Source: a virus (lineage: Duplodnaviria; Caudoviricetes). From it: 64,000 bases of DNA. The notes below the pieces were generated by a model. The model did no database searches. It had not been told where the DNA came from and saw only the letters and a list, made by a program, of their open reading frames with translations. The stretch spans positions 1-64,000 of IMG/VR virus record IMGVR_UViG_2974518997_000001. One strand, 5' to 3'. Shown here one piece after another: positions 1 to 64,000 of this stretch; the first letter of the stretch is position 1, and each line of letters begins with the position of its first letter. The translations under genes were made by a program, and so were the position numbers.

Positions 1-795
1 ATGACAGACACGACCACCACCACCACGACGCCGGAAGGCCAGACCCTCTCGGGTCAGGGCATCGGGCACATCGTCGAGAACCGCGTGCTCAGCGAGCTGG
101 AGAAGGAGGCCGGCACCTCGGGCGGCACCCGCGGCGAGCCGAAGCTGCCGTACCCGCAGGTCCGTGAGATCCTCGCGCAGATCGCTGAGCTGACCGCTCA
201 GCTGCCGTGGTCGCACCCGGTGAAGAACGTCCAGTGGGTGCCGATCGACGACGTCCGGGCGAACGACTACAACCCGAACTCGGTGCCGAAGGAGGAGATG
301 CGTCTGCTCCACACCTCGATCAGCGAGGACGGCTACACGATGCCGATCGTGGCGATCTACGACGACGAGAACTCGACATCGGAGCGCCCGAAGTACGTGA
401 TCGTGGACGGCTTCCACCGCTACACGACCATGCGCATCTTCCAGGACACGTACGACACCACGGGCGGCTACCTGCCGGTCGTCGTGATCGACAAGCCGCT
501 GGCAGACCGCATCGCGTCGACCGTGCGCCACAACCGCGCCCGCGGCAAGCACTCGGTGGCCGGCATGGGCAACCTGATCCACCAGATGCTGATGGAGGGT
601 GCGAGCGACGCGGACATCATCTCCAAGGTCGGCGTGGACGCGGAGGAGCTGATGCGCCTCAAGCACATCACGGGATACTCGAAGCTCTACGCAGAGCGCG
701 AGAACTACAGCAAGGTCGCCCTGACCGGTACGCAGATGCGGGTCAAGGCCGAGTTCAAGAAGGAGCACCCGGATGAGCGCATCGAGAAGTTCTGA
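1..795 (+). CDS. ParB/Srx-N domain protein, IbrB/YbdM-like
   Basis: ANDYNPN...GYTMPIV...VIVDGFHRY ParB-N motifs plus C-terminal STVRHNRARGKHS typical of IbrB/YbdM. Confidence 0.85.
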   Translation: MTDTTTTTTTPEGQTLSGQGIGHIVENRVLSELEKEAGTSGGTRGEPKLPYPQVREILAQIAELTAQLPWSHPVKNVQWVPIDDVRANDYNPNSVPKEEMRLLHTSISEDGYTMPIVAIYDDENSTSERPKYVIVDGFHRYTTMRIFQDTYDTTGGYLPVVVIDKPLADRIASTVRHNRARGKHSVAGMGNLIHQMLMEGASDADIISKVGVDAEELMRLKHITGYSKLYAERENYSKVALTGTQMRVKAEFKKEHPDERIEKF

Positions 796-805
796 GCTGG
801 GCGTG

Positions 806-1378
806 ATGACGCCGAAGACCCTCGGCATCCTCACGATCGTCCCGTACTGGCGGAACCCGCGTCGCATCGCCGACGAGGCCGTCGAAGCGGTGATGGAGTC
901 GATCCGTCAGTTCGGCTACCAGACGCCGATCGTGGTGGACACCGAGAACGTCATCATCATGGGCCACACGCGCTACCAGGCGCTGCGTCGCCTCGGCGTG
1001 AAGGAGGTGCCCGTCCTCGTCGCCAGCACCCTGAACCCTCAGCAGGTGAAGGAACTGCGCACGATCGACAACCGCACCTCGGAGTACTCCCGCTGGGACT
1101 TCGAGAAGCTGATGGAGGAGCTGGACGGCGCGGACAGCGCGCTGATGCAGTCCTTCTTCCCGGAGGTCTTCGGACCGACGGACGCTGAGCTGAAGGACGG
1201 CGAGGACGCGATCGAGAAGATGACCGTGGAGGTCACCTACTCGGCTCCGATCAACGCGGAGTTCGTGTGCCCGGAGTGCTTCCACATGTGGGAGATGGAC
1301 GTCACCAAGGAGGACGTGCTCTCGGGAGAGCTCTACCTGAAGAACACCGACACCGAGAAGGCTGAGGAGCCGGCATGA
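806..1378 (+). CDS. ParB-N domain protein with C-terminal Zn-ribbon
   Basis: PYWRNPR...FGYQTPIVVD...IIMGHTRY...DNRTSEYSRWD; CPECFH. Start ATG 806 (GTG 803 possible). Confidence 0.8.
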   Translation: MTPKTLGILTIVPYWRNPRRIADEAVEAVMESIRQFGYQTPIVVDTENVIIMGHTRYQALRRLGVKEVPVLVASTLNPQQVKELRTIDNRTSEYSRWDFEKLMEELDGADSALMQSFFPEVFGPTDAELKDGEDAIEKMTVEVTYSAPINAEFVCPECFHMWEMDVTKEDVLSGELYLKNTDTEKAEEPA

Positions 1379-2007
1379 GTGCTGCAGAGATCGCTCCGGA
1401 GGAGCAGATCACCGTCGAGATGAACACCGACTTCCAGGTCGTGCCCATCGACACGGTGCACCCGTACGAGAACAACCCTCGGCGGATCCCGCAGGACGCG
1501 ATCAACGCGGTGGCACGCTCGATCGAGCTCTACGGCTGGCAGCAGCCGATCGTCGTGGACTCGGAGAACGTGATCGTCGTCGGTCACACGCGTCGCCTTG
1601 CTGCGCTGCAGCTGGGCTACACCGAGGTGCCGATCCTGGTCACTCGCATGCCCGAGGAGAAGATCAAGCAGTACCGCCTGGTCGACAACCGGACCTCTGA
1701 GTACTCGGGCTGGGACCACAACGCGCTGGTGATGGAGCTTCGTGAGTTCGAGGACGGGCTCCTGATGGAGTTCTTCCCGGACATCAACCTCGAGGCCGAC
1801 ATGGTGCAGTCGGTGTCTGCGCCCTCGGAAGCCGAGCTGAAGTGGGCACAGGAGAAGGTCACCACCGTCAAGGACGAGAGCGTGGCCAGCCTGCACACGA
1901 CCGGCGTCACCTGCCCGAGCTGCGAGGCTCACTTCTCGGTCCGCACGCGCAGTCTGCCGGGCATGAACGAGAAGCTGATCGAGGAGATTGCTGGTGGCGA
2001 AGCCTGA
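1375..2007 (+). CDS. ParB-N domain protein with C-terminal Zn-ribbon (paralog of the previous gene)
   Basis: PYENNPR...YGWQQPIVVD...IVVGHTR...DNRTSEYSGWD; CPSCEA; ATGA overlap. Confidence 0.8.
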   Translation: MSAAEIAPEEQITVEMNTDFQVVPIDTVHPYENNPRRIPQDAINAVARSIELYGWQQPIVVDSENVIVVGHTRRLAALQLGYTEVPILVTRMPEEKIKQYRLVDNRTSEYSGWDHNALVMELREFEDGLLMEFFPDINLEADMVQSVSAPSEAELKWAQEKVTTVKDESVASLHTTGVTCPSCEAHFSVRTRSLPGMNEKLIEEIAGGEA

Positions 2008-2530
2008 TGACATCCTCGGCCAGACCGTAGCGGCGGCCGCCAAGGGAGTCACCGCATCCGAGAAGGAGCGGCAGGCTACCCGCCGGGCGGAGGCACTGTC
2101 GCTCCGTCTGGCGGGGCTGAGCTATGAGACGATCGGCAACCGGCTTGGGATCTCCAAGCAGGCGGCCGCACAGATGGTGCAGCGCTCCCTCGAGCATGCC
2201 GAGCAGCAGGGTGTCGCGGCGCTGCGCGCGGAGGAGAACGCACGTCTGGATCGAGCGCAGTCGGCGATCTGGGGCGACGTCATCCAGGGCGACCTGAAGG
2301 CGATCGGCGTGTTCCTGCAGATCAGCGCGGCGCGCGCGAAGATGAACGGTCTGTACTCGCCCACGCAGGTGCAGATGAGCGTGTCCATCCGCAAGGACAT
2401 GGAGGACGCTCTGGCCTCGCTCGAGGAGCTGGTGCTCGTGCAGGACAAGCCGCCGCAGAACAACCAGGCGGCCCTAGAGGCGTACTCTTCGATCGACGAC
2501 GACTATGCCGAGGAGGTGGACGATGAGTGA
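1994..2530 (+). CDS. HTH DNA-binding protein, probable terminase small subunit
   Basis: ALSLRLAGLSYETIGNRLGISKQAA HTH; directly upstream of terL; GAGGAG RBS before GTG 1994. Confidence 0.65.
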   Translation: MAKPDDILGQTVAAAAKGVTASEKERQATRRAEALSLRLAGLSYETIGNRLGISKQAAAQMVQRSLEHAEQQGVAALRAEENARLDRAQSAIWGDVIQGDLKAIGVFLQISAARAKMNGLYSPTQVQMSVSIRKDMEDALASLEELVLVQDKPPQNNQAALEAYSSIDDDYAEEVDDE

Positions 2531-4307
2531 TCTGGCCACGATCAGCGAGGGAGACCTCGAGCGCGACTCCTTCGGTCAGGACGTCGTCGTGGAGCCCCGG
2601 CTGAACCCGGAGGAGTTCAAGGCCCGCATCGCCGAGCTGAAGCGCATGGCGCGGCAGGCCTCCTCGGAGGAGGAAGCGCGCCAGATCGTCAGCCGGATCG
2701 CGCGCATCGCCCGCGCGTACCGCGTGCAGAACGGCATCGGCGTCGCGCTGAACCCGGCCCTGCAGGCCCTCGAGCTGGATCCCGGCTACCGCATCCGGCC
2801 GCACATCGGCTACCTGGCGGACAAGATCGCGGAGGCCGTGAGGGACGTCGAGCGCGGCATCAGCCGGCGACTCATCGTCTCGATGCCGCCGCGAGCTGGG
2901 AAGAGCACCCTGACGTCGCTGTACACGCCGCTCTGGATCCTCCGCCGGCATCCGGAGTGGAAGATCATGATGGCGTCGTACGACGGCGCGCTGACCCGCG
3001 GCTGGGCGAAGCAGCAGCGCACCCTGATCGAGGACAAGCCGGGCCTCGGTGTCGCGCTGCAGCGTGACGGCGGTGCCGGCGGTGTGTGGTCGACGATGGA
3101 GAAGGGCGGCATGTTCGCCACCGGTGTCGGCGGCGCGATGACCGGTCGTGGTGCGAAGGTCATGCTCATCGATGACCCGATCGCCGACTTCGTGAGCGCG
3201 CACTCGCCGCGCATCCGTGACAACCTCTGGAACTGGTGGCTGTCAGTCGCACAGACGCGACTCGAGCCGCCGTCCCTCGTGATCGTCGTCATGACGCGGT
3301 GGCACGAGGACGACTTCGTCGGTCGCCTGCTCAGCAAGGAGTACGAGGGTGACCCCTCGGAGTGGGAGGAGATCGTGCTGCCCGCGATCGCCGACCGCGA
3401 CGCAGTGGCTGGAGTCTCCGTCGACCCTCTCGGTCGCGAGAAGGGCCAGCCGCTCTACAGCCCGCTCCCGTCGCTGGACAACGAGTCCGAGGAGGACGCG
3501 CGTCGCCGCTGGGAGAAGGTGAAGGTGGACGTCGGTACGTACACCTTCTCGGCCATGTACCAGCAGCGACCGGCACCTCAGAAGGGTGCCATCTTCGACG
3601 CCGGCTGGTGGAGGTTCTGGACGACCGATCCCGCTCGAGCGACCGAGGACGGGCGCATCGTCTTCCTCGATCCGGGCGGCCTGGTCGGCGCGCAGTGGCT
3701 GGACAGCTGGGACACCGCGTTCAAGGCCTCGGAGGACTCCTCGTACGTGGTCGCTCAGCGCTGGGCGAAGCAGGGGCCGAACCGCTACCTCATCGCGCAG
3801 AAGCGCAACCGCTGGTCGTTCACCAAGACGCTCAAGGAGATGCAGGCTTGGGCGGAGCCGAACGACCACAAGAACAGCCCGTACGGCAACTTCGTGCACA
3901 AGCGGCTCATCGAGGAGAAGGCCAACGGGGCCGCGATCATCGACACTCTCCGAGAGGAGATCAGCGGCATGAAGGCGATCAACCCGAAGACCTCGAAGGA
4001 GGCCCGTGCGCGTTCGATCACTCCCGAGGTGGAGTCCGGGCACGTCTACCTGCCGCATCCGCTGGACCCGGGCAACGAGTGGGTGCCGGAGCTTCTCTCG
4101 GAGCTGAGGAACTTCCCGCACGACACGAACGACGACCAGGTGGACTCGCTGACACAGGCGCTCGAGGAGTTCCGCGATCCGGGCATCGGTGGCCTCACCG
4201 TGCCGGGCCGGGTGCAGGGTCCGAACCCGACGGGCATCCCTCGGCGGATTCCGGGCAGTCGCACGGCGGCCGCGAACACGATGGGACGACGGATCCCGGG
4301 TCGGTAG
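2523..4307 (+). CDS. terL: terminase large subunit
   Basis: Walker A VSMPPRAGKS, Walker B MLIDDP, MTRWHEDD, nuclease SWDTAFK and NDDQVDSLTQAL. Confidence 0.95.
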   Translation: MSDLATISEGDLERDSFGQDVVVEPRLNPEEFKARIAELKRMARQASSEEEARQIVSRIARIARAYRVQNGIGVALNPALQALELDPGYRIRPHIGYLADKIAEAVRDVERGISRRLIVSMPPRAGKSTLTSLYTPLWILRRHPEWKIMMASYDGALTRGWAKQQRTLIEDKPGLGVALQRDGGAGGVWSTMEKGGMFATGVGGAMTGRGAKVMLIDDPIADFVSAHSPRIRDNLWNWWLSVAQTRLEPPSLVIVVMTRWHEDDFVGRLLSKEYEGDPSEWEEIVLPAIADRDAVAGVSVDPLGREKGQPLYSPLPSLDNESEEDARRRWEKVKVDVGTYTFSAMYQQRPAPQKGAIFDAGWWRFWTTDPARATEDGRIVFLDPGGLVGAQWLDSWDTAFKASEDSSYVVAQRWAKQGPNRYLIAQKRNRWSFTKTLKEMQAWAEPNDHKNSPYGNFVHKRLIEEKANGAAIIDTLREEISGMKAINPKTSKEARARSITPEVESGHVYLPHPLDPGNEWVPELLSELRNFPHDTNDDQVDSLTQALEEFRDPGIGGLTVPGRVQGPNPTGIPRRIPGSRTAAANTMGRRIPGR

Positions 4308-4373
4308 CACCAGAAGACACCGTGGGAGGCGCTGAGCGTCGTCTGACATTCTTCCCACAAATCTCGCGATCTG

Positions 4374-4415
4374 TGCTACACTTGAATCACACGGGGAAGG
4401 GCCCCGTGGGATTCA
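4374..4415 (+). promoter_or_regulatory. extended -10 promoter (TG-C-TACACT) plus AAGGG-loop hairpin, copy 1
   Basis: TGCTACACT 4374-4382; tgaatcacacgggg-AAGGG-ccccgtgggattca 4383-4415. Confidence 0.75.
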
Positions 4416-4425
4416 GGAGTTCGCA

Positions 4426-4806
4426 ATGACCACTCAGACCGACGTCCAGATCACACCGCTCACCGCGGACACGCTGGACCAAGCCTTCAAGGGCTCGTAC
4501 TACACGATCGCCGGCGCGGGCGGTCCGCTCGACGTCTGGGTGAACGGCTACGAAGAGCTCATGGCCGAGCGCAAGATCGGGAAGCCCTCGCAGTGGTTCT
4601 CGACCACGGGCGCTGAGGTCAACGCGTACTTCCTGCGCACGGGCCGCTACCCGCACCCGGACGACCTGTTCAAGGACGACATCACCCTGCTCCTTTTCCC
4701 GCTCGACGGCGTCGGTGCTGGTGCACGGCTCCCGCTGTTCAAGATCGAGATGCAGGACCGCTGGTTCGACGACATCATCGGCGGCATGAAGCAGCGGGCG
4801 CGCTGA
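4426..4806 (+). CDS. hypothetical protein
   Basis: AGGAG RBS, phage codon bias. Confidence 0.8.
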   Translation: MTTQTDVQITPLTADTLDQAFKGSYYTIAGAGGPLDVWVNGYEELMAERKIGKPSQWFSTTGAEVNAYFLRTGRYPHPDDLFKDDITLLLFPLDGVGAGARLPLFKIEMQDRWFDDIIGGMKQRAR

Positions 4807-5072
4807 TGGCCGCCAAGTTCCTCATCGACGCCGTGGGGGAGGTCGCCAAGAGCCTCCCGTTCGGCGAAGATCGCAACCGCGTCGAGGCAATGATCCACGA
4901 CTACCGCGGCTTCCAGGAGGCCGCCGAGTACCTTCGTGCACGAGACCTCGAGAGGGCGATGCCCGCCTTCGACATCGTCGCTCGCGTGCGCCGGCTGATC
5001 TGTGAAGCGGAGAGCGCCGGTGACGACGCGGTGACGCTCGTGCAGCTGAAGGAGGCGGTCAGCGGTGGCTGA
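4806..5072 (+). CDS. hypothetical protein
   Basis: TGATG coupling. Confidence 0.75.
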   Translation: MAAKFLIDAVGEVAKSLPFGEDRNRVEAMIHDYRGFQEAAEYLRARDLERAMPAFDIVARVRRLICEAESAGDDAVTLVQLKEAVSGG

Positions 5073-5265
5073 GACCCTCGAGGACCTGCAGCGTCAGCTG
5101 AAGCAGGCCGAGAGGGACGAGGTCGTTGACGGCCACCGCTCGGACCGCGCGTACGCACGGAAACAGACCCGCCGGGGTCAGTTCTTCGCCCAGGAGTCGC
5201 GTCGCGATTTCCTCATCCAGACCATTCTCAAGCGCCGCATCGAGCGGCTGACCCAAGGAGCATGA
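5065..5265 (+). CDS. hypothetical protein
   Basis: overlapping start, GGAGG RBS. Confidence 0.7.
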   Translation: MAETLEDLQRQLKQAERDEVVDGHRSDRAYARKQTRRGQFFAQESRRDFLIQTILKRRIERLTQGA

Positions 5266-5432
5266 TGCTCGCACTCACCGGAGAGCACGTCCTGTGGCGC
5301 ACCGGTGAGGTCGTCACCAAGCTCACCATCGCCCACCGCCACAATGATCAGACCTGTCTCATCCTTCATCGCGACGGCACGACCGAACGCGTCGTGATCG
5401 ACAACATCCAGACCCTCAAGGAGTACCTGTGA
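5262..5432 (+). CDS. hypothetical protein (56 aa, not in ORF track)
   Basis: AAGGAG RBS, ATGA overlap upstream and GTGA overlap with the ligase; MMLALTGEHVLW... Confidence 0.7.
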   Translation: MMLALTGEHVLWRTGEVVTKLTIAHRHNDQTCLILHRDGTTERVVIDNIQTLKEYL

Positions 5433-6466
5433 ACTCGCCTCTTCCCACCCTCAAGCCGATGAAGATGACCGACATCCCGGTCACCGACGCGGAGAAGTAC
5501 CTGGTCGACGATGACTGGGTGCTCGAGCAGAAGCACGATGGCGCACGCGCGCTGATCACTGCGGTGTACGAGGAGGCACCCGGTTCCGAGGATCCTCGAT
5601 GGACGTTCACCTGGCAGGCGTCTGGTGGCGGCCCGCTGAAGTTCGCCGCGGCGGCGCAGCACATGCGCGACATCGAGAAGTCGCTGAGTGAGGTCTTCCT
5701 CCGAGAGGACGTCGACCGCGTGATCCTCGACGGTGAGCTGATCGTGGAGGACGGCGAGCTGCGCCTCTTTGACGTGGCGTACCTCGAGTACAACTCCCGG
5801 AACGAGCCGGACATCGAGCCGCACTACTTCTTCAGCCAGCGTCGAGCGGCGCTGGAGGAGCTTTTCGCGCATCACGACTACGCGAACGTGAAGGTCTCGC
5901 ACCAGGCGCTCACCGAGGACGAGAAGCGCCGCCTGTGGGCGGGCATCAACTACGAGGGCGTGGAGGGCGGCATGGTCAAGCACCTCGACGGCATCTACGA
6001 GCCGGGCGTGCGCACGAAGACCCAGCTCAAGCTGAAGCTCGTGAAGACGGCCGACGTCATCGTCACCTCGGTGGAGCGGAAGTTCGACCACAAGGGCATG
6101 GTGACCCACGGCTCGGCCGGCCTCGCTCTGCGCATCCGTCCGGAGCAGGACCCGAAGCCGTGGCTTTCAGCCGTCACCGGGAAGCGCACCGACGCCGCTG
6201 GACACGCGAAGATGAGCCCTGCACGACAGCTGGCTCACGCTTTCGTCCCTCGGGAGCAGATCTCGGTGGGCGCGGCCAGCCTCATCGGCAAGGACCTGAC
6301 GATCGACGTCGGCGACGTGGTGGAGGTCGCGTACCTCTACTGGGGCGGCGAGGCTCTCGTGCAGCCGCGCATCCTGCGCAAGCGTCTGGTCGAGGAGAAG
6401 CCCTCGGAGGACTGCTGGCTCGACCAGATCCCCGCGTACTCGCGGCGCTCGGTGGGGGTCTTCTGA
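5429..6466 (+). CDS. lig: ATP-dependent DNA ligase
   Basis: motif I EQKHDGAR, III ILDGEL, IIIa LFDV, IV EGGMVK, V KLK; C-terminal OB-fold-like region. Confidence 0.85.
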   Translation: MNSPLPTLKPMKMTDIPVTDAEKYLVDDDWVLEQKHDGARALITAVYEEAPGSEDPRWTFTWQASGGGPLKFAAAAQHMRDIEKSLSEVFLREDVDRVILDGELIVEDGELRLFDVAYLEYNSRNEPDIEPHYFFSQRRAALEELFAHHDYANVKVSHQALTEDEKRRLWAGINYEGVEGGMVKHLDGIYEPGVRTKTQLKLKLVKTADVIVTSVERKFDHKGMVTHGSAGLALRIRPEQDPKPWLSAVTGKRTDAAGHAKMSPARQLAHAFVPREQISVGAASLIGKDLTIDVGDVVEVAYLYWGGEALVQPRILRKRLVEEKPSEDCWLDQIPAYSRRSVGVF

Positions 6467-6759
6467 TGGTCGACATGAGCGCATTCCAGCCGGAGGTGCC
6501 CTCGGATTGGACTCCGGAGCTGAGCGACGTTCTTCAGCTGGAGACCCGTCTGCGCACGCCTCGACCGAGCTTCCGAGGCGTCGGCGGCGATGACAAGCCG
6601 CTGACTGACACCGAGCTCGATCTGCGGATCTCCAACGAGATCGTGAGCGCGGAGAAGAAGATCGTGGAGCTCAAGCTCCTGCGCCAGATCCGCGCGGAGA
6701 GGTCACGTGACGCGCACTGGTGGATCCGCGTGCTGAACACCCTCGGAGGCCGATCGTGA
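6466..6759 (+). CDS. hypothetical protein
   Basis: TGATG coupling; MVDMSAF... Confidence 0.7.
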   Translation: MVDMSAFQPEVPSDWTPELSDVLQLETRLRTPRPSFRGVGGDDKPLTDTELDLRISNEIVSAEKKIVELKLLRQIRAERSRDAHWWIRVLNTLGGRS

Positions 6760-6971
6760 CCGGCGGCGACACTCCCGTGCACACCGTGGCTGATCTCATC
6801 CAGGCGCTCAAGCAGCGTCCTTCGGATCAGCGCGCCGAAATGGCGATCAGCGTTGACCTCGAGACTCCCGGCAACGACACGACACCCACCAACATCTACG
6901 TCACCGGCCCTGACCGTGTGCGCACCAACCGGCACGGCCGGATCATCCTGACAGTGAGGACAGACCAGTGA
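6756..6971 (+). CDS. hypothetical protein
   Basis: GTGA overlap, GGAGG RBS. Confidence 0.7.
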   Translation: MTGGDTPVHTVADLIQALKQRPSDQRAEMAISVDLETPGNDTTPTNIYVTGPDRVRTNRHGRIILTVRTDQ

Positions 6972-7474
6972 AGACCCAGGACGAGATCGTCGCAGAGATC
7001 GAGAAGGTCTCGGCATCCGGCGAGGATATGTTCGGCGCACGGCGCGACGAGCTGATCGTGGCGCTCGACTTCGAGCACGCGAAGGCGTACATCCTCGACG
7101 ACGTGACCGAGGAGCAGTGGGCCGAGCACTACGCCTACAAGACCGACGAGGACGTTCGCAAGGGCGCGATTGACTACCTCGACTTCGCCGTCGGCAAGGC
7201 GCTGAACCACCGCGGCATCTCTGCAGGACGCTCGGTGGATCACTTCCTCGGGTTCGCGTTCCTGATCGGCGGCGACGAGGCTGTGCAGGCGATCCAGAAC
7301 ACCGAGTACCAGAACTACGGCGTGCCGCAGCTGGACCAGGCGACCGAGCTGCTCGGCATTCGTGAGGCCTGGGTCACGTACGCGGACCCGCGCTCGGAGG
7401 ACGGCGCTCAGCTGATGAACATGGCGGCGGGTCGTCCCTGCCGCCGCGGATGCGAGAGCGGGTGCGCAGCATGA
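6968..7474 (+). CDS. hypothetical protein
   Basis: GTGA overlap; strong codon bias. Confidence 0.8.
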   Translation: MKTQDEIVAEIEKVSASGEDMFGARRDELIVALDFEHAKAYILDDVTEEQWAEHYAYKTDEDVRKGAIDYLDFAVGKALNHRGISAGRSVDHFLGFAFLIGGDEAVQAIQNTEYQNYGVPQLDQATELLGIREAWVTYADPRSEDGAQLMNMAAGRPCRRGCESGCAA

Positions 7475-7971
7475 CCCTCAAGTCCACCTTCGAGCGGTAT
7501 CAGGAGATGGTCACACGGCTCCACATCGACGCCGGCGAGCTGCTCTCGGTCCCGGATCGTGAGCTTCTGCGCGAGGCTGAGATGATGGTGTTCCGCTACG
7601 AGCAGCTGGTGCAGTTCCTGCGCGGCGACGTGCGGAGCTTCGACGAGACGATCGACGTGATCGACGGGGCGAAGGGCATCATCGAGCGGAACCAGCTTCG
7701 GAAGGACGTGGCCGAGGAGCTGCGTCAGAAGACCGTGCTCCGGCAGGATCAGCGCGATGCGGAGAACCGGTTGGCCGTCAAGGGGACGACCACCGAGCAG
7801 GCCGAGCCGGCACCTGACGTCCAGATCCACCTGAGCCTGGACGGCCTGGACGAGTACAGCGCGCGCTACGACGCGGGCAACCTCGGCGAGGTCCGAGTGT
7901 CGCGTGATCTCTTCGTGAAGCAGATGAGGCGGTCCGGGCACATCGTCGCGAGCCTCCGAGGCGTGCGATGA
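7471..7971 (+). CDS. hypothetical protein
   Basis: ATGA overlap. Confidence 0.75.
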   Translation: MTLKSTFERYQEMVTRLHIDAGELLSVPDRELLREAEMMVFRYEQLVQFLRGDVRSFDETIDVIDGAKGIIERNQLRKDVAEELRQKTVLRQDQRDAENRLAVKGTTTEQAEPAPDVQIHLSLDGLDEYSARYDAGNLGEVRVSRDLFVKQMRRSGHIVASLRGVR

Positions 7972-8207
7972 CCTCCCGGGATCAGTTCGACTGGGGCCAC
8001 GTCACGCGCACGGCGGAGATGGATGCGGCGCTCGAGACCGCGCGCAAGAACCAGGAGGCGATCCACGGCGAGCGCTACTGGGAGCGGCCGGTCGAAACGA
8101 CGGGTCCGAAGGATCCGCATCCCGGCCACCACCACACCTGCTACCTGCGGCTGGGACGCGACGTCTGCACGTGCCCGGAGGAGGGGGTGGAGCTGTGGAG
8201 GTTCTGA
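7968..8207 (+). CDS. hypothetical His/Cys-rich protein
   Basis: ATGA overlap; HHHTC...CTC. Confidence 0.7.
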   Translation: MTSRDQFDWGHVTRTAEMDAALETARKNQEAIHGERYWERPVETTGPKDPHPGHHHTCYLRLGRDVCTCPEEGVELWRF

Positions 8208-8644
8208 TCCGTGTCCCGCACGCCGAGCCGAAGCTCGACCTGCTGGATCACTCCGTGCACCCTCGGGACACTCCCGGTGGCTGGAGCGCGCTCTGCTTCG
8301 CCATGGACGAGCCGGAGCCCAACGGCGACTGGGGCGGCTACGCGCACCACCGTCGCAAGGGCTGGCGCGGACCTCTGTACCTCCACGAGAAGGAGAAGCA
8401 GTACGAGGGCGGCGCGTCCTGGTACAACGCGATGCTGGACGCGTGGCAGCACGACGTGACCGAGCACACGTACCTCGTGCGCGAGCAGCGCTGGGACGAG
8501 GTCATCGGCGGAGTCAGCCTGGACCTGGGATCCGAGCGAGTGTCTCAGCCCCTCGGGGTGCCGTTCCGCTTCCGGGACCGGACCGTCGCAGGAGCGCTCC
8601 TCGAGTTCTGGGACGGCATGCTGCACTTCTACGGGTGGCGCTGA
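8195..8644 (+). CDS. hypothetical protein
   Basis: GGAGG-like RBS before GTG; codon bias. Confidence 0.7.
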   Translation: MEVLIRVPHAEPKLDLLDHSVHPRDTPGGWSALCFAMDEPEPNGDWGGYAHHRRKGWRGPLYLHEKEKQYEGGASWYNAMLDAWQHDVTEHTYLVREQRWDEVIGGVSLDLGSERVSQPLGVPFRFRDRTVAGALLEFWDGMLHFYGWR

Positions 8645-9063
8645 TGGTCACGCCCGTGAAGTTCACCCGCTCGGTGCACATCCAGAACCGGCACATCACG
8701 GCGGCGACGAAGAACCAGGGTCCTCCTCGAACGGAGATGGACCTGCTGTTCCGCGTCACGGCGTCCCTCGGCTCAGTACAGCTGAAGGTGCGCATGCAGG
8801 TCGCGCCGCCGGCACCGATGTACGCGGCGAACTACCGCGCGATCGAGCCGCACAGCGTCTCCAGCCACTTCAAGCGCAACCTAAAGAGCTGGTGGATGGA
8901 GAGCCACGACTGCGACGTGCTGGTGCAGGACGTCTGCTACGGCGACATCGGCTACGGCCTCGCGGAGGACGTGTGGCGGTCGTTCCAGCTGACCGAGGAA
9001 GATGGGTGGGCTCACCTCGAGCGCATCTACAACGAGTGGAGGAAGCCCGATGACGAGTCCTGA
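8644..9063 (+). CDS. hypothetical protein
   Basis: TGATG coupling. Confidence 0.7.
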   Translation: MVTPVKFTRSVHIQNRHITAATKNQGPPRTEMDLLFRVTASLGSVQLKVRMQVAPPAPMYAANYRAIEPHSVSSHFKRNLKSWWMESHDCDVLVQDVCYGDIGYGLAEDVWRSFQLTEEDGWAHLERIYNEWRKPDDES

Positions 9064-9406
9064 CATCAGCCAGCCGATCGACCCGAAGAGCACCGCGTGG
9101 TGCGGCGACTGCGGGTTCAAGGCGTGGGGCATCTGGGCACACAAGAAGGCCGGCGAGCACTTCGCTCAGTTCGAGCACCTCGGCCCGCAGGAGGGCCACA
9201 TCGTCTACGTGAACACGCCGAACACCGAGGAGGACGACCGCAAGCGTGACGCGGCGATCGCCCGCGCGGAGCAGGTGGACCGCGAGACGGAGGAAGCTCT
9301 CGAGCGGAAGGCTCGCACTGCGAACGCCTCGATCACTCGGACCGACGACGGCATTGCTCACCTCCAGGTGCACGAGCCGTTCTTCCCGCCGGTGACGCGG
9401 CGATGA
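9050..9406 (+). CDS. hypothetical protein, CxxC...H Zn-finger-like
   Basis: GGAGG RBS; CGDCG...H. Confidence 0.7.
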   Translation: MTSPDISQPIDPKSTAWCGDCGFKAWGIWAHKKAGEHFAQFEHLGPQEGHIVYVNTPNTEEDDRKRDAAIARAEQVDRETEEALERKARTANASITRTDDGIAHLQVHEPFFPPVTRR

Positions 9407-9597
9407 GCCACCACTCGACCACCACGATCCGCTGCGATCACAGCCCCATCCTGTGCACGGAGAAGATCAGCGGCTCAGGCAGCTACAAGGCCATGCTCGC
9501 CGCCTCCCTGCACGAGGGCTGGCAGCAGACGAAGAAGGGCAGGAACCTCTGCCCGAAGCACCGGACGACAGCGCCGGAGAAAGCAGGTACGCGATGA
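9403..9597 (+). CDS. hypothetical Zn-binding protein
   Basis: CDH...C...GW...LCPKH; ATGA overlap. Confidence 0.7.
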   Translation: MSHHSTTTIRCDHSPILCTEKISGSGSYKAMLAASLHEGWQQTKKGRNLCPKHRTTAPEKAGTR

Positions 9598-9905
9598 ACA
9601 CCGTCGTGTGGAAGTTCCCGATCGTGATCGCGGAGGACAACCTCTCGATCGAGATGCCGGCAGTGAGCGTGGTCGTCGCCGTGGGCTGGGACAACATCAC
9701 TCAGGGTCCGGCGATCTGGGCGATGGTCGACCCGACCAGCGAGAAGATCAAGCGGCGGTTCTCGATCCGCGGCACCGGCCACGACTCCACCGGGCTGAAC
9801 CCTCGGAACTATCTCGGGATGGTGCAGTACCCGACGGTCGCGCTGGTGTTCCACCTTTGGGACGGCTGGCCCGAGGGCGTCGAGCCGGGGACGGCGGTGG
9901 AGTGA
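9594..9905 (+). CDS. hypothetical protein (common small phage family)
   Basis: VVWKFP...IWAMVDP...IRGTGH...YLGMVQ...LVFHLW. Confidence 0.75.
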   Translation: MNTVVWKFPIVIAEDNLSIEMPAVSVVVAVGWDNITQGPAIWAMVDPTSEKIKRRFSIRGTGHDSTGLNPRNYLGMVQYPTVALVFHLWDGWPEGVEPGTAVE

Positions 9906-10123
9906 TGGACGTTCCCAAGCGCAGAGAGCGCACGATCGTCGAGGCCGTCATCGCTGTGCCGGACGGCGGCCTCATGGCCGACGACTTCGACAAGTCGCTG
10001 AACATCGTCACGGACCGGATGCGTGCCGAGGGAGTGAACCTCGGGTACGGCGACTCGTACAAGGTGCGTGTGGCCGACAACGAGCTCATCTTCGAGTACA
10101 TCCCGACGGCGGAGCGTCCGTGA
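9905..10123 (+). CDS. hypothetical protein
   Basis: TGATG coupling. Confidence 0.7.
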   Translation: MDVPKRRERTIVEAVIAVPDGGLMADDFDKSLNIVTDRMRAEGVNLGYGDSYKVRVADNELIFEYIPTAERP

Positions 10124-10482
10124 AGTCTGCAGCTCCGACGTTCATGGAGAACTGCCCGACGTGCGGGCTGCTCTTGGTGGACGCTGCGACGGCCGCGGCC
10201 CACTACCAGATCGGGTGCGTGCCCTCGGTGACGTGCGTGCAGTGCGGCGTGCCTCTCCCGTACTCGCAGTCGGTGGAGCACATCAAGCACTGCATCGGTC
10301 AGACGGCTCACATTCTGCACAACCGCAAGGCCGGAATGGTGGCATACCTGACCGACGAGGAGTGGACCGCGATCCAGAACAACACGCTCACCGTGGAGCA
10401 GGCGGCACCCATCGTCGGGCGCGCTGTGAACGGCGTGGAGTTCGAGACGGTCACGCTGAACCCGGACTCCGATCCGGCCTGA
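10120..10482 (+). CDS. hypothetical double Zn-finger-like protein
   Basis: CPTC...H...C and CVQC...H..HC. Confidence 0.7.
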   Translation: MKSAAPTFMENCPTCGLLLVDAATAAAHYQIGCVPSVTCVQCGVPLPYSQSVEHIKHCIGQTAHILHNRKAGMVAYLTDEEWTAIQNNTLTVEQAAPIVGRAVNGVEFETVTLNPDSDPA

Positions 10483-10573
10483 TTATTCATTCCTCCCCTG
10501 ATTCCTTTCCTCTCCCCTTCTATAGAAGGGGAGAGAGAGGAAAGGAAAGAGGAATCATAGAGAAAGAGGAATC
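10481..10573. repeat. long imperfect pyrimidine-arm/purine-arm inverted repeat A
   Basis: core ctctccccttc-tata-gaaggggagag, extended by ttcctttcctct/agaggaaaggaa; ends GAAAGAGGAATC just before ATG 10574. Confidence 0.8.
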
Positions 10574-10987
10574 ATGAGCTTCAACCCCGAGGAAGAGAAC
10601 GCGGGAGCAGACGACCCGCAGGGCCTGGGAAAGCAGCTGACGTACCGCGAGAACGCGGACGGCGTGCTGGAGCTGGTCGAGGAGGATGCGGTCGACGAGG
10701 AGCCGCTGATCGATCAGGAGATCAAGGAGAACGGCTTCGAGCTGGCCGACGACCCGGACGACGATGACTTCGACTGGGACTCGATCCCGCAGGGCAAGCC
10801 CGAGGGTCAGCGCGTGGGCGGCGACGCCGAGCGCACGACGCAGACGTGCACGACCTGCAAGGGTGTGGGCTCGTACCCGGTGAAGTCGTTCACCGAGCCG
10901 GACGAGCATGGCGCTCGCGAGGTCGTGGTGAGCGACCAGTTCTGCGTGGTGTGCAACGGCACCGGCACCGAGCAGGTGCTGCGATGA
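10574..10987 (+). CDS. acidic protein with DnaJ-like CxxCxGxG Zn finger
   Basis: CTTCKGVG and CVVCNGTG. Confidence 0.75.
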   Translation: MSFNPEEENAGADDPQGLGKQLTYRENADGVLELVEEDAVDEEPLIDQEIKENGFELADDPDDDDFDWDSIPQGKPEGQRVGGDAERTTQTCTTCKGVGSYPVKSFTEPDEHGAREVVVSDQFCVVCNGTGTEQVLR

Positions 10988-11319
10988 GCCGTCTCACCTC
11001 GATGACCCTGGTCTACGGCAACCACTCGAGCGGGAAGTCCGACCGCGTCTTCAAGGCGTGGAAGCTCTTCGGTGTCTGGTGGAGCCGCCACGGTGTGTTC
11101 CGCACCTCCAAGAGCTTCATCCTCTACGGCGAGAAGAAGGTGGGCTGGAAGCCGCCGAAGGAGTCGGTCGCCACGGGCACCGTCGACTACGTGGATGGCA
11201 CTCGCTTCCAGTACGGCTTCGACACCAGCCAGCCGCTCAGCGACATCGTCGGCAAGATCGTGGAGGACGTCGAGCGCCACAACGAGAACATCAGGACCAA
11301 CCAGGAGAAGAACCAGTGA
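10984..11319 (+). CDS. hypothetical protein
   Basis: ATGA overlap. Confidence 0.75.
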   Translation: MSRLTSMTLVYGNHSSGKSDRVFKAWKLFGVWWSRHGVFRTSKSFILYGEKKVGWKPPKESVATGTVDYVDGTRFQYGFDTSQPLSDIVGKIVEDVERHNENIRTNQEKNQ

Positions 11320-12032
11320 CCGCCACCCCGACCAACACTCAGCCGCTGTACCTCGTCCTCGACGTGGAGACGCCTGGCCTCTTCACGGAGCAGGGCCTGC
11401 TCGAGGTGGCGTGGACCGCCTCGGACACGCTCAACGTGAAGAACCCGGAGATCGAGAGCCTGCTCAACGCGGACATTGATCCGGACCTGGCGTTCGATCA
11501 GGCGGTGGCGTTCGTGAAGACCATGCACACGGCCTCGGGGCTGTGGAAGCGTCTCGCGAAGAGGAGGAACAATTTCGCCCTGGTGAGCCTGGACGTGATC
11601 GACTCTCGCATCGCCGACGAGATCGAGGGCGCGCAGGAGGAGCTGGAGGCCTTCGGCCCGGTGTACCTGGTCGGCAACAGCATCCGCCTGGACCGCGCGG
11701 TGATCGAGCGCTGGCTGCCGCGCACGGCGAAGCTCCTGCACTACCGCCAGATCGACCTGACCTCGGTGCGGCTGTTCCTCGAGGCGTGGGGCATCGACAC
11801 GACTACCGCGGAGACGGTTGTCTCGACGCACGTGGCGGGTCAGGACGTGCTGGACTCGATCACGTACGGCCAGCACCTCGGTCACCTGGTCACGGCTCCT
11901 CGGAAGGCGCTGATGGAGATCGATCGGGACCTCATCGACATGCTCGACAGCCTGGACGAACACATCAACCAGGAGGACGTCGCCGAGCAGCTCTCGCAGC
12001 TCCGGGCGAAGATCCTCCAGGTGATCCCGTGA
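11316..12032 (+). CDS. DEDDh 3'-5' exonuclease, oligoribonuclease (Orn)-like
   Basis: LVLDVETPG, MHTASGL, LVGNSIRLDR, LHYRQIDLTS, HVAGQD match Orn-family motifs. Confidence 0.8.
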   Translation: MTATPTNTQPLYLVLDVETPGLFTEQGLLEVAWTASDTLNVKNPEIESLLNADIDPDLAFDQAVAFVKTMHTASGLWKRLAKRRNNFALVSLDVIDSRIADEIEGAQEELEAFGPVYLVGNSIRLDRAVIERWLPRTAKLLHYRQIDLTSVRLFLEAWGIDTTTAETVVSTHVAGQDVLDSITYGQHLGHLVTAPRKALMEIDRDLIDMLDSLDEHINQEDVAEQLSQLRAKILQVIP

Positions 12033-12050
12033 CCGCGGTAGGCTCTGCGC

Positions 12051-12254
12051 ATGGCCGCACCACAACCCTCGAGCGCGAGCGAGCTCTGCCTGCATGGCTG
12101 GGCGCTCGGCGAGGAGCAGCACATCTGCAAGCGGTACGAGCACGGCGCGGGCACGCACCTGTGCATGTGCGGCAGTCAGCTGCTGTGGGTGCCGGCGGTG
12201 CCTCGTGAGTCGACCGAGGAAGGTCCACTTCGCAGCGCAAGCGCCGAAGGATGA
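12051..12254 (+). CDS. hypothetical Cys/His-rich protein
   Basis: CLHGW...HIC...H...HLCMCG. Confidence 0.55.
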   Translation: MAAPQPSSASELCLHGWALGEEQHICKRYEHGAGTHLCMCGSQLLWVPAVPRESTEEGPLRSASAEG

Positions 12255-12399
12255 GGCGGTCACGTGGCCTCGGGGAGTGATGTGCGGAACCCAGGTTCCG
12301 CTTCACGGTGACTTCCTGGCCACGTCCGGCCCGACTCTCGTGACGTGCGGGCAGTGCCTGAAGAGCTGGCCCACTCTCGGACGCGAGGTCACGCGATGA
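12205..12399 (+). CDS. hypothetical Zn-binding protein
   Basis: KVH...MCG...VTCGQC; start uncertain. Confidence 0.55.
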   Translation: MSRPRKVHFAAQAPKDEAVTWPRGVMCGTQVPLHGDFLATSGPTLVTCGQCLKSWPTLGREVTR

Positions 12400-12767
12400 C
12401 CGCGCCAGCCCGAGGCCTGCCGGCCGGCACGTGCCTCCACTGCCAGCAGACGCGCGCCGAGGTGAAGGCCAACCAGACCTACTGCGCCACGCTGACCACC
12501 GGCGAGTACACCGAGGTCGACCAGGAGTGGCCGCGCCACCGCTGGGCGGACTGGGGCAACATTGCGCTGCTGGCCGCGGGGATCAAGCCGGAGTACTTCA
12601 ACCTGTACCGCCGCGCATCGCAGTGGGACCTCGAGTGGGCAGCGTGCGAGCACCTGACGCGCGGGCACATTCCCTCGAACGGGAGCAAGGAAGACCGCGA
12701 GTGGTTCGGCACCGAGAAGGGCCAGTGCGTCGCGTGCGGCAAGAAGAACGTGGGAGAGGAATCATGA
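12396..12767 (+). CDS. hypothetical Cys-rich protein
   Basis: ATGA overlap; CLHC, CVACG. Confidence 0.75.
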   Translation: MTAPARGLPAGTCLHCQQTRAEVKANQTYCATLTTGEYTEVDQEWPRHRWADWGNIALLAAGIKPEYFNLYRRASQWDLEWAACEHLTRGHIPSNGSKEDREWFGTEKGQCVACGKKNVGEES

Positions 12768-13537
12768 GCGAGAAGCCGGGAATCCAGGACGTCCTCGAGA
12801 AGAGCTTCCGAGCGTCACCGGACGTGATGACGCCGACGCGTCGCGCACAGCGCGCGCTGGCGTACCTCGAGCGGGAGGGCTACGAGGTCCGACCGAAGGA
12901 GGTCTGGCCGCTGGGCGAGCGAGTGAGCCAGGCAGCACGTGACATGCAGACGAACTTCATCGCGAAGGCGGACAGCCTGCTCGAGCGGATCAAGACCGAG
13001 ACTCCCGAGGACGTGATGCTCTACCACGGTGCGGTGAGCCTGCTGATCACGGCGAAGAGCTTCCTCGGACTGGCGGCCGCGGTGCCCTCGGAGGAGTACG
13101 TGCGCGAGGGCGTGTGTCTGCTGTGCGGTGACGGTGTGCTGAAGAACGGCGAGCACATCGACCCGGAGCGGCACGCAGCTCAGGTGCGCCTCATCACCAC
13201 GGGCCATGTCTCGGAGCCGCCGCACCGCGCGGACCCGGACGACTGGGAGGCCGAGGAGCTGCGCATGCGTCCGCCCGAGGTGCCGAACGACCACCGCGGG
13301 GCGCTGGAGCTGATGGTCCACCTCGAGGACGTGAAGCGCCGGGCGCACCGCAACCGCGACCGCGCACTCCGGGCGCTGCAGGATGCCGAGAGCGAGGTCA
13401 GCGAGGCCTTGGTGCGCGTGAATGCGTACCGACGCGCGGTGGCCAAGAAGTTCCAGCCGAAGGTCATCGACCTGGGTCAGCACGAGTCTGCGAAGCGCGC
13501 GCCGATGTACGGCGGCTCGGATGAGGACGGCATGTGA
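12764..13537 (+). CDS. hypothetical protein
   Basis: GAGAGG RBS, ATGA overlap. Confidence 0.75.
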   Translation: MSEKPGIQDVLEKSFRASPDVMTPTRRAQRALAYLEREGYEVRPKEVWPLGERVSQAARDMQTNFIAKADSLLERIKTETPEDVMLYHGAVSLLITAKSFLGLAAAVPSEEYVREGVCLLCGDGVLKNGEHIDPERHAAQVRLITTGHVSEPPHRADPDDWEAEELRMRPPEVPNDHRGALELMVHLEDVKRRAHRNRDRALRALQDAESEVSEALVRVNAYRRAVAKKFQPKVIDLGQHESAKRAPMYGGSDEDGM

Positions 13538-13872
13538 TGGACGACGCACGAAACATGCTCCGCGAGCACCTCCGCGCTCGGCCGGCCGGGCCCTCTCACC
13601 TCGAGGTGGACACTGCGCTGGCGGAGCTGGCCAAGGTCGACGGAGACCTGAAGCAGCTGGCACCGGTGCACGTTCACGTCCTGGTCCGAGCAGTCGATGA
13701 GCTGAAGCTGGCGCACCTTCGGGAGCAGGAGCCGCCGGCGGACATGCCTCACTGCACGGGTCACCGCATGTATCACCGCACCGACGCGGAGTGCGGTGAG
13801 ATGCAGGCTGCCCAGTACGGCTGGGAGCTGCCGGCGACCGTCAAAGGATCTGGTCCGGATGAGCCGAACTGA
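13537..13872 (+). CDS. hypothetical protein
   Basis: TGATG coupling. Confidence 0.7.
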   Translation: MDDARNMLREHLRARPAGPSHLEVDTALAELAKVDGDLKQLAPVHVHVLVRAVDELKLAHLREQEPPADMPHCTGHRMYHRTDAECGEMQAAQYGWELPATVKGSGPDEPN

Positions 13873-14002
13873 CCGCCGTCGCCGGCGCTGGCGCAGGCTG
13901 TGGTGCAAGCTGACCAGCCACCGCTGGCACGTGACCCAGATCTGGCCGCCGGAGTTCGAGTGCCTGCGCTGCGGCACCTCGGGCCGCGTGCCCGGATTCT
14001 GA
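13859..14002 (+). CDS. small C-x4-H...CxxC protein (DUF1660-like)
   Basis: LWCKLTSHRW...ECLRCG. Confidence 0.6.
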   Translation: MSRTDRRRRRWRRLWCKLTSHRWHVTQIWPPEFECLRCGTSGRVPGF

Positions 14003-14019
14003 GAGAGGACGTGGTCCGG

Positions 14020-14196
14020 ATGGGCCGAACAGACAATGACCGGGTGGTCTTCGACGAGACGCGGCATACGTGGCTGTGCGCGAGGCCGGTCGATCGCCAC
14101 TGGCCCTGCGCGGGGAGCTGCGTCTGCCACTGTCACCGGCCCGCGCCGGCGGAGCCGGACTACATGAACGGCTGGATCCTCGAGAGCGAGATGTGA
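14020..14196 (+). CDS. small Cys/His-rich protein
   Basis: MGRTDN...C...CAGSCVCHCH; GAGAGG RBS (GTG 14011 alternative). Confidence 0.6.
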   Translation: MGRTDNDRVVFDETRHTWLCARPVDRHWPCAGSCVCHCHRPAPAEPDYMNGWILESEM

Positions 14197-14201
14197 TCCG
14201 G

Positions 14202-14381
14202 ATGGGCCGAACAGACCCGCCGACGCTGCTGTGCAGGCACTGCGGCCGCCTGATCCAGTGGGAGCACCGGCCGTATGTGCGCCACCGCTGGGTGCACTAC
14301 GAGACCAAGCTGATCGTCTGCCTGACCCACGACACCGAAGCACTACCCAGTAGCACGGAAGTGGGAACCGTAGTACGCTAG
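14202..14381 (+). CDS. small Zn-finger protein
   Basis: MGRTDP...CRHCG...WVH...C. Confidence 0.6.
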   Translation: MGRTDPPTLLCRHCGRLIQWEHRPYVRHRWVHYETKLIVCLTHDTEALPSSTEVGTVVR

Positions 14382-14408
14382 GCGGCGTTCGGGGTAGCGT
14401 AGTACGCT
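14367..14408. promoter_or_regulatory. two AGCGTA-G-TACGCT palindromes (operator/promoter)
   Basis: 14367-14379 (1 mismatch) and 14396-14408 (perfect). Confidence 0.65.
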
Positions 14409-14475
14409 GCCTCGCCAGACAGATCGTCGCCGAGCACGAGCGAAGCGTCGTCAAATGACTACAGGAGCACACAGC

Positions 14476-14898
14476 ATGATCAGATGGATCGTCCTCACCC
14501 TCGCAGTCCTGAGGGCCACACGGTTCGTCACGACGGACAAGCTGGGCGAGTGGACCGTGTCCGGACCGCTCATCCGCTGGGCCTGGCTCAAGGAGGGCGG
14601 GCACCTTCCTCCCGAGGACCGACAGGTCATCGAGCGCTGGCGCGCGGGGATGGAGCCTCTTCCGATGCCGGAGCCTGACCGAGGCTGGCGCTCCAAGCTG
14701 GTGAACGGGCTGGACTGCCCCTTCTGCCTGGGCTTCTGGGTCGCTGCGCTGGGCGTGACGCTCGAGCTGGCCATTCCCCATTCCCCGCGGTCGCTCCCGG
14801 GCTCCGCCCTCCGCTCGGCGTGGAAAGTGGGAAAGGCCGCCTTCGCTCTGAACTACGTGACCGGACACGTGAGCAAGCGCCTGGACGGGAGTCACTGA
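14476..14898 (+). CDS. DUF1360-like membrane protein
   Basis: LAVLRATRFVTTD...LDCPFCLGFWVA; AGGAG RBS. Confidence 0.7.
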   Translation: MIRWIVLTLAVLRATRFVTTDKLGEWTVSGPLIRWAWLKEGGHLPPEDRQVIERWRAGMEPLPMPEPDRGWRSKLVNGLDCPFCLGFWVAALGVTLELAIPHSPRSLPGSALRSAWKVGKAAFALNYVTGHVSKRLDGSH

Positions 14899-15224
14899 TG
14901 CCCCGCGCACGCAGCCCGCTGAGAGGGATCAGCCCGATCAGGCGGCTGGTCTACGCGCTCGGCTTCCGGCCCCGCCGGCACAGCATCTTCTTCAGCCCGA
15001 GCCTGGACATGACCGCCCCGTACCGAGGCAGAACGATGAGCGATGCGTTCCTCGAAGGCCTCCGGCAGGGCGAGCAGGCGCTCCGAGACCAGCAGCCACC
15101 GCAGGCACCCTCACAGCAGCACACCAACCCGACGGATGCGGCGAGCGCAGCTCATTCAACGCATTCCTCTGACAAGGAAGGAATCCCACCGTGGAATCGA
15201 AGGAATCAGGCCGACCCGAGGTGA
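14898..15224 (+). CDS. hypothetical protein
   Basis: TGATG coupling. Confidence 0.6.
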   Translation: MPRARSPLRGISPIRRLVYALGFRPRRHSIFFSPSLDMTAPYRGRTMSDAFLEGLRQGEQALRDQQPPQAPSQQHTNPTDAASAAHSTHSSDKEGIPPWNRRNQADPR

Positions 15225-15472
15225 CAGCCGTCCGCACGCGGCTCGCGCACTACGAGATCGCGGACCAGATGCTGCGCGCCCTCGAGAACATCGAGAAGCA
15301 GGTCGCGGAGAAGGGCGGCATCATGGACCCGCACGTGATCGGGCAGATCAACGCCACGCGGGACTACTCGCTGCGCAAGGCTGCGATCCACGCGACGCTG
15401 GCGGCAGCCCACCTCCCGCACGACGACCGACGGCCGAAGGTGCACGTCGAGATGGGATCGGACGCACTGTGA
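15191..15472 (+). CDS. hypothetical protein
   Basis: codon bias; start 15191 or 15221. Confidence 0.65.
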   Translation: MESKESGRPEVTAVRTRLAHYEIADQMLRALENIEKQVAEKGGIMDPHVIGQINATRDYSLRKAAIHATLAAAHLPHDDRRPKVHVEMGSDAL

Positions 15473-15630
15473 GCATCCGCAACGGCAGCCTCGTCACGCC
15501 GGACAGCCGCGGGCGGGTGAACCTCGGGCAGCTGGTCTCCTCGGACCAGGTGTTCCGCATCGACCCGCACGACGATGGGAGCTTCACGCTCACGCTCATC
15601 AGCGAAGCAGGCAAGGCGGTGAACACATGA
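15469..15630 (+). CDS. small AbrB/MazE-like DNA-binding protein
   Basis: VTPDSRGRVNLG...DDGSFTLT swapped-hairpin pattern. Confidence 0.55.
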   Translation: MSIRNGSLVTPDSRGRVNLGQLVSSDQVFRIDPHDDGSFTLTLISEAGKAVNT

Positions 15631-16304
15631 CCGCCGGGCGTGGGTGGATCCGCCTCGGCGAGCGCGGTGTGTGGGTCGACGTCGACAAGATCGAGAGCGT
15701 TAGCCCGACGCGCGACGGAGCGTCACGGGTGCGCATGGACTCGTCGTTCACGCACCTGGACAGCCGGAAGCCGGAGGAGGTCCTCGAGGCAGTCCGGGCG
15801 GTGTACGAGTCGCTGGCGGAGGCAGAGGCCACTCGGGACGAGCTGGAGGACCAGCTGATCGCGGCCGCAGCTCAGCCCATGCCCGCGCCCCCGCGGGACG
15901 AGCCGTTCATCAGCCCAGTCCGCATCGACGCGACGAAGGGCCCGCACTCTCGGGCATGCGGCTTGAGCAGGCACGTGCACGGCCTCGGCTGCTCGAAGTC
16001 CTGCCCGACGTGCCACGGCAAGACGCCGGCACAGCGGCTGTACGAGATCGAGCACGCAGCGGCGAAGGCAGCCCTCGATGACGCAGAGCAGGGCACGAAG
16101 AGCGCGATCGAGATCATCGAGCAGCTGCGCGGCGAGCAGGGCACGAGCGTGCACCCGGCACGGCACCTGCACGCGGTCCCTCAGCCCGAGCCGGGCAAGG
16201 AGCACCGCACCGGCGGCCTCCAGCTCTCGGACCACCTCTTCGGTGACCCGGCACCTCGGAGCAAGGACGTCCTGCCGGTGCGTGACCCGGAGGCCGACCG
16301 ATGA
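15627..16304 (+). CDS. hypothetical protein
   Basis: ATGA overlap; internal HSRACG...CSKSCPTCHG. Confidence 0.75.
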   Translation: MTAGRGWIRLGERGVWVDVDKIESVSPTRDGASRVRMDSSFTHLDSRKPEEVLEAVRAVYESLAEAEATRDELEDQLIAAAAQPMPAPPRDEPFISPVRIDATKGPHSRACGLSRHVHGLGCSKSCPTCHGKTPAQRLYEIEHAAAKAALDDAEQGTKSAIEIIEQLRGEQGTSVHPARHLHAVPQPEPGKEHRTGGLQLSDHLFGDPAPRSKDVLPVRDPEADR

Positions 16305-16474
16305 GGCGCATGCGGCGAGCGCTGGTGATCCTCTGCTGGCTCAGCCCGACAGGGCACCGCTGGACGCAGATCGCAGAGAACTTCCGAGGGTTCACGCACC
16401 TGACGACCACGTGGCGGTGCAGCCGCTGCAGGAAGCGAGTCACAATGCTGGTGGGCCTGAGGCCGGACGCATGA
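16301..16474 (+). CDS. small C...GH-W...CxxC protein (57 aa, not in ORF track)
   Basis: ATGA overlaps at both ends; GGAGG RBS; LCWLSPTGHRW...WRCSRC. Confidence 0.65.
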   Translation: MRRMRRALVILCWLSPTGHRWTQIAENFRGFTHLTTTWRCSRCRKRVTMLVGLRPDA

Positions 16475-16656
16475 GCGTGCAGATCGAGATCCTCGTGCGG
16501 GTGGTCGGCAGTCAGCAGGAGCCGCGGGTGCTGAGCCGCCTGACGGCGTCCGCCCCGCTGAAGACCGAGCAGCCCTTCGGCAGGATCCCCGTCAGCCGGG
16601 AGACGATCGCCATGGCGTGCGAGACAGCAGCAGAAGCCCTGAGAGGACGAGGATGA
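16471..16656 (+). CDS. hypothetical protein
   Basis: ATGA overlap. Confidence 0.65.
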   Translation: MSVQIEILVRVVGSQQEPRVLSRLTASAPLKTEQPFGRIPVSRETIAMACETAAEALRGRG

Positions 16657-17126
16657 GCGACTACCCGTACCCGTCGTACAAGCCGAGCACGCAGACCTTC
16701 GAGCAGCCCGTGCGCCAGGAGCTCACGCTGGTGCAGACGTTCGCCGACGGGCGCAAGCGCGTCATCGAGGTGAACCCGGACGCGGTGCAGGGCTTGATCA
16801 CGGTGGACGCAGGCTACAGCGCGGAGCATGAGCCGGACTGGTCCGACGGCCTGCGGTTCGTCCCCGGCCGCAGCTACGTCACCGAGATGCAGCTCACGAT
16901 CGAGGCGACTCTGCGCAGCCCGTTCAACGCGGACGGCTTGGACGCGGGATGCGTGACGATCATCGACGTGCCCGCGCCGGAGCAGGTCGGCCCGTGCCGG
17001 GACCCGCACTGCACGCTGGACCACGAACCCGCCACCACCACGTTCATGGGGCAGCCGGTGATGAACGAGAAGGCGCGGCAGCACAAGCCCGCCGCAGCAG
17101 GCCAGACCACAGAGGAGACGAGCTGA
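16653..17126 (+). CDS. hypothetical protein
   Basis: ATGA overlap, GAGG RBS. Confidence 0.75.
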   Translation: MSDYPYPSYKPSTQTFEQPVRQELTLVQTFADGRKRVIEVNPDAVQGLITVDAGYSAEHEPDWSDGLRFVPGRSYVTEMQLTIEATLRSPFNADGLDAGCVTIIDVPAPEQVGPCRDPHCTLDHEPATTTFMGQPVMNEKARQHKPAAAGQTTEETS

Positions 17127-17581
17127 TGCAGCTCATGGCAGAGATGGACGGCCGTCGGACCTACCTCGGCAACGACGGCGAGACCTGGTACGAAGTCCGG
17201 GTGGAGGCGATGTCCAAGACGTACCCGATCGAGGAGCGCCACTACGTCGCCTTCGAGGAGGACCCCACCCGCACGGTGCCCAACCACCCGGAGCTGCAGG
17301 CGGTGCTCACGCGGTGCTCGCTGGCGCTGCGGGAGTGGTTCATGGACTACGACCAGTTCGACCCGCTCGGCGAGCAGCGGGTGAGCTACTCCTCGGAGAC
17401 GTACGACCGCGAGGAGCTGGCGAAGTTCATGTTCAACCCGGCGGAGTTCCTGCCTGGCACGCCGTACCGCATCGTCATCATCGAGCAGCTCTTCTGGCCG
17501 CCGGCACCGGTGGACCCGACGCCCGCGACCAACGAGCGCAAGCCCCGCAAGAACGACTTCCGAGGGGACAGGTTCGCGTGA
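17126..17581 (+). CDS. hypothetical protein
   Basis: TGATG coupling, GAGGAG RBS. Confidence 0.75.
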   Translation: MQLMAEMDGRRTYLGNDGETWYEVRVEAMSKTYPIEERHYVAFEEDPTRTVPNHPELQAVLTRCSLALREWFMDYDQFDPLGEQRVSYSSETYDREELAKFMFNPAEFLPGTPYRIVIIEQLFWPPAPVDPTPATNERKPRKNDFRGDRFA

Positions 17582-17955
17582 CGGTGCAGTCCCGACAGGC
17601 CAACGACATGCCGGACAACGGCGTCACGTTCGACCTCGGTGACGTCCTCGAGGTGCGCAACCCCACGTCGCACAAGCCGGAGCGCACGGTGCGTATCATC
17701 GAGTGCCTGCCGATGTTCGACGCTGCTCACCGCGCGATGCGGGAGGAGCGGCTGAAGCCGGACAAGGTGTACGGCATCAGCAAGGACGTGCGCGTGGAGA
17801 AGATCCGCCGCATCTGGCAGCAGTACCGCGTCGAGCCGGTGGGTAAGCCCTCGCTGGCCGGCGGCAAGGGCGGGAGGAAGACCCTCGTCCGAGAGAACAC
17901 TCTGAGGGAGCACTACCGGCGCATCGAGCGCGGAGCGAAGGAGCAGGCAGCATGA
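17578..17955 (+). CDS. hypothetical protein
   Basis: GTGA overlap. Confidence 0.7.
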   Translation: MTVQSRQANDMPDNGVTFDLGDVLEVRNPTSHKPERTVRIIECLPMFDAAHRAMREERLKPDKVYGISKDVRVEKIRRIWQQYRVEPVGKPSLAGGKGGRKTLVRENTLREHYRRIERGAKEQAA

Positions 17956-18716
17956 CCGAGCAGCACCCCGAGCACGAGCTCAACCCGCCCGAGCTGCACG
18001 ACCCCACGCACCTGGTCGCGCCGTCAGGCTGGTGCGCACCCTCGGAGCAGCTGTACGACCCGCTCTTCGGGATGACCGACGAGGAGCGGCAGGCAGCGCA
18101 GCACGCGGCGTTCAGCTGGCCGGGTGACTACATCGAGGACGACTTCGACGACGAGGACGACGAGGTGCAGCCCCGCGAGCAGCCCGAGCCGCGCAACCGC
18201 ACGGTCACGCGGGATGAGCTGATCGCGTTCTTCCTGACCCGCTGGCCGGACGAGGACCCGAACCAGCAGGCTGAGGCGGAGGACACGGCTGACGCGTTCA
18301 TCAAGGAGTTCTTCGGAGTGGAGGTCTACCCGCCCGAGGAGCCGCGCATCATCGACCTGAACACGATGATCATCCCGGAGAACAACCCGTACGCAGCACT
18401 CTTCGAGGAGACGACGCCGGCGCTGATCGACCCGAGCAAGATCACGAAGACGCCGATCCTGATCAAGCGCGCCACAGCCGAGCCGGAGTCCGCCAGCGTG
18501 GAGAAGATCTCGGACCCGCACGACGACAGCTACCCGGCGTGCAGGCACTGCGGCGAGCGCATCCAGTACATCCCGTTCGCTCTCGGGCCGGAGTGGCGGC
18601 ACTGGCCAACGCCGTACGGGAACTACAACACGAACGAGATGTACCGGCACTGCAGGAACACGACCAGCGCGGAGCCCAAGCCCTACTTCAACCACGGACC
18701 CGAGAGCAACGGCTGA
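17952..18716 (+). CDS. hypothetical protein with capsid-like LVAPSGWCAPSE motif and C-terminal Zn finger
   Basis: AAGGAG RBS, ATGA overlap; motif shared with the MCP; CRHCG...WRH...HC. Confidence 0.8.
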   Translation: MTEQHPEHELNPPELHDPTHLVAPSGWCAPSEQLYDPLFGMTDEERQAAQHAAFSWPGDYIEDDFDDEDDEVQPREQPEPRNRTVTRDELIAFFLTRWPDEDPNQQAEAEDTADAFIKEFFGVEVYPPEEPRIIDLNTMIIPENNPYAALFEETTPALIDPSKITKTPILIKRATAEPESASVEKISDPHDDSYPACRHCGERIQYIPFALGPEWRHWPTPYGNYNTNEMYRHCRNTTSAEPKPYFNHGPESNG

Positions 18717-19057
18717 TGGGCAAGGTGCATCGCGTCCAGGTGATCGTGGAGATCGAGGCTGACAACGAGCCGGGGATCCTCACGCGGTACGAGGTGATCG
18801 GCAAGCCGGGCGACATCTACAGCCGCCGCACGCGCATCGGGGTGACGCCGCACTACGGCAACCCGGGTGAGCCGGCAACGCAGGTCGAGGTGTCGATCGA
18901 CGCGATGTTGATCCCGATCGGGCGGGACCAGCTCATCTCGATCACCGAAGAGCCGCTGGATGATCACGAGCTCGAGGGACCCGCGGTCAGCACCGTCATC
19001 GCGCGGCAGCTCCCGCCGGGCCGCTCCGGCGACGTGATCCGCATCACCGAGCAGTAG
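18716..19057 (+). CDS. hypothetical protein
   Basis: TGATG coupling. Confidence 0.7.
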   Translation: MGKVHRVQVIVEIEADNEPGILTRYEVIGKPGDIYSRRTRIGVTPHYGNPGEPATQVEVSIDAMLIPIGRDQLISITEEPLDDHELEGPAVSTVIARQLPPGRSGDVIRITEQ

Positions 19058-19066
19058 GCTCAGCAC

Positions 19067-19285
19067 ATGCAGAGCACGATGTCACCAGGCCTCCTCGAGC
19101 TGATCCTTCTCGGGGCAGGCCTGGTGTCATTGGCGGTGGGCCTCGTGCTGTGGAAGCGCTCGGAGCGTCCCAGTGGCGGCGACCTGATGCCGACGGCGCT
19201 GTACGGCTTCGCGCTGATCTTCACGGTCTTCGGTATCTCGTGCATCGCGGTGGCAGGCTTCGCAACCCTGACCGGGATGGTGTAG
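19067..19285 (+). CDS. small two-TM membrane protein
   Basis: two hydrophobic stretches. Confidence 0.65.
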   Translation: MQSTMSPGLLELILLGAGLVSLAVGLVLWKRSERPSGGDLMPTALYGFALIFTVFGISCIAVAGFATLTGMV

Positions 19286-19332
19286 GGCGCGGGATCGTAG
19301 CACCAACCGCGCCGGCGTGCGAGAATCACCTC

Positions 19333-22300
19333 ATGACTCCGCGCGACTCCGATCTCACGCACGCCCGTCCGCGGCTGCGCTCCTCTGCCACCCGCTTCAC
19401 CCAGGGCAACGTCACCGAGGGACCGCGATCGCGCGTACACCGTGACCAGCTGGCGCGTCGGCGGGAGAACGCCCCGATGCCGATGCAGTCTCTGGTGGCG
19501 TCGGCTCAGCGCCTGACCAAGAAGAAGCTCACCGGCGGGTCGTTCAAGAAGACCACCGCGGCAGGCTGGCAGGAAGACGCCTGGGAGATGCACGACCTGG
19601 TCGGCGAGCAGCACTTCCTCGCGACCACGCTGGCGAACCAGGCCTCGAAGGCACGCTTCTACGTCGGCAATCTCGGCGAGGGCGGGGACATCACCGACGC
19701 GCCGGACCCGTCGGAGGACGTGCAGCTGCAGGCGATCCTCGAGGTCGTGGGAGGCGGACCCGTCGGCTTCGCGCAGATGGTGCAGCGCATGCTGGTCAAC
19801 CTCTGGGTGGCGGGCGACGGCTGGATCGTGGGCATCCCGAAGCAGCTGCTCCCGGACTACGAGCCGGAGGACGAGGAGGAAGCGGAGAGCCTCGAGGACT
19901 GGGACCCGGAGGCGATCCTCGATCCTCGGGAAGACGCTGAGCTCTCGATGGGCGACCTCGAGTGGCGGATGCTCTCGGTCAGCGAGGTCAGCCTGAAGAA
20001 GGAGGGCCTGGTCACTCTCCACCTCGGAGCAAGCGCGTCTGAGCGCCTCGAGGTCAGCCCGAACTTGCTGTACATGATCCGCGTGTGGCGGCCGCATCCC
20101 CGCCGGTGGTGGGAGGCAGACAGCCCCACGCGCTCGTCCCTGCCGGTCCTGCGCGAGCTGGTCGGCCTCACGATGCACATCTCCGCGCAGGTCGACAGCC
20201 GTCTGGCCGGCGCAGGTCTGCTGCTGGTCCCGGCCTCCGCGGCACGCGCGCTGAAGATCGCGGCAGGTCTGCCCGAGGACAGCCCGGAGGATCCGTTCAC
20301 CGACGCGCTGATGGAGGCGATGCTCACGCCGATCGGCGACCGGGCCAACGCCTCGGCCCTGGTCCCGCTCGTGGTCACCGTGCCCGACGGCACTGCGCAG
20401 GACTTCCAGTACCTCACCTTCGCCAAGCCGCTGGACACCGAGGCACGCTCGCTGCGCGACGAGGCGATCCGCCGTCTGGCGCTCGGGCAGGACGCGCCGC
20501 CGGAGCTGCTGCTCGGCACGGGCGGCATGAACCACTGGGGCGCGTGGCTGGTGCGCGACGACGTCGTCACCACGCACATCGAGCCGCCTCTCGCGCTGAT
20601 CGCTGACGCGCTGACCACGCAGTACCTGCGGCCGATGATGGCCGAGCTGGGCTACGACAAGGAGATCATCAAGAAGACGGTCGTCTGGTACGACACCTCG
20701 AAGATGATCGTCCAGCCGAACCGTGCGGCAGACGCGCTGACGCTGTACGACCGGGACGCACTCTCGGACGAGGCGCTGCGCGAGGCCACTGGCTTCGACG
20801 AGACGGACGCTCCCGAGACCAGCAAGATGGACCTCGCGAGCCAGAAGGCGTTCATCATGGTGCAGGAGAACCCGGGCCTCATGGCGAACCCGGGCTTGCC
20901 GGCACTGGTGGAGCAGCTGCGCGCGCTGATCAGCGGCCACTCGATCCCGCTGCCGAAGAAGGGCGCAGGCGCTCCCACCGCGCCGGTGAACCCGGCCACC
21001 GGCGAGCCGATCGCTACCACTAACCCGACGCCGCAGGCGGGCGGTGCCACCGGTGCACCCGCGGGAGCAGCCGAGGCGCAGGCTGCACAGGGCGCACCTC
21101 CGCGCAATCCCTCGGTGAAGCAGGGCCCGGCGATGTCGGCGACGACGGACACGTTCAACTCGTTCATGGGCTACGAGCCGGTGGAGAAGGTGAGCGACGA
21201 GGAGTACGCGCGTCAGCTCCCGCACGGCGGCTGGGACCTCTCGGACAAGGCGGTCTGGCACGTCTCGGTGATGAGCACGTTCCACAGCACGGGCGCAGGC
21301 TACCGTGCGGGATCGACGCAGACCTTCGACGCGCACGAGACCGAGGAAGGCACGCTGGTCACTCCCGGCGCTCCCGGCCTCAACGCTGACGGCACCCCGC
21401 CGAAGTGCCACTACTGCGAGCAGGAGGCGACCGGCTGGTTCCTCTTCGCCGAGGGGATGGCGTTCATCCCGTTCGATGAGAAGCACCGCACGGTGGCGCA
21501 CGAGGACGCGATCCACGCGACGCCTGACGGCACTCCCTCGGAGGACAACATCGACCGCGAGGGCGCGTACGCCGCACCGGATGACGCGAAGCTGGCGTCG
21601 ACCGCTGAGGTCGTCCAGGCGATCGCGGCCGAGATGCGCGAGGAGCACGGCGACGACCCGACGGATCCGTTCGTGAAGGGCTTCATCAAGGAGGCCGAGC
21701 GGCAGGCTGAGCGGGACGGGTACGGCGTGGCCGCGGTGGTCGCTGACGTGCCTGACGTGCCCGAGGTCATCGAAGACCAGGTCGACGACAGCCCGGCGAT
21801 GACCGGCGCGATCGTCGTGCTGATCCCTCGGGAGGATGACCCGATCCACCAGGTCAGCCAGGACATCGACGCGCACCTGACGCTGGCGTACCTGGCGCAC
21901 GACATCACGACCGAGGCTATGCCGCCGACGGAGACGCTGCTCGATCAGGCGAAGGCCGTGGCGAGCCAGTTCCAGCAGAACCAGCTGGTCAGCCCGAAGG
22001 GCAAGGTCATGGCCCTCGGTGACGCCGTGGTGGTGACCCTAGAGGAGGGAGACCAGCTGCGGGAGCTGCACGACGCGATCACGAAGCCGGGCACGCCGAT
22101 CGGCTCGCTCGACGGCTCTCGCAACGCGTACGAGTTCCGGCCTCACGTCTCTCTCGTCTACCCGCAGGACTCTGACACCGCGGAGGCGGCGAAGACCCTC
22201 GAGTACCCGTACTCCGAGGTGACGTTCGACCGCATCGGCGTGTGGATCGGCGAGATGCACTACGACTTCCAGCTGGGCGTGCCGGCCGAGAACCAGCCGC

Positions 22301-22455
22301 CTGCCGAGCAGTCTCCCGCGCAGGAGCCTCTCCCGGCCACGCAGGAATCGGTGGACCCGAAGCTGGCTCGTGTGCCAGAATCAGCTAGCGTAGTACGCTC
22401 CCCCGCCGAGATGCGGGCGGACAGCGAACGTCTCGCAGCCACAACCGCACACTGA
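19333..22455 (+). CDS. portal protein with C-terminal extension containing a 2H-phosphoesterase domain
   Basis: actinophage portal motifs WQEDAWEMHDLVGE, RVWRPHPRR...ADSP, SRLAGAGLL, AIRRLA...PPELLLG...NHW; HLT and HVS motifs near the C-terminus. Start 19333 (19477 alternative). Confidence 0.85.
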   Translation: MTPRDSDLTHARPRLRSSATRFTQGNVTEGPRSRVHRDQLARRRENAPMPMQSLVASAQRLTKKKLTGGSFKKTTAAGWQEDAWEMHDLVGEQHFLATTLANQASKARFYVGNLGEGGDITDAPDPSEDVQLQAILEVVGGGPVGFAQMVQRMLVNLWVAGDGWIVGIPKQLLPDYEPEDEEEAESLEDWDPEAILDPREDAELSMGDLEWRMLSVSEVSLKKEGLVTLHLGASASERLEVSPNLLYMIRVWRPHPRRWWEADSPTRSSLPVLRELVGLTMHISAQVDSRLAGAGLLLVPASAARALKIAAGLPEDSPEDPFTDALMEAMLTPIGDRANASALVPLVVTVPDGTAQDFQYLTFAKPLDTEARSLRDEAIRRLALGQDAPPELLLGTGGMNHWGAWLVRDDVVTTHIEPPLALIADALTTQYLRPMMAELGYDKEIIKKTVVWYDTSKMIVQPNRAADALTLYDRDALSDEALREATGFDETDAPETSKMDLASQKAFIMVQENPGLMANPGLPALVEQLRALISGHSIPLPKKGAGAPTAPVNPATGEPIATTNPTPQAGGATGAPAGAAEAQAAQGAPPRNPSVKQGPAMSATTDTFNSFMGYEPVEKVSDEEYARQLPHGGWDLSDKAVWHVSVMSTFHSTGAGYRAGSTQTFDAHETEEGTLVTPGAPGLNADGTPPKCHYCEQEATGWFLFAEGMAFIPFDEKHRTVAHEDAIHATPDGTPSEDNIDREGAYAAPDDAKLASTAEVVQAIAAEMREEHGDDPTDPFVKGFIKEAERQAERDGYGVAAVVADVPDVPEVIEDQVDDSPAMTGAIVVLIPREDDPIHQVSQDIDAHLTLAYLAHDITTEAMPPTETLLDQAKAVASQFQQNQLVSPKGKVMALGDAVVVTLEEGDQLRELHDAITKPGTPIGSLDGSRNAYEFRPHVSLVYPQDSDTAEAAKTLEYPYSEVTFDRIGVWIGEMHYDFQLGVPAENQPPAEQSPAQEPLPATQESVDPKLARVPESASVVRSPAEMRADSERLAATTAH
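22387..22399. promoter_or_regulatory. AGCGTAGTACGCT palindrome
   Basis: perfect copy inside the portal 3' end, ~65 bp upstream of the next gene. Confidence 0.6.
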
Positions 22456-22465
22456 GGAGAGGTCC

Positions 22466-22786
22466 ATGACCGCAACCATCGAAGAAGCACTGGAACAGGG
22501 TTGGCTTGACACCCCGTCCTTCTTCGGGAACCAGACCGACGAGGCGCTGATCTTCTTCAGCAAGTGCCACGAGTCGCCCTGGGTCCTGATGAGGCGGTCT
22601 GAGCCGGAGCCCGTGCTGAACACCGAACATCGCGACGTGCAGACGGCGCTGGCGGTGTACGGCTCCGAGGGAGCGATCCCTCCGCAGATCCTGGCGGTCC
22701 TGCCGCACTTCACCCCGAGGCCGCGCGCGGTGATCTACTCTCGGTTCCCGGAGTACCGCCAGGGCACGGCGATCCCGGTCCCGTGA
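22466..22786 (+). CDS. hypothetical protein
   Basis: GAGGAGAGG RBS. Confidence 0.75.
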   Translation: MTATIEEALEQGWLDTPSFFGNQTDEALIFFSKCHESPWVLMRRSEPEPVLNTEHRDVQTALAVYGSEGAIPPQILAVLPHFTPRPRAVIYSRFPEYRQGTAIPVP

Positions 22787-23025
22787 TGCGCTTCGTGCTC
22801 GGGGTCCTGACGGGCTTCGGTGCGGCGTGGGCAGCGCTGGCGATCTGGCAGCACCGCGCAGTTCCGGACATCGACCCGGCGATCGTTCCGGGCGTGGACG
22901 AGATGGACGACATCGTCTACTACGGGCGTCGGCCCAGCTTCCGGGACTCGACAGCAGGCGACTGCACGGGGTTCCGGGGATCGATCCCGTACGACGCCAA
23001 GAGGCATGAAGGGATGTACCCGTGA
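22786..23025 (+). CDS. membrane-anchored hypothetical protein
   Basis: N-terminal TM; TGATG coupling. Confidence 0.65.
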   Translation: MRFVLGVLTGFGAAWAALAIWQHRAVPDIDPAIVPGVDEMDDIVYYGRRPSFRDSTAGDCTGFRGSIPYDAKRHEGMYP

Positions 23026-23297
23026 ACGAGGGCCTGTACTTCTTCGCCGGAGCGATCGTGACTCTGGCCGTCGTCGGCACGGGCGTGCTGCTGCGCGGGC
23101 CCTCCGAGGAGCAGCGCCGCCGAGAGGCGCAGCGCTCGAAGCGGCCGTCGACCCCGCCGCCAGTGCTCGGTCCTCGGGGCGGTGCCGGCGACAGCGGCGC
23201 GTATCGGCCGAGAGGGATCGTGCGACCTGCATCCCCGCCTCCGCGCATCAAGCACGGCGGCATCGGCAACCCGGCCTACCGAAAGGGCAAGCGATGA
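23022..23297 (+). CDS. membrane-anchored hypothetical protein
   Basis: N-terminal TM then Pro/Arg-rich. Confidence 0.65.
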   Translation: MNEGLYFFAGAIVTLAVVGTGVLLRGPSEEQRRREAQRSKRPSTPPPVLGPRGGAGDSGAYRPRGIVRPASPPPRIKHGGIGNPAYRKGKR

Positions 23298-23866
23298 GCG
23301 ATCTTCCCAGTCTCGACTTCGTGAAGCCGATCGGCCACGACGGCGAGCATCACCCGATGCGCAGCACTCCGCCGGCCGCCAAGGAGATGCCGAGCGTCTG
23401 CCCGGTGTGCGGCGCGTACAGTCTCGCGCCCGAGGGCGAGATGAGCGCGCTGCTCGCGGTGTGCGACGTGCTCGTGCTGAAGGCCCTCGAGAAGATGGGC
23501 AACTACATCGTCCGTGCCGAGCGCAGCCGGTTCCGCTCGCTGGGCACGCGCCCGGCGTACGTGGCCCACACGCTGTGGCCGGTGCCGGATGAGACCGTGG
23601 ACAAGGCGCTGCGCGGAGCGTGGGAGGTGGTGCCGGCACTGCTGGACATCCACGGCTGCTGCGACGTGACCTCGATCCAGGTGACCAAGATGCTGGACGA
23701 GTACGTGCACGACCTGGTCATCACGGGCACCGCCCACTCCCTCCTCGGGCCGGGAGGCCTGATGTACCGCTTCAAGAGCCAGCTGGGCCTGCCGGTCTAC
23801 TGGCACGCGGCGAAGCCGGACGAGCTTCTCGCACCACTGATCAAGGAGAACCATGGACATGAGTAA
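23294..23866 (+). CDS. hypothetical protein, possibly a detached portal C-terminal helical domain
   Basis: ATGA overlap; DVLVLKALEKMGN...RGAWEVV...LDEYVHDL. Confidence 0.7.
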   Translation: MSDLPSLDFVKPIGHDGEHHPMRSTPPAAKEMPSVCPVCGAYSLAPEGEMSALLAVCDVLVLKALEKMGNYIVRAERSRFRSLGTRPAYVAHTLWPVPDETVDKALRGAWEVVPALLDIHGCCDVTSIQVTKMLDEYVHDLVITGTAHSLLGPGGLMYRFKSQLGLPVYWHAAKPDELLAPLIKENHGHE

Positions 23867-24155
23867 GCCGACCCCGGTGTACGACGAGAACGAGTCGTTC
23901 GCGGAGCAGGGAACAACCCTGACGCCCGAGCTGGAAGCGGAGCTGCGCAACGGCAACCGCCAGATCGAGGAGGGCGCGGTGACCGTGAAGGCCCGCGACG
24001 ACCGGCCTCGGACCAAGGAGCAGCGTCGCGCAGAGCTCCGCAAGGAGATCGACGGCGACCTGAAGAAGGTCTACGACCAGGCGCTCCTTGCGGGAGACTT
24101 CCAGGCATCACTGTCGGCCGCGCACATGCGCGCATCCCTCGGAGGTGTGATGTGA
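23853..24155 (+). CDS. hypothetical protein
   Basis: AAGGAG RBS. Confidence 0.75.
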   Translation: MDMSKPTPVYDENESFAEQGTTLTPELEAELRNGNRQIEEGAVTVKARDDRPRTKEQRRAELRKEIDGDLKKVYDQALLAGDFQASLSAAHMRASLGGVM

Positions 24156-24505
24156 GCGCCTTCGGAGCAGCGGCAGAGAAGCCCGCGCAGCCTCAGCTGA
24201 GCGACAACGAGGTCATGGCGGCCACGCACGCGGAGATGGAGCGCGGCGAGATCTCCACCTCGGTGCCGATGAACGACGAGTTCCTGATCATCGAGGACAC
24301 CTTCGTGCAGGTGGCTCTCCGCTCGGAGGTCCAGGACGCGCTGCAGAAGTGGATGAGGAGTCACGCCGATGAGCTGGACGAGGTGCTCAAGCCCTTCGGC
24401 CTGTCTCAGCAGGACGTGCTGATGCCGACGTTCGAGCGGCCGGTGCGCAACGGGGAGATGAGCCAGGGCCGCTTCGGCGCGGACCGGCACCGGAGGTTCG
24501 TGTGA
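24152..24505 (+). CDS. hypothetical protein
   Basis: GGAGGT RBS, GTGA overlap. Confidence 0.7.
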   Translation: MSAFGAAAEKPAQPQLSDNEVMAATHAEMERGEISTSVPMNDEFLIIEDTFVQVALRSEVQDALQKWMRSHADELDEVLKPFGLSQQDVLMPTFERPVRNGEMSQGRFGADRHRRFV

Positions 24506-25299
24506 CCGAGGCGCTGCAGGACGTATCTCGGCCGGGGCCTGCGTTCGCGCGCCAGGCCGCGGCGGAGGCGCATCTGCTGCGCGAGGCAGAGGCGATGCTC
24601 GGCCAGTTCCTCTCCTCGGTCCTGACCAAGGCGAAGACGGGGACGCTATACCCGCCGGACGTGCACGGGCGCTGGGCGACCGCGGTGGCGGACATGCTCG
24701 ACGCGCTGCCCTCGGAGATGGCGGAGTACGTCGGCCCGGCATTCCGCGATGAGGACCTCCCGAGCGACGTCTACTCGACGGTGCAGGAGGTCTACGCCGC
24801 TCGCGTGCGCACCATGGCGTCGGCAGCCGAGATGAACGACGCTCTCGAGCGCGCGCTCAGCCCGGACGGGTTCGAGGTGGAGCAGGTGAGCGCCTCGATC
24901 GGCCAGACCCTCCTCGAGATGCCGACCTTCGAGCTGTACGACCACATCACGCAGGGCGCAGGCTTCGCGGCGCTCGTGGCGGCCGGCTTCTGGGACAACC
25001 TCGAGAAGGCAGGCTCGGTCTGGGTGAGGCGCATCCGTCGGACCGTGCGCACGACGGCGACGGGGATGGTCAGCCGGTTCACGGTGACCGCGCTGCGGAT
25101 CCAGGACTACCCGAAGAAGAAGTGGGTCACCCGGCACGACGACCACGTGCGATCGACGCACCGTCTGGCCGATGGGCAGGTCGTTCCGACGGATCAGCCG
25201 TTCATCGTCGGCGGCGCAAGCCTGATGTACCCGGGCGAGCGGGATGCGGAGTACGGCGAGGTCGTGAACTGCCGCTGTACTCTCGTCGGCGTCAGGTGA
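24502..25299 (+). CDS. MuF/SPP1 gp7-like minor capsid (head morphogenesis) protein
   Basis: KKWVTRHDDHVRSTH..ADGQ...FIVGGASLMYPG...EVVNCRC. Confidence 0.85.
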   Translation: MTEALQDVSRPGPAFARQAAAEAHLLREAEAMLGQFLSSVLTKAKTGTLYPPDVHGRWATAVADMLDALPSEMAEYVGPAFRDEDLPSDVYSTVQEVYAARVRTMASAAEMNDALERALSPDGFEVEQVSASIGQTLLEMPTFELYDHITQGAGFAALVAAGFWDNLEKAGSVWVRRIRRTVRTTATGMVSRFTVTALRIQDYPKKKWVTRHDDHVRSTHRLADGQVVPTDQPFIVGGASLMYPGERDAEYGEVVNCRCTLVGVR

Positions 25300-25352
25300 T
25301 ACGCTCATCGCACCACTCCTCACGGTGGCAAGGCAGCGCGTAGTTCCTTCGC

Positions 25353-25388
25353 AGGGCCTCGGATTCTCCCCAGTGTCCGAGGCCCTTC
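25353..25388 (+). terminator. stem-loop, probable terminator
   Basis: agggcctcgga...tccgaggccct followed by a short T-containing run. Confidence 0.5.
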
Positions 25389-25459
25389 TGCATGCGGCAC
25401 TGCCGCGGCGAAGCGGGCAATCATAGCGAGATCACACGACTGGCGCTAGCATGTGCTTC

Positions 25460-28400
25460 ATGCCTACCTCGCGCCGCGCCTCCAGCCTCCGCCCTCTGCA
25501 GGGCCTCGCCGAATACTCCACGATCGTCGCCGATGAGCCGATCACCGTGGAGGTGGAGAAGGCCACCACTGCAGAGAACGAGGGGCAGCCGGCTCCGGTC
25601 GAAGAGGTCACGCTGACGCCGGGCACCGCTCGGTGGGCGGGCATCATCGGCTTCGAGAACGAGATGACCGGCGACGGTCGCTTCATCGCTGAGGGTGCGC
25701 TGCGCTGGCCGGAGGATCTGGTGGAGAACCCGATCCCGATTCGGTACGTGGCATCCGACGTGGGAGCGCACGACGGCGCGCAGGTCGTGGGTCTCATCGA
25801 CACCATCGAGCGTCAGGCACCGCTCGAGAACGGCTCGATCCCGATCTACGCCGAGGGTGTCTTCGATGACGCGGAGGACGCGGACGTGGCGCAGGAGGCG
25901 TTCCGCCACGTGGACAAGAAGTTCACCAACGGCGTGAGTATGGACCTGGACGACGTGGTCTTCGAGGTCAAGAACGAGGGCGAGAGCGCGAAGGAGACCG
26001 TCCAGACGAACGACGCGCGCATCCGGGCGGCGACCATCGTCGCGATCCCGGCATTCGCGGACGCTCGCATCGGCATCGTCGGCACGGGCGCGGCGGACAC
26101 CGTCGCACTGGCCGGAGACCCGAAGCTCGAGGCGGCTGCGACCCTGATCAGCGCGCATAACGAGGAGATCGTGCAGCCCGGCTCCGCTCGGGCCATGCGT
26201 GCGCACGCGATCACCAAGGCGAAGCTCAAGCGCCTGTCCACGCGCTCGCAGTCGTTCGCCTACCAGACCACGAAGGTCAAGGACCCCGAGGGCAACTGGG
26301 TGGAGACGCCGGCCGCGGCGATCGACATCGCCAGCAACTCCACGCCGCCGGACGACAGCTTCCAGCAGGGCCTGGACATCCTCAACGAGGCCGACATGCT
26401 CGAGCTCGGCTCGGCGGACTATCTCGCTAAGGTCGAGGAGGCCGTGCCGCTGTTCCAGGCGGCGATCGAAGAGGGCGGCGACCGCGCACCCGACGCGAAG
26501 CAGGTCGTGACGATCCTCGAGGAGTACCTCGCGATCAACTGGCCGTCGAAGGACGACGAGGGCAACGAGGTCGAGACCGACGGCGAGGACGGCGCGAACG
26601 TCGAGAAGGCCGTCGAGGGTGTGCAGGAAGTGGCTCCGGCAGCGGCAGATCCCGCCGCGAAGCAGGAGGCAGCGCCCGCGAAGCTCTCCTCGGAGACCGA
26701 GACCTTCGCGTACAACGAGCACCAGTGGCGGAACCCGGCCAACGGCCGCTGGATCGACATGCCGGGTCGTCTCACGTCGAAGCTCCTCGATGCGCTGGAC
26801 AGCGACGAGTCCGGCCTGAACGACGAGGGCTACGAGCGCATCAACACCGCGGCTGTGCAGGCGGATGCCGAGGCCGGCAACGCGGACTCTGCGATCAAGG
26901 CGAAGGACTACCCCGCTGCGCAGGAGCACATCGCCAAGGCCCGCGACCTCATGTCCGCCGTGGATGCGGCGATCGAGGCCGACAACTACATGGAGGCTGT
27001 CGACAAGAACACCCTCTCGGACCTGACGCGGAACATCGATCAGACGCTCGGCTCGCAGGAACAGGACCTGATGGGCGTGCCCGCGGGCTTCGACGACGAG
27101 GGTGTCGGCTCGTTCGACCCCGAAGAGGTTGTCGAGGTCACCCTGCCCGGCGGTGGCGTCATCGAGGCCGGCGGACCGGCGGTCGTCCCCTCGGATGCCC
27201 CGATCGTCCCCTCGGGACGTGTGCTCGACTTCGATGATCCCGAGGACGACGACAAGATCGAGGAGACCGCGATCGAGGAGGGCTCGCAGGCTCTCGACCA
27301 GCTCGAGATGGAGTGGGATCAGGACCTCCCCGCCGAGGCACTGCAGACCCTCTCTGCTCTGGACGCGCTGAACCTCGATGAGGCGGAGAAGAAGTTCGAT
27401 CAGGTGAAGGCGCTGCTCCAGGACGCGCAGGACGGCTACCTCGGCGACGAAGATGACGAGGGCCATGACCGGATCAACTTCCTGGCGAACATCGTCGACA
27501 CTCTCGCGCGCACGATCGACCGCTGGAAGAGCGAGCAGAACTACAACAACGGCACCGACTACGCGTACGACCCCGAGCAGGCGGTGGCGTGGGCGGCAGA
27601 GTTCAACGTGCCCGACGCGCAGGTCGAGGAGATGCTGCAGGTCCTGGCGACGGTCCAGATCGGCACTCCCGAGTGGGACGAGCTCTCCAGCGCGTCGCAG
27701 GGCTTCGTGAAGCTCTCGCGCGCGGGCGTGGACCCGAAGGAGGCCCTCTCGATCTACCTCCGCACCCTCGAGGAGATGGGGATGGGCGCGGTCGAGTTCA
27801 CATACGGCGCGCGCAAGGGTCAGCAGTTCAACTGGGTCGACGACGTGGGCGGACTGCCGAAGTACATCCGCGACATCGCTGACAGCCTCATGGCCCGCGG
27901 TCAGGGCGAGTCGCGCGCGATCGCGACGGCCGTGAACACCGTGAAGCGCTGGTCGAAGGGCGGCCCGGCGCGCAAGGGCGGCAAGGGATCCGTCTCGGCG
28001 AAGACCGTGGCCAAGGCCCTGGCTGCTCTCGCGGAGTGGGAGGCCAAGAAGGCCGCGGCGAAGGCGTCGGCAGAGACCACGGTCATGGCGACCGAGTCCA
28101 GCCCCGCTCTCGTGGCCTCGTTCGCCACCACGAAGCAGCGCGCACACGCGGAGGAGGTCGCGGACAACCGCCGCGAGCTGCTGGCGCGCGTGAAGGGCGA
28201 GGACGTCGTGGCTGAGGCCGAGGCGCTCACGGCAGCGGCCGCGAAGACGGCACTGTCGCAGCGTCCGATCGTGAAGCTGCGTGGGAACTCCTCGATCCCG
28301 GTCGCTCCGCCGAAGAACTGGTTCGAGAACCCGAAGTTCAAGGCGATCCAGCCGATCACCATCGACGAGGACGGCCGCGTGTACGGTCACCTCGCCAGCT

Positions 28401-29152
28401 GGAACGCCTGCCACGTCGGCAGCCCCTCGGGTGAGTCGATCTGCATCATGGCCCCGAAGTCGCGCACCGGCTACGCGTACTTCCACACCGGTGCGGTGAA
28501 GACGGCCGAGGGTGAGACCCTCGCGACCGGCCGCCTGTGCATGAACGGCGAGCACGCGAAGACGACGCTCAGCTACTCGGGCGCGATGTCGCACTACGAC
28601 AACACCACGCTCGCGGTGGCGGACGTCCGGGTCGGCGAGGACCGCTTCGGCATCTGGGTGGCCGGCGCGATGCGTCCGGACGTCAACGAGAAGCAGATCC
28701 GCACCTTCCGCGCATCGCCCGTCTCGGGTGACTGGCGTCGGATCGGCGGTAACCTCGAGCTGACGATCGGTCTGAACGTGAACGCCCCGGGCTACCCGGT
28801 TCCGCGTCCGCAGGGCCTCGTCGCCTCGATCGACGGTGTGGACAGCGACGTGCAGGACCACGAGCTCATCAGCCTGGTGGCTGCGGGCCTGGTTCCGCCG
28901 GCGGCTGACCTCGGGGACAGCGCACTCTCGGCAGAGGACGTGAGCTACCTGAAGAACCTGGCCACGGAGCTGCGGGAGACCGCGGAAGCGGCGGCTGCAG
29001 CGGAGAAGAAGGCCAAGGTCGACGCGCTGGCGCAGAAGATGCGCGCGCAGAAGGCCCGTCAGGCGGTGGCGGCCTTCGCGGCGAAGCGCGCGGCTGACGA
29101 CACGACGAAGGAAGACAAGACGCAGGCTCAGCCTGCAGAGGAGGGCAACTGA
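25460..29152 (+). CDS. capsid maturation protease with large internal insertion (1230 aa)
   Basis: N-part WAGIIGFENEMTGDGR...GVSMDLD...ATIVAIPAF; C-part GRVYGHLASWNACHVG, GYAYFHTG, SGDWRRIGGNLEL; located before the MCP. Confidence 0.8.
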   Translation: MPTSRRASSLRPLQGLAEYSTIVADEPITVEVEKATTAENEGQPAPVEEVTLTPGTARWAGIIGFENEMTGDGRFIAEGALRWPEDLVENPIPIRYVASDVGAHDGAQVVGLIDTIERQAPLENGSIPIYAEGVFDDAEDADVAQEAFRHVDKKFTNGVSMDLDDVVFEVKNEGESAKETVQTNDARIRAATIVAIPAFADARIGIVGTGAADTVALAGDPKLEAAATLISAHNEEIVQPGSARAMRAHAITKAKLKRLSTRSQSFAYQTTKVKDPEGNWVETPAAAIDIASNSTPPDDSFQQGLDILNEADMLELGSADYLAKVEEAVPLFQAAIEEGGDRAPDAKQVVTILEEYLAINWPSKDDEGNEVETDGEDGANVEKAVEGVQEVAPAAADPAAKQEAAPAKLSSETETFAYNEHQWRNPANGRWIDMPGRLTSKLLDALDSDESGLNDEGYERINTAAVQADAEAGNADSAIKAKDYPAAQEHIAKARDLMSAVDAAIEADNYMEAVDKNTLSDLTRNIDQTLGSQEQDLMGVPAGFDDEGVGSFDPEEVVEVTLPGGGVIEAGGPAVVPSDAPIVPSGRVLDFDDPEDDDKIEETAIEEGSQALDQLEMEWDQDLPAEALQTLSALDALNLDEAEKKFDQVKALLQDAQDGYLGDEDDEGHDRINFLANIVDTLARTIDRWKSEQNYNNGTDYAYDPEQAVAWAAEFNVPDAQVEEMLQVLATVQIGTPEWDELSSASQGFVKLSRAGVDPKEALSIYLRTLEEMGMGAVEFTYGARKGQQFNWVDDVGGLPKYIRDIADSLMARGQGESRAIATAVNTVKRWSKGGPARKGGKGSVSAKTVAKALAALAEWEAKKAAAKASAETTVMATESSPALVASFATTKQRAHAEEVADNRRELLARVKGEDVVAEAEALTAAAAKTALSQRPIVKLRGNSSIPVAPPKNWFENPKFKAIQPITIDEDGRVYGHLASWNACHVGSPSGESICIMAPKSRTGYAYFHTGAVKTAEGETLATGRLCMNGEHAKTTLSYSGAMSHYDNTTLAVADVRVGEDRFGIWVAGAMRPDVNEKQIRTFRASPVSGDWRRIGGNLELTIGLNVNAPGYPVPRPQGLVASIDGVDSDVQDHELISLVAAGLVPPAADLGDSALSAEDVSYLKNLATELRETAEAAAAAEKKAKVDALAQKMRAQKARQAVAAFAAKRAADDTTKEDKTQAQPAEEGN

Positions 29153-29406
29153 TGGGTGAGTGCAACTGCGGGAAGAACGCTCGGCCGACCGGCTTCGGGA
29201 CCAATCCCCGCCAGGAGCAGCAGGTGCAGAACGAGCTGCTCAGTTCGGCGGATCGACCGTTGAACGGGGCGCAGCAGCAGGCTCGCGAGAGCGGGTCCGC
29301 GACGCAGAGCTTCACGCTCCGCGATCGCTCGGGCCATGTCCAGCACTTCGGCAGCGCTCTCGAGCGCAACGCCTACTACGCACGTCAGGGTGGCACGATC
29401 CTCTGA
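29152..29406 (+). CDS. small protein (MGECNCGK...) upstream of the capsid gene
   Basis: TGATG coupling, GGAG RBS. Confidence 0.75.
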   Translation: MGECNCGKNARPTGFGTNPRQEQQVQNELLSSADRPLNGAQQQARESGSATQSFTLRDRSGHVQHFGSALERNAYYARQGGTIL

Positions 29407-29486
29407 CCACGACGTCCGTCCGGGGAGGCGAACGCGTACCAGAGAGCACCACTCGGATGGCATAGAGCCTTCAGCGGCTCACAACG

Positions 29487-29524
29487 GAAAGACCTCGGGA
29501 CCTCCTGGCCCGGGGTCTTTCTTC
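29487..29524 (+). terminator. intrinsic terminator
   Basis: gaaagacctcggg...cccggggtctttc followed by ttc. Confidence 0.7.
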
Positions 29525-29542
29525 ATGCCCGAGAGGTGTCTT

Positions 29543-29608
29543 TTTCCGAGGTTTCGACACGTCGACACCTCCGAAATGTTGCACATTGCGCACTTCCGGC
29601 CATACACT
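29543..29608 (+). promoter_or_regulatory. capsid promoter TTGCAC-N18-TACACT with upstream imperfect palindrome
   Basis: -35 at 29579-29584, -10 at 29603-29608; tttccgaggtttcgac/gtcgacacctccgaaa at 29543-29576. Confidence 0.6.
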
Positions 29609-29697
29609 CATCTCGATAGTCGCTGGCGTCCTTCCAAGGACCGCGGTAGGGCCGGACCTCGCTCACACACTGATCTTTCAGTCCTGAGGAGGACCCA

Positions 29698-31632
29698 ATG
29701 GCCCCTACGGCCCGCCGCAAGGCATTCCGCCGCTCCATCATCTCGCTTGCCACGGCGTACGCCGAGCAGGCTGAGAACGAGGGCACCGAGGATGACCTGG
29801 TCATCCCCGAAGACCTGACCGCTCTCTCCGTCGACGAGCTTCAGACGCTCGCCGGTCGCGCCAACGACGCCTTCGAGGCTGTCTACGGCGACGGCACCGC
29901 GGATCTCGACGACGACCAGTACACCGCCCTGTCGGTGCTCACGGTCGGCATCGAGGCACTCGGTGTCGAGCTCGACGCACGCGAGCAGCTTGCTGCTGAG
30001 CGTCGCAACAAGGCCGCAGAGCTCGCCGCTCGCGTCCGTGGTGACGAGCCTTCCGACACCGCCGCCGACTCCGAGGCCCTCGCGGCCAAGAAGGACAAGG
30101 ACGACGAGGACGAGGACAAGAAGAAGCACTCCGCCGAGGTCGAGGCAGGCGCTCCCGCAGCTGCTGCCGCCGAGCCCGCCGCGGTCGTCGCTTCGGTCGC
30201 CACCGCCGAGCGTCCCGCGATCCGCGTCAACATGGCGAACGTCCGCTCGCGCGCTTCCCGCGCCACCGCGGCCGCCGCTCCCGCGCTGAAGGCCGGCGAC
30301 GGCTACAACTCGGCCGAAGAGGTCTCGAGCATCGGCGACATCATGTACTCGAACTCGACCGGCCTCGGCTTCGAGTCGGGCGCATCCGTCGACTTCGACG
30401 ATCTCGGTCGTGCGATCGACAAGCGCCTCCAGTCGTTCAACGAGTCGGCCTACGCCAAGGCCAACAAGAACGGCCGCCACCTGCGCGACCAGCACTCGCT
30501 CGCCGTGATCAAGAAGCCGTTCAGCGACGACCTGATCGTCCGCTCGAACGACCTCAACCACGTCGAAGAGGTCTTCAACCGCGCTGTCGACGAGAGCCGC
30601 CTCCCTGGCGGATCGCTCGTGGCTTCCGGTGGCTGGTGCGCCCCGTCCGAGGTCATCTACGACCTGATCGGCGAGGTCGAGTCCCGCGACGGTCTGCTCT
30701 CCCTCCCGGAGATCGGTGTTACCCGCGGCGGCGTCTCGTTCACCCGTGGCCCGGACTTCGCGGACATCTTCTCGGAGATCGTCGGCTTCTCCTACACGGA
30801 GCAGAACGACATCGACGGTGAGTACGCGGTCGACGCCAACGGTGTCGGCACCGGCGAGGCTGGCAACAAGCCCTGCTACAAGATCGAGTGCCCGCCCTTC
30901 GTCGAGTACCGTCTCGGCATCGAGGGTCTGTGCCTCTCGGCCGGTCTGCTCCAGCAGCGCGGCTACCCGGAGGTCATCGCACGCACAATCCGTGGCGCAC
31001 TCGTCGCTCACGACCACCGTGTCAACGGTCGCATGATCGCTGCCATGGTCGCCGGATCCACCGCGATCACGATGGCTGCGAACCAGGTCGGCACCATTGC
31101 GCCGATCCTGACCGCCGTCGAGCTCCAGGTGGAGCACTACCGTGCCGTCCGGCGCATGAGCCGGAACACGACCCTCGAGGCCGTGTTCCCGTTCTGGGTG
31201 CGCGGCGCGATCCGCTCCGACCTCAGCCGTCGCCTCGGTATCGACCCCGACACCGGCATCAACGTGACGGACGCGCAGATCACGGACTGGTTCAACAGCC
31301 GTGGCATCTCGCCGCAGTTCGTCTACAACTGGCAGGACATCGCGGGCACCGCCGCGACGGCCTTCACCCAGTGGCCGACCTCGGTCCAGTTCCTGCTCTA
31401 CTCGGCAGGCACCTGGGTCCGCGGTACGTCGGACATCATCACGATCGACACGCTGTACGACTCCGTCCTGCTCGGTCAGAACGACTACACGGCCCTCTTC
31501 ACGGAGGAGGGTGTCTTCACCGCTCGCCGTGGTCAGGACTCCCGCGTCGTCACCGTTCCGATCACCGCCGACGGCGCAACCGCTGCCGGCGTGGACATCG
31601 CCCACAACGGCTCGCTCGTCCCCGCCGTCTGA
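29698..31632 (+). CDS. major capsid (hexamer) protein with N-terminal scaffold-like region
   Basis: GAGGAGG RBS; very strong codon bias; SLVASGGWCAPSE, LPEIGVTRGG, KPCYKIECP, NDYTALFTEEG as in cluster B-like actinophage MCPs. Confidence 0.9.
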   Translation: MAPTARRKAFRRSIISLATAYAEQAENEGTEDDLVIPEDLTALSVDELQTLAGRANDAFEAVYGDGTADLDDDQYTALSVLTVGIEALGVELDAREQLAAERRNKAAELAARVRGDEPSDTAADSEALAAKKDKDDEDEDKKKHSAEVEAGAPAAAAAEPAAVVASVATAERPAIRVNMANVRSRASRATAAAAPALKAGDGYNSAEEVSSIGDIMYSNSTGLGFESGASVDFDDLGRAIDKRLQSFNESAYAKANKNGRHLRDQHSLAVIKKPFSDDLIVRSNDLNHVEEVFNRAVDESRLPGGSLVASGGWCAPSEVIYDLIGEVESRDGLLSLPEIGVTRGGVSFTRGPDFADIFSEIVGFSYTEQNDIDGEYAVDANGVGTGEAGNKPCYKIECPPFVEYRLGIEGLCLSAGLLQQRGYPEVIARTIRGALVAHDHRVNGRMIAAMVAGSTAITMAANQVGTIAPILTAVELQVEHYRAVRRMSRNTTLEAVFPFWVRGAIRSDLSRRLGIDPDTGINVTDAQITDWFNSRGISPQFVYNWQDIAGTAATAFTQWPTSVQFLLYSAGTWVRGTSDIITIDTLYDSVLLGQNDYTALFTEEGVFTARRGQDSRVVTVPITADGATAAGVDIAHNGSLVPAV

Positions 31633-31639
31633 TCTGATT

Positions 31640-31673
31640 CCAGGCCGCTCTCCACTAACGGAGGGCGGCCTGG
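31640..31673 (+). terminator. strong stem-loop after the MCP (no U-tract; attenuator/stabiliser)
   Basis: ccaggccgctctcc-actaac-ggagggcggcctgg. Confidence 0.55.
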
Positions 31674-31701
31674 GCCAGACCCAGAGCCTGAGGAGGACAC
31701 C

Positions 31702-32358
31702 ATGGGTCGCACCGCAACGTTCAAGGCCGGTGAGCGCCGGATCCGTCCCACGGGTTCTGACGCAGCCGCTGACAGCAACACCGCGAACTCGCTGTTCCGC
31801 GAGGTCGACGAGAAGGGCAACCCGATCGTCACCGTGCAGAGCGAGGGCGCACACCCGCTTCCCGCTTCGGCTCCGGCCGAGGTGGTCACTGACTCGCGTG
31901 AGCTCTCCGAGCTGGACGTGAAGCAGGACGCCGTCTTCGATCCGACCGACGAGGAGCTGGCGAACTTCGACGCTCTCGTGAAGTCGGGCCTCAGCGAGAC
32001 CGAGGCTGCGGCCGAGGTCTGGCCGGGCGTGGACTTCACCACGGACGACGAGGTCGAGGACGTCATCGAGGAGATCGAGGACGCCGGCAACACCGAGGAG
32101 ACCGCTCCCGAAGAGGAGACGGTCGAGGAGACCACCGAAGAGGTCGTTCCCGAGGAGACGAAGGACGAAGAGTCCGACGGCGACGAGGAGACGGCAGCCG
32201 AAGAGGTCGCTCGGAAGTACCCCGAGGGTGAGCCGACGGACAAGTGGCTCGTCAGCTCGATCGACGCCTGGGCTGCTGACCAGGAGCCCGTCATCGAGTT
32301 CCCGAGCGGTGCCACCAAGCCGCAGAAGCTCGCCCACATCAAGGAAGCGACTGCCTGA
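31702..32358 (+). CDS. acidic hypothetical protein
   Basis: GAGGAGG RBS; Glu-rich; C-terminal short helical motif. Confidence 0.8.
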   Translation: MGRTATFKAGERRIRPTGSDAAADSNTANSLFREVDEKGNPIVTVQSEGAHPLPASAPAEVVTDSRELSELDVKQDAVFDPTDEELANFDALVKSGLSETEAAAEVWPGVDFTTDDEVEDVIEEIEDAGNTEETAPEEETVEETTEEVVPEETKDEESDGDEETAAEEVARKYPEGEPTDKWLVSSIDAWAADQEPVIEFPSGATKPQKLAHIKEATA

Positions 32359-33179
32359 TGCCTCCGTTCGCACCCGCAGCTACGGTCACCGGACCGGGGC
32401 GTACTCCGCTGCCGTTCGGCGCGTTCAGCGTGCTCACTCTCCGTGAGAACTCGAACGACGTGTGGATCAACGGCGTGCAGTGGGAGACGCTCACCTGCGA
32501 GCCGGCGGGTGTGATCAGCGACTTCAACTGCGACGTCGAAGAGGTCCTCGGACTTCCTCGCTCGCTGGACAAGCTGGCCGCACCCTACGCACAGGCCTCC
32601 GCGTTCAGCGTCTACGGGCACTACCAGTGCTCGGCAGTCGGTCGCATGGGCATGCAGACCTACGCGTCGGAGCAGGCGCGTGAGCACCTGGCCCTGCGCG
32701 AGGAGGCGGCCGTCGAGACGGCTGCTGAGGCGCTCATCCGCTCGGGAGGCGCGCTCCTGGCCGGTCCGACGACTCCGTGGCAGCTGATCGCCGCGCTGGA
32801 GCAGTACCACGCCGAGCAGACGGGCTCGCAGGGCATCCTGTGGGTCAGCCGCCGGCTGGCAACGCTCCTGGGCGACGACGGGGACCTCTCGGAGCGCGGC
32901 GGACAGCTGCGGACCACCCTTCGGACGCCCGTGATCGCCGCCACCGGCGTCGCGGACAACTTCATCGGCATCACCTCGAATCCCGTCGCCTACCGCGGAC
33001 AGGTCGAGGACTACTCGAACCGTCCGTACAACCTGATGGATCGCGGTCAGAACAACATCCTGGCGATCGCCGAGCGCGATTACCTGATCGGCTTCGAGGA
33101 CTGCGGCCTGGCGTACGCCGAGGCCACGCTCCCCGCGGTGACCGTTACTCCGCCCTCGACCAATCCACCTGCCGAGTAA
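32358..33179 (+). CDS. major capsid pentamer protein
   Basis: PFGAFSV, WINGVQW, FSVYGHYQCS...L..REEAAVE, AIAERDY; synteny after the hexamer gene. Confidence 0.7.
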   Translation: MPPFAPAATVTGPGRTPLPFGAFSVLTLRENSNDVWINGVQWETLTCEPAGVISDFNCDVEEVLGLPRSLDKLAAPYAQASAFSVYGHYQCSAVGRMGMQTYASEQAREHLALREEAAVETAAEALIRSGGALLAGPTTPWQLIAALEQYHAEQTGSQGILWVSRRLATLLGDDGDLSERGGQLRTTLRTPVIAATGVADNFIGITSNPVAYRGQVEDYSNRPYNLMDRGQNNILAIAERDYLIGFEDCGLAYAEATLPAVTVTPPSTNPPAE

Positions 33180-33191
33180 GGAAAGAACCTC

Positions 33192-34076
33192 ATGGCAACT
33201 CACTGCTTCATCCCGATGCTCGGCAAGCGTCTTCGCGCGACCGAGCTGGACTACTGTGGCGCTCCGGCGGCCGGTGGTCAGTACATCGTCACCGATGGCT
33301 TCGTCAACATCTCGCTCTCGAGCGAGGTCGAGGACGGTGCCGAGATCATCGTCAAGAAGGCCAACGGCCAGCTCTGCGTGAACGAGAAGCTCAGCAACTC
33401 GTTCAAGTGGTTCACGGCCGAGATCGAGTTCTGTGGCGTGAACCCGTCGCTGCTCGCGATCGTCTCCAACGCGACGCCGTACGCGGACTTCGCGGGCGAT
33501 GTGGCCGGCTTCACCATCCGCGAGGGCGAGATCAACAAGCGCTTCGCTCTCGAGCTGTGGGCGGGACTCTCCGGAGTCGCATGCCTCCCCGGCCAGGCGG
33601 ACGAGGCCTCGGGCTACTTCCTGCTTCCGTTCCTGGCGGCCGGTGTGCTCGGTGACATCACGATCGACGGCGAGAACGCGGTCACGTTCTCCCTCACGGG
33701 TGCCTACACCAAGGGTGGCAACCAGTGGGGCAACGGCCCGTACCTCACCATGCGTCAGGAAGACGGCACTATGGCCGCTCTCCCGACGGCGCTGGACCCG
33801 TACGACCACCTGCTCCTCGTCGACACCGCTCTGGCTCCGCCGCCCTCGGCGTGCGAGCCGCGTATCATCGGCGACGCTGTCGAGTGGCAGGCCGCTCCCG
33901 GCAACGTGTTCCCCGCGAACACCGCCATCACCGCGTCTGACACGGCGAACGCCGCGAAGCTCGCTGGCCTCGGGTACATCCCGAACCCGCGCGCACCGTG
34001 GGAGCCGACCGAGAAGATCACCATCGGCACGTTCGAGTTCAAGTGGACTGGAACCGCCTGGGCCCCTTTCAGCTGA
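33192..34076 (+). CDS. major tail protein
   Basis: GKRLRATELDYCG, VTDGFV, KKANGQLCV, FCGVNP, FALELW, GYFLLPF. Confidence 0.85.
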   Translation: MATHCFIPMLGKRLRATELDYCGAPAAGGQYIVTDGFVNISLSSEVEDGAEIIVKKANGQLCVNEKLSNSFKWFTAEIEFCGVNPSLLAIVSNATPYADFAGDVAGFTIREGEINKRFALELWAGLSGVACLPGQADEASGYFLLPFLAAGVLGDITIDGENAVTFSLTGAYTKGGNQWGNGPYLTMRQEDGTMAALPTALDPYDHLLLVDTALAPPPSACEPRIIGDAVEWQAAPGNVFPANTAITASDTANAAKLAGLGYIPNPRAPWEPTEKITIGTFEFKWTGTAWAPFS

Positions 34077-34128
34077 GCCCCGGCTCAGGGTTCGGATTCG
34101 GCCCTTTCGGTCATGGACCGTTCGGACA

Positions 34129-34165
34129 CAGCCCCGTCTGAGCCCTGAGCTCGGCGGGGCTGTTC
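34129..34165 (+). terminator. stem-loop after the major tail gene
   Basis: cagccccgtctgagc...gctcggcggggctg-tt. Confidence 0.5.
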
Positions 34166-34202
34166 CCGTCTTGACACACATCCACCCGAGTAGGAGCCGG
34201 CG

Positions 34203-35039
34203 ATGCCGTACAACGAGAATCTCCCCGCGGAGAACACCGATCCCTGGTACACCCCGCTCGTCGCGGTGTGGGCGAGTCTGCGGAACTTCGTCAACGGCCT
34301 CGAGTCGAGCCTGACGAGCCTGACGGCGGCCGTGGCGGCGAAGGCTGACACTGCTGCGCTCACGGCGGGCCTCGCGGGCAAGATCGACACGTCCCAGCGG
34401 GGCGTGAACAACGGCGTGGCCACGCTCGACGCGCAGGGGAAGCTCCTGACGGCGCAGCTGCCGGCGCTGGCGGTCACGGAGTACCTGGAGTCCTCGGCGA
34501 ACCAGGCCGAGATGCTCGCGAAGGTCGGACAGACTGGCGACTGGACGATCCGAGCGGACCTGGGCACCGTCTGGGTCATCACTGGGGCGAATCCGACGCA
34601 GCTGGCCTCGTGGACGCAGCTCGGATACCCCTCGGCACCCGTCTCCTCGGTGAACGGGAAGGCCGGGATCGTCGTTCTCTCGGCCGCCGACGTCGGAGCA
34701 CTCTCGGCGACGGCCTTCGATGACTACGCAGCGACCTCGCTGGCCGCGTTCGAGGGTCTGGAAGCCACCGTGGCGACGAAGGCCGCCGAGGCGGACCTCA
34801 CCGCGCTGCAGGGCACGGTCACCACGCTGCAGGGGACCGTCACGACCGTCGCGACGAACTCCGACAACGCGTTCCAGACGGCGCAGGCCGCGCAGACGAC
34901 GGCGAACGGCGCGATCCAGTCCGCTCAGATCATCGATGCGCAGAATGAGGTCGGCATCGCTCAGGTGGCGTTCATCCCGAAGAACGGGACCGTTCCTGCG
35001 GGCGCAACGCCGTACACGCTCATCGTCGAGGACTCCTGA
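34203..35039 (+). CDS. virion fibre/appendage-like protein
   Basis: GVATLDAQGKL, VSSVNGKAGIVVLSAADVGA fibre repeats, coiled coil. Confidence 0.65.
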   Translation: MPYNENLPAENTDPWYTPLVAVWASLRNFVNGLESSLTSLTAAVAAKADTAALTAGLAGKIDTSQRGVNNGVATLDAQGKLLTAQLPALAVTEYLESSANQAEMLAKVGQTGDWTIRADLGTVWVITGANPTQLASWTQLGYPSAPVSSVNGKAGIVVLSAADVGALSATAFDDYAATSLAAFEGLEATVATKAAEADLTALQGTVTTLQGTVTTVATNSDNAFQTAQAAQTTANGAIQSAQIIDAQNEVGIAQVAFIPKNGTVPAGATPYTLIVEDS

Positions 35040-36613
35040 TGCCGGTTCCCCAGCTCCTCGCGGCTCCCGCTGCGCGCGGTGGCCAGGGCGACATCATCAC
35101 CGCAGACTTCACCACGTTCCTGCCCGCCGTCAATGGGCATGTGCGGATCATGGCGGGCCGCTCGCAGGGCACCGTTCCCGCGGACATCACGCCGCCCGCC
35201 GGCTGGGCGCGCGCGGGCACATCAGGCACCGCCCCGGTGAACGACCGATTCACCGGCATCTTCTTCAAGCGAATCACCGACGCACTGACCGAGCCTGACA
35301 CAGTGGCGTTCTCGGGCGTCTCCGCGGGCGCGAACAGCCGCCTCGAGAGTGCCACTCTCGTCGTGACCGGCGTCGACCCGGCATTCGTGAACGACGCGGG
35401 CCTGCGCTACCGGCCTGACGCGTTCCTCCCGAGCATCACCGTGCCCGAGGTGCCGGCTCTGCTCATCGCGATTTGGGCGGCGGAGTTCACCGCGGGCGTC
35501 TCGGTCATCCCGAACAGCGTCCCTGCAGGGCTGACGGTGCGCCTCATCACGCAGACCGCGGGCGGCTCGAACCCGGCACCCGTGCTGGACAACTCGGTCA
35601 CCACTGGCTCGCGCACGGGCCTGATCGTCGCGACGATGGAACTCCCGGCGGGCTCCTCGAAGGTCATCCCCGACATGACGATGGGCTGGGCGAGCGCTCC
35701 GACGTCGATCAAGTCGGCGTCGATGGTGCTGCGCGGTGCTCCCGAGGAGGGCATCGGCGTCCCGGTGAAGCGCGGCAACGGTGCGGCTGCCAAGCTCTCG
35801 TTCCTGAACGGCGCGGGCGTGCGCAAGGCTCCGACTCGGGCGGCCATCTGGCTTCCCGGGTTCGCTGACGTCGAGCAGCTGCTCGCCACCCCGGGCGCGA
35901 CGATGGCGCACCGCGGAGGGTCGGCGAACTGGCCGGAGTTCTCCGAGGTGGCCTACGACCGCTCGGTGTTCCGCGACTATGGTCTGCTCGAGTTCTCGTG
36001 CGGGTGGACGAGCGACCTCGTGCCCTTCGGCCTCGGGGATCAGTACCTCGACAGCGCGGCAGGCGTGACGGGCAGCATCGATCCGAACACGCTCACCTGG
36101 GCGCAGATCGCCTCGACCTACCAGAACAAGCTCCGGCCGATCCAGAGCGGCGTCTTCCAGCCGTTCTACCGCCTCGAGCAGTTCCTGGAGAAGTACACCC
36201 CGCACCACGTCGTCGCCGTCGACCCGAAGTTCGGGTGGAACACCCCGGCGAAGTACAACGCGATGCTGGACATCTGCGACGCGCATGGCGGCCCGGACAA
36301 GATCGTGATCAAGTTCGACTCTCCGGTGAACCTCCACGGCCTGATCGACGCTGCGCACCTGCGCGGCTACATCGGCATGAACTACTGGGGCACGGAGCCT
36401 GAGAAGCTCACTCCGACGTACGGCACCGACCGCTGGGATCTGATCGGCATCCGCTACGACGCCGTGCAGTCGACGTACGACGCGGCGATCGCGATCGGCA
36501 AGCCGGTGTGGGCCGCGGTCATCCCGACGCAGGCCGGGTACGACCTGGCAGCGACGCAGGGTGCCGACCTCATGATGTGCTCGAACGTCGCGGGCATCGC
36601 ACCTGTATCCTGA
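35039..36613 (+). CDS. virion protein with C-terminal glycerophosphodiester phosphodiesterase (GDPD)-like domain
   Basis: MAHRGGSANWPEFS...AY...LLE, VDPK, TIM-barrel-like pattern, GADLMMCSN. Confidence 0.75.
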   Translation: MPVPQLLAAPAARGGQGDIITADFTTFLPAVNGHVRIMAGRSQGTVPADITPPAGWARAGTSGTAPVNDRFTGIFFKRITDALTEPDTVAFSGVSAGANSRLESATLVVTGVDPAFVNDAGLRYRPDAFLPSITVPEVPALLIAIWAAEFTAGVSVIPNSVPAGLTVRLITQTAGGSNPAPVLDNSVTTGSRTGLIVATMELPAGSSKVIPDMTMGWASAPTSIKSASMVLRGAPEEGIGVPVKRGNGAAAKLSFLNGAGVRKAPTRAAIWLPGFADVEQLLATPGATMAHRGGSANWPEFSEVAYDRSVFRDYGLLEFSCGWTSDLVPFGLGDQYLDSAAGVTGSIDPNTLTWAQIASTYQNKLRPIQSGVFQPFYRLEQFLEKYTPHHVVAVDPKFGWNTPAKYNAMLDICDAHGGPDKIVIKFDSPVNLHGLIDAAHLRGYIGMNYWGTEPEKLTPTYGTDRWDLIGIRYDAVQSTYDAAIAIGKPVWAAVIPTQAGYDLAATQGADLMMCSNVAGIAPVS

Positions 36614-36632
36614 CCTCGAGGAGAGGACTCAC

Positions 36633-37523
36633 ATGCTCGAGCTCTGTGACTGGCCGATCGACTACGCGGGATGCGGCGCGACGCCCGGCGATCCCACGGC
36701 GAACCCGCCGAAGCCTCCGTCGACGGGAGTTGCACTCCTCGATGACATGACGCCGGAGCAGCGCGCGATCTGGGAGCGCATGGCCAGCGAGTTCCTCTGG
36801 AACTGGACGAACCGCGTCTTCGGGACGTGCCCGGTGGCGCTGCGTCCGTGCACCTCGAACTGCGGGAGCTGGGAGAAGTACCGCTCGAGCTTCTGGGGAC
36901 GCGGGCCGTTCCCGTGGCAGGGCAGCTGGGACGGCGGCTCCTGGGTGCCGGTGCTGATCGGTGGCCAGTGGTACAACATGACCTGCGGCTGCGTCTCCTC
37001 GTGCAAGTGCTCGATCGAGGGTCCCGCCTCGCTCGCACTGCCGGGTCCGGTGGCGACCGTGCTGCAGGTGAAGGTCGACGGCGTGACGCTCCCTTCGAGC
37101 AGCTACCGCGTGATGTACAAGCGCTTCCTCGTGCGCACCGACGGCGGCGTGTGGCCGGCGTGCCAGGATCTGCTGGCGGACCCCGATCAGCCTCCCTCGG
37201 ACACGAACGGCTCCTCGTTCGAGGTGATCTACAACCGCGGCATCGAGGTGCCGATCGGAGGACAGCTCGCGGCGGGCATGCTGGCGGCAGAGTTCGCGAA
37301 GGCGGGCTGCAACGACCGCTCGTGCCAGCTCCCGCGGCGCATCAAGACGATCGTGCGCCAGGAAGTTACCGTCGACCTGATGGACAGCTTCGACTCGATC
37401 AAGGAGGGCGGCACGGGTATCTGGATCATCGACAGCTGGGTGCAGAGCGTCGTGGCTCCTCGGCCGTTCGCCTCGGTCCGCTCGGTCGATGTGAAGCCGA
37501 AGGTGAGCACTCATGGCTGGTAG
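36633..37523 (+). CDS. head-to-tail adaptor
   Basis: LWNWTNRVFGTCPVALRPC, LPGPV, LVRTDGGVWPACQDL, CQLPRR, TGIWIIDSWV. Confidence 0.75.
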   Translation: MLELCDWPIDYAGCGATPGDPTANPPKPPSTGVALLDDMTPEQRAIWERMASEFLWNWTNRVFGTCPVALRPCTSNCGSWEKYRSSFWGRGPFPWQGSWDGGSWVPVLIGGQWYNMTCGCVSSCKCSIEGPASLALPGPVATVLQVKVDGVTLPSSSYRVMYKRFLVRTDGGVWPACQDLLADPDQPPSDTNGSSFEVIYNRGIEVPIGGQLAAGMLAAEFAKAGCNDRSCQLPRRIKTIVRQEVTVDLMDSFDSIKEGGTGIWIIDSWVQSVVAPRPFASVRSVDVKPKVSTHGW

Positions 37524-38091
37524 CCCGCTTCCGTGGCCGACCCCGATCCAGCACTCGATCTCCGAGGCGATGGACTGGGTCGGATCCGCGCTCTGGGACA
37601 TCGTCGAGCAGGCGAAGAACGCTCTCGTGCCGACGCCGCAGCGTGTGATCCACATCACGCCTGGTCGGCAGGTGCCGTGGGACCCGGAAGCAGCGTGCGG
37701 CATCGTCGGTGGCCGCGTGCTGACGATGACGCCGATCACCGGCCCGAAGGGTTCGACGAACCTGCCCTGCGGCGTGGTGGAGTACGTGGCCACGGTCGGC
37801 ATCCAGGTGGCGCGCTGCATCGCGACGGTGAACGACTCCCTGCAGGCTCCGACCGCGCAGGAGATCGACATGGACGGGCTGCAGATGACCCGCGACATGG
37901 CGAACCTGCTGCAGGTCATCCAGTGCCACTCGGCCGTGCGCACGATCGGCGCGTGGAACCCGTACGGTGCGATGGGTGGCATGGCCGGCGGGGAGTGGAC
38001 CTTCCAGCTGCGGATCCCGGTGTGCCCGTGCGGTCCGTCGATGAACCCGACCGGGGTTCAGACCTCCTCGGTGGACGGACTCTCCGCCTGA
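37513..38091 (+). CDS. tail terminator-like protein
   Basis: synteny; PGRQVPWD, VGIQVARC, PYGAMGGMAGGEW. Confidence 0.6.
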   Translation: MAGSPLPWPTPIQHSISEAMDWVGSALWDIVEQAKNALVPTPQRVIHITPGRQVPWDPEAACGIVGGRVLTMTPITGPKGSTNLPCGVVEYVATVGIQVARCIATVNDSLQAPTAQEIDMDGLQMTRDMANLLQVIQCHSAVRTIGAWNPYGAMGGMAGGEWTFQLRIPVCPCGPSMNPTGVQTSSVDGLSA

Positions 38092-38100
38092 CGATTGGTG

Positions 38101-38134
38101 TGCTACACTCGTAACACGGAAGGAAGGGCCTTCC
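38101..38134 (+). promoter_or_regulatory. extended -10 promoter plus AAGGG hairpin, copy 2
   Basis: TGCTACACT 38101-38109; ggaagg-AAGGG-ccttcc 38118-38134. Confidence 0.75.
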
Positions 38135-38153
38135 AGAATGAGGTATCACACAA

Positions 38154-38426
38154 ATGAACGCATACACCGTCGACAATTCGCGCGCTGCGTGGGAAATCCG
38201 CAAGAATGCGATCGCGCTGGAATCACGCAGAGCTGGGGACGTCGCGCCGGGCGATCACGTTCGATTCAACAACGCTCATGTCCGCGTGGTTCGGGACGTC
38301 GTCGCTGAAAACGGCAAGGTCAAGATTTTCGTGCACGACAGCAACGGAATGTGGTGGCTCGACGCCGATCACATGCTGGACATCGTGGCGGAGTCCGTGC
38401 CGGTCGGGGTCGGCTGGGTTCGCTGA
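38154..38426 (+). CDS. moron gene 1, small beta-rich hypothetical protein
   Basis: GAGGT RBS; own promoter and terminator; more A/T-ending codons than neighbours. Confidence 0.75.
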   Translation: MNAYTVDNSRAAWEIRKNAIALESRRAGDVAPGDHVRFNNAHVRVVRDVVAENGKVKIFVHDSNGMWWLDADHMLDIVAESVPVGVGWVR

Positions 38427-38436
38427 GAATCACACT

Positions 38437-38469
38437 GAGCCCGTCACGGTACGCCGTGGCGGGCTTTTT
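38437..38469 (+). terminator. intrinsic terminator
   Basis: gagcccgtcacgg-tacg-ccgtggcgggct-ttttc. Confidence 0.85.
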
Positions 38470-38485
38470 CACGTCCTCACCGGTG

Positions 38486-38523
38486 TGCTACAGTGGTAAC
38501 ACGAGCTGGGAAGGGCCCAGCTC
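38486..38523 (+). promoter_or_regulatory. extended -10 promoter plus AAGGG hairpin, copy 3
   Basis: TGCTACAGT 38486-38494; gagctggg-AAGGG-cccagctc 38503-38523. Confidence 0.75.
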
Positions 38524-38538
38524 AGAACGGAGCATCAC

Positions 38539-38868
38539 ATGAACACCGCAACACGTAGCACGGACGTCGACCGCCTTCACGGCGAGCTGAGCGAAGAGCT
38601 GTCGATCTTCGCAGTTCGTGAGAACGCCGGGACGTTCATTTGGCACGGCTGGGGCCACACGCCGCAGGGCATCGGCGGGATCGCATTCGCCTGTGGCACG
38701 GAATTCCCGGTGGAGGCCGAGTCGCCGAAGCGCTTCAAGCGCATCTACAAGACGTGCCCGGATTGCTTGCGAGCACTCGATGACATGGCCGACGCGATCC
38801 GGCAAGCCAACGCTCGAATCGAGGCGGCGGCGGAATCACGGCCGGCGCGCGTCACGCGGGTGAAGTAA
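38539..38868 (+). CDS. moron gene 2, Zn-finger-like hypothetical protein
   Basis: GGAG RBS; WH...ACG...TCPDC. Confidence 0.75.
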   Translation: MNTATRSTDVDRLHGELSEELSIFAVRENAGTFIWHGWGHTPQGIGGIAFACGTEFPVEAESPKRFKRIYKTCPDCLRALDDMADAIRQANARIEAAAESRPARVTRVK

Positions 38869-38880
38869 GGATCACACCAG

Positions 38881-38914
38881 TGAGGGCTCCTCGTTCGCGA
38901 GGGGCCCTCATTTT
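38881..38914 (+). terminator. intrinsic terminator
   Basis: tgagggctcctcg-ttcg-cgaggggccctca-tttt. Confidence 0.85.
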
Positions 38915-39046
38915 GCGTGATGCACTCGTACCACGTCCCCATGCCTGCGAGCACGCGTACGGAGCGCACAGCGCATCCTGCAGGGTCTGACGCAGATCAC
39001 GCTGACGCTACCCATGCCCTCGCTCGTAGACTGATCCCAGGATCGT

Positions 39047-39132
39047 GATTCATTCCTTTCCTCTTTCCTCCTCTCCCTCCCCCGTAGGGGAGGGAGGAGG
39101 AGAGGAATAGAGGAATTAGGGAAAGAGGAATC
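39047..39132. repeat. long imperfect pyrimidine-arm/purine-arm inverted repeat B
   Basis: core ctccctcccc-cgta-ggggagggag; starts GATTCATTCCT, ends GAAAGAGGAATC before GTG 39133. Confidence 0.8.
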
Positions 39133-39537
39133 GTGGGCGGCGCGCACATCAAGATCAACTCCTCGAGGTGGGATCGCATTGTCACGCGCGCGATCGGCGC
39201 ATCGACGGACCGCGCGGTCACGCGACAGAAGGGCAAGCTGCGCGACGAGGTCTACCGCGCGGGGCGCGTGCAGTCCGGCCGCATGGCGAACGAGTGGGAG
39301 CACACCGAGATCCCGGCGCTCACTCCGCGCGGGAAGCGCTACGCGATCTGGTCGCCCTTCGAGTACACCAAGTACCAGAACGACGGCACCCGGGGATCGA
39401 AGCCGATCCCGCCGAGGAAGGCCCTTCGGATCCCCGTCGGCGGCGGTGCGATCTTCCGCACGAAGTCCGGCCCGATCACCGCGGCGCGCTTCATGCAGCG
39501 GGCGTCCGGCTCGATGACTGTGAGCGACTGGTTGTAG
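39133..39537 (+). CDS. HK97 gp10-like tail completion/neck protein
   Basis: basic; VQSGRMAN, YTKYQNDGTRG, KALR, FMQRA. Confidence 0.6.
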   Translation: MGGAHIKINSSRWDRIVTRAIGASTDRAVTRQKGKLRDEVYRAGRVQSGRMANEWEHTEIPALTPRGKRYAIWSPFEYTKYQNDGTRGSKPIPPRKALRIPVGGGAIFRTKSGPITAARFMQRASGSMTVSDWL

Positions 39538-39542
39538 CTCAG

Positions 39543-39559
39543 GTAGCGTAGTACGCTAC
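39543..39559. promoter_or_regulatory. GTAGCGTAGTACGCTAC palindrome overlapping a -10 (TACGCT)
   Basis: 17-bp palindrome; TACGCT followed by a 7-nt spacer to ATG 39565; no RBS. Confidence 0.65.
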
Positions 39560-39564
39560 GTCGC

Positions 39565-39939
39565 ATGGAACTCATCGAAATCGAAGCCAAGGCCGCCGAG
39601 CTCATCCCGATCAAGCTCGTGGGCGTGCAGTACCTCATCAACCCGCCCAAGACCTCGCTGACGATGGATATGGCTGACACCATGGGCAGCTTCACGGCGA
39701 AGAAGCTCGACGAGAACGCGTCGGACGCCGAGAAGCAGCAGGCCATGAAGGAGAGCCGCAAGGCCTCGAAGAAGACCCGCGAGGCGCTGAACACGTGGAT
39801 GCTCCAGGCGTTTGGTGCGGACGGCTTCCAGGAGATCCAGAAGCGCCTGAAGGACCCGCTCGACAAGCTCGACATCGAGCACGTCATGGAGCTGATGAAC
39901 GCCGTCGCGGAGGCGAAGACGGGAAACCCTACTACGTGA
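39565..39939 (+). CDS. tail assembly chaperone (G)
   Basis: upstream of the tape measure gene; slippery site near its end. Confidence 0.85.
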   Translation: MELIEIEAKAAELIPIKLVGVQYLINPPKTSLTMDMADTMGSFTAKKLDENASDAEKQQAMKESRKASKKTREALNTWMLQAFGADGFQEIQKRLKDPLDKLDIEHVMELMNAVAEAKTGNPTT

Positions 39940-40277
39940 TCTACCGCTACGGCCAGATCGCCCTCGAGAACTGGGCTGATCTGGACGGCTATGCGGTAGG
40001 TCACAACATGCCTGACCTCCGGTCCCTCCCGCTCGAGCGCTTCTGCAACTGGATGTGGTGGATGCTCACCAAGAACGCGAAGAACGAGCAGGAGAAGGAG
40101 AAGCTGCGCGCGAAGATCTGGCGACCGCCTCCCGAGCAGCTGAAGAAGTCGGTTCCGATCGACAAGAGGTCGCCGTGGAGCGCGGAGAACGAGATGAAGG
40201 CGTTCGGCGCTCTGAAAATGCAGCTGATGCCCAGCGCCCCGCCGAAGCCGAGCGCCACGCCGGAGGCTGTGTCGTAA
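39565..40277 (+). CDS. tail assembly chaperone, -1 frameshifted form (GT)
   Basis: G-GGA-AAC at 39921-39927 leads into the open -1 frame (..KPYYVIYRYGQ..WADLDGYA..) ending at 40277. Confidence 0.85.
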
Positions 40278-40376
40278 TACACTGACGGGGAGAGCCGTGA
40301 TGACGACCCGCTCTCCTCGTCTATGATCCGCTCGCTGGCCTTGGGCCGGAGCCTCCCGCGATAGGAGGCTTCACCC

Positions 40377-43300
40377 ATGTCCATGGGCGGATCAGTCGGC
40401 GACGCGTATATCGAGATCGGTGCTGAGGACGACACCACCGCCGACCTCGCGAAGATCAGCAAGAAGCTGGTCTCCACGCTCGCCGCCGCTAGCGATCGCG
40501 CCGGGCGCGAGATGCAGAAGCGCTTCGCGGACTCCGCCGACAAGGCGGGCGACTCGATGGTGCGGCATCTGCAGGATGACTTCCAGCGGATCCAGCACGA
40601 CATCGACAAGCTCACCGAAGACCAGATCATCAAGATGGAGGCCGAGCTTCACTCGACGGCCGCCCGAGCGGAGCTGCTCTGGCTCGCTCGAGATCGTGTG
40701 GTCGACCTCTGGGTGAACATCAAGGGCAACGCGGCCGCGGAGCTGACGGCGATCGCGAAGGGCCTCTCAGGCGTCTCGACGATCACCGCCTGGAAGGACG
40801 CGCTGATCGGCATGGCGTCCTCGATGCCGCAGCTGATCACCCGGTTCGCCGCCCTCGGGGGAGCGATCGCGGCCATCGTCGCGCCGATCATGAACGCGAT
40901 GTCGGCGATCGCGCCGCTCGCATCCTCCCTCGGTCAGATCTTCCCGCTGATCCTCGCGGGCCCTGCGGTGTTCTCGGCGTTCGCCGCGCAGATCGCTGTC
41001 GTCGCCATGGCCTTCTCCGGACTCGCGGACGCGGTGGGCCCTGCCGGCCAGCGCGCGAGCGAGGTCATGACCCAGCTCGGCGACCGGTTCAAGGACCTGC
41101 AGAACGTCGTCCAGGAGAACTTCTGGGCGAACTTCATCGACGGCTTCGAGCGGGTCACGGGCGCGCTCATGCCGCAGCTGGAGTCGGGCCTGTCGAGCCT
41201 CGCCAGCGTGATGGGTAGTGCCTTCTCGGGCGTCGCCGACGCGATCGCCGCGCAGCTGGGTGACAGCGGCCTGGACACCTTCTTCCAGAACGTCTCGCAG
41301 GGCGTGACGAACGCGGCACCGGGTCTCGCGGCCTTCGCTGCAGCGTTCACCCGGATCATGGAGCAGGGCGCGACGCTGCTGCCCGCCTTCGGTGACTGGA
41401 TCACGAAGATCGGCAACCAGTTCAACAACTGGGCGCAGAACGCGGACATCGCCGGTCTCATCGAGAACGCCGCCGTGCAGATGGGTCACCTCTGGAACGT
41501 GGCGAAGGAGCTGTGGGGCGTCCTCTCGGGCATCTTCACCGCGATGGACATCGGCAAGTCGACAGGCCTCGAGTCGCTGGCGGCCACGCTCGGCAAGATC
41601 AGCGACATCGTGAACGGCGCGAGCTTCCAGAGCGCGATGTACGTGGTCTTCGCGGGCGCGGCCGAGGGTGCCTCCCGCCTCTCGGATGCGCTCATCCCGA
41701 TCGGTGAGTCGCTCGAGCGGCTCGCACCGCTGATCAGCAATGCCCTCTCCCAGCTGGCTGGAGGGGCCGCTGACGCGCTCATCGGCATCTTCGACGCCCT
41801 GGCCCAGCCCATCGCTATGGACGGCCTCCAGGCTGCCATCGACGGTCTCTCCGGCCTGATGACGAACATCGACTGGGGAGCGGCTGGCGTCGCCGTTGGC
41901 GCGATCGGCTCGGCGATCGGCACGCTCGCCCCGCTCGTGACGAACCTGGTGAACGCGCTGCTCCCGCTCGTCGGCCCGATCGTGGACGGCCTCGCGGGCG
42001 TCGGCGCGGTGCTGATGACGCTGCTCACCCCGGTCGTGCAGCTGATCGGTCCGCTCATCGCGACCGAGGGCGCGGTCATGGCGATCGTCGGAGCCTTCGT
42101 GCTCTGGAAGGGCATCTCGGCGATCATCACCGGCGTGCAGGCCGCGATGCTGGCGTACCGAGGGATCATGATCGGCGTCACCGCGGCGCAGACGGGCATG
42201 ACCGTCGCGCAGAACGCGGGCAAGGCCTCGATGATCGGCTTCGCGGCCACCACGATCGCGCAGGGCGTCGCCGCTGCAGCGAGCTGGGTCGCGAGCATGG
42301 TCCGCATGGGCGCTGCAGCTGTCGCTCAGGCCGCGGTGGCCGCCGGTGCGTGGCTGGCGCAGACCGCTCGGGTGCTCTCGTACGTGGTCGTGAACGGCAC
42401 CGCGCTGGCGCTGTCCTGGATCGGCAACATGGTGAAGATGGGCGCGGCCGCTGTCGCGCAGGCAGCCGTCGCCGCGGGAGCGTGGATCGCGGGCGTCGCG
42501 CGCACGGTCGCCGCGCTCGCGGTGCAGGCGGCAGCGTTCGTCGCGCAGAAGGCTGTGATGGTCGGCATGCAGGTCGCCACGGCGGCCGCGACGGCTGCGC
42601 AGTGGCTCTTCAACGCCGCTCTCTCGGCGAACCCGATCGGCATCATCATCACCCTGATCGCGGCGCTCGTCGCCGGTCTCGTGTGGTTCTTCACGCAGAC
42701 CCAGCTCGGCCAGGAGATCTGGTCGAACTTCATGACGTGGCTGCAGGAGGCGTGGACGAACATCTCCACGTTCTTCTCGGAGTTGTGGACGAACATCACC
42801 ACCTTCTTCTCCGAGGCGATCAACAACATCGTCTCCTTCGTCACGGACAACTGGGGCCTCCTCCTCTCCCTCCTCATCGGCCCGATCGGTCTCGCGATCC
42901 AGTGGATCACCGAGAACTGGGACGGCATCATGAAGTGGCTCAACGAGGTCATCACCGGCTTCGTCAGCTGGTGGAACGACACGTGGACCGCGGTCGGGCA
43001 GTTCATCTCGGACGTGTGGACGAACATCGTCACGTGGGTCACCGACACGTGGAACGGCTTCATTTCCTGGATAACCGGGATCATCAACACCTTCGTGTCG
43101 AACTGGAACCGGACCTGGACGGCCGTCGGCCAGTTCATCTCGGATGCCTGGAACCGGCTCGTCGCGACGGTGCGCGCGGTCTGGAACCAGTGGATCTCCT
43201 GGATCAACGCGGTGATCGCGACCTTCGTCGCCTTCTGGAACCGGACGTGGACCAACGTCGGAAACTTCATCCGCGACGCGTGGAACAACATCGTGGACGC

Positions 43301-44069
43301 GGTAACTTCGGCATGGAACCGCTTCTGGGCGACCCTCAGCGCGGGCATCGCGGTCTTCGTGGCGTACTGGAACCAGACGTGGTCGAACGTCGGCTCCTTC
43401 ATCTCGGACATCTGGAACAACATCGTCAGCTGGGTCACGAGCGCGTGGAACCGGCTGAGCGGCCAGGTGCAGGCGGGCCTCAACGGATTCATCGGCTTCT
43501 GGTCGAGCATCTGGAACAACGTCTCGAACACGGTCCAGAACGTCTGGAACAACGTGATGAGCTTCATCGGCGGCATCCCGGGACGCATCATGGGCGTCTT
43601 CTCGGGTGCCGGCAGCTGGCTCGTCGGCATTGGCCGCGACGTGATCAACGGTCTCTTCAACGGTATCCGCGGCATGTGGGACAACATGATGGGCTGGATC
43701 AACAACGCGGTCGGTGGCCTCATCGACACCGTCGGTGGTCTGCTCGGCATCGCGTCGCCCTCGAAGGTCTTCCGCCGGATGGGTGAGTACGTCACCGAGG
43801 GCTTCCTTGACGGCATCTCGCAGCTCGGGAAGCTCGCGGACAAGTCCCTCGAGGTGTCCATGCGCGGCGTGGTCGGCACGGCGGACGAGAGCCTCCGCAG
43901 CATCACGCCGGCCACGAGCGACAACGGCGGCAACACCACGAACACCACGACGATCGACCGCTCTCGGAACTTCAGCGATGGCGCGTTCGTCATCCCCAAC
44001 GCGGACCCGTACGCTGTGGCTCGGGAGGTCGCGAACGCGGCCGCAGAAGATTCGGAGCTGGCAGCATGA
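40377..44069 (+). CDS. tape measure protein
   Basis: 1230 aa Ala/Gly-rich; VGDAYIEI N-terminus; ANPIG; 11-residue Trp periodicity; LGIASPSKVF. Confidence 0.95.
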   Translation: MSMGGSVGDAYIEIGAEDDTTADLAKISKKLVSTLAAASDRAGREMQKRFADSADKAGDSMVRHLQDDFQRIQHDIDKLTEDQIIKMEAELHSTAARAELLWLARDRVVDLWVNIKGNAAAELTAIAKGLSGVSTITAWKDALIGMASSMPQLITRFAALGGAIAAIVAPIMNAMSAIAPLASSLGQIFPLILAGPAVFSAFAAQIAVVAMAFSGLADAVGPAGQRASEVMTQLGDRFKDLQNVVQENFWANFIDGFERVTGALMPQLESGLSSLASVMGSAFSGVADAIAAQLGDSGLDTFFQNVSQGVTNAAPGLAAFAAAFTRIMEQGATLLPAFGDWITKIGNQFNNWAQNADIAGLIENAAVQMGHLWNVAKELWGVLSGIFTAMDIGKSTGLESLAATLGKISDIVNGASFQSAMYVVFAGAAEGASRLSDALIPIGESLERLAPLISNALSQLAGGAADALIGIFDALAQPIAMDGLQAAIDGLSGLMTNIDWGAAGVAVGAIGSAIGTLAPLVTNLVNALLPLVGPIVDGLAGVGAVLMTLLTPVVQLIGPLIATEGAVMAIVGAFVLWKGISAIITGVQAAMLAYRGIMIGVTAAQTGMTVAQNAGKASMIGFAATTIAQGVAAAASWVASMVRMGAAAVAQAAVAAGAWLAQTARVLSYVVVNGTALALSWIGNMVKMGAAAVAQAAVAAGAWIAGVARTVAALAVQAAAFVAQKAVMVGMQVATAAATAAQWLFNAALSANPIGIIITLIAALVAGLVWFFTQTQLGQEIWSNFMTWLQEAWTNISTFFSELWTNITTFFSEAINNIVSFVTDNWGLLLSLLIGPIGLAIQWITENWDGIMKWLNEVITGFVSWWNDTWTAVGQFISDVWTNIVTWVTDTWNGFISWITGIINTFVSNWNRTWTAVGQFISDAWNRLVATVRAVWNQWISWINAVIATFVAFWNRTWTNVGNFIRDAWNNIVDAVTSAWNRFWATLSAGIAVFVAYWNQTWSNVGSFISDIWNNIVSWVTSAWNRLSGQVQAGLNGFIGFWSSIWNNVSNTVQNVWNNVMSFIGGIPGRIMGVFSGAGSWLVGIGRDVINGLFNGIRGMWDNMMGWINNAVGGLIDTVGGLLGIASPSKVFRRMGEYVTEGFLDGISQLGKLADKSLEVSMRGVVGTADESLRSITPATSDNGGNTTNTTTIDRSRNFSDGAFVIPNADPYAVAREVANAAAEDSELAA

Positions 44070-46000
44070 CGTACGAGGGCTACGTAGCATTCGGCGGCAA
44101 CGAGGTCGTGAACAACGAGCGCGCCCGAGGCTATGCGCAGACGGCTGAGTGCCCGATGTTCTGGCTGAAGGACGACCCGGACCAGGGCCTCGCGCCCGCG
44201 CTCGGGGACATCCCCTACGTCTACAGCGACATCACGGCGTCGCCCTGGTACGACTCCACGATCGACGAGATCAGCCGCCGCTTCTTCGGCGTCTACGGCC
44301 TCGAGGTCCGAGGGGTCGAGGACTCCACGCGCACGGCGACGGTGACCGAGTCGATCGACGACGGCGGTGTCATCGGCCGCCCTCGCTCGAGCACGCGCAA
44401 CGTGACGGTGCGAGCCCTGCTCCTCGGCAAGGGCCGCGACGCGATCGAGTACGGCATGAGCTGGATGGCGATGCAGCTGGACGCCGACGCGTGCGGCCAG
44501 GTCTCTCGGGACTGCGGCGTCGCGACGATGGACGTCTTCTCCACGGCTCCGCCCGTGCGCGGTGAGGTCCCGGACATCTCGGACTGGCAGATCACCCGCC
44601 GGAACCTGCTGACGAATCCTCGCATCATCAGCAGCAACACGGGCTGGACGTCGGCGTACTCCTCGAGCGCGACAGCGTCGGGCATGCAGGTGGTCATGGC
44701 CGGCGGCCTGGCACCCGAGACGATCATGATGTCCTCCGCTGCGATCGCGACGACTCCCGGCGAGAACCGCTCGGTCGGCATCACGATCGAGGTGCCCGCG
44801 GGCTTCCCGGCGATGACGTTCAGCGTGGTCGCCTTCGCTGAGGGACCCGAGGTCATCCTCAGCCGCTCCGGCTCTGTGACGATCCAGCCTGGCGAGAGCC
44901 GCTACCTCCCGGCCAGTGCGCCGCGCTCGGCTCCCTCGGGCACGACGGCCGTGCGCCTGCAGGTGCGCGTCGGCGGCACCGAGCCGTCGCCGCTGCTTTC
45001 CCGCTTCTACGCGCGCGAGGCGATCATGGCCGACCAGCGCGACCCGGGCGCGTTCTTCAGCGGCGCGACGCCGAACACCGAGACCGAGCGCTTCACCTGG
45101 ACCGGCACCGCAAACGCGTCGACCACGACCGAGGAGCGCAAGCTCCCGATCCTCCGGCCGCGGACGGACGCCGAGTACGGCGAGCTCGTCGACTACGCCC
45201 GGCGCTTCATGCGCAACTCCGCGGTGATCAGCGGCCCGCTCAAGCTCACCGAGCAGGCCTCGGGAGACTTCTGGGCCTACGAGGTGCAGTTCGTGCTGGC
45301 CGGCGGGCCGTCGATCCTCGGTGTGACGAAGTCGATCGCGCTGTCTCCGTCGACGCCGACCGTGGTGCAGGACATCGTCTACAACCTGATCCCGTACACG
45401 AACGCCGTCCTCGGCTCGGGCAGCATCGTGATCGCGACGAACCTCGCGCAGAACCCGAGCGTGGAGACGAACGCGACGGGCTGGTCGATCTCGAACAGCG
45501 TCATCTCCGGCTCGTCGCCGACGGCGTTCCTCACGGGCGCGCGCAGCACCGACGTGGCGGCGATCGGAACCGCGAGCTTCCGCGTGCGACTGCTCGGCGA
45601 CAACGGCGCGACGGTGGTCTCCGCCTCGGTCTGCGACATGATCGGATACCAGGACGTGCCGATCCCGGCAGGCGTCGGTCGTCGCGTGTCTCTCAGCCTC
45701 TGGGGCGCGGTCTTCGCCAGCGCTGGTGCGACGCCGAACACTGCTCTGCAGAGCCTCAACGCGCGCTACCTGTTCCTGAACAACGGGGCCGCGGTCGGCG
45801 GCACGACGGTCTTCGGAACCACGCCGACCGACGAGTTCGGCGGCAAGGTGCACTCGCTGATCGGCCTGACCGTGCCTGACTCCGCGACCCACATTCGAGT
45901 GAGCCTGGCTGCTCGAGTGACCTGGACGTCGTCCGCCGCAGCTGGCCAGAACAGTGACATCCGTCTGTACGGGGACGCGCTGATGGTGAGTGTGCCGTGA
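44066..46000 (+). CDS. minor tail protein (Dit-like N-terminus plus carbohydrate-binding-like modules)
   Basis: YEGYVAFGGNEVVNNER, SPWYD...FFGVYGL; NLAQNPSVET-type modules. Confidence 0.75.
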   Translation: MTYEGYVAFGGNEVVNNERARGYAQTAECPMFWLKDDPDQGLAPALGDIPYVYSDITASPWYDSTIDEISRRFFGVYGLEVRGVEDSTRTATVTESIDDGGVIGRPRSSTRNVTVRALLLGKGRDAIEYGMSWMAMQLDADACGQVSRDCGVATMDVFSTAPPVRGEVPDISDWQITRRNLLTNPRIISSNTGWTSAYSSSATASGMQVVMAGGLAPETIMMSSAAIATTPGENRSVGITIEVPAGFPAMTFSVVAFAEGPEVILSRSGSVTIQPGESRYLPASAPRSAPSGTTAVRLQVRVGGTEPSPLLSRFYAREAIMADQRDPGAFFSGATPNTETERFTWTGTANASTTTEERKLPILRPRTDAEYGELVDYARRFMRNSAVISGPLKLTEQASGDFWAYEVQFVLAGGPSILGVTKSIALSPSTPTVVQDIVYNLIPYTNAVLGSGSIVIATNLAQNPSVETNATGWSISNSVISGSSPTAFLTGARSTDVAAIGTASFRVRLLGDNGATVVSASVCDMIGYQDVPIPAGVGRRVSLSLWGAVFASAGATPNTALQSLNARYLFLNNGAAVGGTTVFGTTPTDEFGGKVHSLIGLTVPDSATHIRVSLAARVTWTSSAAAGQNSDIRLYGDALMVSVP

Positions 46001-46030
46001 TCATCGACTCGAACGTGAAGGAGGGCTGAC

Positions 46031-49000
46031 ATGACCTGGATCGGCGCTGTAAGCATCGGCACCGGCGGAACGATGATCATCGATGACGATGGCACGAACA
46101 TCCGCTACTACCTCGACCAGAAGGACGGGGCGACGAACATCGGCTCGCCCGGTGTCGACTGGTCGATCAACGTCAACGGCACGACCTACGCCGGGAAGTT
46201 CACGTGGGCCTCCGGCGGCGGCACGCGTCTCATCGCCGGACCGATCGGCGTCTCGACGAACCAGGTCACCTCGTTCGCGATCGCGAGCACCGGCACGCAG
46301 GGCTTCGGCTCGGGCGGCACGGTCTACGGCACGATCAACCGCTCTACGACCCCGAACGCGCCGACTCCGGTCACGTACTCGAGCGTCACCGATACCTCGA
46401 TGCGCCTGGCGTGGACGCTGGCCGGCAACGGTGGTGCGGCGATCGACCAGGTCCTGCTGCGCCGCTCGCTGACCTCGGACTTCGCCAGCTACGTCGACTA
46501 CCCGCTGTCGGCGAACGCGACCTCGTACACGGCCACCGGCCTGACGAAGAACACCCGGTACTACTGGCGCGTCTTCGCGCACAACATCAACGGCTTCTCG
46601 CCGCCCAGCGGCACGACCTCGCAGGTGACGGCAGACGCCCCGGCAGCTCCGGGCACTCCGACGGCGACGAACGTCACCGCGGTGTCGATGCGCCTGACCT
46701 GGGCGCTTCCTTCGGACAACGGCGGCATGGCGCTGACCGGTGTGAAGCTCCGTCGCGCGCGCAACAGCGCCTTCACCACCGACGTGGAGGACTTCGATCT
46801 CGCGGCGAACGCGACGGCTCTGACGGTCACGGATCTCATCCCGGACACAACGTACTACTGGCGCGTGTTCGTGAAGAACGCCGCCGGCTTCAGCCCGTCG
46901 TCCGGCATCCGCACGCAGGCTACGCCGGCGACGGGTGCGCCTGGTCTCGACGTCACGGCGTCGGCGACCTCCTCGGTCGCGCGCTTCACGCCTCCGGGCG
47001 GCCTGTCCGGCGTCTCGCAGTACGACCTCGAGCGGCGGCAGATCGGTGGTGGCGGCCTCGTCAACCAGCAGTCGACCTCGGGCACCTCGATCACCTCGAC
47101 GGGACTGACGGCCGGCACTCGCTACGAGTACCGTGCGCGTGCGCGCTGGAACGGCGGCGGCGGGTACATCTACTACTCCCCGTGGACGGACTGGAGCGGT
47201 ACTCCCGCGGCTCCTGGCTCGCTGACGGCCACCGGCACGGGCCCTGACTCGGTCCGTCTGAACTGGACCACGCCGTCGAACGGTGGCCTGGCGCTCAACG
47301 CGATCATCGTCGAGCGTTCCACGTCCGCGAGCTTCACCTCGGTGGCGACGACCACCCTGGCGGCGAACGCGACGAGCCTCGCTGTCACAGGTCTGAACCC
47401 GAACACGACCTACTACTGGCGGGTCTACGCGCGGAACGAGCAGGGTCTTAGCCCGGCGGCGACGACCAGCTGGAAGACCTTCCCCGAGACGTCCCCGGGC
47501 TTCAGCATCACGCGCACGGAGACGTCGTCGACCGCGGTGCTGACGCCCCCGACGGGCGGCTCTGCGCCGACGAAGTACACCCTCGAGCGCCGCGTTGTCG
47601 GCTCCTCGACCATCTCGAGCACGGACTCGGCGACGAGCCCGATCGTGTACAACGGCCTCGAGTCGGACTTCCGCTACGAGTGGCGCGCATCGGCCTGGTA
47701 CGGCACCTACCAGACGCCCTGGTCGGGCTGGCTGTCGACTCCCGGGTCTCCGACGACTCCGTCGGTCACCGAGCTAACGCCGACCTCGCTGAAGCTGAGC
47801 TGGTCGCTCTCGACGAGCAACGGCGGCCGCACGCCGACCGCGGTGAAGCTGCGCCGGTCGACGGACCCGTCCTTCGCGACGTACACCGAGACGGTGCTCG
47901 CGGCGACCGCGACATCGGCATCGGTCACCGGCCTGACGGCGGCGACGACCTACTACTGGCGCGTCGTGCAGACGAACGCGGTCGGCGACAGCGTGCCCAG
48001 CGGCACTCGCACGCAGACGACGCTGGCGGCGACTCCTCCGGGCCTGACGGTCACGGCGGCCGTGGCCGGCACGACCTCGAGCGCGGCGATGACCCCTCCG
48101 GGCGGCTTCTCCGGCGTGACGAAGTACACGCTGCAGCGTCGCGTGGCCGGCACCTCCTCGGTGACGACCCTGGAGGCGGCGAGCAGCCCGATCACCTCGA
48201 GCGGACTGCAGCCAGGCACGCGGTACGAGTACCGGGCCTCGGCCTGGTTCGGTGACTACCAGTCGCCGTGGACGAGCTGGGTGGCGCTGACGCAGCCGAA
48301 CCCGAACACGGACCCGGGCGCGTACTTCGATGGCAACACGCAGAACTCCAGTTCGGTGTCGTACACCTGGACGGGCACGGCGAACAACTCCAGTACGGTG
48401 GCGACGGCCGTCACTCCGACGGGCTGGGCGGTCTTCGAGCGCGCCGCGGCGTCGTGTGGCGGCACCGGAGCGGTGTTCCGCGCGGTCGGCGGTGCGTCGG
48501 GCGGCACGTCCGCTCGAGCGGTGTTCTTCACGGACGCGACGAACGCGGGCCTGCAGTTCGGCACTTCGGACCAGGTCGCCGATGCGCGCGCCGTGGTCGG
48601 CGAGGACGCGCCGTACGTCGGCTCGATCTACGTGATGCTCAGCAAGTCGCAGCGCGTGCGTGCGGTGATCCGGTGGATGACGGCCGGCGGCACGTACATC
48701 TCCGCGTCCACCGGTGACGCGGTCGTCGTGCCGGCGGGCGTGTGGACGCGCCTGTCGACGGGTGTGCGCACGTCCCCGATCGGTGCGCGCCGCGCGTCGG
48801 TCGTCGTGCAGGACGTCACAGGCACGGGCCACTCGCTGTGGCTCGGTGGCGACTGGGTTCAGGCGGACGCCGCGATGCTCACGCTGCAGACGCTGTTCCC
48901 CTACTTCGACGGTGACGACGCCCGCGACAACGCGCAGTACGACTACTCCTGGGTCGGCACGCCGAACGCCAGCGAGTCCACGCGAGCGCCCGCGGTACAG

Positions 49001-49525
49001 CGCTACGTCGACCCGCTCGCGGACCCGAACTGCCCTCCTCCGCCTCAGCCTCCCGCGGCACCGACGATCCAGGACGACTGCATCGTGCCGGTGGGCACCT
49101 GGCGTCGGTACTGGGCGCAGATCCCGGCGACGGAGATCAGCGACCACCTGCAGATGATCCCGACGATCTACGTGTCGACAGCATCCGCCGCGGCGCAGCA
49201 GGTGCGCGTGCGCATCTACGAGAACCCGAACCAGATCACTCCCGAGGAGTTTGACGACTCGAGCTGGATGAGCGAGCAGATCATCAGCTACCTGCCCGCG
49301 CGCACCCGTCTCACGCTCGAGGGTGTGGACCGACGGGCGTATGCTGCGGTGAACGGAGCGGACGACATCGCGGCCGACAAGCTGCTGTACGGCACCGACG
49401 GCGCTCCCGCGAGCTGGGCAATGCTCGGGTGCGGTATCGCCTACCTGCTCAGCTTCGATGTTCCTCTGGACGCTCCGACGGGCAACGTGTCGGTCGAGAT
49501 CGACCTGACCCGAAAGGTGATGTGA
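46031..49525 (+). CDS. minor tail protein with multiple fibronectin type III repeats
   Basis: repeated L-x-W...NGG...VTGL-P-TTYYWRV...N..G motifs. Confidence 0.85.
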   Translation: MTWIGAVSIGTGGTMIIDDDGTNIRYYLDQKDGATNIGSPGVDWSINVNGTTYAGKFTWASGGGTRLIAGPIGVSTNQVTSFAIASTGTQGFGSGGTVYGTINRSTTPNAPTPVTYSSVTDTSMRLAWTLAGNGGAAIDQVLLRRSLTSDFASYVDYPLSANATSYTATGLTKNTRYYWRVFAHNINGFSPPSGTTSQVTADAPAAPGTPTATNVTAVSMRLTWALPSDNGGMALTGVKLRRARNSAFTTDVEDFDLAANATALTVTDLIPDTTYYWRVFVKNAAGFSPSSGIRTQATPATGAPGLDVTASATSSVARFTPPGGLSGVSQYDLERRQIGGGGLVNQQSTSGTSITSTGLTAGTRYEYRARARWNGGGGYIYYSPWTDWSGTPAAPGSLTATGTGPDSVRLNWTTPSNGGLALNAIIVERSTSASFTSVATTTLAANATSLAVTGLNPNTTYYWRVYARNEQGLSPAATTSWKTFPETSPGFSITRTETSSTAVLTPPTGGSAPTKYTLERRVVGSSTISSTDSATSPIVYNGLESDFRYEWRASAWYGTYQTPWSGWLSTPGSPTTPSVTELTPTSLKLSWSLSTSNGGRTPTAVKLRRSTDPSFATYTETVLAATATSASVTGLTAATTYYWRVVQTNAVGDSVPSGTRTQTTLAATPPGLTVTAAVAGTTSSAAMTPPGGFSGVTKYTLQRRVAGTSSVTTLEAASSPITSSGLQPGTRYEYRASAWFGDYQSPWTSWVALTQPNPNTDPGAYFDGNTQNSSSVSYTWTGTANNSSTVATAVTPTGWAVFERAAASCGGTGAVFRAVGGASGGTSARAVFFTDATNAGLQFGTSDQVADARAVVGEDAPYVGSIYVMLSKSQRVRAVIRWMTAGGTYISASTGDAVVVPAGVWTRLSTGVRTSPIGARRASVVVQDVTGTGHSLWLGGDWVQADAAMLTLQTLFPYFDGDDARDNAQYDYSWVGTPNASESTRAPAVQRYVDPLADPNCPPPPQPPAAPTIQDDCIVPVGTWRRYWAQIPATEISDHLQMIPTIYVSTASAAAQQVRVRIYENPNQITPEEFDDSSWMSEQIISYLPARTRLTLEGVDRRAYAAVNGADDIAADKLLYGTDGAPASWAMLGCGIAYLLSFDVPLDAPTGNVSVEIDLTRKVM

Positions 49526-50718
49526 TGCAGGGAGTCTACGGAGAGCAGTGCATCAGCCGGCACTCGGTGATGATCCACGACCGCGGCGGCAAGCGCCGCA
49601 TCGATGCGCTGGTCGATGTGACTCTCGTGCGCTGGGGCCGGACCCTCTCGGGGTCGGTGATCAGCGAGATCCGGATCACCGGGAAGAAGGCGTGCCGCGA
49701 GCAGCTGGACAAGCTCGTGCGCATCAAGGCGCGGCGGCACGAGGTCGTCATCTTCCGAGGGCTAGAGCGCGTATTCGAGGGCCCCATCCTCCGAGTGAAG
49801 TGGCTCTCCAACGGCGTGGTGATCCTGGCGAAGGACGTCACCGAGTACCTGGCCGGCACGTCGCTCTCGAAGCACTGGCCCGGCCCGAAGCTCGGCGGCC
49901 CGAAGCTGATGACCACGCGCGTGCAGCAGATCATCACCCACGAGCTCACGACGCCGTACACCATGCGGACCGGGACCACGGAGAACCCGACGCTCGTGAC
50001 GGTGAAGCGCTGGGAGCAGATGGATCCGCCGATCAACGTGCTGCCTCACCTCGAGGTGCGCCCGTCGGCCACCCTCGAGACGACGGCGAACACGCAGGCC
50101 TTCGAGATGAGCGTGCTGGACGAGCTGTACGATCGCGCGCAGAGCTCGCTGAACTACACGACCATCGGTCGGAAGATCGTGATCTGGGACACCGACGAGC
50201 TGTTCGGCAAGACGCGCAAGCTCACCGATGCGGACTTCTACGGCGAGATCGAGGTGTACGAGGACGGCTCGGAGTTCTCGAGCATCAACCACCTGTCCGC
50301 GCAGCGCGACGACGAGGTGATCGTCACGGACCCGGGCGTCACGCAGGGTGTCGGTCACGCCGGCAGTGAGGACCCGTACTTCGGCGTCTGGGAGTACATC
50401 CAGTCGTCCTCGAGCGAGGAGGGCTCTGAGGCTCCGACCCAGGCCGAGCTCAACAGCCAGGCTCGCCGCATCGACCGCACCCGCCGCCGGCTGCCTCTGG
50501 TCATGGCGATCCCGGGATCCTCAGGCATTCGCCTCTCGGACGACCTGACGATCATGCAGCTGATCCCGGGCGTCGTGATGCCGGTCTCCGCGATCTTCAA
50601 CCTCCGGGAGGTGACCCAGGACCAGATTCTCACCGACGTGATGGTGGAGGAGACGTCCCTGGGTGAGACAATCCAGGTGGGCCTGTCGCCGTCAGGCCCT
50701 CTGACGGAGGCGGCATGA
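49525..50718 (+). CDS. minor tail protein (baseplate hub/Tal-like)
   Basis: VRWGR, HEVVIFRGLERVFEGPI, YTTIGRKI, LIPGV; TGATG coupling. Confidence 0.75.
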   Translation: MQGVYGEQCISRHSVMIHDRGGKRRIDALVDVTLVRWGRTLSGSVISEIRITGKKACREQLDKLVRIKARRHEVVIFRGLERVFEGPILRVKWLSNGVVILAKDVTEYLAGTSLSKHWPGPKLGGPKLMTTRVQQIITHELTTPYTMRTGTTENPTLVTVKRWEQMDPPINVLPHLEVRPSATLETTANTQAFEMSVLDELYDRAQSSLNYTTIGRKIVIWDTDELFGKTRKLTDADFYGEIEVYEDGSEFSSINHLSAQRDDEVIVTDPGVTQGVGHAGSEDPYFGVWEYIQSSSSEEGSEAPTQAELNSQARRIDRTRRRLPLVMAIPGSSGIRLSDDLTIMQLIPGVVMPVSAIFNLREVTQDQILTDVMVEETSLGETIQVGLSPSGPLTEAA

Positions 50719-51479
50719 GTCTCAACGCTGATGTGAAGCAGCGGGTCCGGGTAGAGAAGCGCCTGCAGAGTCTCGAGCGTGCCGCGGCGCGCAACGGCCG
50801 CTTCGTCCTGCCGGACCGGCTGAAGGGCGTGCTGTCCCGGACCCTCGACGCGAACGAGATGCAGGGGTCGGGCTGGTTTTGGCTGACGACGAATGGCGGG
50901 AACTCGCCGGACATCACGCAGAACTACATCATCGAGCAGTACGAGCTCGACTCGACGACGCGCTACCAGCAGGCCTGGCGCATCGGATCGCCGCCGAACT
51001 TCATCTTCGCCGAGCGCTGGACGCGCACGCGCACGGGCAACGGCGGCTGGACGGCGTGGAAGCTGCTCAGCTACCCGACCACGAGCTTCACACCGACGCT
51101 CACGGGCATGGCGCAGGGCAACGGGACCCTCTCGGGCACGTTCAGCGTCGCCGACGGCATCGTGACCGGCCGCATCATCTTCGTGCTGGGCTCCACCTCG
51201 GGCGTATCGAGCGATCTGCGCTTCAGCTACCCGCCTTTCCCGTACTCCGGCTCTACGATGAACGCAGGCTTCGGCCGATTGACCGACAGCTCGCAGGGAA
51301 TCGCCGCTCAGGCGACGGTTCTGTGCAACTCGAGCTTCATCTACGCCCGTCCGCTCGCCGCGACGACGATCGACAGCACCACGCAGTACCTGAGGGAGCT
51401 CCAGGGCTCTGCGAGCATCCCGTTCGCGTGGGGAGCGGGCGACAGCATGGTTCTCGACTTCAGTTACCCCATCGTCTAG
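50715..51479 (+). CDS. minor tail protein
   Basis: EKRLQSLERA, WTAWK, FTPTL, PFAWGAGD. Confidence 0.7.
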   Translation: MSLNADVKQRVRVEKRLQSLERAAARNGRFVLPDRLKGVLSRTLDANEMQGSGWFWLTTNGGNSPDITQNYIIEQYELDSTTRYQQAWRIGSPPNFIFAERWTRTRTGNGGWTAWKLLSYPTTSFTPTLTGMAQGNGTLSGTFSVADGIVTGRIIFVLGSTSGVSSDLRFSYPPFPYSGSTMNAGFGRLTDSSQGIAAQATVLCNSSFIYARPLAATTIDSTTQYLRELQGSASIPFAWGAGDSMVLDFSYPIV

Positions 51480-51488
51480 GAGGAAATC

Positions 51489-51797
51489 GTGTCATCCCAG
51501 GAAGTTCTGACCATCATCGCCAGCCTGAATGGCGGATTCAACGGGGAGGTGCTCGGAAAGCAGATCAACGTGGAGATTCTGTCGCCCACGGAGGCGATCT
51601 ACACGCTGAAGTACTTCGAGAACAACCAGCCGACCGGCGAATCCGAGCGATATGCGCTCACACTCGTCGAATTACCCCCTCTGCCGGTGGATCCGAACGA
51701 TCCGCTCGAGGGAAGCGCGTCCACAGGCGGCGGAGGCCTCCCGATCGAGCTCGAGGAGACCCAGCCGTTCGATTCGAACACCGAGGAGCCCTCATGA
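51489..51797 (+). CDS. hypothetical protein
   Basis: AGGAGG RBS. Confidence 0.7.
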   Translation: MSSQEVLTIIASLNGGFNGEVLGKQINVEILSPTEAIYTLKYFENNQPTGESERYALTLVELPPLPVDPNDPLEGSASTGGGGLPIELEETQPFDSNTEEPS

Positions 51798-51961
51798 GCA
51801 CCGATATTCCCGGCCACGACCAGATCAAGGAGGCTCTCCTCGCCGAGGGTGCTCCTCCGCACTTCATCCTGGACATCGGGAACAGCGATGACCTCGATGG
51901 AGACGGCCTGGTGAAGGTCTCGCTCGGCCTGGACGGCGAGCTCGTCTTCGAGGACGCCTGA
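51794..51961 (+). CDS. hypothetical protein
   Basis: GAGGAG RBS, ATGA overlap. Confidence 0.65.
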   Translation: MSTDIPGHDQIKEALLAEGAPPHFILDIGNSDDLDGDGLVKVSLGLDGELVFEDA

Positions 51962-51962
51962 G

Positions 51963-52802
51963 ATGGCGTTCACATACCAGGGAGCGCACGTCGACCTCGG
52001 ATTCGGCCGCGGGTGGCTGGATAAGGGCCCGGCAGCCTCGATCGGGCGCATTGACCGCGCTCTCGGGCATCCTCTGCAGATCACCGAGGCAGGACGCAAC
52101 TGGGCGCAGCAGAACAAGCACTTCCAGCACTACCTGAAGTACGGCTACCCGATCGCGCTCGATCCGAACACCCCGAGCGAGCACCAGAAGGGCAAGTCGA
52201 TCGACTCCGACGAGGCGCAGAAGCACCAGGCGCTGATGGAGGAGCACGGCTGGCGGCGCACGGTCTACCGCTGGGTCAACGGCGTCTGGACTCTCGTCGA
52301 GCGCTGGCACTACGAGTACTTCCCGCACCTCGACCTCCACATCAACGACAAGATCATCCCCACCTCGAAGGAGAACACCATGCCCGTCTCTGTCCGCACG
52401 CCGAACGGGAAGATCTACGCGATCGACACCGGCTCGATCATCCACTACTCGCGCCAGAGTCAGGCGACGGTCACGACCGACGTCAACGACCCGGGCCCCG
52501 GCACCGGTGAGACCCACAACCTCACCCTCACGCAGTTCGTCGACTACCTCGACGGCATGCTGATCCCCCGCAGCGTCCTCGACGGCTCGGGCAACGTGCT
52601 GAACCCGGAGTCGGGCAAGTACGAGGTTGGCGGTGCGTGGAGCTGGGAGCGCGTGAACAAGGCGGCCAACGACCGCATCGAGAAGCAGAACGCCGAGCTC
52701 GCGAAGAGCATCGCGGCGCAGAAGGCGCAGGCCGACCGCGTCGAGGCGCAGAACAAGGCGATCCAGTCTCAGCTGGCGCAGATCGCGGCGGCGCAGAAGT
52801 AG
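51963..52802 (+). CDS. endolysin, M15 (LAS/Hedgehog-fold) peptidase
   Basis: ITEAGR, SEHQKGKSID (SxHxxGxxxD), ERWH (ExxH); C-terminal domain and coiled coil. Confidence 0.85.
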   Translation: MAFTYQGAHVDLGFGRGWLDKGPAASIGRIDRALGHPLQITEAGRNWAQQNKHFQHYLKYGYPIALDPNTPSEHQKGKSIDSDEAQKHQALMEEHGWRRTVYRWVNGVWTLVERWHYEYFPHLDLHINDKIIPTSKENTMPVSVRTPNGKIYAIDTGSIIHYSRQSQATVTTDVNDPGPGTGETHNLTLTQFVDYLDGMLIPRSVLDGSGNVLNPESGKYEVGGAWSWERVNKAANDRIEKQNAELAKSIAAQKAQADRVEAQNKAIQSQLAQIAAAQK

Positions 52803-52914
52803 GACGCCACGCGCACACTTGAGAGGGTTCAGTCCACAAGACTGGACCCTCTCAGGTATCCTCGTAGACGAACATGCTGGCCAGGGGCCGGTGTTCCTCA
52901 CGAGGGGAACATCG

Positions 52915-53397
52915 ATGATCTTGGAGCAGCTGGTCCAGCTGGTGATCGCCACCACGTCCGCACACCTGGCGCAGGCCGTCGGCGAAGAGGGTGGGACCGG
53001 AAACGGCAACGGCACGCTGATCATCGACCTGCTGAACATGCAGTGGTGGCAGGCGCTCTTCGGCATCCTGGCGGGCCTCGGTCTGTCGCCGGCACCGTGG
53101 ATCCTCGGTCTCGCGACGAACAAGATCCAGTTCACCGCGGCGGCGAATGCCGCGTACGCCGCGCGCGAGGCGGACCTGAAGGCCTATCACGCAGACGTGG
53201 TGAAGCGTCTCGAGCAGCGGTACTCTGACTTGGAAGAGACGAACGACAAGAACGTCGAAGCTCTGAATGCGCAGAAGGAACGTGCAGACAAGGCCACCTC
53301 GGCCGTCTTCGAGACAACGGAAGCTCTGCGGCAGGCCTCCCACGTCATTGACGAACTCCGCTTGGCCGCGCAGGGGGTGACTCCGAATGGTTCATGA
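52915..53397 (+). CDS. membrane protein with coiled coil (lysis cassette)
   Basis: TM ALFGILAGLGLSPAPWILGL; GAGGGG RBS. Confidence 0.7.
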   Translation: MILEQLVQLVIATTSAHLAQAVGEEGGTGNGNGTLIIDLLNMQWWQALFGILAGLGLSPAPWILGLATNKIQFTAAANAAYAAREADLKAYHADVVKRLEQRYSDLEETNDKNVEALNAQKERADKATSAVFETTEALRQASHVIDELRLAAQGVTPNGS

Positions 53398-53626
53398 CGA
53401 CTCGACCGGTCTGGGGCCGGAGGTCGTCGGACCCTGCCCAGAAGATCTTCGTCGTCAGGCCAATGAGCGCCTGGAGACGGCGGAACTCGACATCCAGCGC
53501 AGCGACGAGGCTGTGGAGGAGCTCAGTCGAACGCTGAGCGACTTCAAGGCGATGTGGGAGAAGAACGGGTTCGGAGAGGACCTGGTCAAGATTTTCAAGG
53601 CACCACTGAGGGGTAGCAGAGCATGA
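53387..53626 (+). CDS. hypothetical protein (lysis cassette)
   Basis: overlap; ...WEKNGFGE.. Confidence 0.7.
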   Translation: MVHDDSTGLGPEVVGPCPEDLRRQANERLETAELDIQRSDEAVEELSRTLSDFKAMWEKNGFGEDLVKIFKAPLRGSRA

Positions 53627-54537
53627 TCATCGGGGAGAACTTGGTGGAGTTGGCACCGAGCGACTGGGCCATGGTGGCCTTCACGTTCGGAGTGCTGTGG
53701 TTCGTGCTGGACTACGGGATCTTCAACCCGTGGTGGCGCGCTCCGATCGGCTGGGTGGTGATGATCTACGGATTCAGCGTCCTGCTGCTGATGTTCCTCA
53801 TCCTGTACGGCCTGGTGGCCGGCCAGAGGGTCGATGAGTGGGCACGACTGCCTGTGGGCGTGCTTCTGGTCGCTGGCATCCTCGGGAAGATCGTGATCTT
53901 GCACGTCGCGCGCCATGAGGGCCGAATCGAGCGCCGTAGGCTCCGTGCAGAGCGCCACGCGCGCCTCAGCGAGGTTCGGAACGCCGAAATGGTCGATCGA
54001 GAGCCTCCGGCATCGTTCCTGAGCGCCCAGAGCGCTCCGAAGACACTTCCGAGCGCCACACGGGCGTCGGAGAAGAGAAAGGTGAGGCAGATGATCATCA
54101 ACAAGTACCTCGCCGGGCTCCTGACCGTGCTCGTGGTTGCTGTGACCGCGTTCCAGGCGGCGCTCAGCGACGGATTCACCACCACGGAGGCCTGGCAGCT
54201 CTCGGGACTCGTTCTGGGTGCGTTCGTGACCGTATTCGTGCCCCTCCTGCAGGGAAAGTGGGCTGCAGGGCTCAAGGTCGGCGGTGCGGTCCTCGGAGCA
54301 GCGATCGCAGCCATCGTTCCGTTCGCGACGGGTGGCTGGGACGCCTCCGCGGTCACTATCGTCGTGCTGGCCATCCTGAACACCCTGACGACGCAGATGG
54401 GCGTCGATGTGCGTATCGATTCGGCCAAGCAGGCCCTGGCAGACCCCTCGGTCTCCATCGAGGTGCCTCACAACGTCGATCCGGTCGCGATGAAGATCGC
54501 AGGGCCTCCGACGGAAGCGCCGGCACTCTCTCAGTGA
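53623..54537 (+). CDS. multi-TM membrane protein / holin (likely second in-frame start at 54091)
   Basis: 3 TM + polar linker + 4 TM; AAGGTGAGG RBS before ATG 54091. Confidence 0.7.
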   Translation: MIIGENLVELAPSDWAMVAFTFGVLWFVLDYGIFNPWWRAPIGWVVMIYGFSVLLLMFLILYGLVAGQRVDEWARLPVGVLLVAGILGKIVILHVARHEGRIERRRLRAERHARLSEVRNAEMVDREPPASFLSAQSAPKTLPSATRASEKRKVRQMIINKYLAGLLTVLVVAVTAFQAALSDGFTTTEAWQLSGLVLGAFVTVFVPLLQGKWAAGLKVGGAVLGAAIAAIVPFATGGWDASAVTIVVLAILNTLTTQMGVDVRIDSAKQALADPSVSIEVPHNVDPVAMKIAGPPTEAPALSQ

Positions 54538-54547
54538 CGCTGCACAG

Positions 54548-54581
54548 GAGCCCGCCTCAGTCTTCGGACGGGGCGGGCTTC
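54548..54581. terminator. stem-loop at convergent gene junction
   Basis: gagcccgcctcagtc-ttcg-gacggggcgggctt. Confidence 0.65.
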
Positions 54582-54916
54582 TGCGTGCGGTCGGGAGTCG
54601 TCTCGAGGAACAGACGGCGCTGATCCTCCCAGGAGTAGGCGGTCGCGGGCAGCACGAGAGCGTAGTCACTGCGCTTCGGCTCGGGATCTTCTCCCATGAG
54701 CGCGGCAGCGAGGTCGTTGAAGGCCTTCGTCACTTCTTCGACGATCGGGATGAAGGACTCGACCAGCGCTTCAGCGAACGCCTCCCAGCGCTCGACGATG
54801 CCGGGCATCTCCTGGAGAGCCATGATGAGCAGGGCCTCATCGAGAGCCTTCTGCTCGCGCCGAGCCTTGCGGATCGCGCGGCCTTCGTGCCGACGGGAGT
54901 GCGCGCGCTGGCTCAT
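54557..54916 (-). CDS. hypothetical protein
   Basis: minus-strand codon bias, ATGA overlap. Confidence 0.7.
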   Translation of the reverse strand: MSQRAHSRRHEGRAIRKARREQKALDEALLIMALQEMPGIVERWEAFAEALVESFIPIVEEVTKAFNDLAAALMGEDPEPKRSDYALVLPATAYSWEDQRRLFLETTPDRTQKPAPSED

Positions 54917-55137
54917 CGGGCTGCGCTCACGATCGCGGCGACGCGGGCATCATCGTGGATGATCGCGTGGTTGAACCCGACGTTCAGCGCGCTCTTGCGG
55001 TACTCCCAGCCGCGGTGCACCCAGGTGCAGTCCTCCTCGAGGCAGACGGTGTCGTAGACCGCGGAGGTGTGGGTGATCATCCGCTTCTCGATGTCGAACA
55101 TCTTGCGCAGCTGCGCGGTGCTCTTCACGCGAGGCAT
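54913..55137 (-). CDS. hypothetical protein
   Basis: MPRVKSTAQLRK; TGATG coupling. Confidence 0.7.
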   Translation of the reverse strand: MPRVKSTAQLRKMFDIEKRMITHTSAVYDTVCLEEDCTWVHRGWEYRKSALNVGFNHAIIHDDARVAAIVSAAR

Positions 55138-55517
55138 CAGGCCACCGCCTCGGCAGAGCCGTCGTCGAGCCATGAGCCGATGATCGCCAGCTCGATGATC
55201 TCGGCCTGGCTGAGGCGCTCGTTCACGATGACGGCCGCGGCGTGCAGGACGCACTCGGGGCAAAGAGAGAGCCCTGCCACGGTGGAGAACGACGGGACGA
55301 TCTCGTGGTCAGGGCTGAGGAAGTGGAGGGTGCAGTTCTGCTGCTCGGCGTAGTGGAGCTTGGCCTTCGATGCCGGCGACAGATCCTTCGCGTCGGTCTG
55401 GAGTGCGGCTGCCACGGCTTCGATCTCCTCTCGGACGATGGCCGCTCTTTCGCGGATCTCCGCGGGAATCGACGCGGTGTGCGTCACGGCGCTGGAGCTG
55501 TTCATGGTCATTGACAT
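55137..55517 (-). CDS. hypothetical protein
   Basis: GAGGA RBS; C..H...LCPEC. Confidence 0.7.
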   Translation of the reverse strand: MSMTMNSSSAVTHTASIPAEIRERAAIVREEIEAVAAALQTDAKDLSPASKAKLHYAEQQNCTLHFLSPDHEIVPSFSTVAGLSLCPECVLHAAAVIVNERLSQAEIIELAIIGSWLDDGSAEAVA

Positions 55518-55600
55518 GGCGGTCCTCTTCTCGGATGAGCACACTAGGCGTCCGTGCTCGTCAGCGGATTCTACGCCGCCCTGCTCTCGATCGGGAAGCG

Positions 55601-55641
55601 TGCTACAATAGTATTACGGAAGGGCGAAGGGCGCAACTCCG
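55601..55641 (+). promoter_or_regulatory. extended -10 promoter plus AAGGG hairpin, copy 4 (weak stem)
   Basis: TGCTACAAT 55601-55609; cgga-agg-gcg-AAGGG-cgc-aac-tccg. Confidence 0.65.
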
Positions 55642-55652
55642 GAAAGGACATC

Positions 55653-55937
55653 ATGAGCGACGAGAAGGTGCAGTACCGGCACCAAGTCATCGAGAAGTGG
55701 GTCAGCGAGTTCCGACCCAGCCTGACCGACTCGAACATCAAGACCTTCCTCGAGGAGTTCGTGATCGAGTGGGAAGAGGCCGAGCAAGCTCAGATCTGCG
55801 ACCACTGCGGAGATCCTCTCGACGGCACTGAGCCGGAGATGATCGACGAGCAAGACGGCACGCTCGCGCACAGCGAGTGCTTGGCCGAGGCGTACCGGGA
55901 TCCGCGCGAGGATTCCGGCTACTGGAAGGAGGACTGA
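55653..55937 (+). CDS. hypothetical protein with Zn-finger-like motif
   Basis: AAAGGA RBS; CDHCG...HSEC. Confidence 0.75.
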   Translation: MSDEKVQYRHQVIEKWVSEFRPSLTDSNIKTFLEEFVIEWEEAEQAQICDHCGDPLDGTEPEMIDEQDGTLAHSECLAEAYRDPREDSGYWKED

Positions 55938-55939
55938 TC

Positions 55940-56182
55940 GTGGCCACGAAGAAGCGGACCCAGGTCCTCACCGTCGCGCAGCAGCGCGCACGTCGTGAGT
56001 CGACGCAGTTCATCCTGGCCCGGACCTCGAAGGGCCGGCCGACGCTGATGCACGCGCTCGGCGAGCACTACGGCGACAAGACCGTGTGCGGCCTCGAGGT
56101 GACCGGCTGGTCGCGGGCGTACAAGTCGGAGCCGATCAAGGAGATCCTGTGCGTGAAGTGCGGGAAGAGCGTGGGTGCGTGA
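55940..56182 (+). CDS. hypothetical Zn-binding protein
   Basis: AAGGAGG RBS; MH...VCG...CVKC. Confidence 0.75.
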   Translation: MATKKRTQVLTVAQQRARRESTQFILARTSKGRPTLMHALGEHYGDKTVCGLEVTGWSRAYKSEPIKEILCVKCGKSVGA

Positions 56183-56940
56183 TGGCTGTCAAATACCTCA
56201 TCGTCCGTATCGACACTGACGAAGCTGACGTGCTGACTCTGCCTCGGATCCGCGAAGCAGTTCACGCCGAGCCGAAAGGCACCGCAGACCTCGTGCTGAC
56301 GGAGAACCCGTGGGTTCCTCTGAGGATCCGCGGTCAGCGGGAGCAGGACTTTCAGGCGGTCGACGAGATCTTCACGAGGATCCTGAATCACGCTCGTGAG
56401 CAGATGAAGCTCACCAAGGAGGCTCGAGAGGCTCGGGCCCTCCGTCGGGAGGAGAAGCGTCGTCAGGCCCGTGAGGCGCACACCGGCAACGTGTTCACCA
56501 CCGGCGTCGAGTACGGGGTCACCTACACGGACCCGGAGCGGCCGGTGACGATGACGACCGACTGGGAGAAGGCGCTCGAGTCGCAGAGGTTCTACAACCG
56601 CATCGGCGAGGGCAAGTACGTCTCGCGGATCCTCGAGCGCACGCCGGGTGTCGCACCAGGTCAGTGGTCGCCGGCATCGGGTCCTGACGGGGACGCGGAT
56701 GGGGAGGATCCTGACGAGCCGGAGATTCCGGTGAAGCCGACGGCCTACTACCGCGCGTCGGACAACCCGTACGGCCACGGCACGATCGTCTTGCGCGAGC
56801 TGCTCGCTGACATCGGACCGGGCGTTCACGACATCACTCGCTGGAGCTATGACGGCGGCGCGCTGGTCATCGAGGCCCGAGAGATCGCAGCGCGAGACTC
56901 GATCCTCGAGCAGTACAGGAGGGCGACCGGCGGTGAGTGA
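56182..56940 (+). CDS. hypothetical protein
   Basis: TGATG coupling. Confidence 0.7.
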   Translation: MAVKYLIVRIDTDEADVLTLPRIREAVHAEPKGTADLVLTENPWVPLRIRGQREQDFQAVDEIFTRILNHAREQMKLTKEAREARALRREEKRRQAREAHTGNVFTTGVEYGVTYTDPERPVTMTTDWEKALESQRFYNRIGEGKYVSRILERTPGVAPGQWSPASGPDGDADGEDPDEPEIPVKPTAYYRASDNPYGHGTIVLRELLADIGPGVHDITRWSYDGGALVIEAREIAARDSILEQYRRATGGE

Positions 56941-57187
56941 TCACATGGAGTTCGACCGGTACGGCATGCCGATCGTCTGGGACGTGAACCAGCTCGGAGA
57001 GATCGAGCAGATGAGCTTTCCGATGCGATGCATGCGGTGCCAGCACGTGCACGACACTGCGAAGGTCGAAGTCGTCCAGCGCTACGCTGACTGCACGGTG
57101 TGGAAGTGCCCGCGGTGTGGCGCGCATATTGACGACCGGCCGATCGGCTGGGGAGGAAGCGCGGAACCGCTCAGTGCGGGCCGCTGA
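56933..57187 (+). CDS. Zn-ribbon hypothetical protein
   Basis: AGGAGG RBS; CMRC...KCPRCG. Confidence 0.7.
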   Translation: MSDHMEFDRYGMPIVWDVNQLGEIEQMSFPMRCMRCQHVHDTAKVEVVQRYADCTVWKCPRCGAHIDDRPIGWGGSAEPLSAGR

Positions 57188-57215
57188 CGAGTGATGGTGA
57201 TGGAGAGGAACTGAC

Positions 57216-59255
57216 GTGGCCGGTGGCGCACAGAATGACGGCAACAAGCCGGGAGGCCCGATTGTATGGGTCATGAACGACGAGGACTTCGAGAACCTCA
57301 TCGAGGCGATCCTCGTCGCTCAGAAGGTCGTGGTCGACCTCGAGACGACGGGCCTCGTGCCGTACGCGTGGACGGACGGTCCGCGCAACGGCGGCATCGC
57401 GGCGCGCGTGGCTCTGGCGTCGTACACCCTCCCGGATGCGACGCGTCCCGGCGGCGACGAGTGGGACGGCAAGGAGCCGACCACCTGGATCCTGCCGCTC
57501 TCCCACCCGGACAGCCCGTTCGTCGGCGTGTGGCGTCAGAAGTTCACCGAGACCCTGCAGGCGATGAAGCAGTCGCGTCGGCCGATCTCGAACGTGAACC
57601 TCAAGTTCGACGCGAAGTACTGGTGGTTCTCCTCCAAGATCGATCTCACGGATCAGCTCGCCTGGGACCCGCAGCTGTCGGGCCATCTGCTCGACGAGAA
57701 CGAGCCGCGCAGGCTCAAGGAGCGCGCTCCCAAGGTCTTCGGGATCGAGCGCTGGGACGACGTGGAGTTCGACCAGCCGGGTGCCGCGGAGCGCGCGGAT
57801 CTGTTCACCCTCGGGTTCTACGCCGCGCGGGACACGTACTGGACGTGGCGTCTGGAGATCCACGACCGGGCGCTGATGTACCTCGATCGCGACGAGGACT
57901 CGGACGACGAGCCGATGTTCCCGGACGAGATCCAGAACGCTCGTCTGGGCAAGCTGGCGACGTGGGTCACGATGCCGACGATGGCCGCGCTCACGCGCAT
58001 GGAGTCCCGCGGGTTCGCGATCGACCGGGACTGGATCCACGCGAAGATCGAGGAGGACGAGGCGATCAAGGCGGAGGGTCTCGAGCTCTTCCGTCAGCGC
58101 ACGAACATGCCGCACCGCGGGATGAGCATGGCTCCCACCTCTCTCTGGTTCATCGAGGCGATGAAGCACGCGGTCGAGGACGGGCTGATCAACGTGCAGG
58201 AGATCACCAAGGGCGGGAAGCCGTCGTGGGGCAAGAACGTGCTGGTCCGGCAGGAGCGTCTGTGGGACATCGCGAACCCGGGCCGCGAGTCGGAGAACTT
58301 CGCCGGTCAGATGCTCAAGACGAAGCAGGCCACGAAGCGCCTGGAGTTCCTGAAGAGCTGGCTGGTCTACGCCACGCGGGATGGGTTCATCCACGCGTCG
58401 TACAACATCGGCTCGGTGGTGACGGGACGTCTGTCCTCCTCGGAGCCGAACCTCCAGCAGGTCACGAAGAAACTCCGGCCGGCATACGTGCCTCGTCCGG
58501 GCTACGGGATCGCGGCGATCGACTACAGCCAGCTGGAGCTGCGCGTGGCGGCGTTCGTCTCTCGGAGCCCCACGATGATCCAGGCGTTCATCGACGGCAA
58601 GGACCTGCATCGCGAGCTGGCGGCGACGATCAACCACATCGCGCCGGACAAGGTCACCGATCTCCAGCGCACACAGGCGAAGGCCGGGAACTTCGGGCTC
58701 CTGTACCTGATGGGCGCGGCGGGCTTCCGGTCGTACGCGGAGAACGTCTACGGCGTCTCGCTGACGGAGGCGGAGGCCGTGGCGGTCTACCGCGCGTTCT
58801 TCAAGCAGTGGGAGGGCATGCACGAGTGGCACCAGCAGTCGATTGCTCGTCTGCACCGCGACGGCTACGTGACCAGCCCAATCGGCCGCGTGCGTCGTCT
58901 GCCGGACGTCCACTCGGGGATCGACAGCTTCGTCACGCGTGCCGAGCGCGCGGGCGTGAACGCTCCTGTGCAGGGCTTCGGCGCTGACTTGATGAACATG
59001 GCCACGGCGAGCATTATGGGGCTCCTGCCGGGCACCCAGCCCGTGCGCGGGGCGTTTCCGGTCAACACCGTGCACGACGAGGTCACGGTGGAGGTCGAAC
59101 TCGCGCACTGGGAAGAGATCGTAGCGGAGTGCCAGGACCGCATGACGAATCTGAACCCGTGGCTGAAGAAGATGGGCTGCGAGCTGGACGTTCCGCTCAA
59201 GGCCGACGCGACAGTGGGGACCCGCTGGTCGCTCAACGACATCGGAGAGATGTGA
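57216..59255 (+). CDS. polA: DNA polymerase, family A, with 3'-5' exonuclease
   Basis: VVDLETTG, YAARD, TGRLSSSEPNLQQV, IDYSQLELR, RTQAKAGNFGLLY, VHDE. Confidence 0.95.
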   Translation: MAGGAQNDGNKPGGPIVWVMNDEDFENLIEAILVAQKVVVDLETTGLVPYAWTDGPRNGGIAARVALASYTLPDATRPGGDEWDGKEPTTWILPLSHPDSPFVGVWRQKFTETLQAMKQSRRPISNVNLKFDAKYWWFSSKIDLTDQLAWDPQLSGHLLDENEPRRLKERAPKVFGIERWDDVEFDQPGAAERADLFTLGFYAARDTYWTWRLEIHDRALMYLDRDEDSDDEPMFPDEIQNARLGKLATWVTMPTMAALTRMESRGFAIDRDWIHAKIEEDEAIKAEGLELFRQRTNMPHRGMSMAPTSLWFIEAMKHAVEDGLINVQEITKGGKPSWGKNVLVRQERLWDIANPGRESENFAGQMLKTKQATKRLEFLKSWLVYATRDGFIHASYNIGSVVTGRLSSSEPNLQQVTKKLRPAYVPRPGYGIAAIDYSQLELRVAAFVSRSPTMIQAFIDGKDLHRELAATINHIAPDKVTDLQRTQAKAGNFGLLYLMGAAGFRSYAENVYGVSLTEAEAVAVYRAFFKQWEGMHEWHQQSIARLHRDGYVTSPIGRVRRLPDVHSGIDSFVTRAERAGVNAPVQGFGADLMNMATASIMGLLPGTQPVRGAFPVNTVHDEVTVEVELAHWEEIVAECQDRMTNLNPWLKKMGCELDVPLKADATVGTRWSLNDIGEM

Positions 59256-59494
59256 TGGACGCAGACGAGTACCAGCGACGCCTGGAAGAGATGCGACGCA
59301 AGCACGCCGCTCAGCGGGAAGCTATGGCGCGCCGTCACCAGGAGGAGAAGGTCGATCAGGCGGTCGACGAGGCACTGGAGACACAGACTCCGCTCGAGCT
59401 CTTGCTCCTGACGGACGTGGCCCTGTTCTTCTCGTTCTCGATCATCATCAAGCTGCTGAGAGACTTCCCACGGCCGGATGACAACAACTTGTAG
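59255..59494 (+). CDS. hypothetical protein with C-terminal TM
   Basis: TGATG coupling. Confidence 0.65.
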   Translation: MDADEYQRRLEEMRRKHAAQREAMARRHQEEKVDQAVDEALETQTPLELLLLTDVALFFSFSIIIKLLRDFPRPDDNNL

Positions 59495-59598
59495 CACGAC
59501 CAGCTATCCTGAACGTAGACGTCGCAGATGAGCGCTGACAGCCTCGGAGCACGTCGCCAGACACCAAGACCAGAGGGGCAGGAAGGAGGAAAGAAGAA

Positions 59599-60003
59599 AT
59601 GCAGTCACAGACACCCCAGGCGGGAGCCGGCGGAACAGCCAGCAGCACGAAGACGAAGCCGCATTCGGTCCGCACCACGGAGAGCCTCTGGCTCTCTGCG
59701 AAGCGCCGCGCCGACAGCGAGAACGTCACCATGGGATTCATGATCACGGAGATGATGGACGGCTATGCGCGCGGGTTCATGGACCTGCCCAAGAGCGCAG
59801 CACCCACCAGCACCGCGAAGCGCGAGCCGAAGCACTCGGTCCGCACGACCGATCAGCTGTGGGCCAGCGCCCAGCGCCGCGCACGCTCGGAAGGCATCAC
59901 GATGAACGACGTCGTGGAAGGCATCCTGAGCGGCTACACCCGCGGATTGATGAACCTGCCCAAGGTGACGAAGACCTTCGTCGCCACCAAGCGCGCTGAC
60001 TGA
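59599..60003 (+). CDS. tandem ribbon-helix-helix DNA-binding protein
   Basis: two HSVRTT..LW.SA.RRA.SE..TM...GY.RG.M.LPK repeats; AGGAGG RBS. Confidence 0.75.
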   Translation: MQSQTPQAGAGGTASSTKTKPHSVRTTESLWLSAKRRADSENVTMGFMITEMMDGYARGFMDLPKSAAPTSTAKREPKHSVRTTDQLWASAQRRARSEGITMNDVVEGILSGYTRGLMNLPKVTKTFVATKRAD

Positions 60004-60018
60004 CCGTCAGCCTCAACC

Positions 60019-60116
60019 ACTGCCAGCGGACTCCGGGAGATGAGCCCGGCTCTGCGTCTCTTTCGGGGACGGACGAGCGCACACACAACGCGGAGGACCT
60101 GTCGTCCGCTGGCAGT
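60019..60116 (+). ncRNA. candidate multibranch structured RNA
   Basis: perfect 13-bp closing helix actgccagcggac/gtccgctggcagt enclosing internal hairpins; strand is a guess. Confidence 0.4.
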
Positions 60117-60142
60117 CTCATTCAGATAGACGCATACACAGA

Positions 60143-60175
60143 AGCAGGGCCCCGTTGACGCGACGGGGCCCTGCT
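60143..60175. terminator. strong stem-loop
   Basis: agcagggccccgt-tgacgcg-acggggccctgct. Confidence 0.6.
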
Positions 60176-60200
60176 GTTGAGAAGAAGAGGATGGTGCCTC

Positions 60201-62540
60201 ATGACACAGGATACAGGGAACACGCCGGCCAGCGTATCGGCGGCGTTGGAGGCGGTGAAGCGGGGGTACTCGCCGATCCCGATCTTCAGCCGGGACAAGA
60301 AGCCTGCGCTCGCGAACTGGACGAAAGGCGTCGGCACGGTCGACCCGGCGGAGGTCGCGCAGATCTTCACGGAGAGGGCCACGCAGGATCCGATCGCGGA
60401 GAACATCGGTCTGCTGCTGGGAGCCCCGTCAGGCGGTCTGATCGACGTCGACCTGGACCACCCCAAGACTCGGCGGCTGAAGGATCACTTTCTCCCGCGG
60501 ACCGCGATGCGATCGGGACGCGCGGGCCGGCCAGGCTCGCACTACTGGTTCGTGGCGGAAGAGGGCACGCTGCAGGGCTACCGCAAGTACACGATGCCCA
60601 AGAAGCCGGACGGACGTCAGGGCGACGTGATCGTCGAGTACCGGTCCACCGGAGGCCAGTCGGTGATCCCGCCCAGCATCCACCCCTCGGGCGAGGACTA
60701 CCGCTGGGAGGGTGACCCGTGGGGCGGCGAACGCGGCGCGCAGATCATCCACGGCCGCAAGCTCTCGGTGCAGGTGGCCACGCTCGCGCTGGCGACGGTG
60801 CTGCTGGATCAGTGGCCGACGCAGGGCAGCCGGCATGATGCGTATCTCGCTCTCGCCGGCGGCCTGCTCTGGTTCGGTGAGCGCAACGTCCACCCGTTCT
60901 GGGGCGACAACGGCGGGGCGAACACTCGGGTCCTGATCCGCGCGCTGGCGGAGGCGACTCTGGATGAGGACGGTCCGGACTCGCGTGAAGCAGAGGTCAT
61001 GAAGACCACGCTGAACCGGATCTACGACGGCCGCATGACCGCCGGCTTCCCCAAGCTCGCGGAGATCATCGGCGACCGGCACGTGAAGCAGGCGCGGAGC
61101 CTGATCGCGGAGGTCGAGCAGCTGGCGGGCTACCAGTCGCGTCAGGCTCCGGAGATCGACCGCGACATGGACCATGAGCTTACGCTCACCGCGGCGGAGG
61201 TCTCTGAGCTTCCCATGGAGGAGCGCGATCCGCTGATGGAGCGGGTGGGCACGTGGCAGTCGGTGGACCTCGAGCCGTACCTCTCGGGAGCCATCAAGCC
61301 GGTGGACCCGGAGCTGTTGGAACGCTCGGACTCGACGCTGCAGGACCCCAAGTTCCTGATGTACCCGGGCCGCGTGAACATGCTCTACGGCTCCTCGGAG
61401 TCGGCGAAGAGCTGGATCGCGCTGTACCTGACCAAGGAGGTCATCCGGAACGGCCAGCGCGTGATGTACCTCGACCTGGAGGACGACCCGGTCAATACCC
61501 TGAGCCGTCTGCAGCTGCTCGGGCTGACGCGTGACGACTTCCAGGGCGGCATGTTCCGCTACATCCGGCCGGAGGACCCGCTGGCACCCATGCAGCGCAA
61601 CCGCTGGGGCAAGGCGGAGGAGACCTCGGCCGGACGCGAGAACCAGGAGCTGTTTGAGCGGGAGCTGAATGAGCATGAGCCGTCGCTGATCGTGGCGGAC
61701 GGTATGAGCGTGCTCTACGGTCTGCACGGGCTGAACACCAACGACACGGTGGACACGGACGTCATCACCGGCTGGATGAAGAAGCTCACCCGCGGCGGGA
61801 AGACGACGGTGGTCATCATCGACCACACCGGCAAGGGCTCTGAGCGCGGGTCCCTCCCCATCGGCAGCCAGCACAAGGTCTCCATGGTCCAGGGCACCCT
61901 GCTGCAGGTGTGGCCCACGCGTCAGCCGATGCCGGGAGCCCTCGGGACCGTGGAGCTGATCGTGCTGAAGGATCGCCCCGGCCAGGTGCGCAAGATCGCG
62001 GCGGTCGGCAACGGCGGCAAGGCTCAGCAGGTGGCCAAGGTGACGCTGGACTCTCGGACGCCGGGAGCGACGTACATCACGATCGATCCGCCCACGCCGC
62101 CCGTGCAGGTGGCCGCCTCGGGTCAGCTGGACCTGCAGCGCTCACTGGACGCGGAGAAGGCGGAGAAGCTCAGCAACGCCAAGGACGCGATCATCTACAA
62201 GGTGTTCCGCGGCGACGACAAGGTGGAGCTGACCGCTTTGCAGATCTCGGAGCGGCTGTCGCGCGTGGAGGACCTCACGCCGGAGGAGCGGGAGATGCGT
62301 CGGGCGAAGAACGGGCAGTGGTCCGGCTGGGGTGCCAAGGCGCTGAAGAACCTCGTGGAGGGCGACAAGTGGCTGGAGCAGCTGGGGACGACCAAGGACC
62401 GTCGCTACCGGCTGAAGATCAAGGTGGAGGTGCCCAACGTGGACTTCTCGGTCGACTCCACCAGCACGGACTCTCCCACGGTGTCGCTGGACGCGAGCTC
62501 TCCTCTCGGGCCGGTCATGACCGTGGATGATGACGACTGA
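60201..62540 (+). CDS. bifunctional primase-polymerase / AAA (RecA-like) helicase
   Basis: Prim-Pol ENIGL...LIDVDLD, SHYWF, SVIPPSIHPSGEDYRW; P-loop YGSSESAKS, YLDLED, IVADG, IDH. Confidence 0.85.
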   Translation: MTQDTGNTPASVSAALEAVKRGYSPIPIFSRDKKPALANWTKGVGTVDPAEVAQIFTERATQDPIAENIGLLLGAPSGGLIDVDLDHPKTRRLKDHFLPRTAMRSGRAGRPGSHYWFVAEEGTLQGYRKYTMPKKPDGRQGDVIVEYRSTGGQSVIPPSIHPSGEDYRWEGDPWGGERGAQIIHGRKLSVQVATLALATVLLDQWPTQGSRHDAYLALAGGLLWFGERNVHPFWGDNGGANTRVLIRALAEATLDEDGPDSREAEVMKTTLNRIYDGRMTAGFPKLAEIIGDRHVKQARSLIAEVEQLAGYQSRQAPEIDRDMDHELTLTAAEVSELPMEERDPLMERVGTWQSVDLEPYLSGAIKPVDPELLERSDSTLQDPKFLMYPGRVNMLYGSSESAKSWIALYLTKEVIRNGQRVMYLDLEDDPVNTLSRLQLLGLTRDDFQGGMFRYIRPEDPLAPMQRNRWGKAEETSAGRENQELFERELNEHEPSLIVADGMSVLYGLHGLNTNDTVDTDVITGWMKKLTRGGKTTVVIIDHTGKGSERGSLPIGSQHKVSMVQGTLLQVWPTRQPMPGALGTVELIVLKDRPGQVRKIAAVGNGGKAQQVAKVTLDSRTPGATYITIDPPTPPVQVAASGQLDLQRSLDAEKAEKLSNAKDAIIYKVFRGDDKVELTALQISERLSRVEDLTPEEREMRRAKNGQWSGWGAKALKNLVEGDKWLEQLGTTKDRRYRLKIKVEVPNVDFSVDSTSTDSPTVSLDASSPLGPVMTVDDDD

Positions 62541-62572
62541 GTCGCCTCGGTAGCACGCTGAGAATAGGGCCG

Positions 62573-62650
62573 CTGAATACTCAGAGCACGGATAGCCCAA
62601 TTCTCCTGAATTCTCAGAGCACGGAATGCTGGATTCTCCTGAATTCTCAG
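62573..62650 (+). repeat. three 33-bp-period iteron-like repeats, putative replication origin
   Basis: CTGAAT(A/T)CTCAG at 62573, 62606, 62639 in the non-coding gap after the primase/helicase. Confidence 0.7.
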
Positions 62651-62749
62651 GCGGTCTGAGAACGGTCGTGCGTGCTACTTTCCACATGGGGAGAACCTGT
62701 GGACAACTCGTTCGTATCACTCCGGTCTGCGCTCTCATGTGTGCGCGGG

Positions 62750-62830
62750 TCTTCATTCATTCATTTACTCATTTAGGCGTGTGGGGCCCTTCGGGCCCCA
62801 CACCTCAAAAGAGCAAGTGAAGGAAAGAAG
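62750..62830. repeat. long imperfect pyrimidine-arm/purine-arm inverted repeat C
   Basis: cttcattcattcatttactcattt...gtgtggggccc-ttc-gggccccacac...aaaagagcaagtgaaggaaagaag. Confidence 0.75.
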
Positions 62831-62921
62831 TCCCACACTCTCATGAGAGCGCCGATAGTCAGATACCGGTAGATCACATCAGAATTGGTTCTGACGAATT
62901 CCCAGAATTGGACGTCATCCG

Positions 62922-62956
62922 TGCTACACTTGTACTACAGGAACGAAGGGCGTTCC
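62922..62956 (+). promoter_or_regulatory. extended -10 promoter plus AAGGG hairpin, copy 5
   Basis: TGCTACACT 62922-62930; ggaacg-AAGGG-cgttcc 62940-62956. Confidence 0.75.
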
Positions 62957-62973
62957 GGGTAGGGAAGAACACC

Positions 62974-63198
62974 ATGGCACTGGATCTGCAGGGATCAGCG
63001 ACATCGCTCAAGAAGCGCGAGAAGGGCAAGCGCATCAAGTGCTCCGACTGCGGCGAGACGGTGAAGCTGAAGAAGGAGATGGTGGAGCAGGACGGGAAGA
63101 AGTACCACCTCGTCTGCGCCGGATTCATCCACGCTCCGAAGCTCGCACCCTGCCCCGACTGCTTCATGGTCGCCCCGTGCTTCTGCGTTGGGACCTGA
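62974..63198 (+). CDS. small Zn-finger protein
   Basis: CSDCG...HLVC...CPDCF...CFC. Confidence 0.7.
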   Translation: MALDLQGSATSLKKREKGKRIKCSDCGETVKLKKEMVEQDGKKYHLVCAGFIHAPKLAPCPDCFMVAPCFCVGT

Positions 63199-63199
63199 G

Positions 63200-63808
63200 A
63201 TGACCGAGAACACGCCGCTCACGTCCGAGACGTATCAGCGAGCCCGTGGCTTCCGTTTCGGTCCCACGAAGCTCGATCCCGACTTCACCGAGGCGGAGGT
63301 CATGAGGATCATCGACCGCTACCGCGCCGCATTCCCACAGCTCATGCAGTACTCGACCGTCCAGGAGGACACCATGAACGACATCACCGAAGGCAGCTAC
63401 CCCGAAGGCCACGACGACATCACCGAGGACGCGACAGCGCCGACGAAGCTCACCCTCGACTCGATCGTGCTGGCGGGGCACACCTACAACGGCCCGATCG
63501 AGTTGGAGCTGACGCGCTACCTTGACCCGGATGCCGGCACCGCGATCATCCTCGTCACCCGGGAGAACGGCTACCCGGACCTGCTGAGCAAGGTCACGAT
63601 CAACCTCGGCCAGTACGGCAGCTATCCGCGGCCCGGCTGCGTCTTCGTCAAGGACTACTCCGAGAGCGCGGGCATGATGGCCGCGATGGAGGCCGCCGGC
63701 TGGATGAAGCCCACGGGCCGCTGGTTCCAGGCCGGGTTCGTCGAGGTGCCGGAGGCAGAACTCACCGGCGACCTCGAGCGTCTCTGGAAGGCAGGGCAGA
63801 CGGCATGA
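63200..63808 (+). CDS. DUF4313-like protein (alternative start 63374)
   Basis: VTINL...VFVKDYSE..G...PTGR...GFVEVP; AGGAGG RBS before ATG 63374. Confidence 0.65.
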   Translation: MTENTPLTSETYQRARGFRFGPTKLDPDFTEAEVMRIIDRYRAAFPQLMQYSTVQEDTMNDITEGSYPEGHDDITEDATAPTKLTLDSIVLAGHTYNGPIELELTRYLDPDAGTAIILVTRENGYPDLLSKVTINLGQYGSYPRPGCVFVKDYSESAGMMAAMEAAGWMKPTGRWFQAGFVEVPEAELTGDLERLWKAGQTA

Positions 63809-64000
63809 CCACGAGCTACTACTCCCAGTACCTCGGAGCCGAGTGGCTTCGTAAGCACCTGGAGGCCGCAGGCTTCGAGGTCACGGCTCTCGAGCTGAAC
63901 CGCAGCCGCTGGACCGAGAGGGAGACTCTCGACAAGCTGGTAGAGAACGGAAACCTCGACTACGGGTTCTCGTTCCACGTCGACGCGAAGATCCAGATCG
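63805..64000 (+). CDS. hypothetical protein, truncated by window end
   Basis: ATGA overlap, open to the edge. Confidence 0.6.
   Translation, partial: MTTSYYSQYLGAEWLRKHLEAAGFEVTALELNRSRWTERETLDKLVENGNLDYGFSFHVDAKIQI

Follow-up and report, generated by a model that had tools for sequence, protein, structure and literature searches.

A promoter-linked hairpin with an invariant G-AAGGG-C loop and covarying stems in a Hendrix-like Microbacterium phage and its relatives

Why does a phage genome carry one and the same loop, held by stems of different sequence, behind promoter after promoter, and what reads that loop? The question arises from a 64,000-nt stretch (positions 1 to 64,000 of IMG/VR record IMGVR_UViG_2974518997_000001; here called the window) of a 97,757-bp genome that resembles Microbacterium phage Hendrix in G+C content, host, and gene content. 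A preliminary description had reported five promoters in the window, each followed by a hairpin with the loop G-AAGGG-C, and our analysis confirmed all five, with stems as described. The word GTGCTACANT occurs five times in the window compared to 0.07 expected, and none of 100 shuffles reached that count. The sites, each on the + strand, are at 4373, 38100, 38485, 55600, and 62921 (the promoter coordinates first given were those of the TG within GTGCTACANT), and the distances from hexamer to loop are 15, 15, 17, 18, and 16 nt, respectively. The genome has a sixth hairpin copy at 76492, beyond the end of the window. The proposal that these elements head nonstructural units was borne out: most of the nonstructural units in this small group of phages begin in this way. 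By itself, the heptamer GAAGGGC is frequent (34 occurrences in the window versus 9.5 expected), an excess that we attribute to the codon pair AAG-GGC, so that what marks the element is promoter, loop, and stem together rather than the heptamer.

The copies differ in their surroundings. The first promoter (4373 to 4390, + strand) combines the extended -10 sequence GTGCTACACT with a tGaAtCAC block and has A4389 as its putative +1; its hairpin, CACGGGG-AAGGG-CCCCGTG (4390 to 4408, + strand; minimum free energy, -14.8 kcal/mol; 26.4 bits with covariance model R1), precedes an ATG at 4426. The next two copies serve two morons, each a one-gene unit closed by its own intrinsic terminator. The promoter of the first moron (38100 to 38117, + strand; putative +1 at A38116) is followed by GGAAGG-AAGGG-CCTTCC (38118 to 38134, + strand; 26.3 bits with model R1) and an ATG at 38154, and its unit ends at a terminator with an 11-bp stem and then TTTTT (38439 to 38464, + strand). 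The promoter of the second moron, GTGCTACAGT (38485 to 38502, + strand; putative +1 at A38501), is followed by GAGCTGGG-AAGGG-CCCAGCTC (38503 to 38523, + strand; minimum free energy, -15.8 kcal/mol; z, -3.2; 25.2 bits), whose stem is the gagctggg/cccagctc originally given, and by an ATG at 38539; a terminator with a 13-bp stem and then TTTT (38881 to 38910, + strand) closes the unit. At the DNA polymerase operon, the promoter GTGCTACAAT (55600 to 55617, + strand; putative +1 at A55616) precedes a composite hairpin (55617 to 55641, + strand) in which an inner GCG-AAGGG-CGC is separated by a 3x3 internal loop from an outer CGGA/UCCG helix, with the ATG at 55653 and a second, tandem GAAGGGC at 55619 to 55625. 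The fifth promoter (62921 to 62938, + strand; putative +1 at A62937) heads the unit after the primase/helicase gene, and its hairpin, GGAACG-AAGGG-CGTTCC (62940 to 62956, + strand; 26.5 bits with model R1), is followed by an ATG at 62974.

The promoters in front of these hairpins belong to a class with the consensus GTG-N-TACA-N-T followed by an nGnAnCAC block. The word GTGCTACANT is too narrow for this class, as GTGATACA or GTGGTACA is used in relatives. At a plain sigma-A promoter, a conserved block of the nGnAnCAC kind is unusual. The genome contains eight class promoters, all of them intergenic and on the + strand, and the AAGGG hairpin follows six. Promoter 70515 has a short leader with no hairpin, and promoter 87140 is followed by another conserved 5' hairpin instead of the AAGGG one. 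In agreement with the initial reading of an extended -10 promoter without a clear -35, no conserved -35 was seen at the promoters, and a promoter scan requiring a -35 element misses all these sites. Of 27 promoter-like sites, nearly all share the dinucleotide A-C at the putative start. Its A, which stands 7 nt past the hexamer, was taken as +1 on the basis of the 6 nt that usually lie between a TANNNT hexamer and +1 in actinobacteria. The promoters are most likely read by the host sigma-A RNA polymerase. Neither a Sigma70_r2 domain nor a T7-type RNA polymerase was found, and a search for PF00940 gave no match, with the control genomes of that search equally silent.

Hairpins of the same kind are present in the close relatives Rasputia and Leaf (NCBI genus Rogerhendrixvirus), and the genomes are about 20% diverged. 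Together, the three genomes have 18 hairpins (six here, seven in Rasputia, and five in Leaf). The seven loop-plus-closing positions G-AAGGG-C are invariant in all 18, including those at orthologous promoters, where conservation of the loop had been set beforehand as a test, and the flanking columns are variable. Around this loop there are 13 different stems, with 5 to 8 bp each (3 plus 4 bp in copy 4), and 91.7% of stem cells are paired compared to 59.4% in shuffles, none of 500 shuffles reaching the observed value. The covariation score is 0.79 versus 0.20 in shuffles, and slid controls are at most 48% paired. Compensatory stem changes occur among paralogues and among orthologues alike: the orthologous stems of hairpin 5 are CGGGCCG/CGGCCTG in Rasputia and CAGGCCG/CGGCCTG in Leaf, and the outer helix of copy 4 is replaced by GGG/CCC in both phages. 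The suspicion that the structure is under selection thus holds, and the promoter-linked hairpin with its fixed G-AAGGG-C loop is a real, hitherto undescribed motif, probably a regulatory RNA.

The same comparison bears on one alternative, namely, that the hairpins have no function of their own and are recent duplicates of one cassette, with the loop fixed by shared ancestry. The flanks of copies 5 and 6 are almost identical, as such a history would predict. However, 13 stems around one loop, compensatory changes in paralogues and in orthologues from genomes this far diverged, and seven columns that are constant in every copy while the flanks vary make this explanation hardly credible.

At what level is the structure read? 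All copies are located in the 5' untranslated region (5'UTR), on the coding strand, and no T-run follows any of them. The hairpin starts 8 to 9 nt past the -10 hexamer, or at about +2 to +4 relative to the putative start, and the minimum-energy fold of a transcript beginning there is the hairpin itself, preceded by 1 to 3 unpaired 5' nucleotides. Across the three genomes, the stem would begin within about 0 to 4 nt of the putative 5' end in 16 of the 18 copies. G.U pairs occur in two stems and C.A pairs in none. Because of its sense-strand position in the 5'UTR, the presence of G.U without C.A pairs, and a start 1 to 3 nt after the putative +1, an RNA leader hairpin is the best fit, which favors one of the two readings first offered.

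The other reading, a DNA-level element, would be either an extruded hairpin or cruciform, as in phage N4, or an operator for a DNA-binding regulator. It had been suggested by copy 1, whose arms reach 4383 to 4415 in this genome and so enter the -10/+1 region as a long stem (tgaatcacacgggg/ccccgtgggattca, 13 of 14 positions paired with one A.G mismatch), and the conservation of the nGnAnCAC block does show that DNA is read beyond the -10 hexamer. However, this extension is found in this genome only; the copy 1 orthologues in Rasputia and Leaf retain just the CACGGGG/CCCCGTG stem, and the argument drawn from copy 1 does not survive the comparison. The stems are short for extrusion, their top-strand G.T pairs would be C.A mismatches on the opposite strand, and a protein binding the duplex would not favor covarying stems around a fixed center. 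Further, the hairpins lie downstream of the -10, unlike the N4 hairpins upstream of +1, and the largest open reading frame (ORF) in the window, at 1,233 amino acids, falls short of an N4-sized polymerase, so that the N4-type promoter proposed earlier is not borne out. We consider action at the DNA level very improbable.

If the signal is RNA, a phage antitermination site comes to mind. At a boxB-like nut site, an N-like protein would bind the nascent hairpin and confer terminator resistance over long one-directional operons, and a promoter-proximal hairpin with a fixed pentaloop in front of extended gene arrays on the + strand, in a genome with very few canonical terminators (three in all), has the expected appearance. 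However, two of the six units are the single moron genes that end at strong terminators, and antitermination is disfavored by these units, since the signal would defeat its own terminator. There is no boxA: only 1 to 3 nt of the predicted transcript precede the hairpin, and nothing after it is conserved except the Shine-Dalgarno sequence. The loop AAGGG is not GNRA-like, having neither G at its start nor A at its end, and Pfam and PHROG scans of about 77 small ORFs found no N, Q, or Nus-like families. We regard the boxB-like antitermination of the original proposal as improbable.

The motif is confined to the clade of the Hendrix-like genome, Rasputia, and Leaf. Scanning the + strand of the 98-kb genome with model R1, a check that the preliminary description had suggested, revealed no further copy at or above 22 bits, the best background score being 18.4 bits, and 10 other M. 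foliorum phages (716 kb) gave no match at or above the same threshold. With model R1, no copy turned up in ClearAsMud (EC), Goodman (EJ), Appa (singleton), or other M. foliorum phages; no Cluster EF member was identified among the scanned phages. A blastn search with one element returned Rasputia only. In IMG/VR, among the matches listed for GTG(A/C)TACANT...GAAGGGC, which are random low-GC contigs, there was no relative, and a stem of 10 was seen at one of 237 loci; the 18 matches to a tighter composite pattern all lacked a stem of at least 4 bp. DNA polymerase I as a query in IMG/VR retrieved no relatives, and in Dulem virus 38, which has a polymerase I with 47% identity, neither the promoter nor the hairpin occurs within the first 50 kb of the 56-kb record. 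Since the covariance model was unreliable on whole bacterial genomes (150 of 2,644 candidates scored), a pattern count replaced it there: the composite pattern occurs 3 times in 301 actinobacterial genomes compared to about 33 times for the reversed control, and stem lengths in bacterial genomes are chance-like among the matches listed (at least 120). The initial impression that the element had not been described before agrees with what we found. At gathering thresholds, Rfam recognized four tRNAs and no other family in the whole genome; the words promoter, hairpin, and stem-loop are absent from the Hendrix description paper; and a search of the literature on Rogerhendrixvirus phages and Microbacterium phage promoters found nothing relevant.

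The position of the hairpin relative to the gene raises a further candidate for its reader. In this genome, 11 to 19 nt separate the 3' end of the hairpin from the ATG, and a separate Shine-Dalgarno sequence stands between them in nearly all copies. Two Rasputia copies, at 6944 and 38257, lie farther from the promoter and still near a start codon; at 6944, the loop is 6 nt before an in-frame ATG, although the start is ambiguous, with a second ATG 27 nt on. As these two copies are not 5' terminal, they weaken the idea of a 5' cap and favor a role in translation. By base pairing between the loop GAAGGG and the 16S rRNA 3' tail, a 30S subunit might park at the 5' end with no phage protein needed, where it would block 5'-3' decay, in the way of STAB-SD and the SP82 polypurine stabilizer of Bacillus, and/or feed the nearby real ribosome-binding site. 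Such a hairpin-displayed Shine-Dalgarno mimic would be related to the start-associated sequences (SAS) of Cluster K and EF phages, which occupy the position of the ribosome-binding site; the EF consensus, GGGAAAGGACCCC, is presented as complementary to the 16S 3' end (PMC7302621).

The ribosome is a serious alternative reader, since GAAGG, with which the closed loop opens, is the second commonest Shine-Dalgarno word in these phages, at 53 of 285 tight gene junctions versus 9.5 expected. AAGGG is enriched 3.8-fold at the same 285 junctions, AAGGGAG is the Shine-Dalgarno sequence of the gene behind promoter 87140, and a start codon always follows the end of the hairpin by 1 to 19 nt, the two promoter-distant Rasputia copies included. 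Nevertheless, real Shine-Dalgarno sequences in these genomes vary, whereas G-AAGGG-C is repeated without change in all 18 loops and the better GAAGGAG is never used. From what is known of RNA, a duplex of 5 to 6 bp is sterically difficult to form on a 5-nt loop with a G-C closing pair. Further, nearly all copies have their own Shine-Dalgarno sequence downstream, the motif is missing from the 10 other phages that share the host and its ribosome, and the ambiguous start codon makes Rasputia 6944 a less secure case. On balance, we consider a ribosome-read loop unlikely, although well above the other alternatives.

The explanation that we favor, tentatively as a complete two-part model, is that the hairpin forms a stem-loop at the 5' terminus of the mRNA and that a lineage-specific factor recognizes its loop. 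In its first part, an extended -10 promoter without a -35 would start transcription at the nearly invariant A. In its second, the mRNA would open with 1 to 3 free nucleotides and a stem-loop of 5 to 8 bp, followed by the Shine-Dalgarno sequence and start codon. From this geometry, the stem may cap the 5' end against decay of the RNase J or RNase E type; the 5'-3' exonuclease RNase J is present in the host phylum. The invariant loop would be a docking site for a factor specific to the phage lineage, for which an RNA-binding protein or a nuclease encoded by the phage is the most likely candidate; it could coregulate the stability and/or first-cistron translation of the six units, as a tag of the RegA/RegB or coat-protein kind. 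The absence of the motif from the other phages scanned for the same host fits a reader of this restricted kind. That promoter 87140 has another hairpin and promoter 70515 has none suggests that the loop matters beyond a generic cap.

Who might that factor be? No RNA-binding, nuclease, or antiterminator domain was recognized by Pfam and PHROG in about 77 small ORFs and the first genes of the units, a result of little weight given that orphams make up about 75% of the Hendrix genes (Hendrix description paper). Nine small basic proteins without an assignable fold are conserved in all three phages, among them those encoded at 5065 to 5265, 55877 to 56182, and 67850 to 68071. It is possible, if rather doubtful, that the loop and an orphan phage binder or endonuclease form a new, lineage-specific pair of RNA and protein, in which the protein recognizes the loop on each phage transcript made by the host polymerase and switches the whole class on or off during infection. 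As for an RNA partner, a + strand CCCUU hairpin considered for loop-loop kissing lies in a coding region, with codon identity across the three phages no higher than expected from the gene-wide rate (0.67^6 = 0.09), and was rejected.

How genes are regulated in Microbacterium phages has hardly been mapped, as is true of actinobacteriophages at large, and the roles of the start-linked motifs seen in several clusters have been called unclear since 2011. Here, a fixed loop, covarying stems, and a strict promoter link argue for recognition at the RNA level, in a test object of 17 to 25 nt that is small and easily mutated. The analysis also provides a working map of the transcription units in a 98-kb phage, with three terminators and eight promoters. 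The motif is a candidate for a new RNA family and offers a compact promoter-leader cassette for expression in Microbacterium. If the proposed loop-protein pair is real, it would be an actinophage counterpart of N-boxB or RegA/RegB, made of unrelated protein and RNA, and would for the first time give access to the mechanism behind the start-associated motifs that actinobacteriophages carry.

Each known system shares some features with this motif and lacks others. As in the ompA leader of Escherichia coli and the T7 gene 10 leader, the hairpin lies a few nucleotides from the putative 5' end; however, generic stabilizer hairpins have no loop-sequence requirement, whereas this loop is invariant and two copies are not 5' terminal. 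Like cryIIIA STAB-SD and the polypurine sequence of phage SP82 in Bacillus, it may offer a Shine-Dalgarno-like polypurine that is not used for initiation, but STAB-SD is a single-stranded, full Shine-Dalgarno sequence, and here an imperfect one sits in a closed pentaloop. With lambda N/boxB it shares a promoter-proximal phage hairpin, a 5-nt loop, and a putative small-protein reader; unlike lambda nut, it has no boxA, its loop does not belong to the GNRA-like kind (boxB has GAAAA, GAAGA, or GACAA), and its stems differ between sites. The N4 early promoters also combine a promoter-linked hairpin, a variable stem, and conserved loop features, but their hairpin has a 3-nt loop and stands on the template strand, upstream of +1, and they need a 3,500-amino-acid virion RNA polymerase; none of this is seen here. 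With T4 RegA/RegB and the coat operators of RNA phages, a phage factor binds a short signal, purine-rich or a hairpin, close to the ribosome-binding sites of an entire class of early mRNAs and shuts these off or destabilizes them; this is an analogy only, as RegB cuts GGAG, coat operator hairpins include the start codon, and no homologue was detected here.

Closest in setting are the SAS and ESAS of Cluster K mycobacteriophages and Cluster EF Microbacterium phages, cluster-specific motifs upstream of start codons whose function is still unknown (PMC3203893, PMC7302621); other start-linked repeats of Microbacterium phages are the 18-bp motif of Cluster EC and the 18-bp inverted repeat of Cluster EG. 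We observed that in the SAS of both EF and Cluster K phages short G/C inverted repeats flank a purine-rich core, which in EF resembles a Shine-Dalgarno sequence. Like the SAS, the hairpin occupies short intergenic gaps in front of a subset of mostly nonstructural genes in one orientation. Unlike them, it differs in sequence from the EF consensus, stands 11 to 19 nt from the ATG with a separate Shine-Dalgarno sequence, and is tied to a -10 promoter. In the SAS, the whole 13-bp word is conserved at the ribosome-binding site, whereas here 7 nt are fixed and the stem covaries freely.

The element under study, an extended -10 promoter followed by a hairpin with a variable stem and an AAGGG loop closed by G-C, is real, conserved, and structured. 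The promoter word GTGCTACANT has five matches in the window against 0.07 expected, all on the plus strand, and the preliminary description was correct in placing next to each an AAGGG loop that starts 15 to 18 nt 3' of the hexamer, with the stems that it reported. The heptamer GAAGGGC is itself overrepresented in the window (34 versus 9.5 expected), an excess attributed to the AAG-GGC codon pair; therefore, not the heptamer but its combination with promoter and stem is evidence. GAAGGGC lies within 25 nt of six of the eight promoter matches in the genome and is flanked by a stem in all six cases, and 7 of 89 AAGGG words on the plus strand have a stem of at least 5 bp, compared to 0.9% in the background (P = 2e-5).

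The window covers the first 64 kb of a virus record of 97,757 bp (66.6% G+C), and its nearest GenBank relatives are the Microbacterium phages Rasputia (97.1 kb) and Leaf/Dewdrop (95.3 kb), placed by NCBI in the genus Rogerhendrixvirus, with ~80% DNA identity in the replication genes and an endolysin 96.6% identical to that of Rasputia. The source is very probably Microbacterium phage Hendrix, a lytic, circularly permuted singleton of 97,757 bp and 66.1% G+C, with M. foliorum NRRL B-24224 as host, 40 ORFs from terminase to portal, four tRNAs, and an RtcB ligase (PMC7302621). The words promoter, hairpin, and stem-loop are absent from that paper (PMC7302621), and no Rfam family matches the element, which, as first supposed, is undescribed on present evidence.

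AAGGG hairpins number six in Hendrix, seven in Rasputia, and five in Leaf, and these 18 copies occupy six syntenic positions plus extras and have 13 different stem sequences. In an ungapped alignment of the 18, all seven positions of G-AAGGG-C are invariant and the flanks are variable, the loop being kept in the orthologous promoters of both relatives. The 6-bp stem is paired in 91.7% of cells versus 59.4% in shuffles, with a covariation score of 0.79 versus 0.20 (reached by 0 of 500 shuffles), and sliding the partner by 1 to 3 columns as a control leaves at most 48% paired; covariation in three genomes thus bears out the proposal of a fixed loop on differing, paired stems. The sixth Hendrix copy, at 76492 outside the window, has flanks nearly identical to those of the copy at 62921, and its stem (GGGAGG/CCTCCC versus GGAACG/CGTTCC) shows two compensatory changes. 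Unpaired cells are confined to site D, the hairpin of the DNA polymerase operon (55600) and its orthologues, where an internal loop interrupts the stem and the outer helix itself covaries (GGA/UCC in Hendrix versus GGG/CCC in the two relatives). The suggested covariance-model scan of the remaining genome and relatives, run with a 19-position model, separated true copies (22.0 to 28.9 bits) from background (at most 18.4 bits in 340 kb scanned).

At 55619-55632, the Hendrix polymerase copy has two tandem GAAGGGC words (GGAAGGGCGAAGGGC), the second alone forming the hairpin loop; the position reads GGGAGGCGAAGGGC in Rasputia and Leaf.

The promoter word as first given, although present at all five sites, is too narrow, because the orthologous sites in Rasputia and Leaf read GTGATACA or GTGGTACA. 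Alignment of 27 sites from the three genomes gives the consensus GTG-N-TACA-N-T with tGtAtCAC after it, and the -35 region is unconserved, in agreement with the earlier remark that no clear -35 is present. Matches to GTG-N-TACA-N-T are on the plus strand without exception, and the inspected sites are intergenic. Hendrix has eight such promoters (TG at 4374, 38101, 38486, 55601, 62922, 70515, 76493, and 87140, all plus strand), six of them with the AAGGG hairpin. The other two lie outside the window. The first (70514-70551; 6514-6551 of the later stretch L239) has a 22-nt unstructured leader, is kept in Rasputia (67803), and precedes a 411-aa protein with weak SLATT/membrane-like matches. The second (87139-87190; L240 7139-7190), reading GTGGTACAAT tGGATCAC, has a different hairpin, CGCUUAU-GCCACGG-AUAAGCG, kept in all three phages (loop GCUACGG in Rasputia and Leaf), and precedes an AAA-ATPase gene with AAGGGAG as its Shine-Dalgarno sequence. 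A separate word, GTG(C/A)TACGCT, is conserved at a gene end outside the window (Hendrix 92092-92101, Rasputia 89900, Leaf 88486), ~200 nt upstream of the tRNA cluster and with neither nGnAnCAC block nor hairpin; it is possibly a tRNA promoter.

In actinobacteria, the extended -10 element is TGnTAnnnT and +1 normally falls 7 nt after the hexamer; the A at that position in our alignment is nearly invariant and has a C next to it on the 3' side. As no Sigma70 region 2, T7-type polymerase, or ORF longer than 1,233 aa was found, reading by host RNA polymerase is the economical interpretation. The sole sigma-like match, a subthreshold Sigma70_r4_2-type region-4 helix-turn-helix (window 2078-2197; 23.9 bits versus a cutoff of 25.7), is in a 180-aa ORF immediately 5' of the large terminase, and because region 2 is absent, a small terminase or a DNA-binding protein is a likelier identity than a sigma factor. 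The conserved nGnAnCAC block exceeds the needs of a plain sigma-A promoter.

Folded from the inferred +1, the hairpin is the minimum-energy structure of each leader, with an open loop and 1 to 3 unpaired 5' nt; 11 to 19 nt, including an ordinary Shine-Dalgarno sequence, separate it from the first start codon. Promoter-associated hairpins are on the sense strand in every copy, and their stems have two G.U and zero C.A pairs; we regard a role at the DNA level as very improbable. Two Rasputia hairpins depart from this geometry, being near the start codon and not near the promoter: that at 6944 starts 13 nt downstream of +1, with its 3' end 1 nt from an in-frame ATG, and that at 38257 lies ~100 nt after a GTGGTACGCT promoter and 13 nt before an ATG, within a 33-codon upstream ORF (38140-38284 of L001, the Rasputia sequence) whose start, ATGAATCACA, duplicates that of the next gene. 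Rasputia also has a decayed promoter-like word, GTGATGCAGT, just after the terminator (~37990-38025). The GTG codons annotated as starts of Rasputia genes 13 and 64 (L001 6907 and 37730) belong to the extended -10 promoter; the true starts are probably the ATGs downstream of the hairpins.

A search for GC-rich stems with a T-run on their 3' side yielded just three canonical terminators in 97.8 kb (38439-38464, 38881-38910, and 93256-93284). The first two end the one-gene units headed by the copies at 38100 and 38485, which are classic morons. The suggestion of boxB-like antitermination is therefore rated low, and we consider it improbable: a processive signal makes little sense at the head of a unit with its own strong terminator, no boxA-like linear element is present, and the AAGGG loop is not GNRA-like.

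The element, which belongs among cis-regulatory leader hairpins or start-associated motifs, is most likely an RNA stem-loop in the 5' leader, marking those phage transcripts that are made by the host polymerase. The stem would shield the RNA 5' end, and the invariant loop may be a recognition site coupling stability and/or first-cistron translation over six units. The motif was not found in ten further M. foliorum phages (716 kb; best score, 19.9 bits, for an AAAGG loop in Big4), in the first 50 kb of Dulem virus 38, or, with a stem, in IMG/VR, and 301 sampled actinobacterial genomes gave 3 matches versus ~33 for a reversed control. This distribution and the strict invariance favor a phage-encoded reader, and we tentatively put the chance of a lineage-specific factor at somewhat short of even. 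No known RNA-binding domain was found in ~77 small ORFs, and the proteome is mostly orphan; nine small basic proteins kept in all three phages are the obvious candidates.

The Big4 hairpin, AGCTAGG-AAAGG-CCTAGC (96185-96203; ~1490-1530 of stretch L270), is a single copy in an unrelated 192-kb Microbacterium phage, lies within a longer stem 24 nt 5' of an ATG, and has a Shine-Dalgarno-like, G-C-closed loop. The only other covariance-model match of at least 22 bits, CCGCGGG-AAGGG-CCCGCGG (23.9 bits), is on the minus strand outside the window at Hendrix 77039-77057 (L239 13039-13057), with counterparts at Rasputia 74714-74732 and Leaf 75500-75518. On the plus strand, it forms a hairpin with a CCCUU loop, complementary to AAGGG, within a gene for a 92-aa membrane protein, at its 3' end (codons for RGPFPR), where codon identity among the three phages is not above the gene-wide rate (P ~0.09). 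A long hairpin, GTCGTCTCTCTCC...GGAGAGAGACGGC (L239 13095-13135; genome ~77095-77135), with a pyrimidine-rich left and a purine-rich right arm, directly precedes the ribosome-binding site of a 699-aa LAETG sortase-substrate gene.

Alternatively, the loop could be a Shine-Dalgarno mimic read by the ribosome. Counted over 285 tight gene junctions from the three genomes, Shine-Dalgarno words are led by AGGAG (62), GAAGG (53), GGAGG (47), and AAGGA (45), with AAGGG at 11; the closing G and loop are therefore the usual GAAGGAG with its final two letters altered. However, genuine Shine-Dalgarno sequences vary whereas this loop is constant and never the optimal word, and a closed pentaloop is ill suited to pairing, so that we consider ribosomal reading unlikely, at perhaps one chance in a few. 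Under that reading, the element would resemble the STAB-SD and SP82 stabilizers of Bacillus, as well as the SAS motifs from phage Clusters K and EF.
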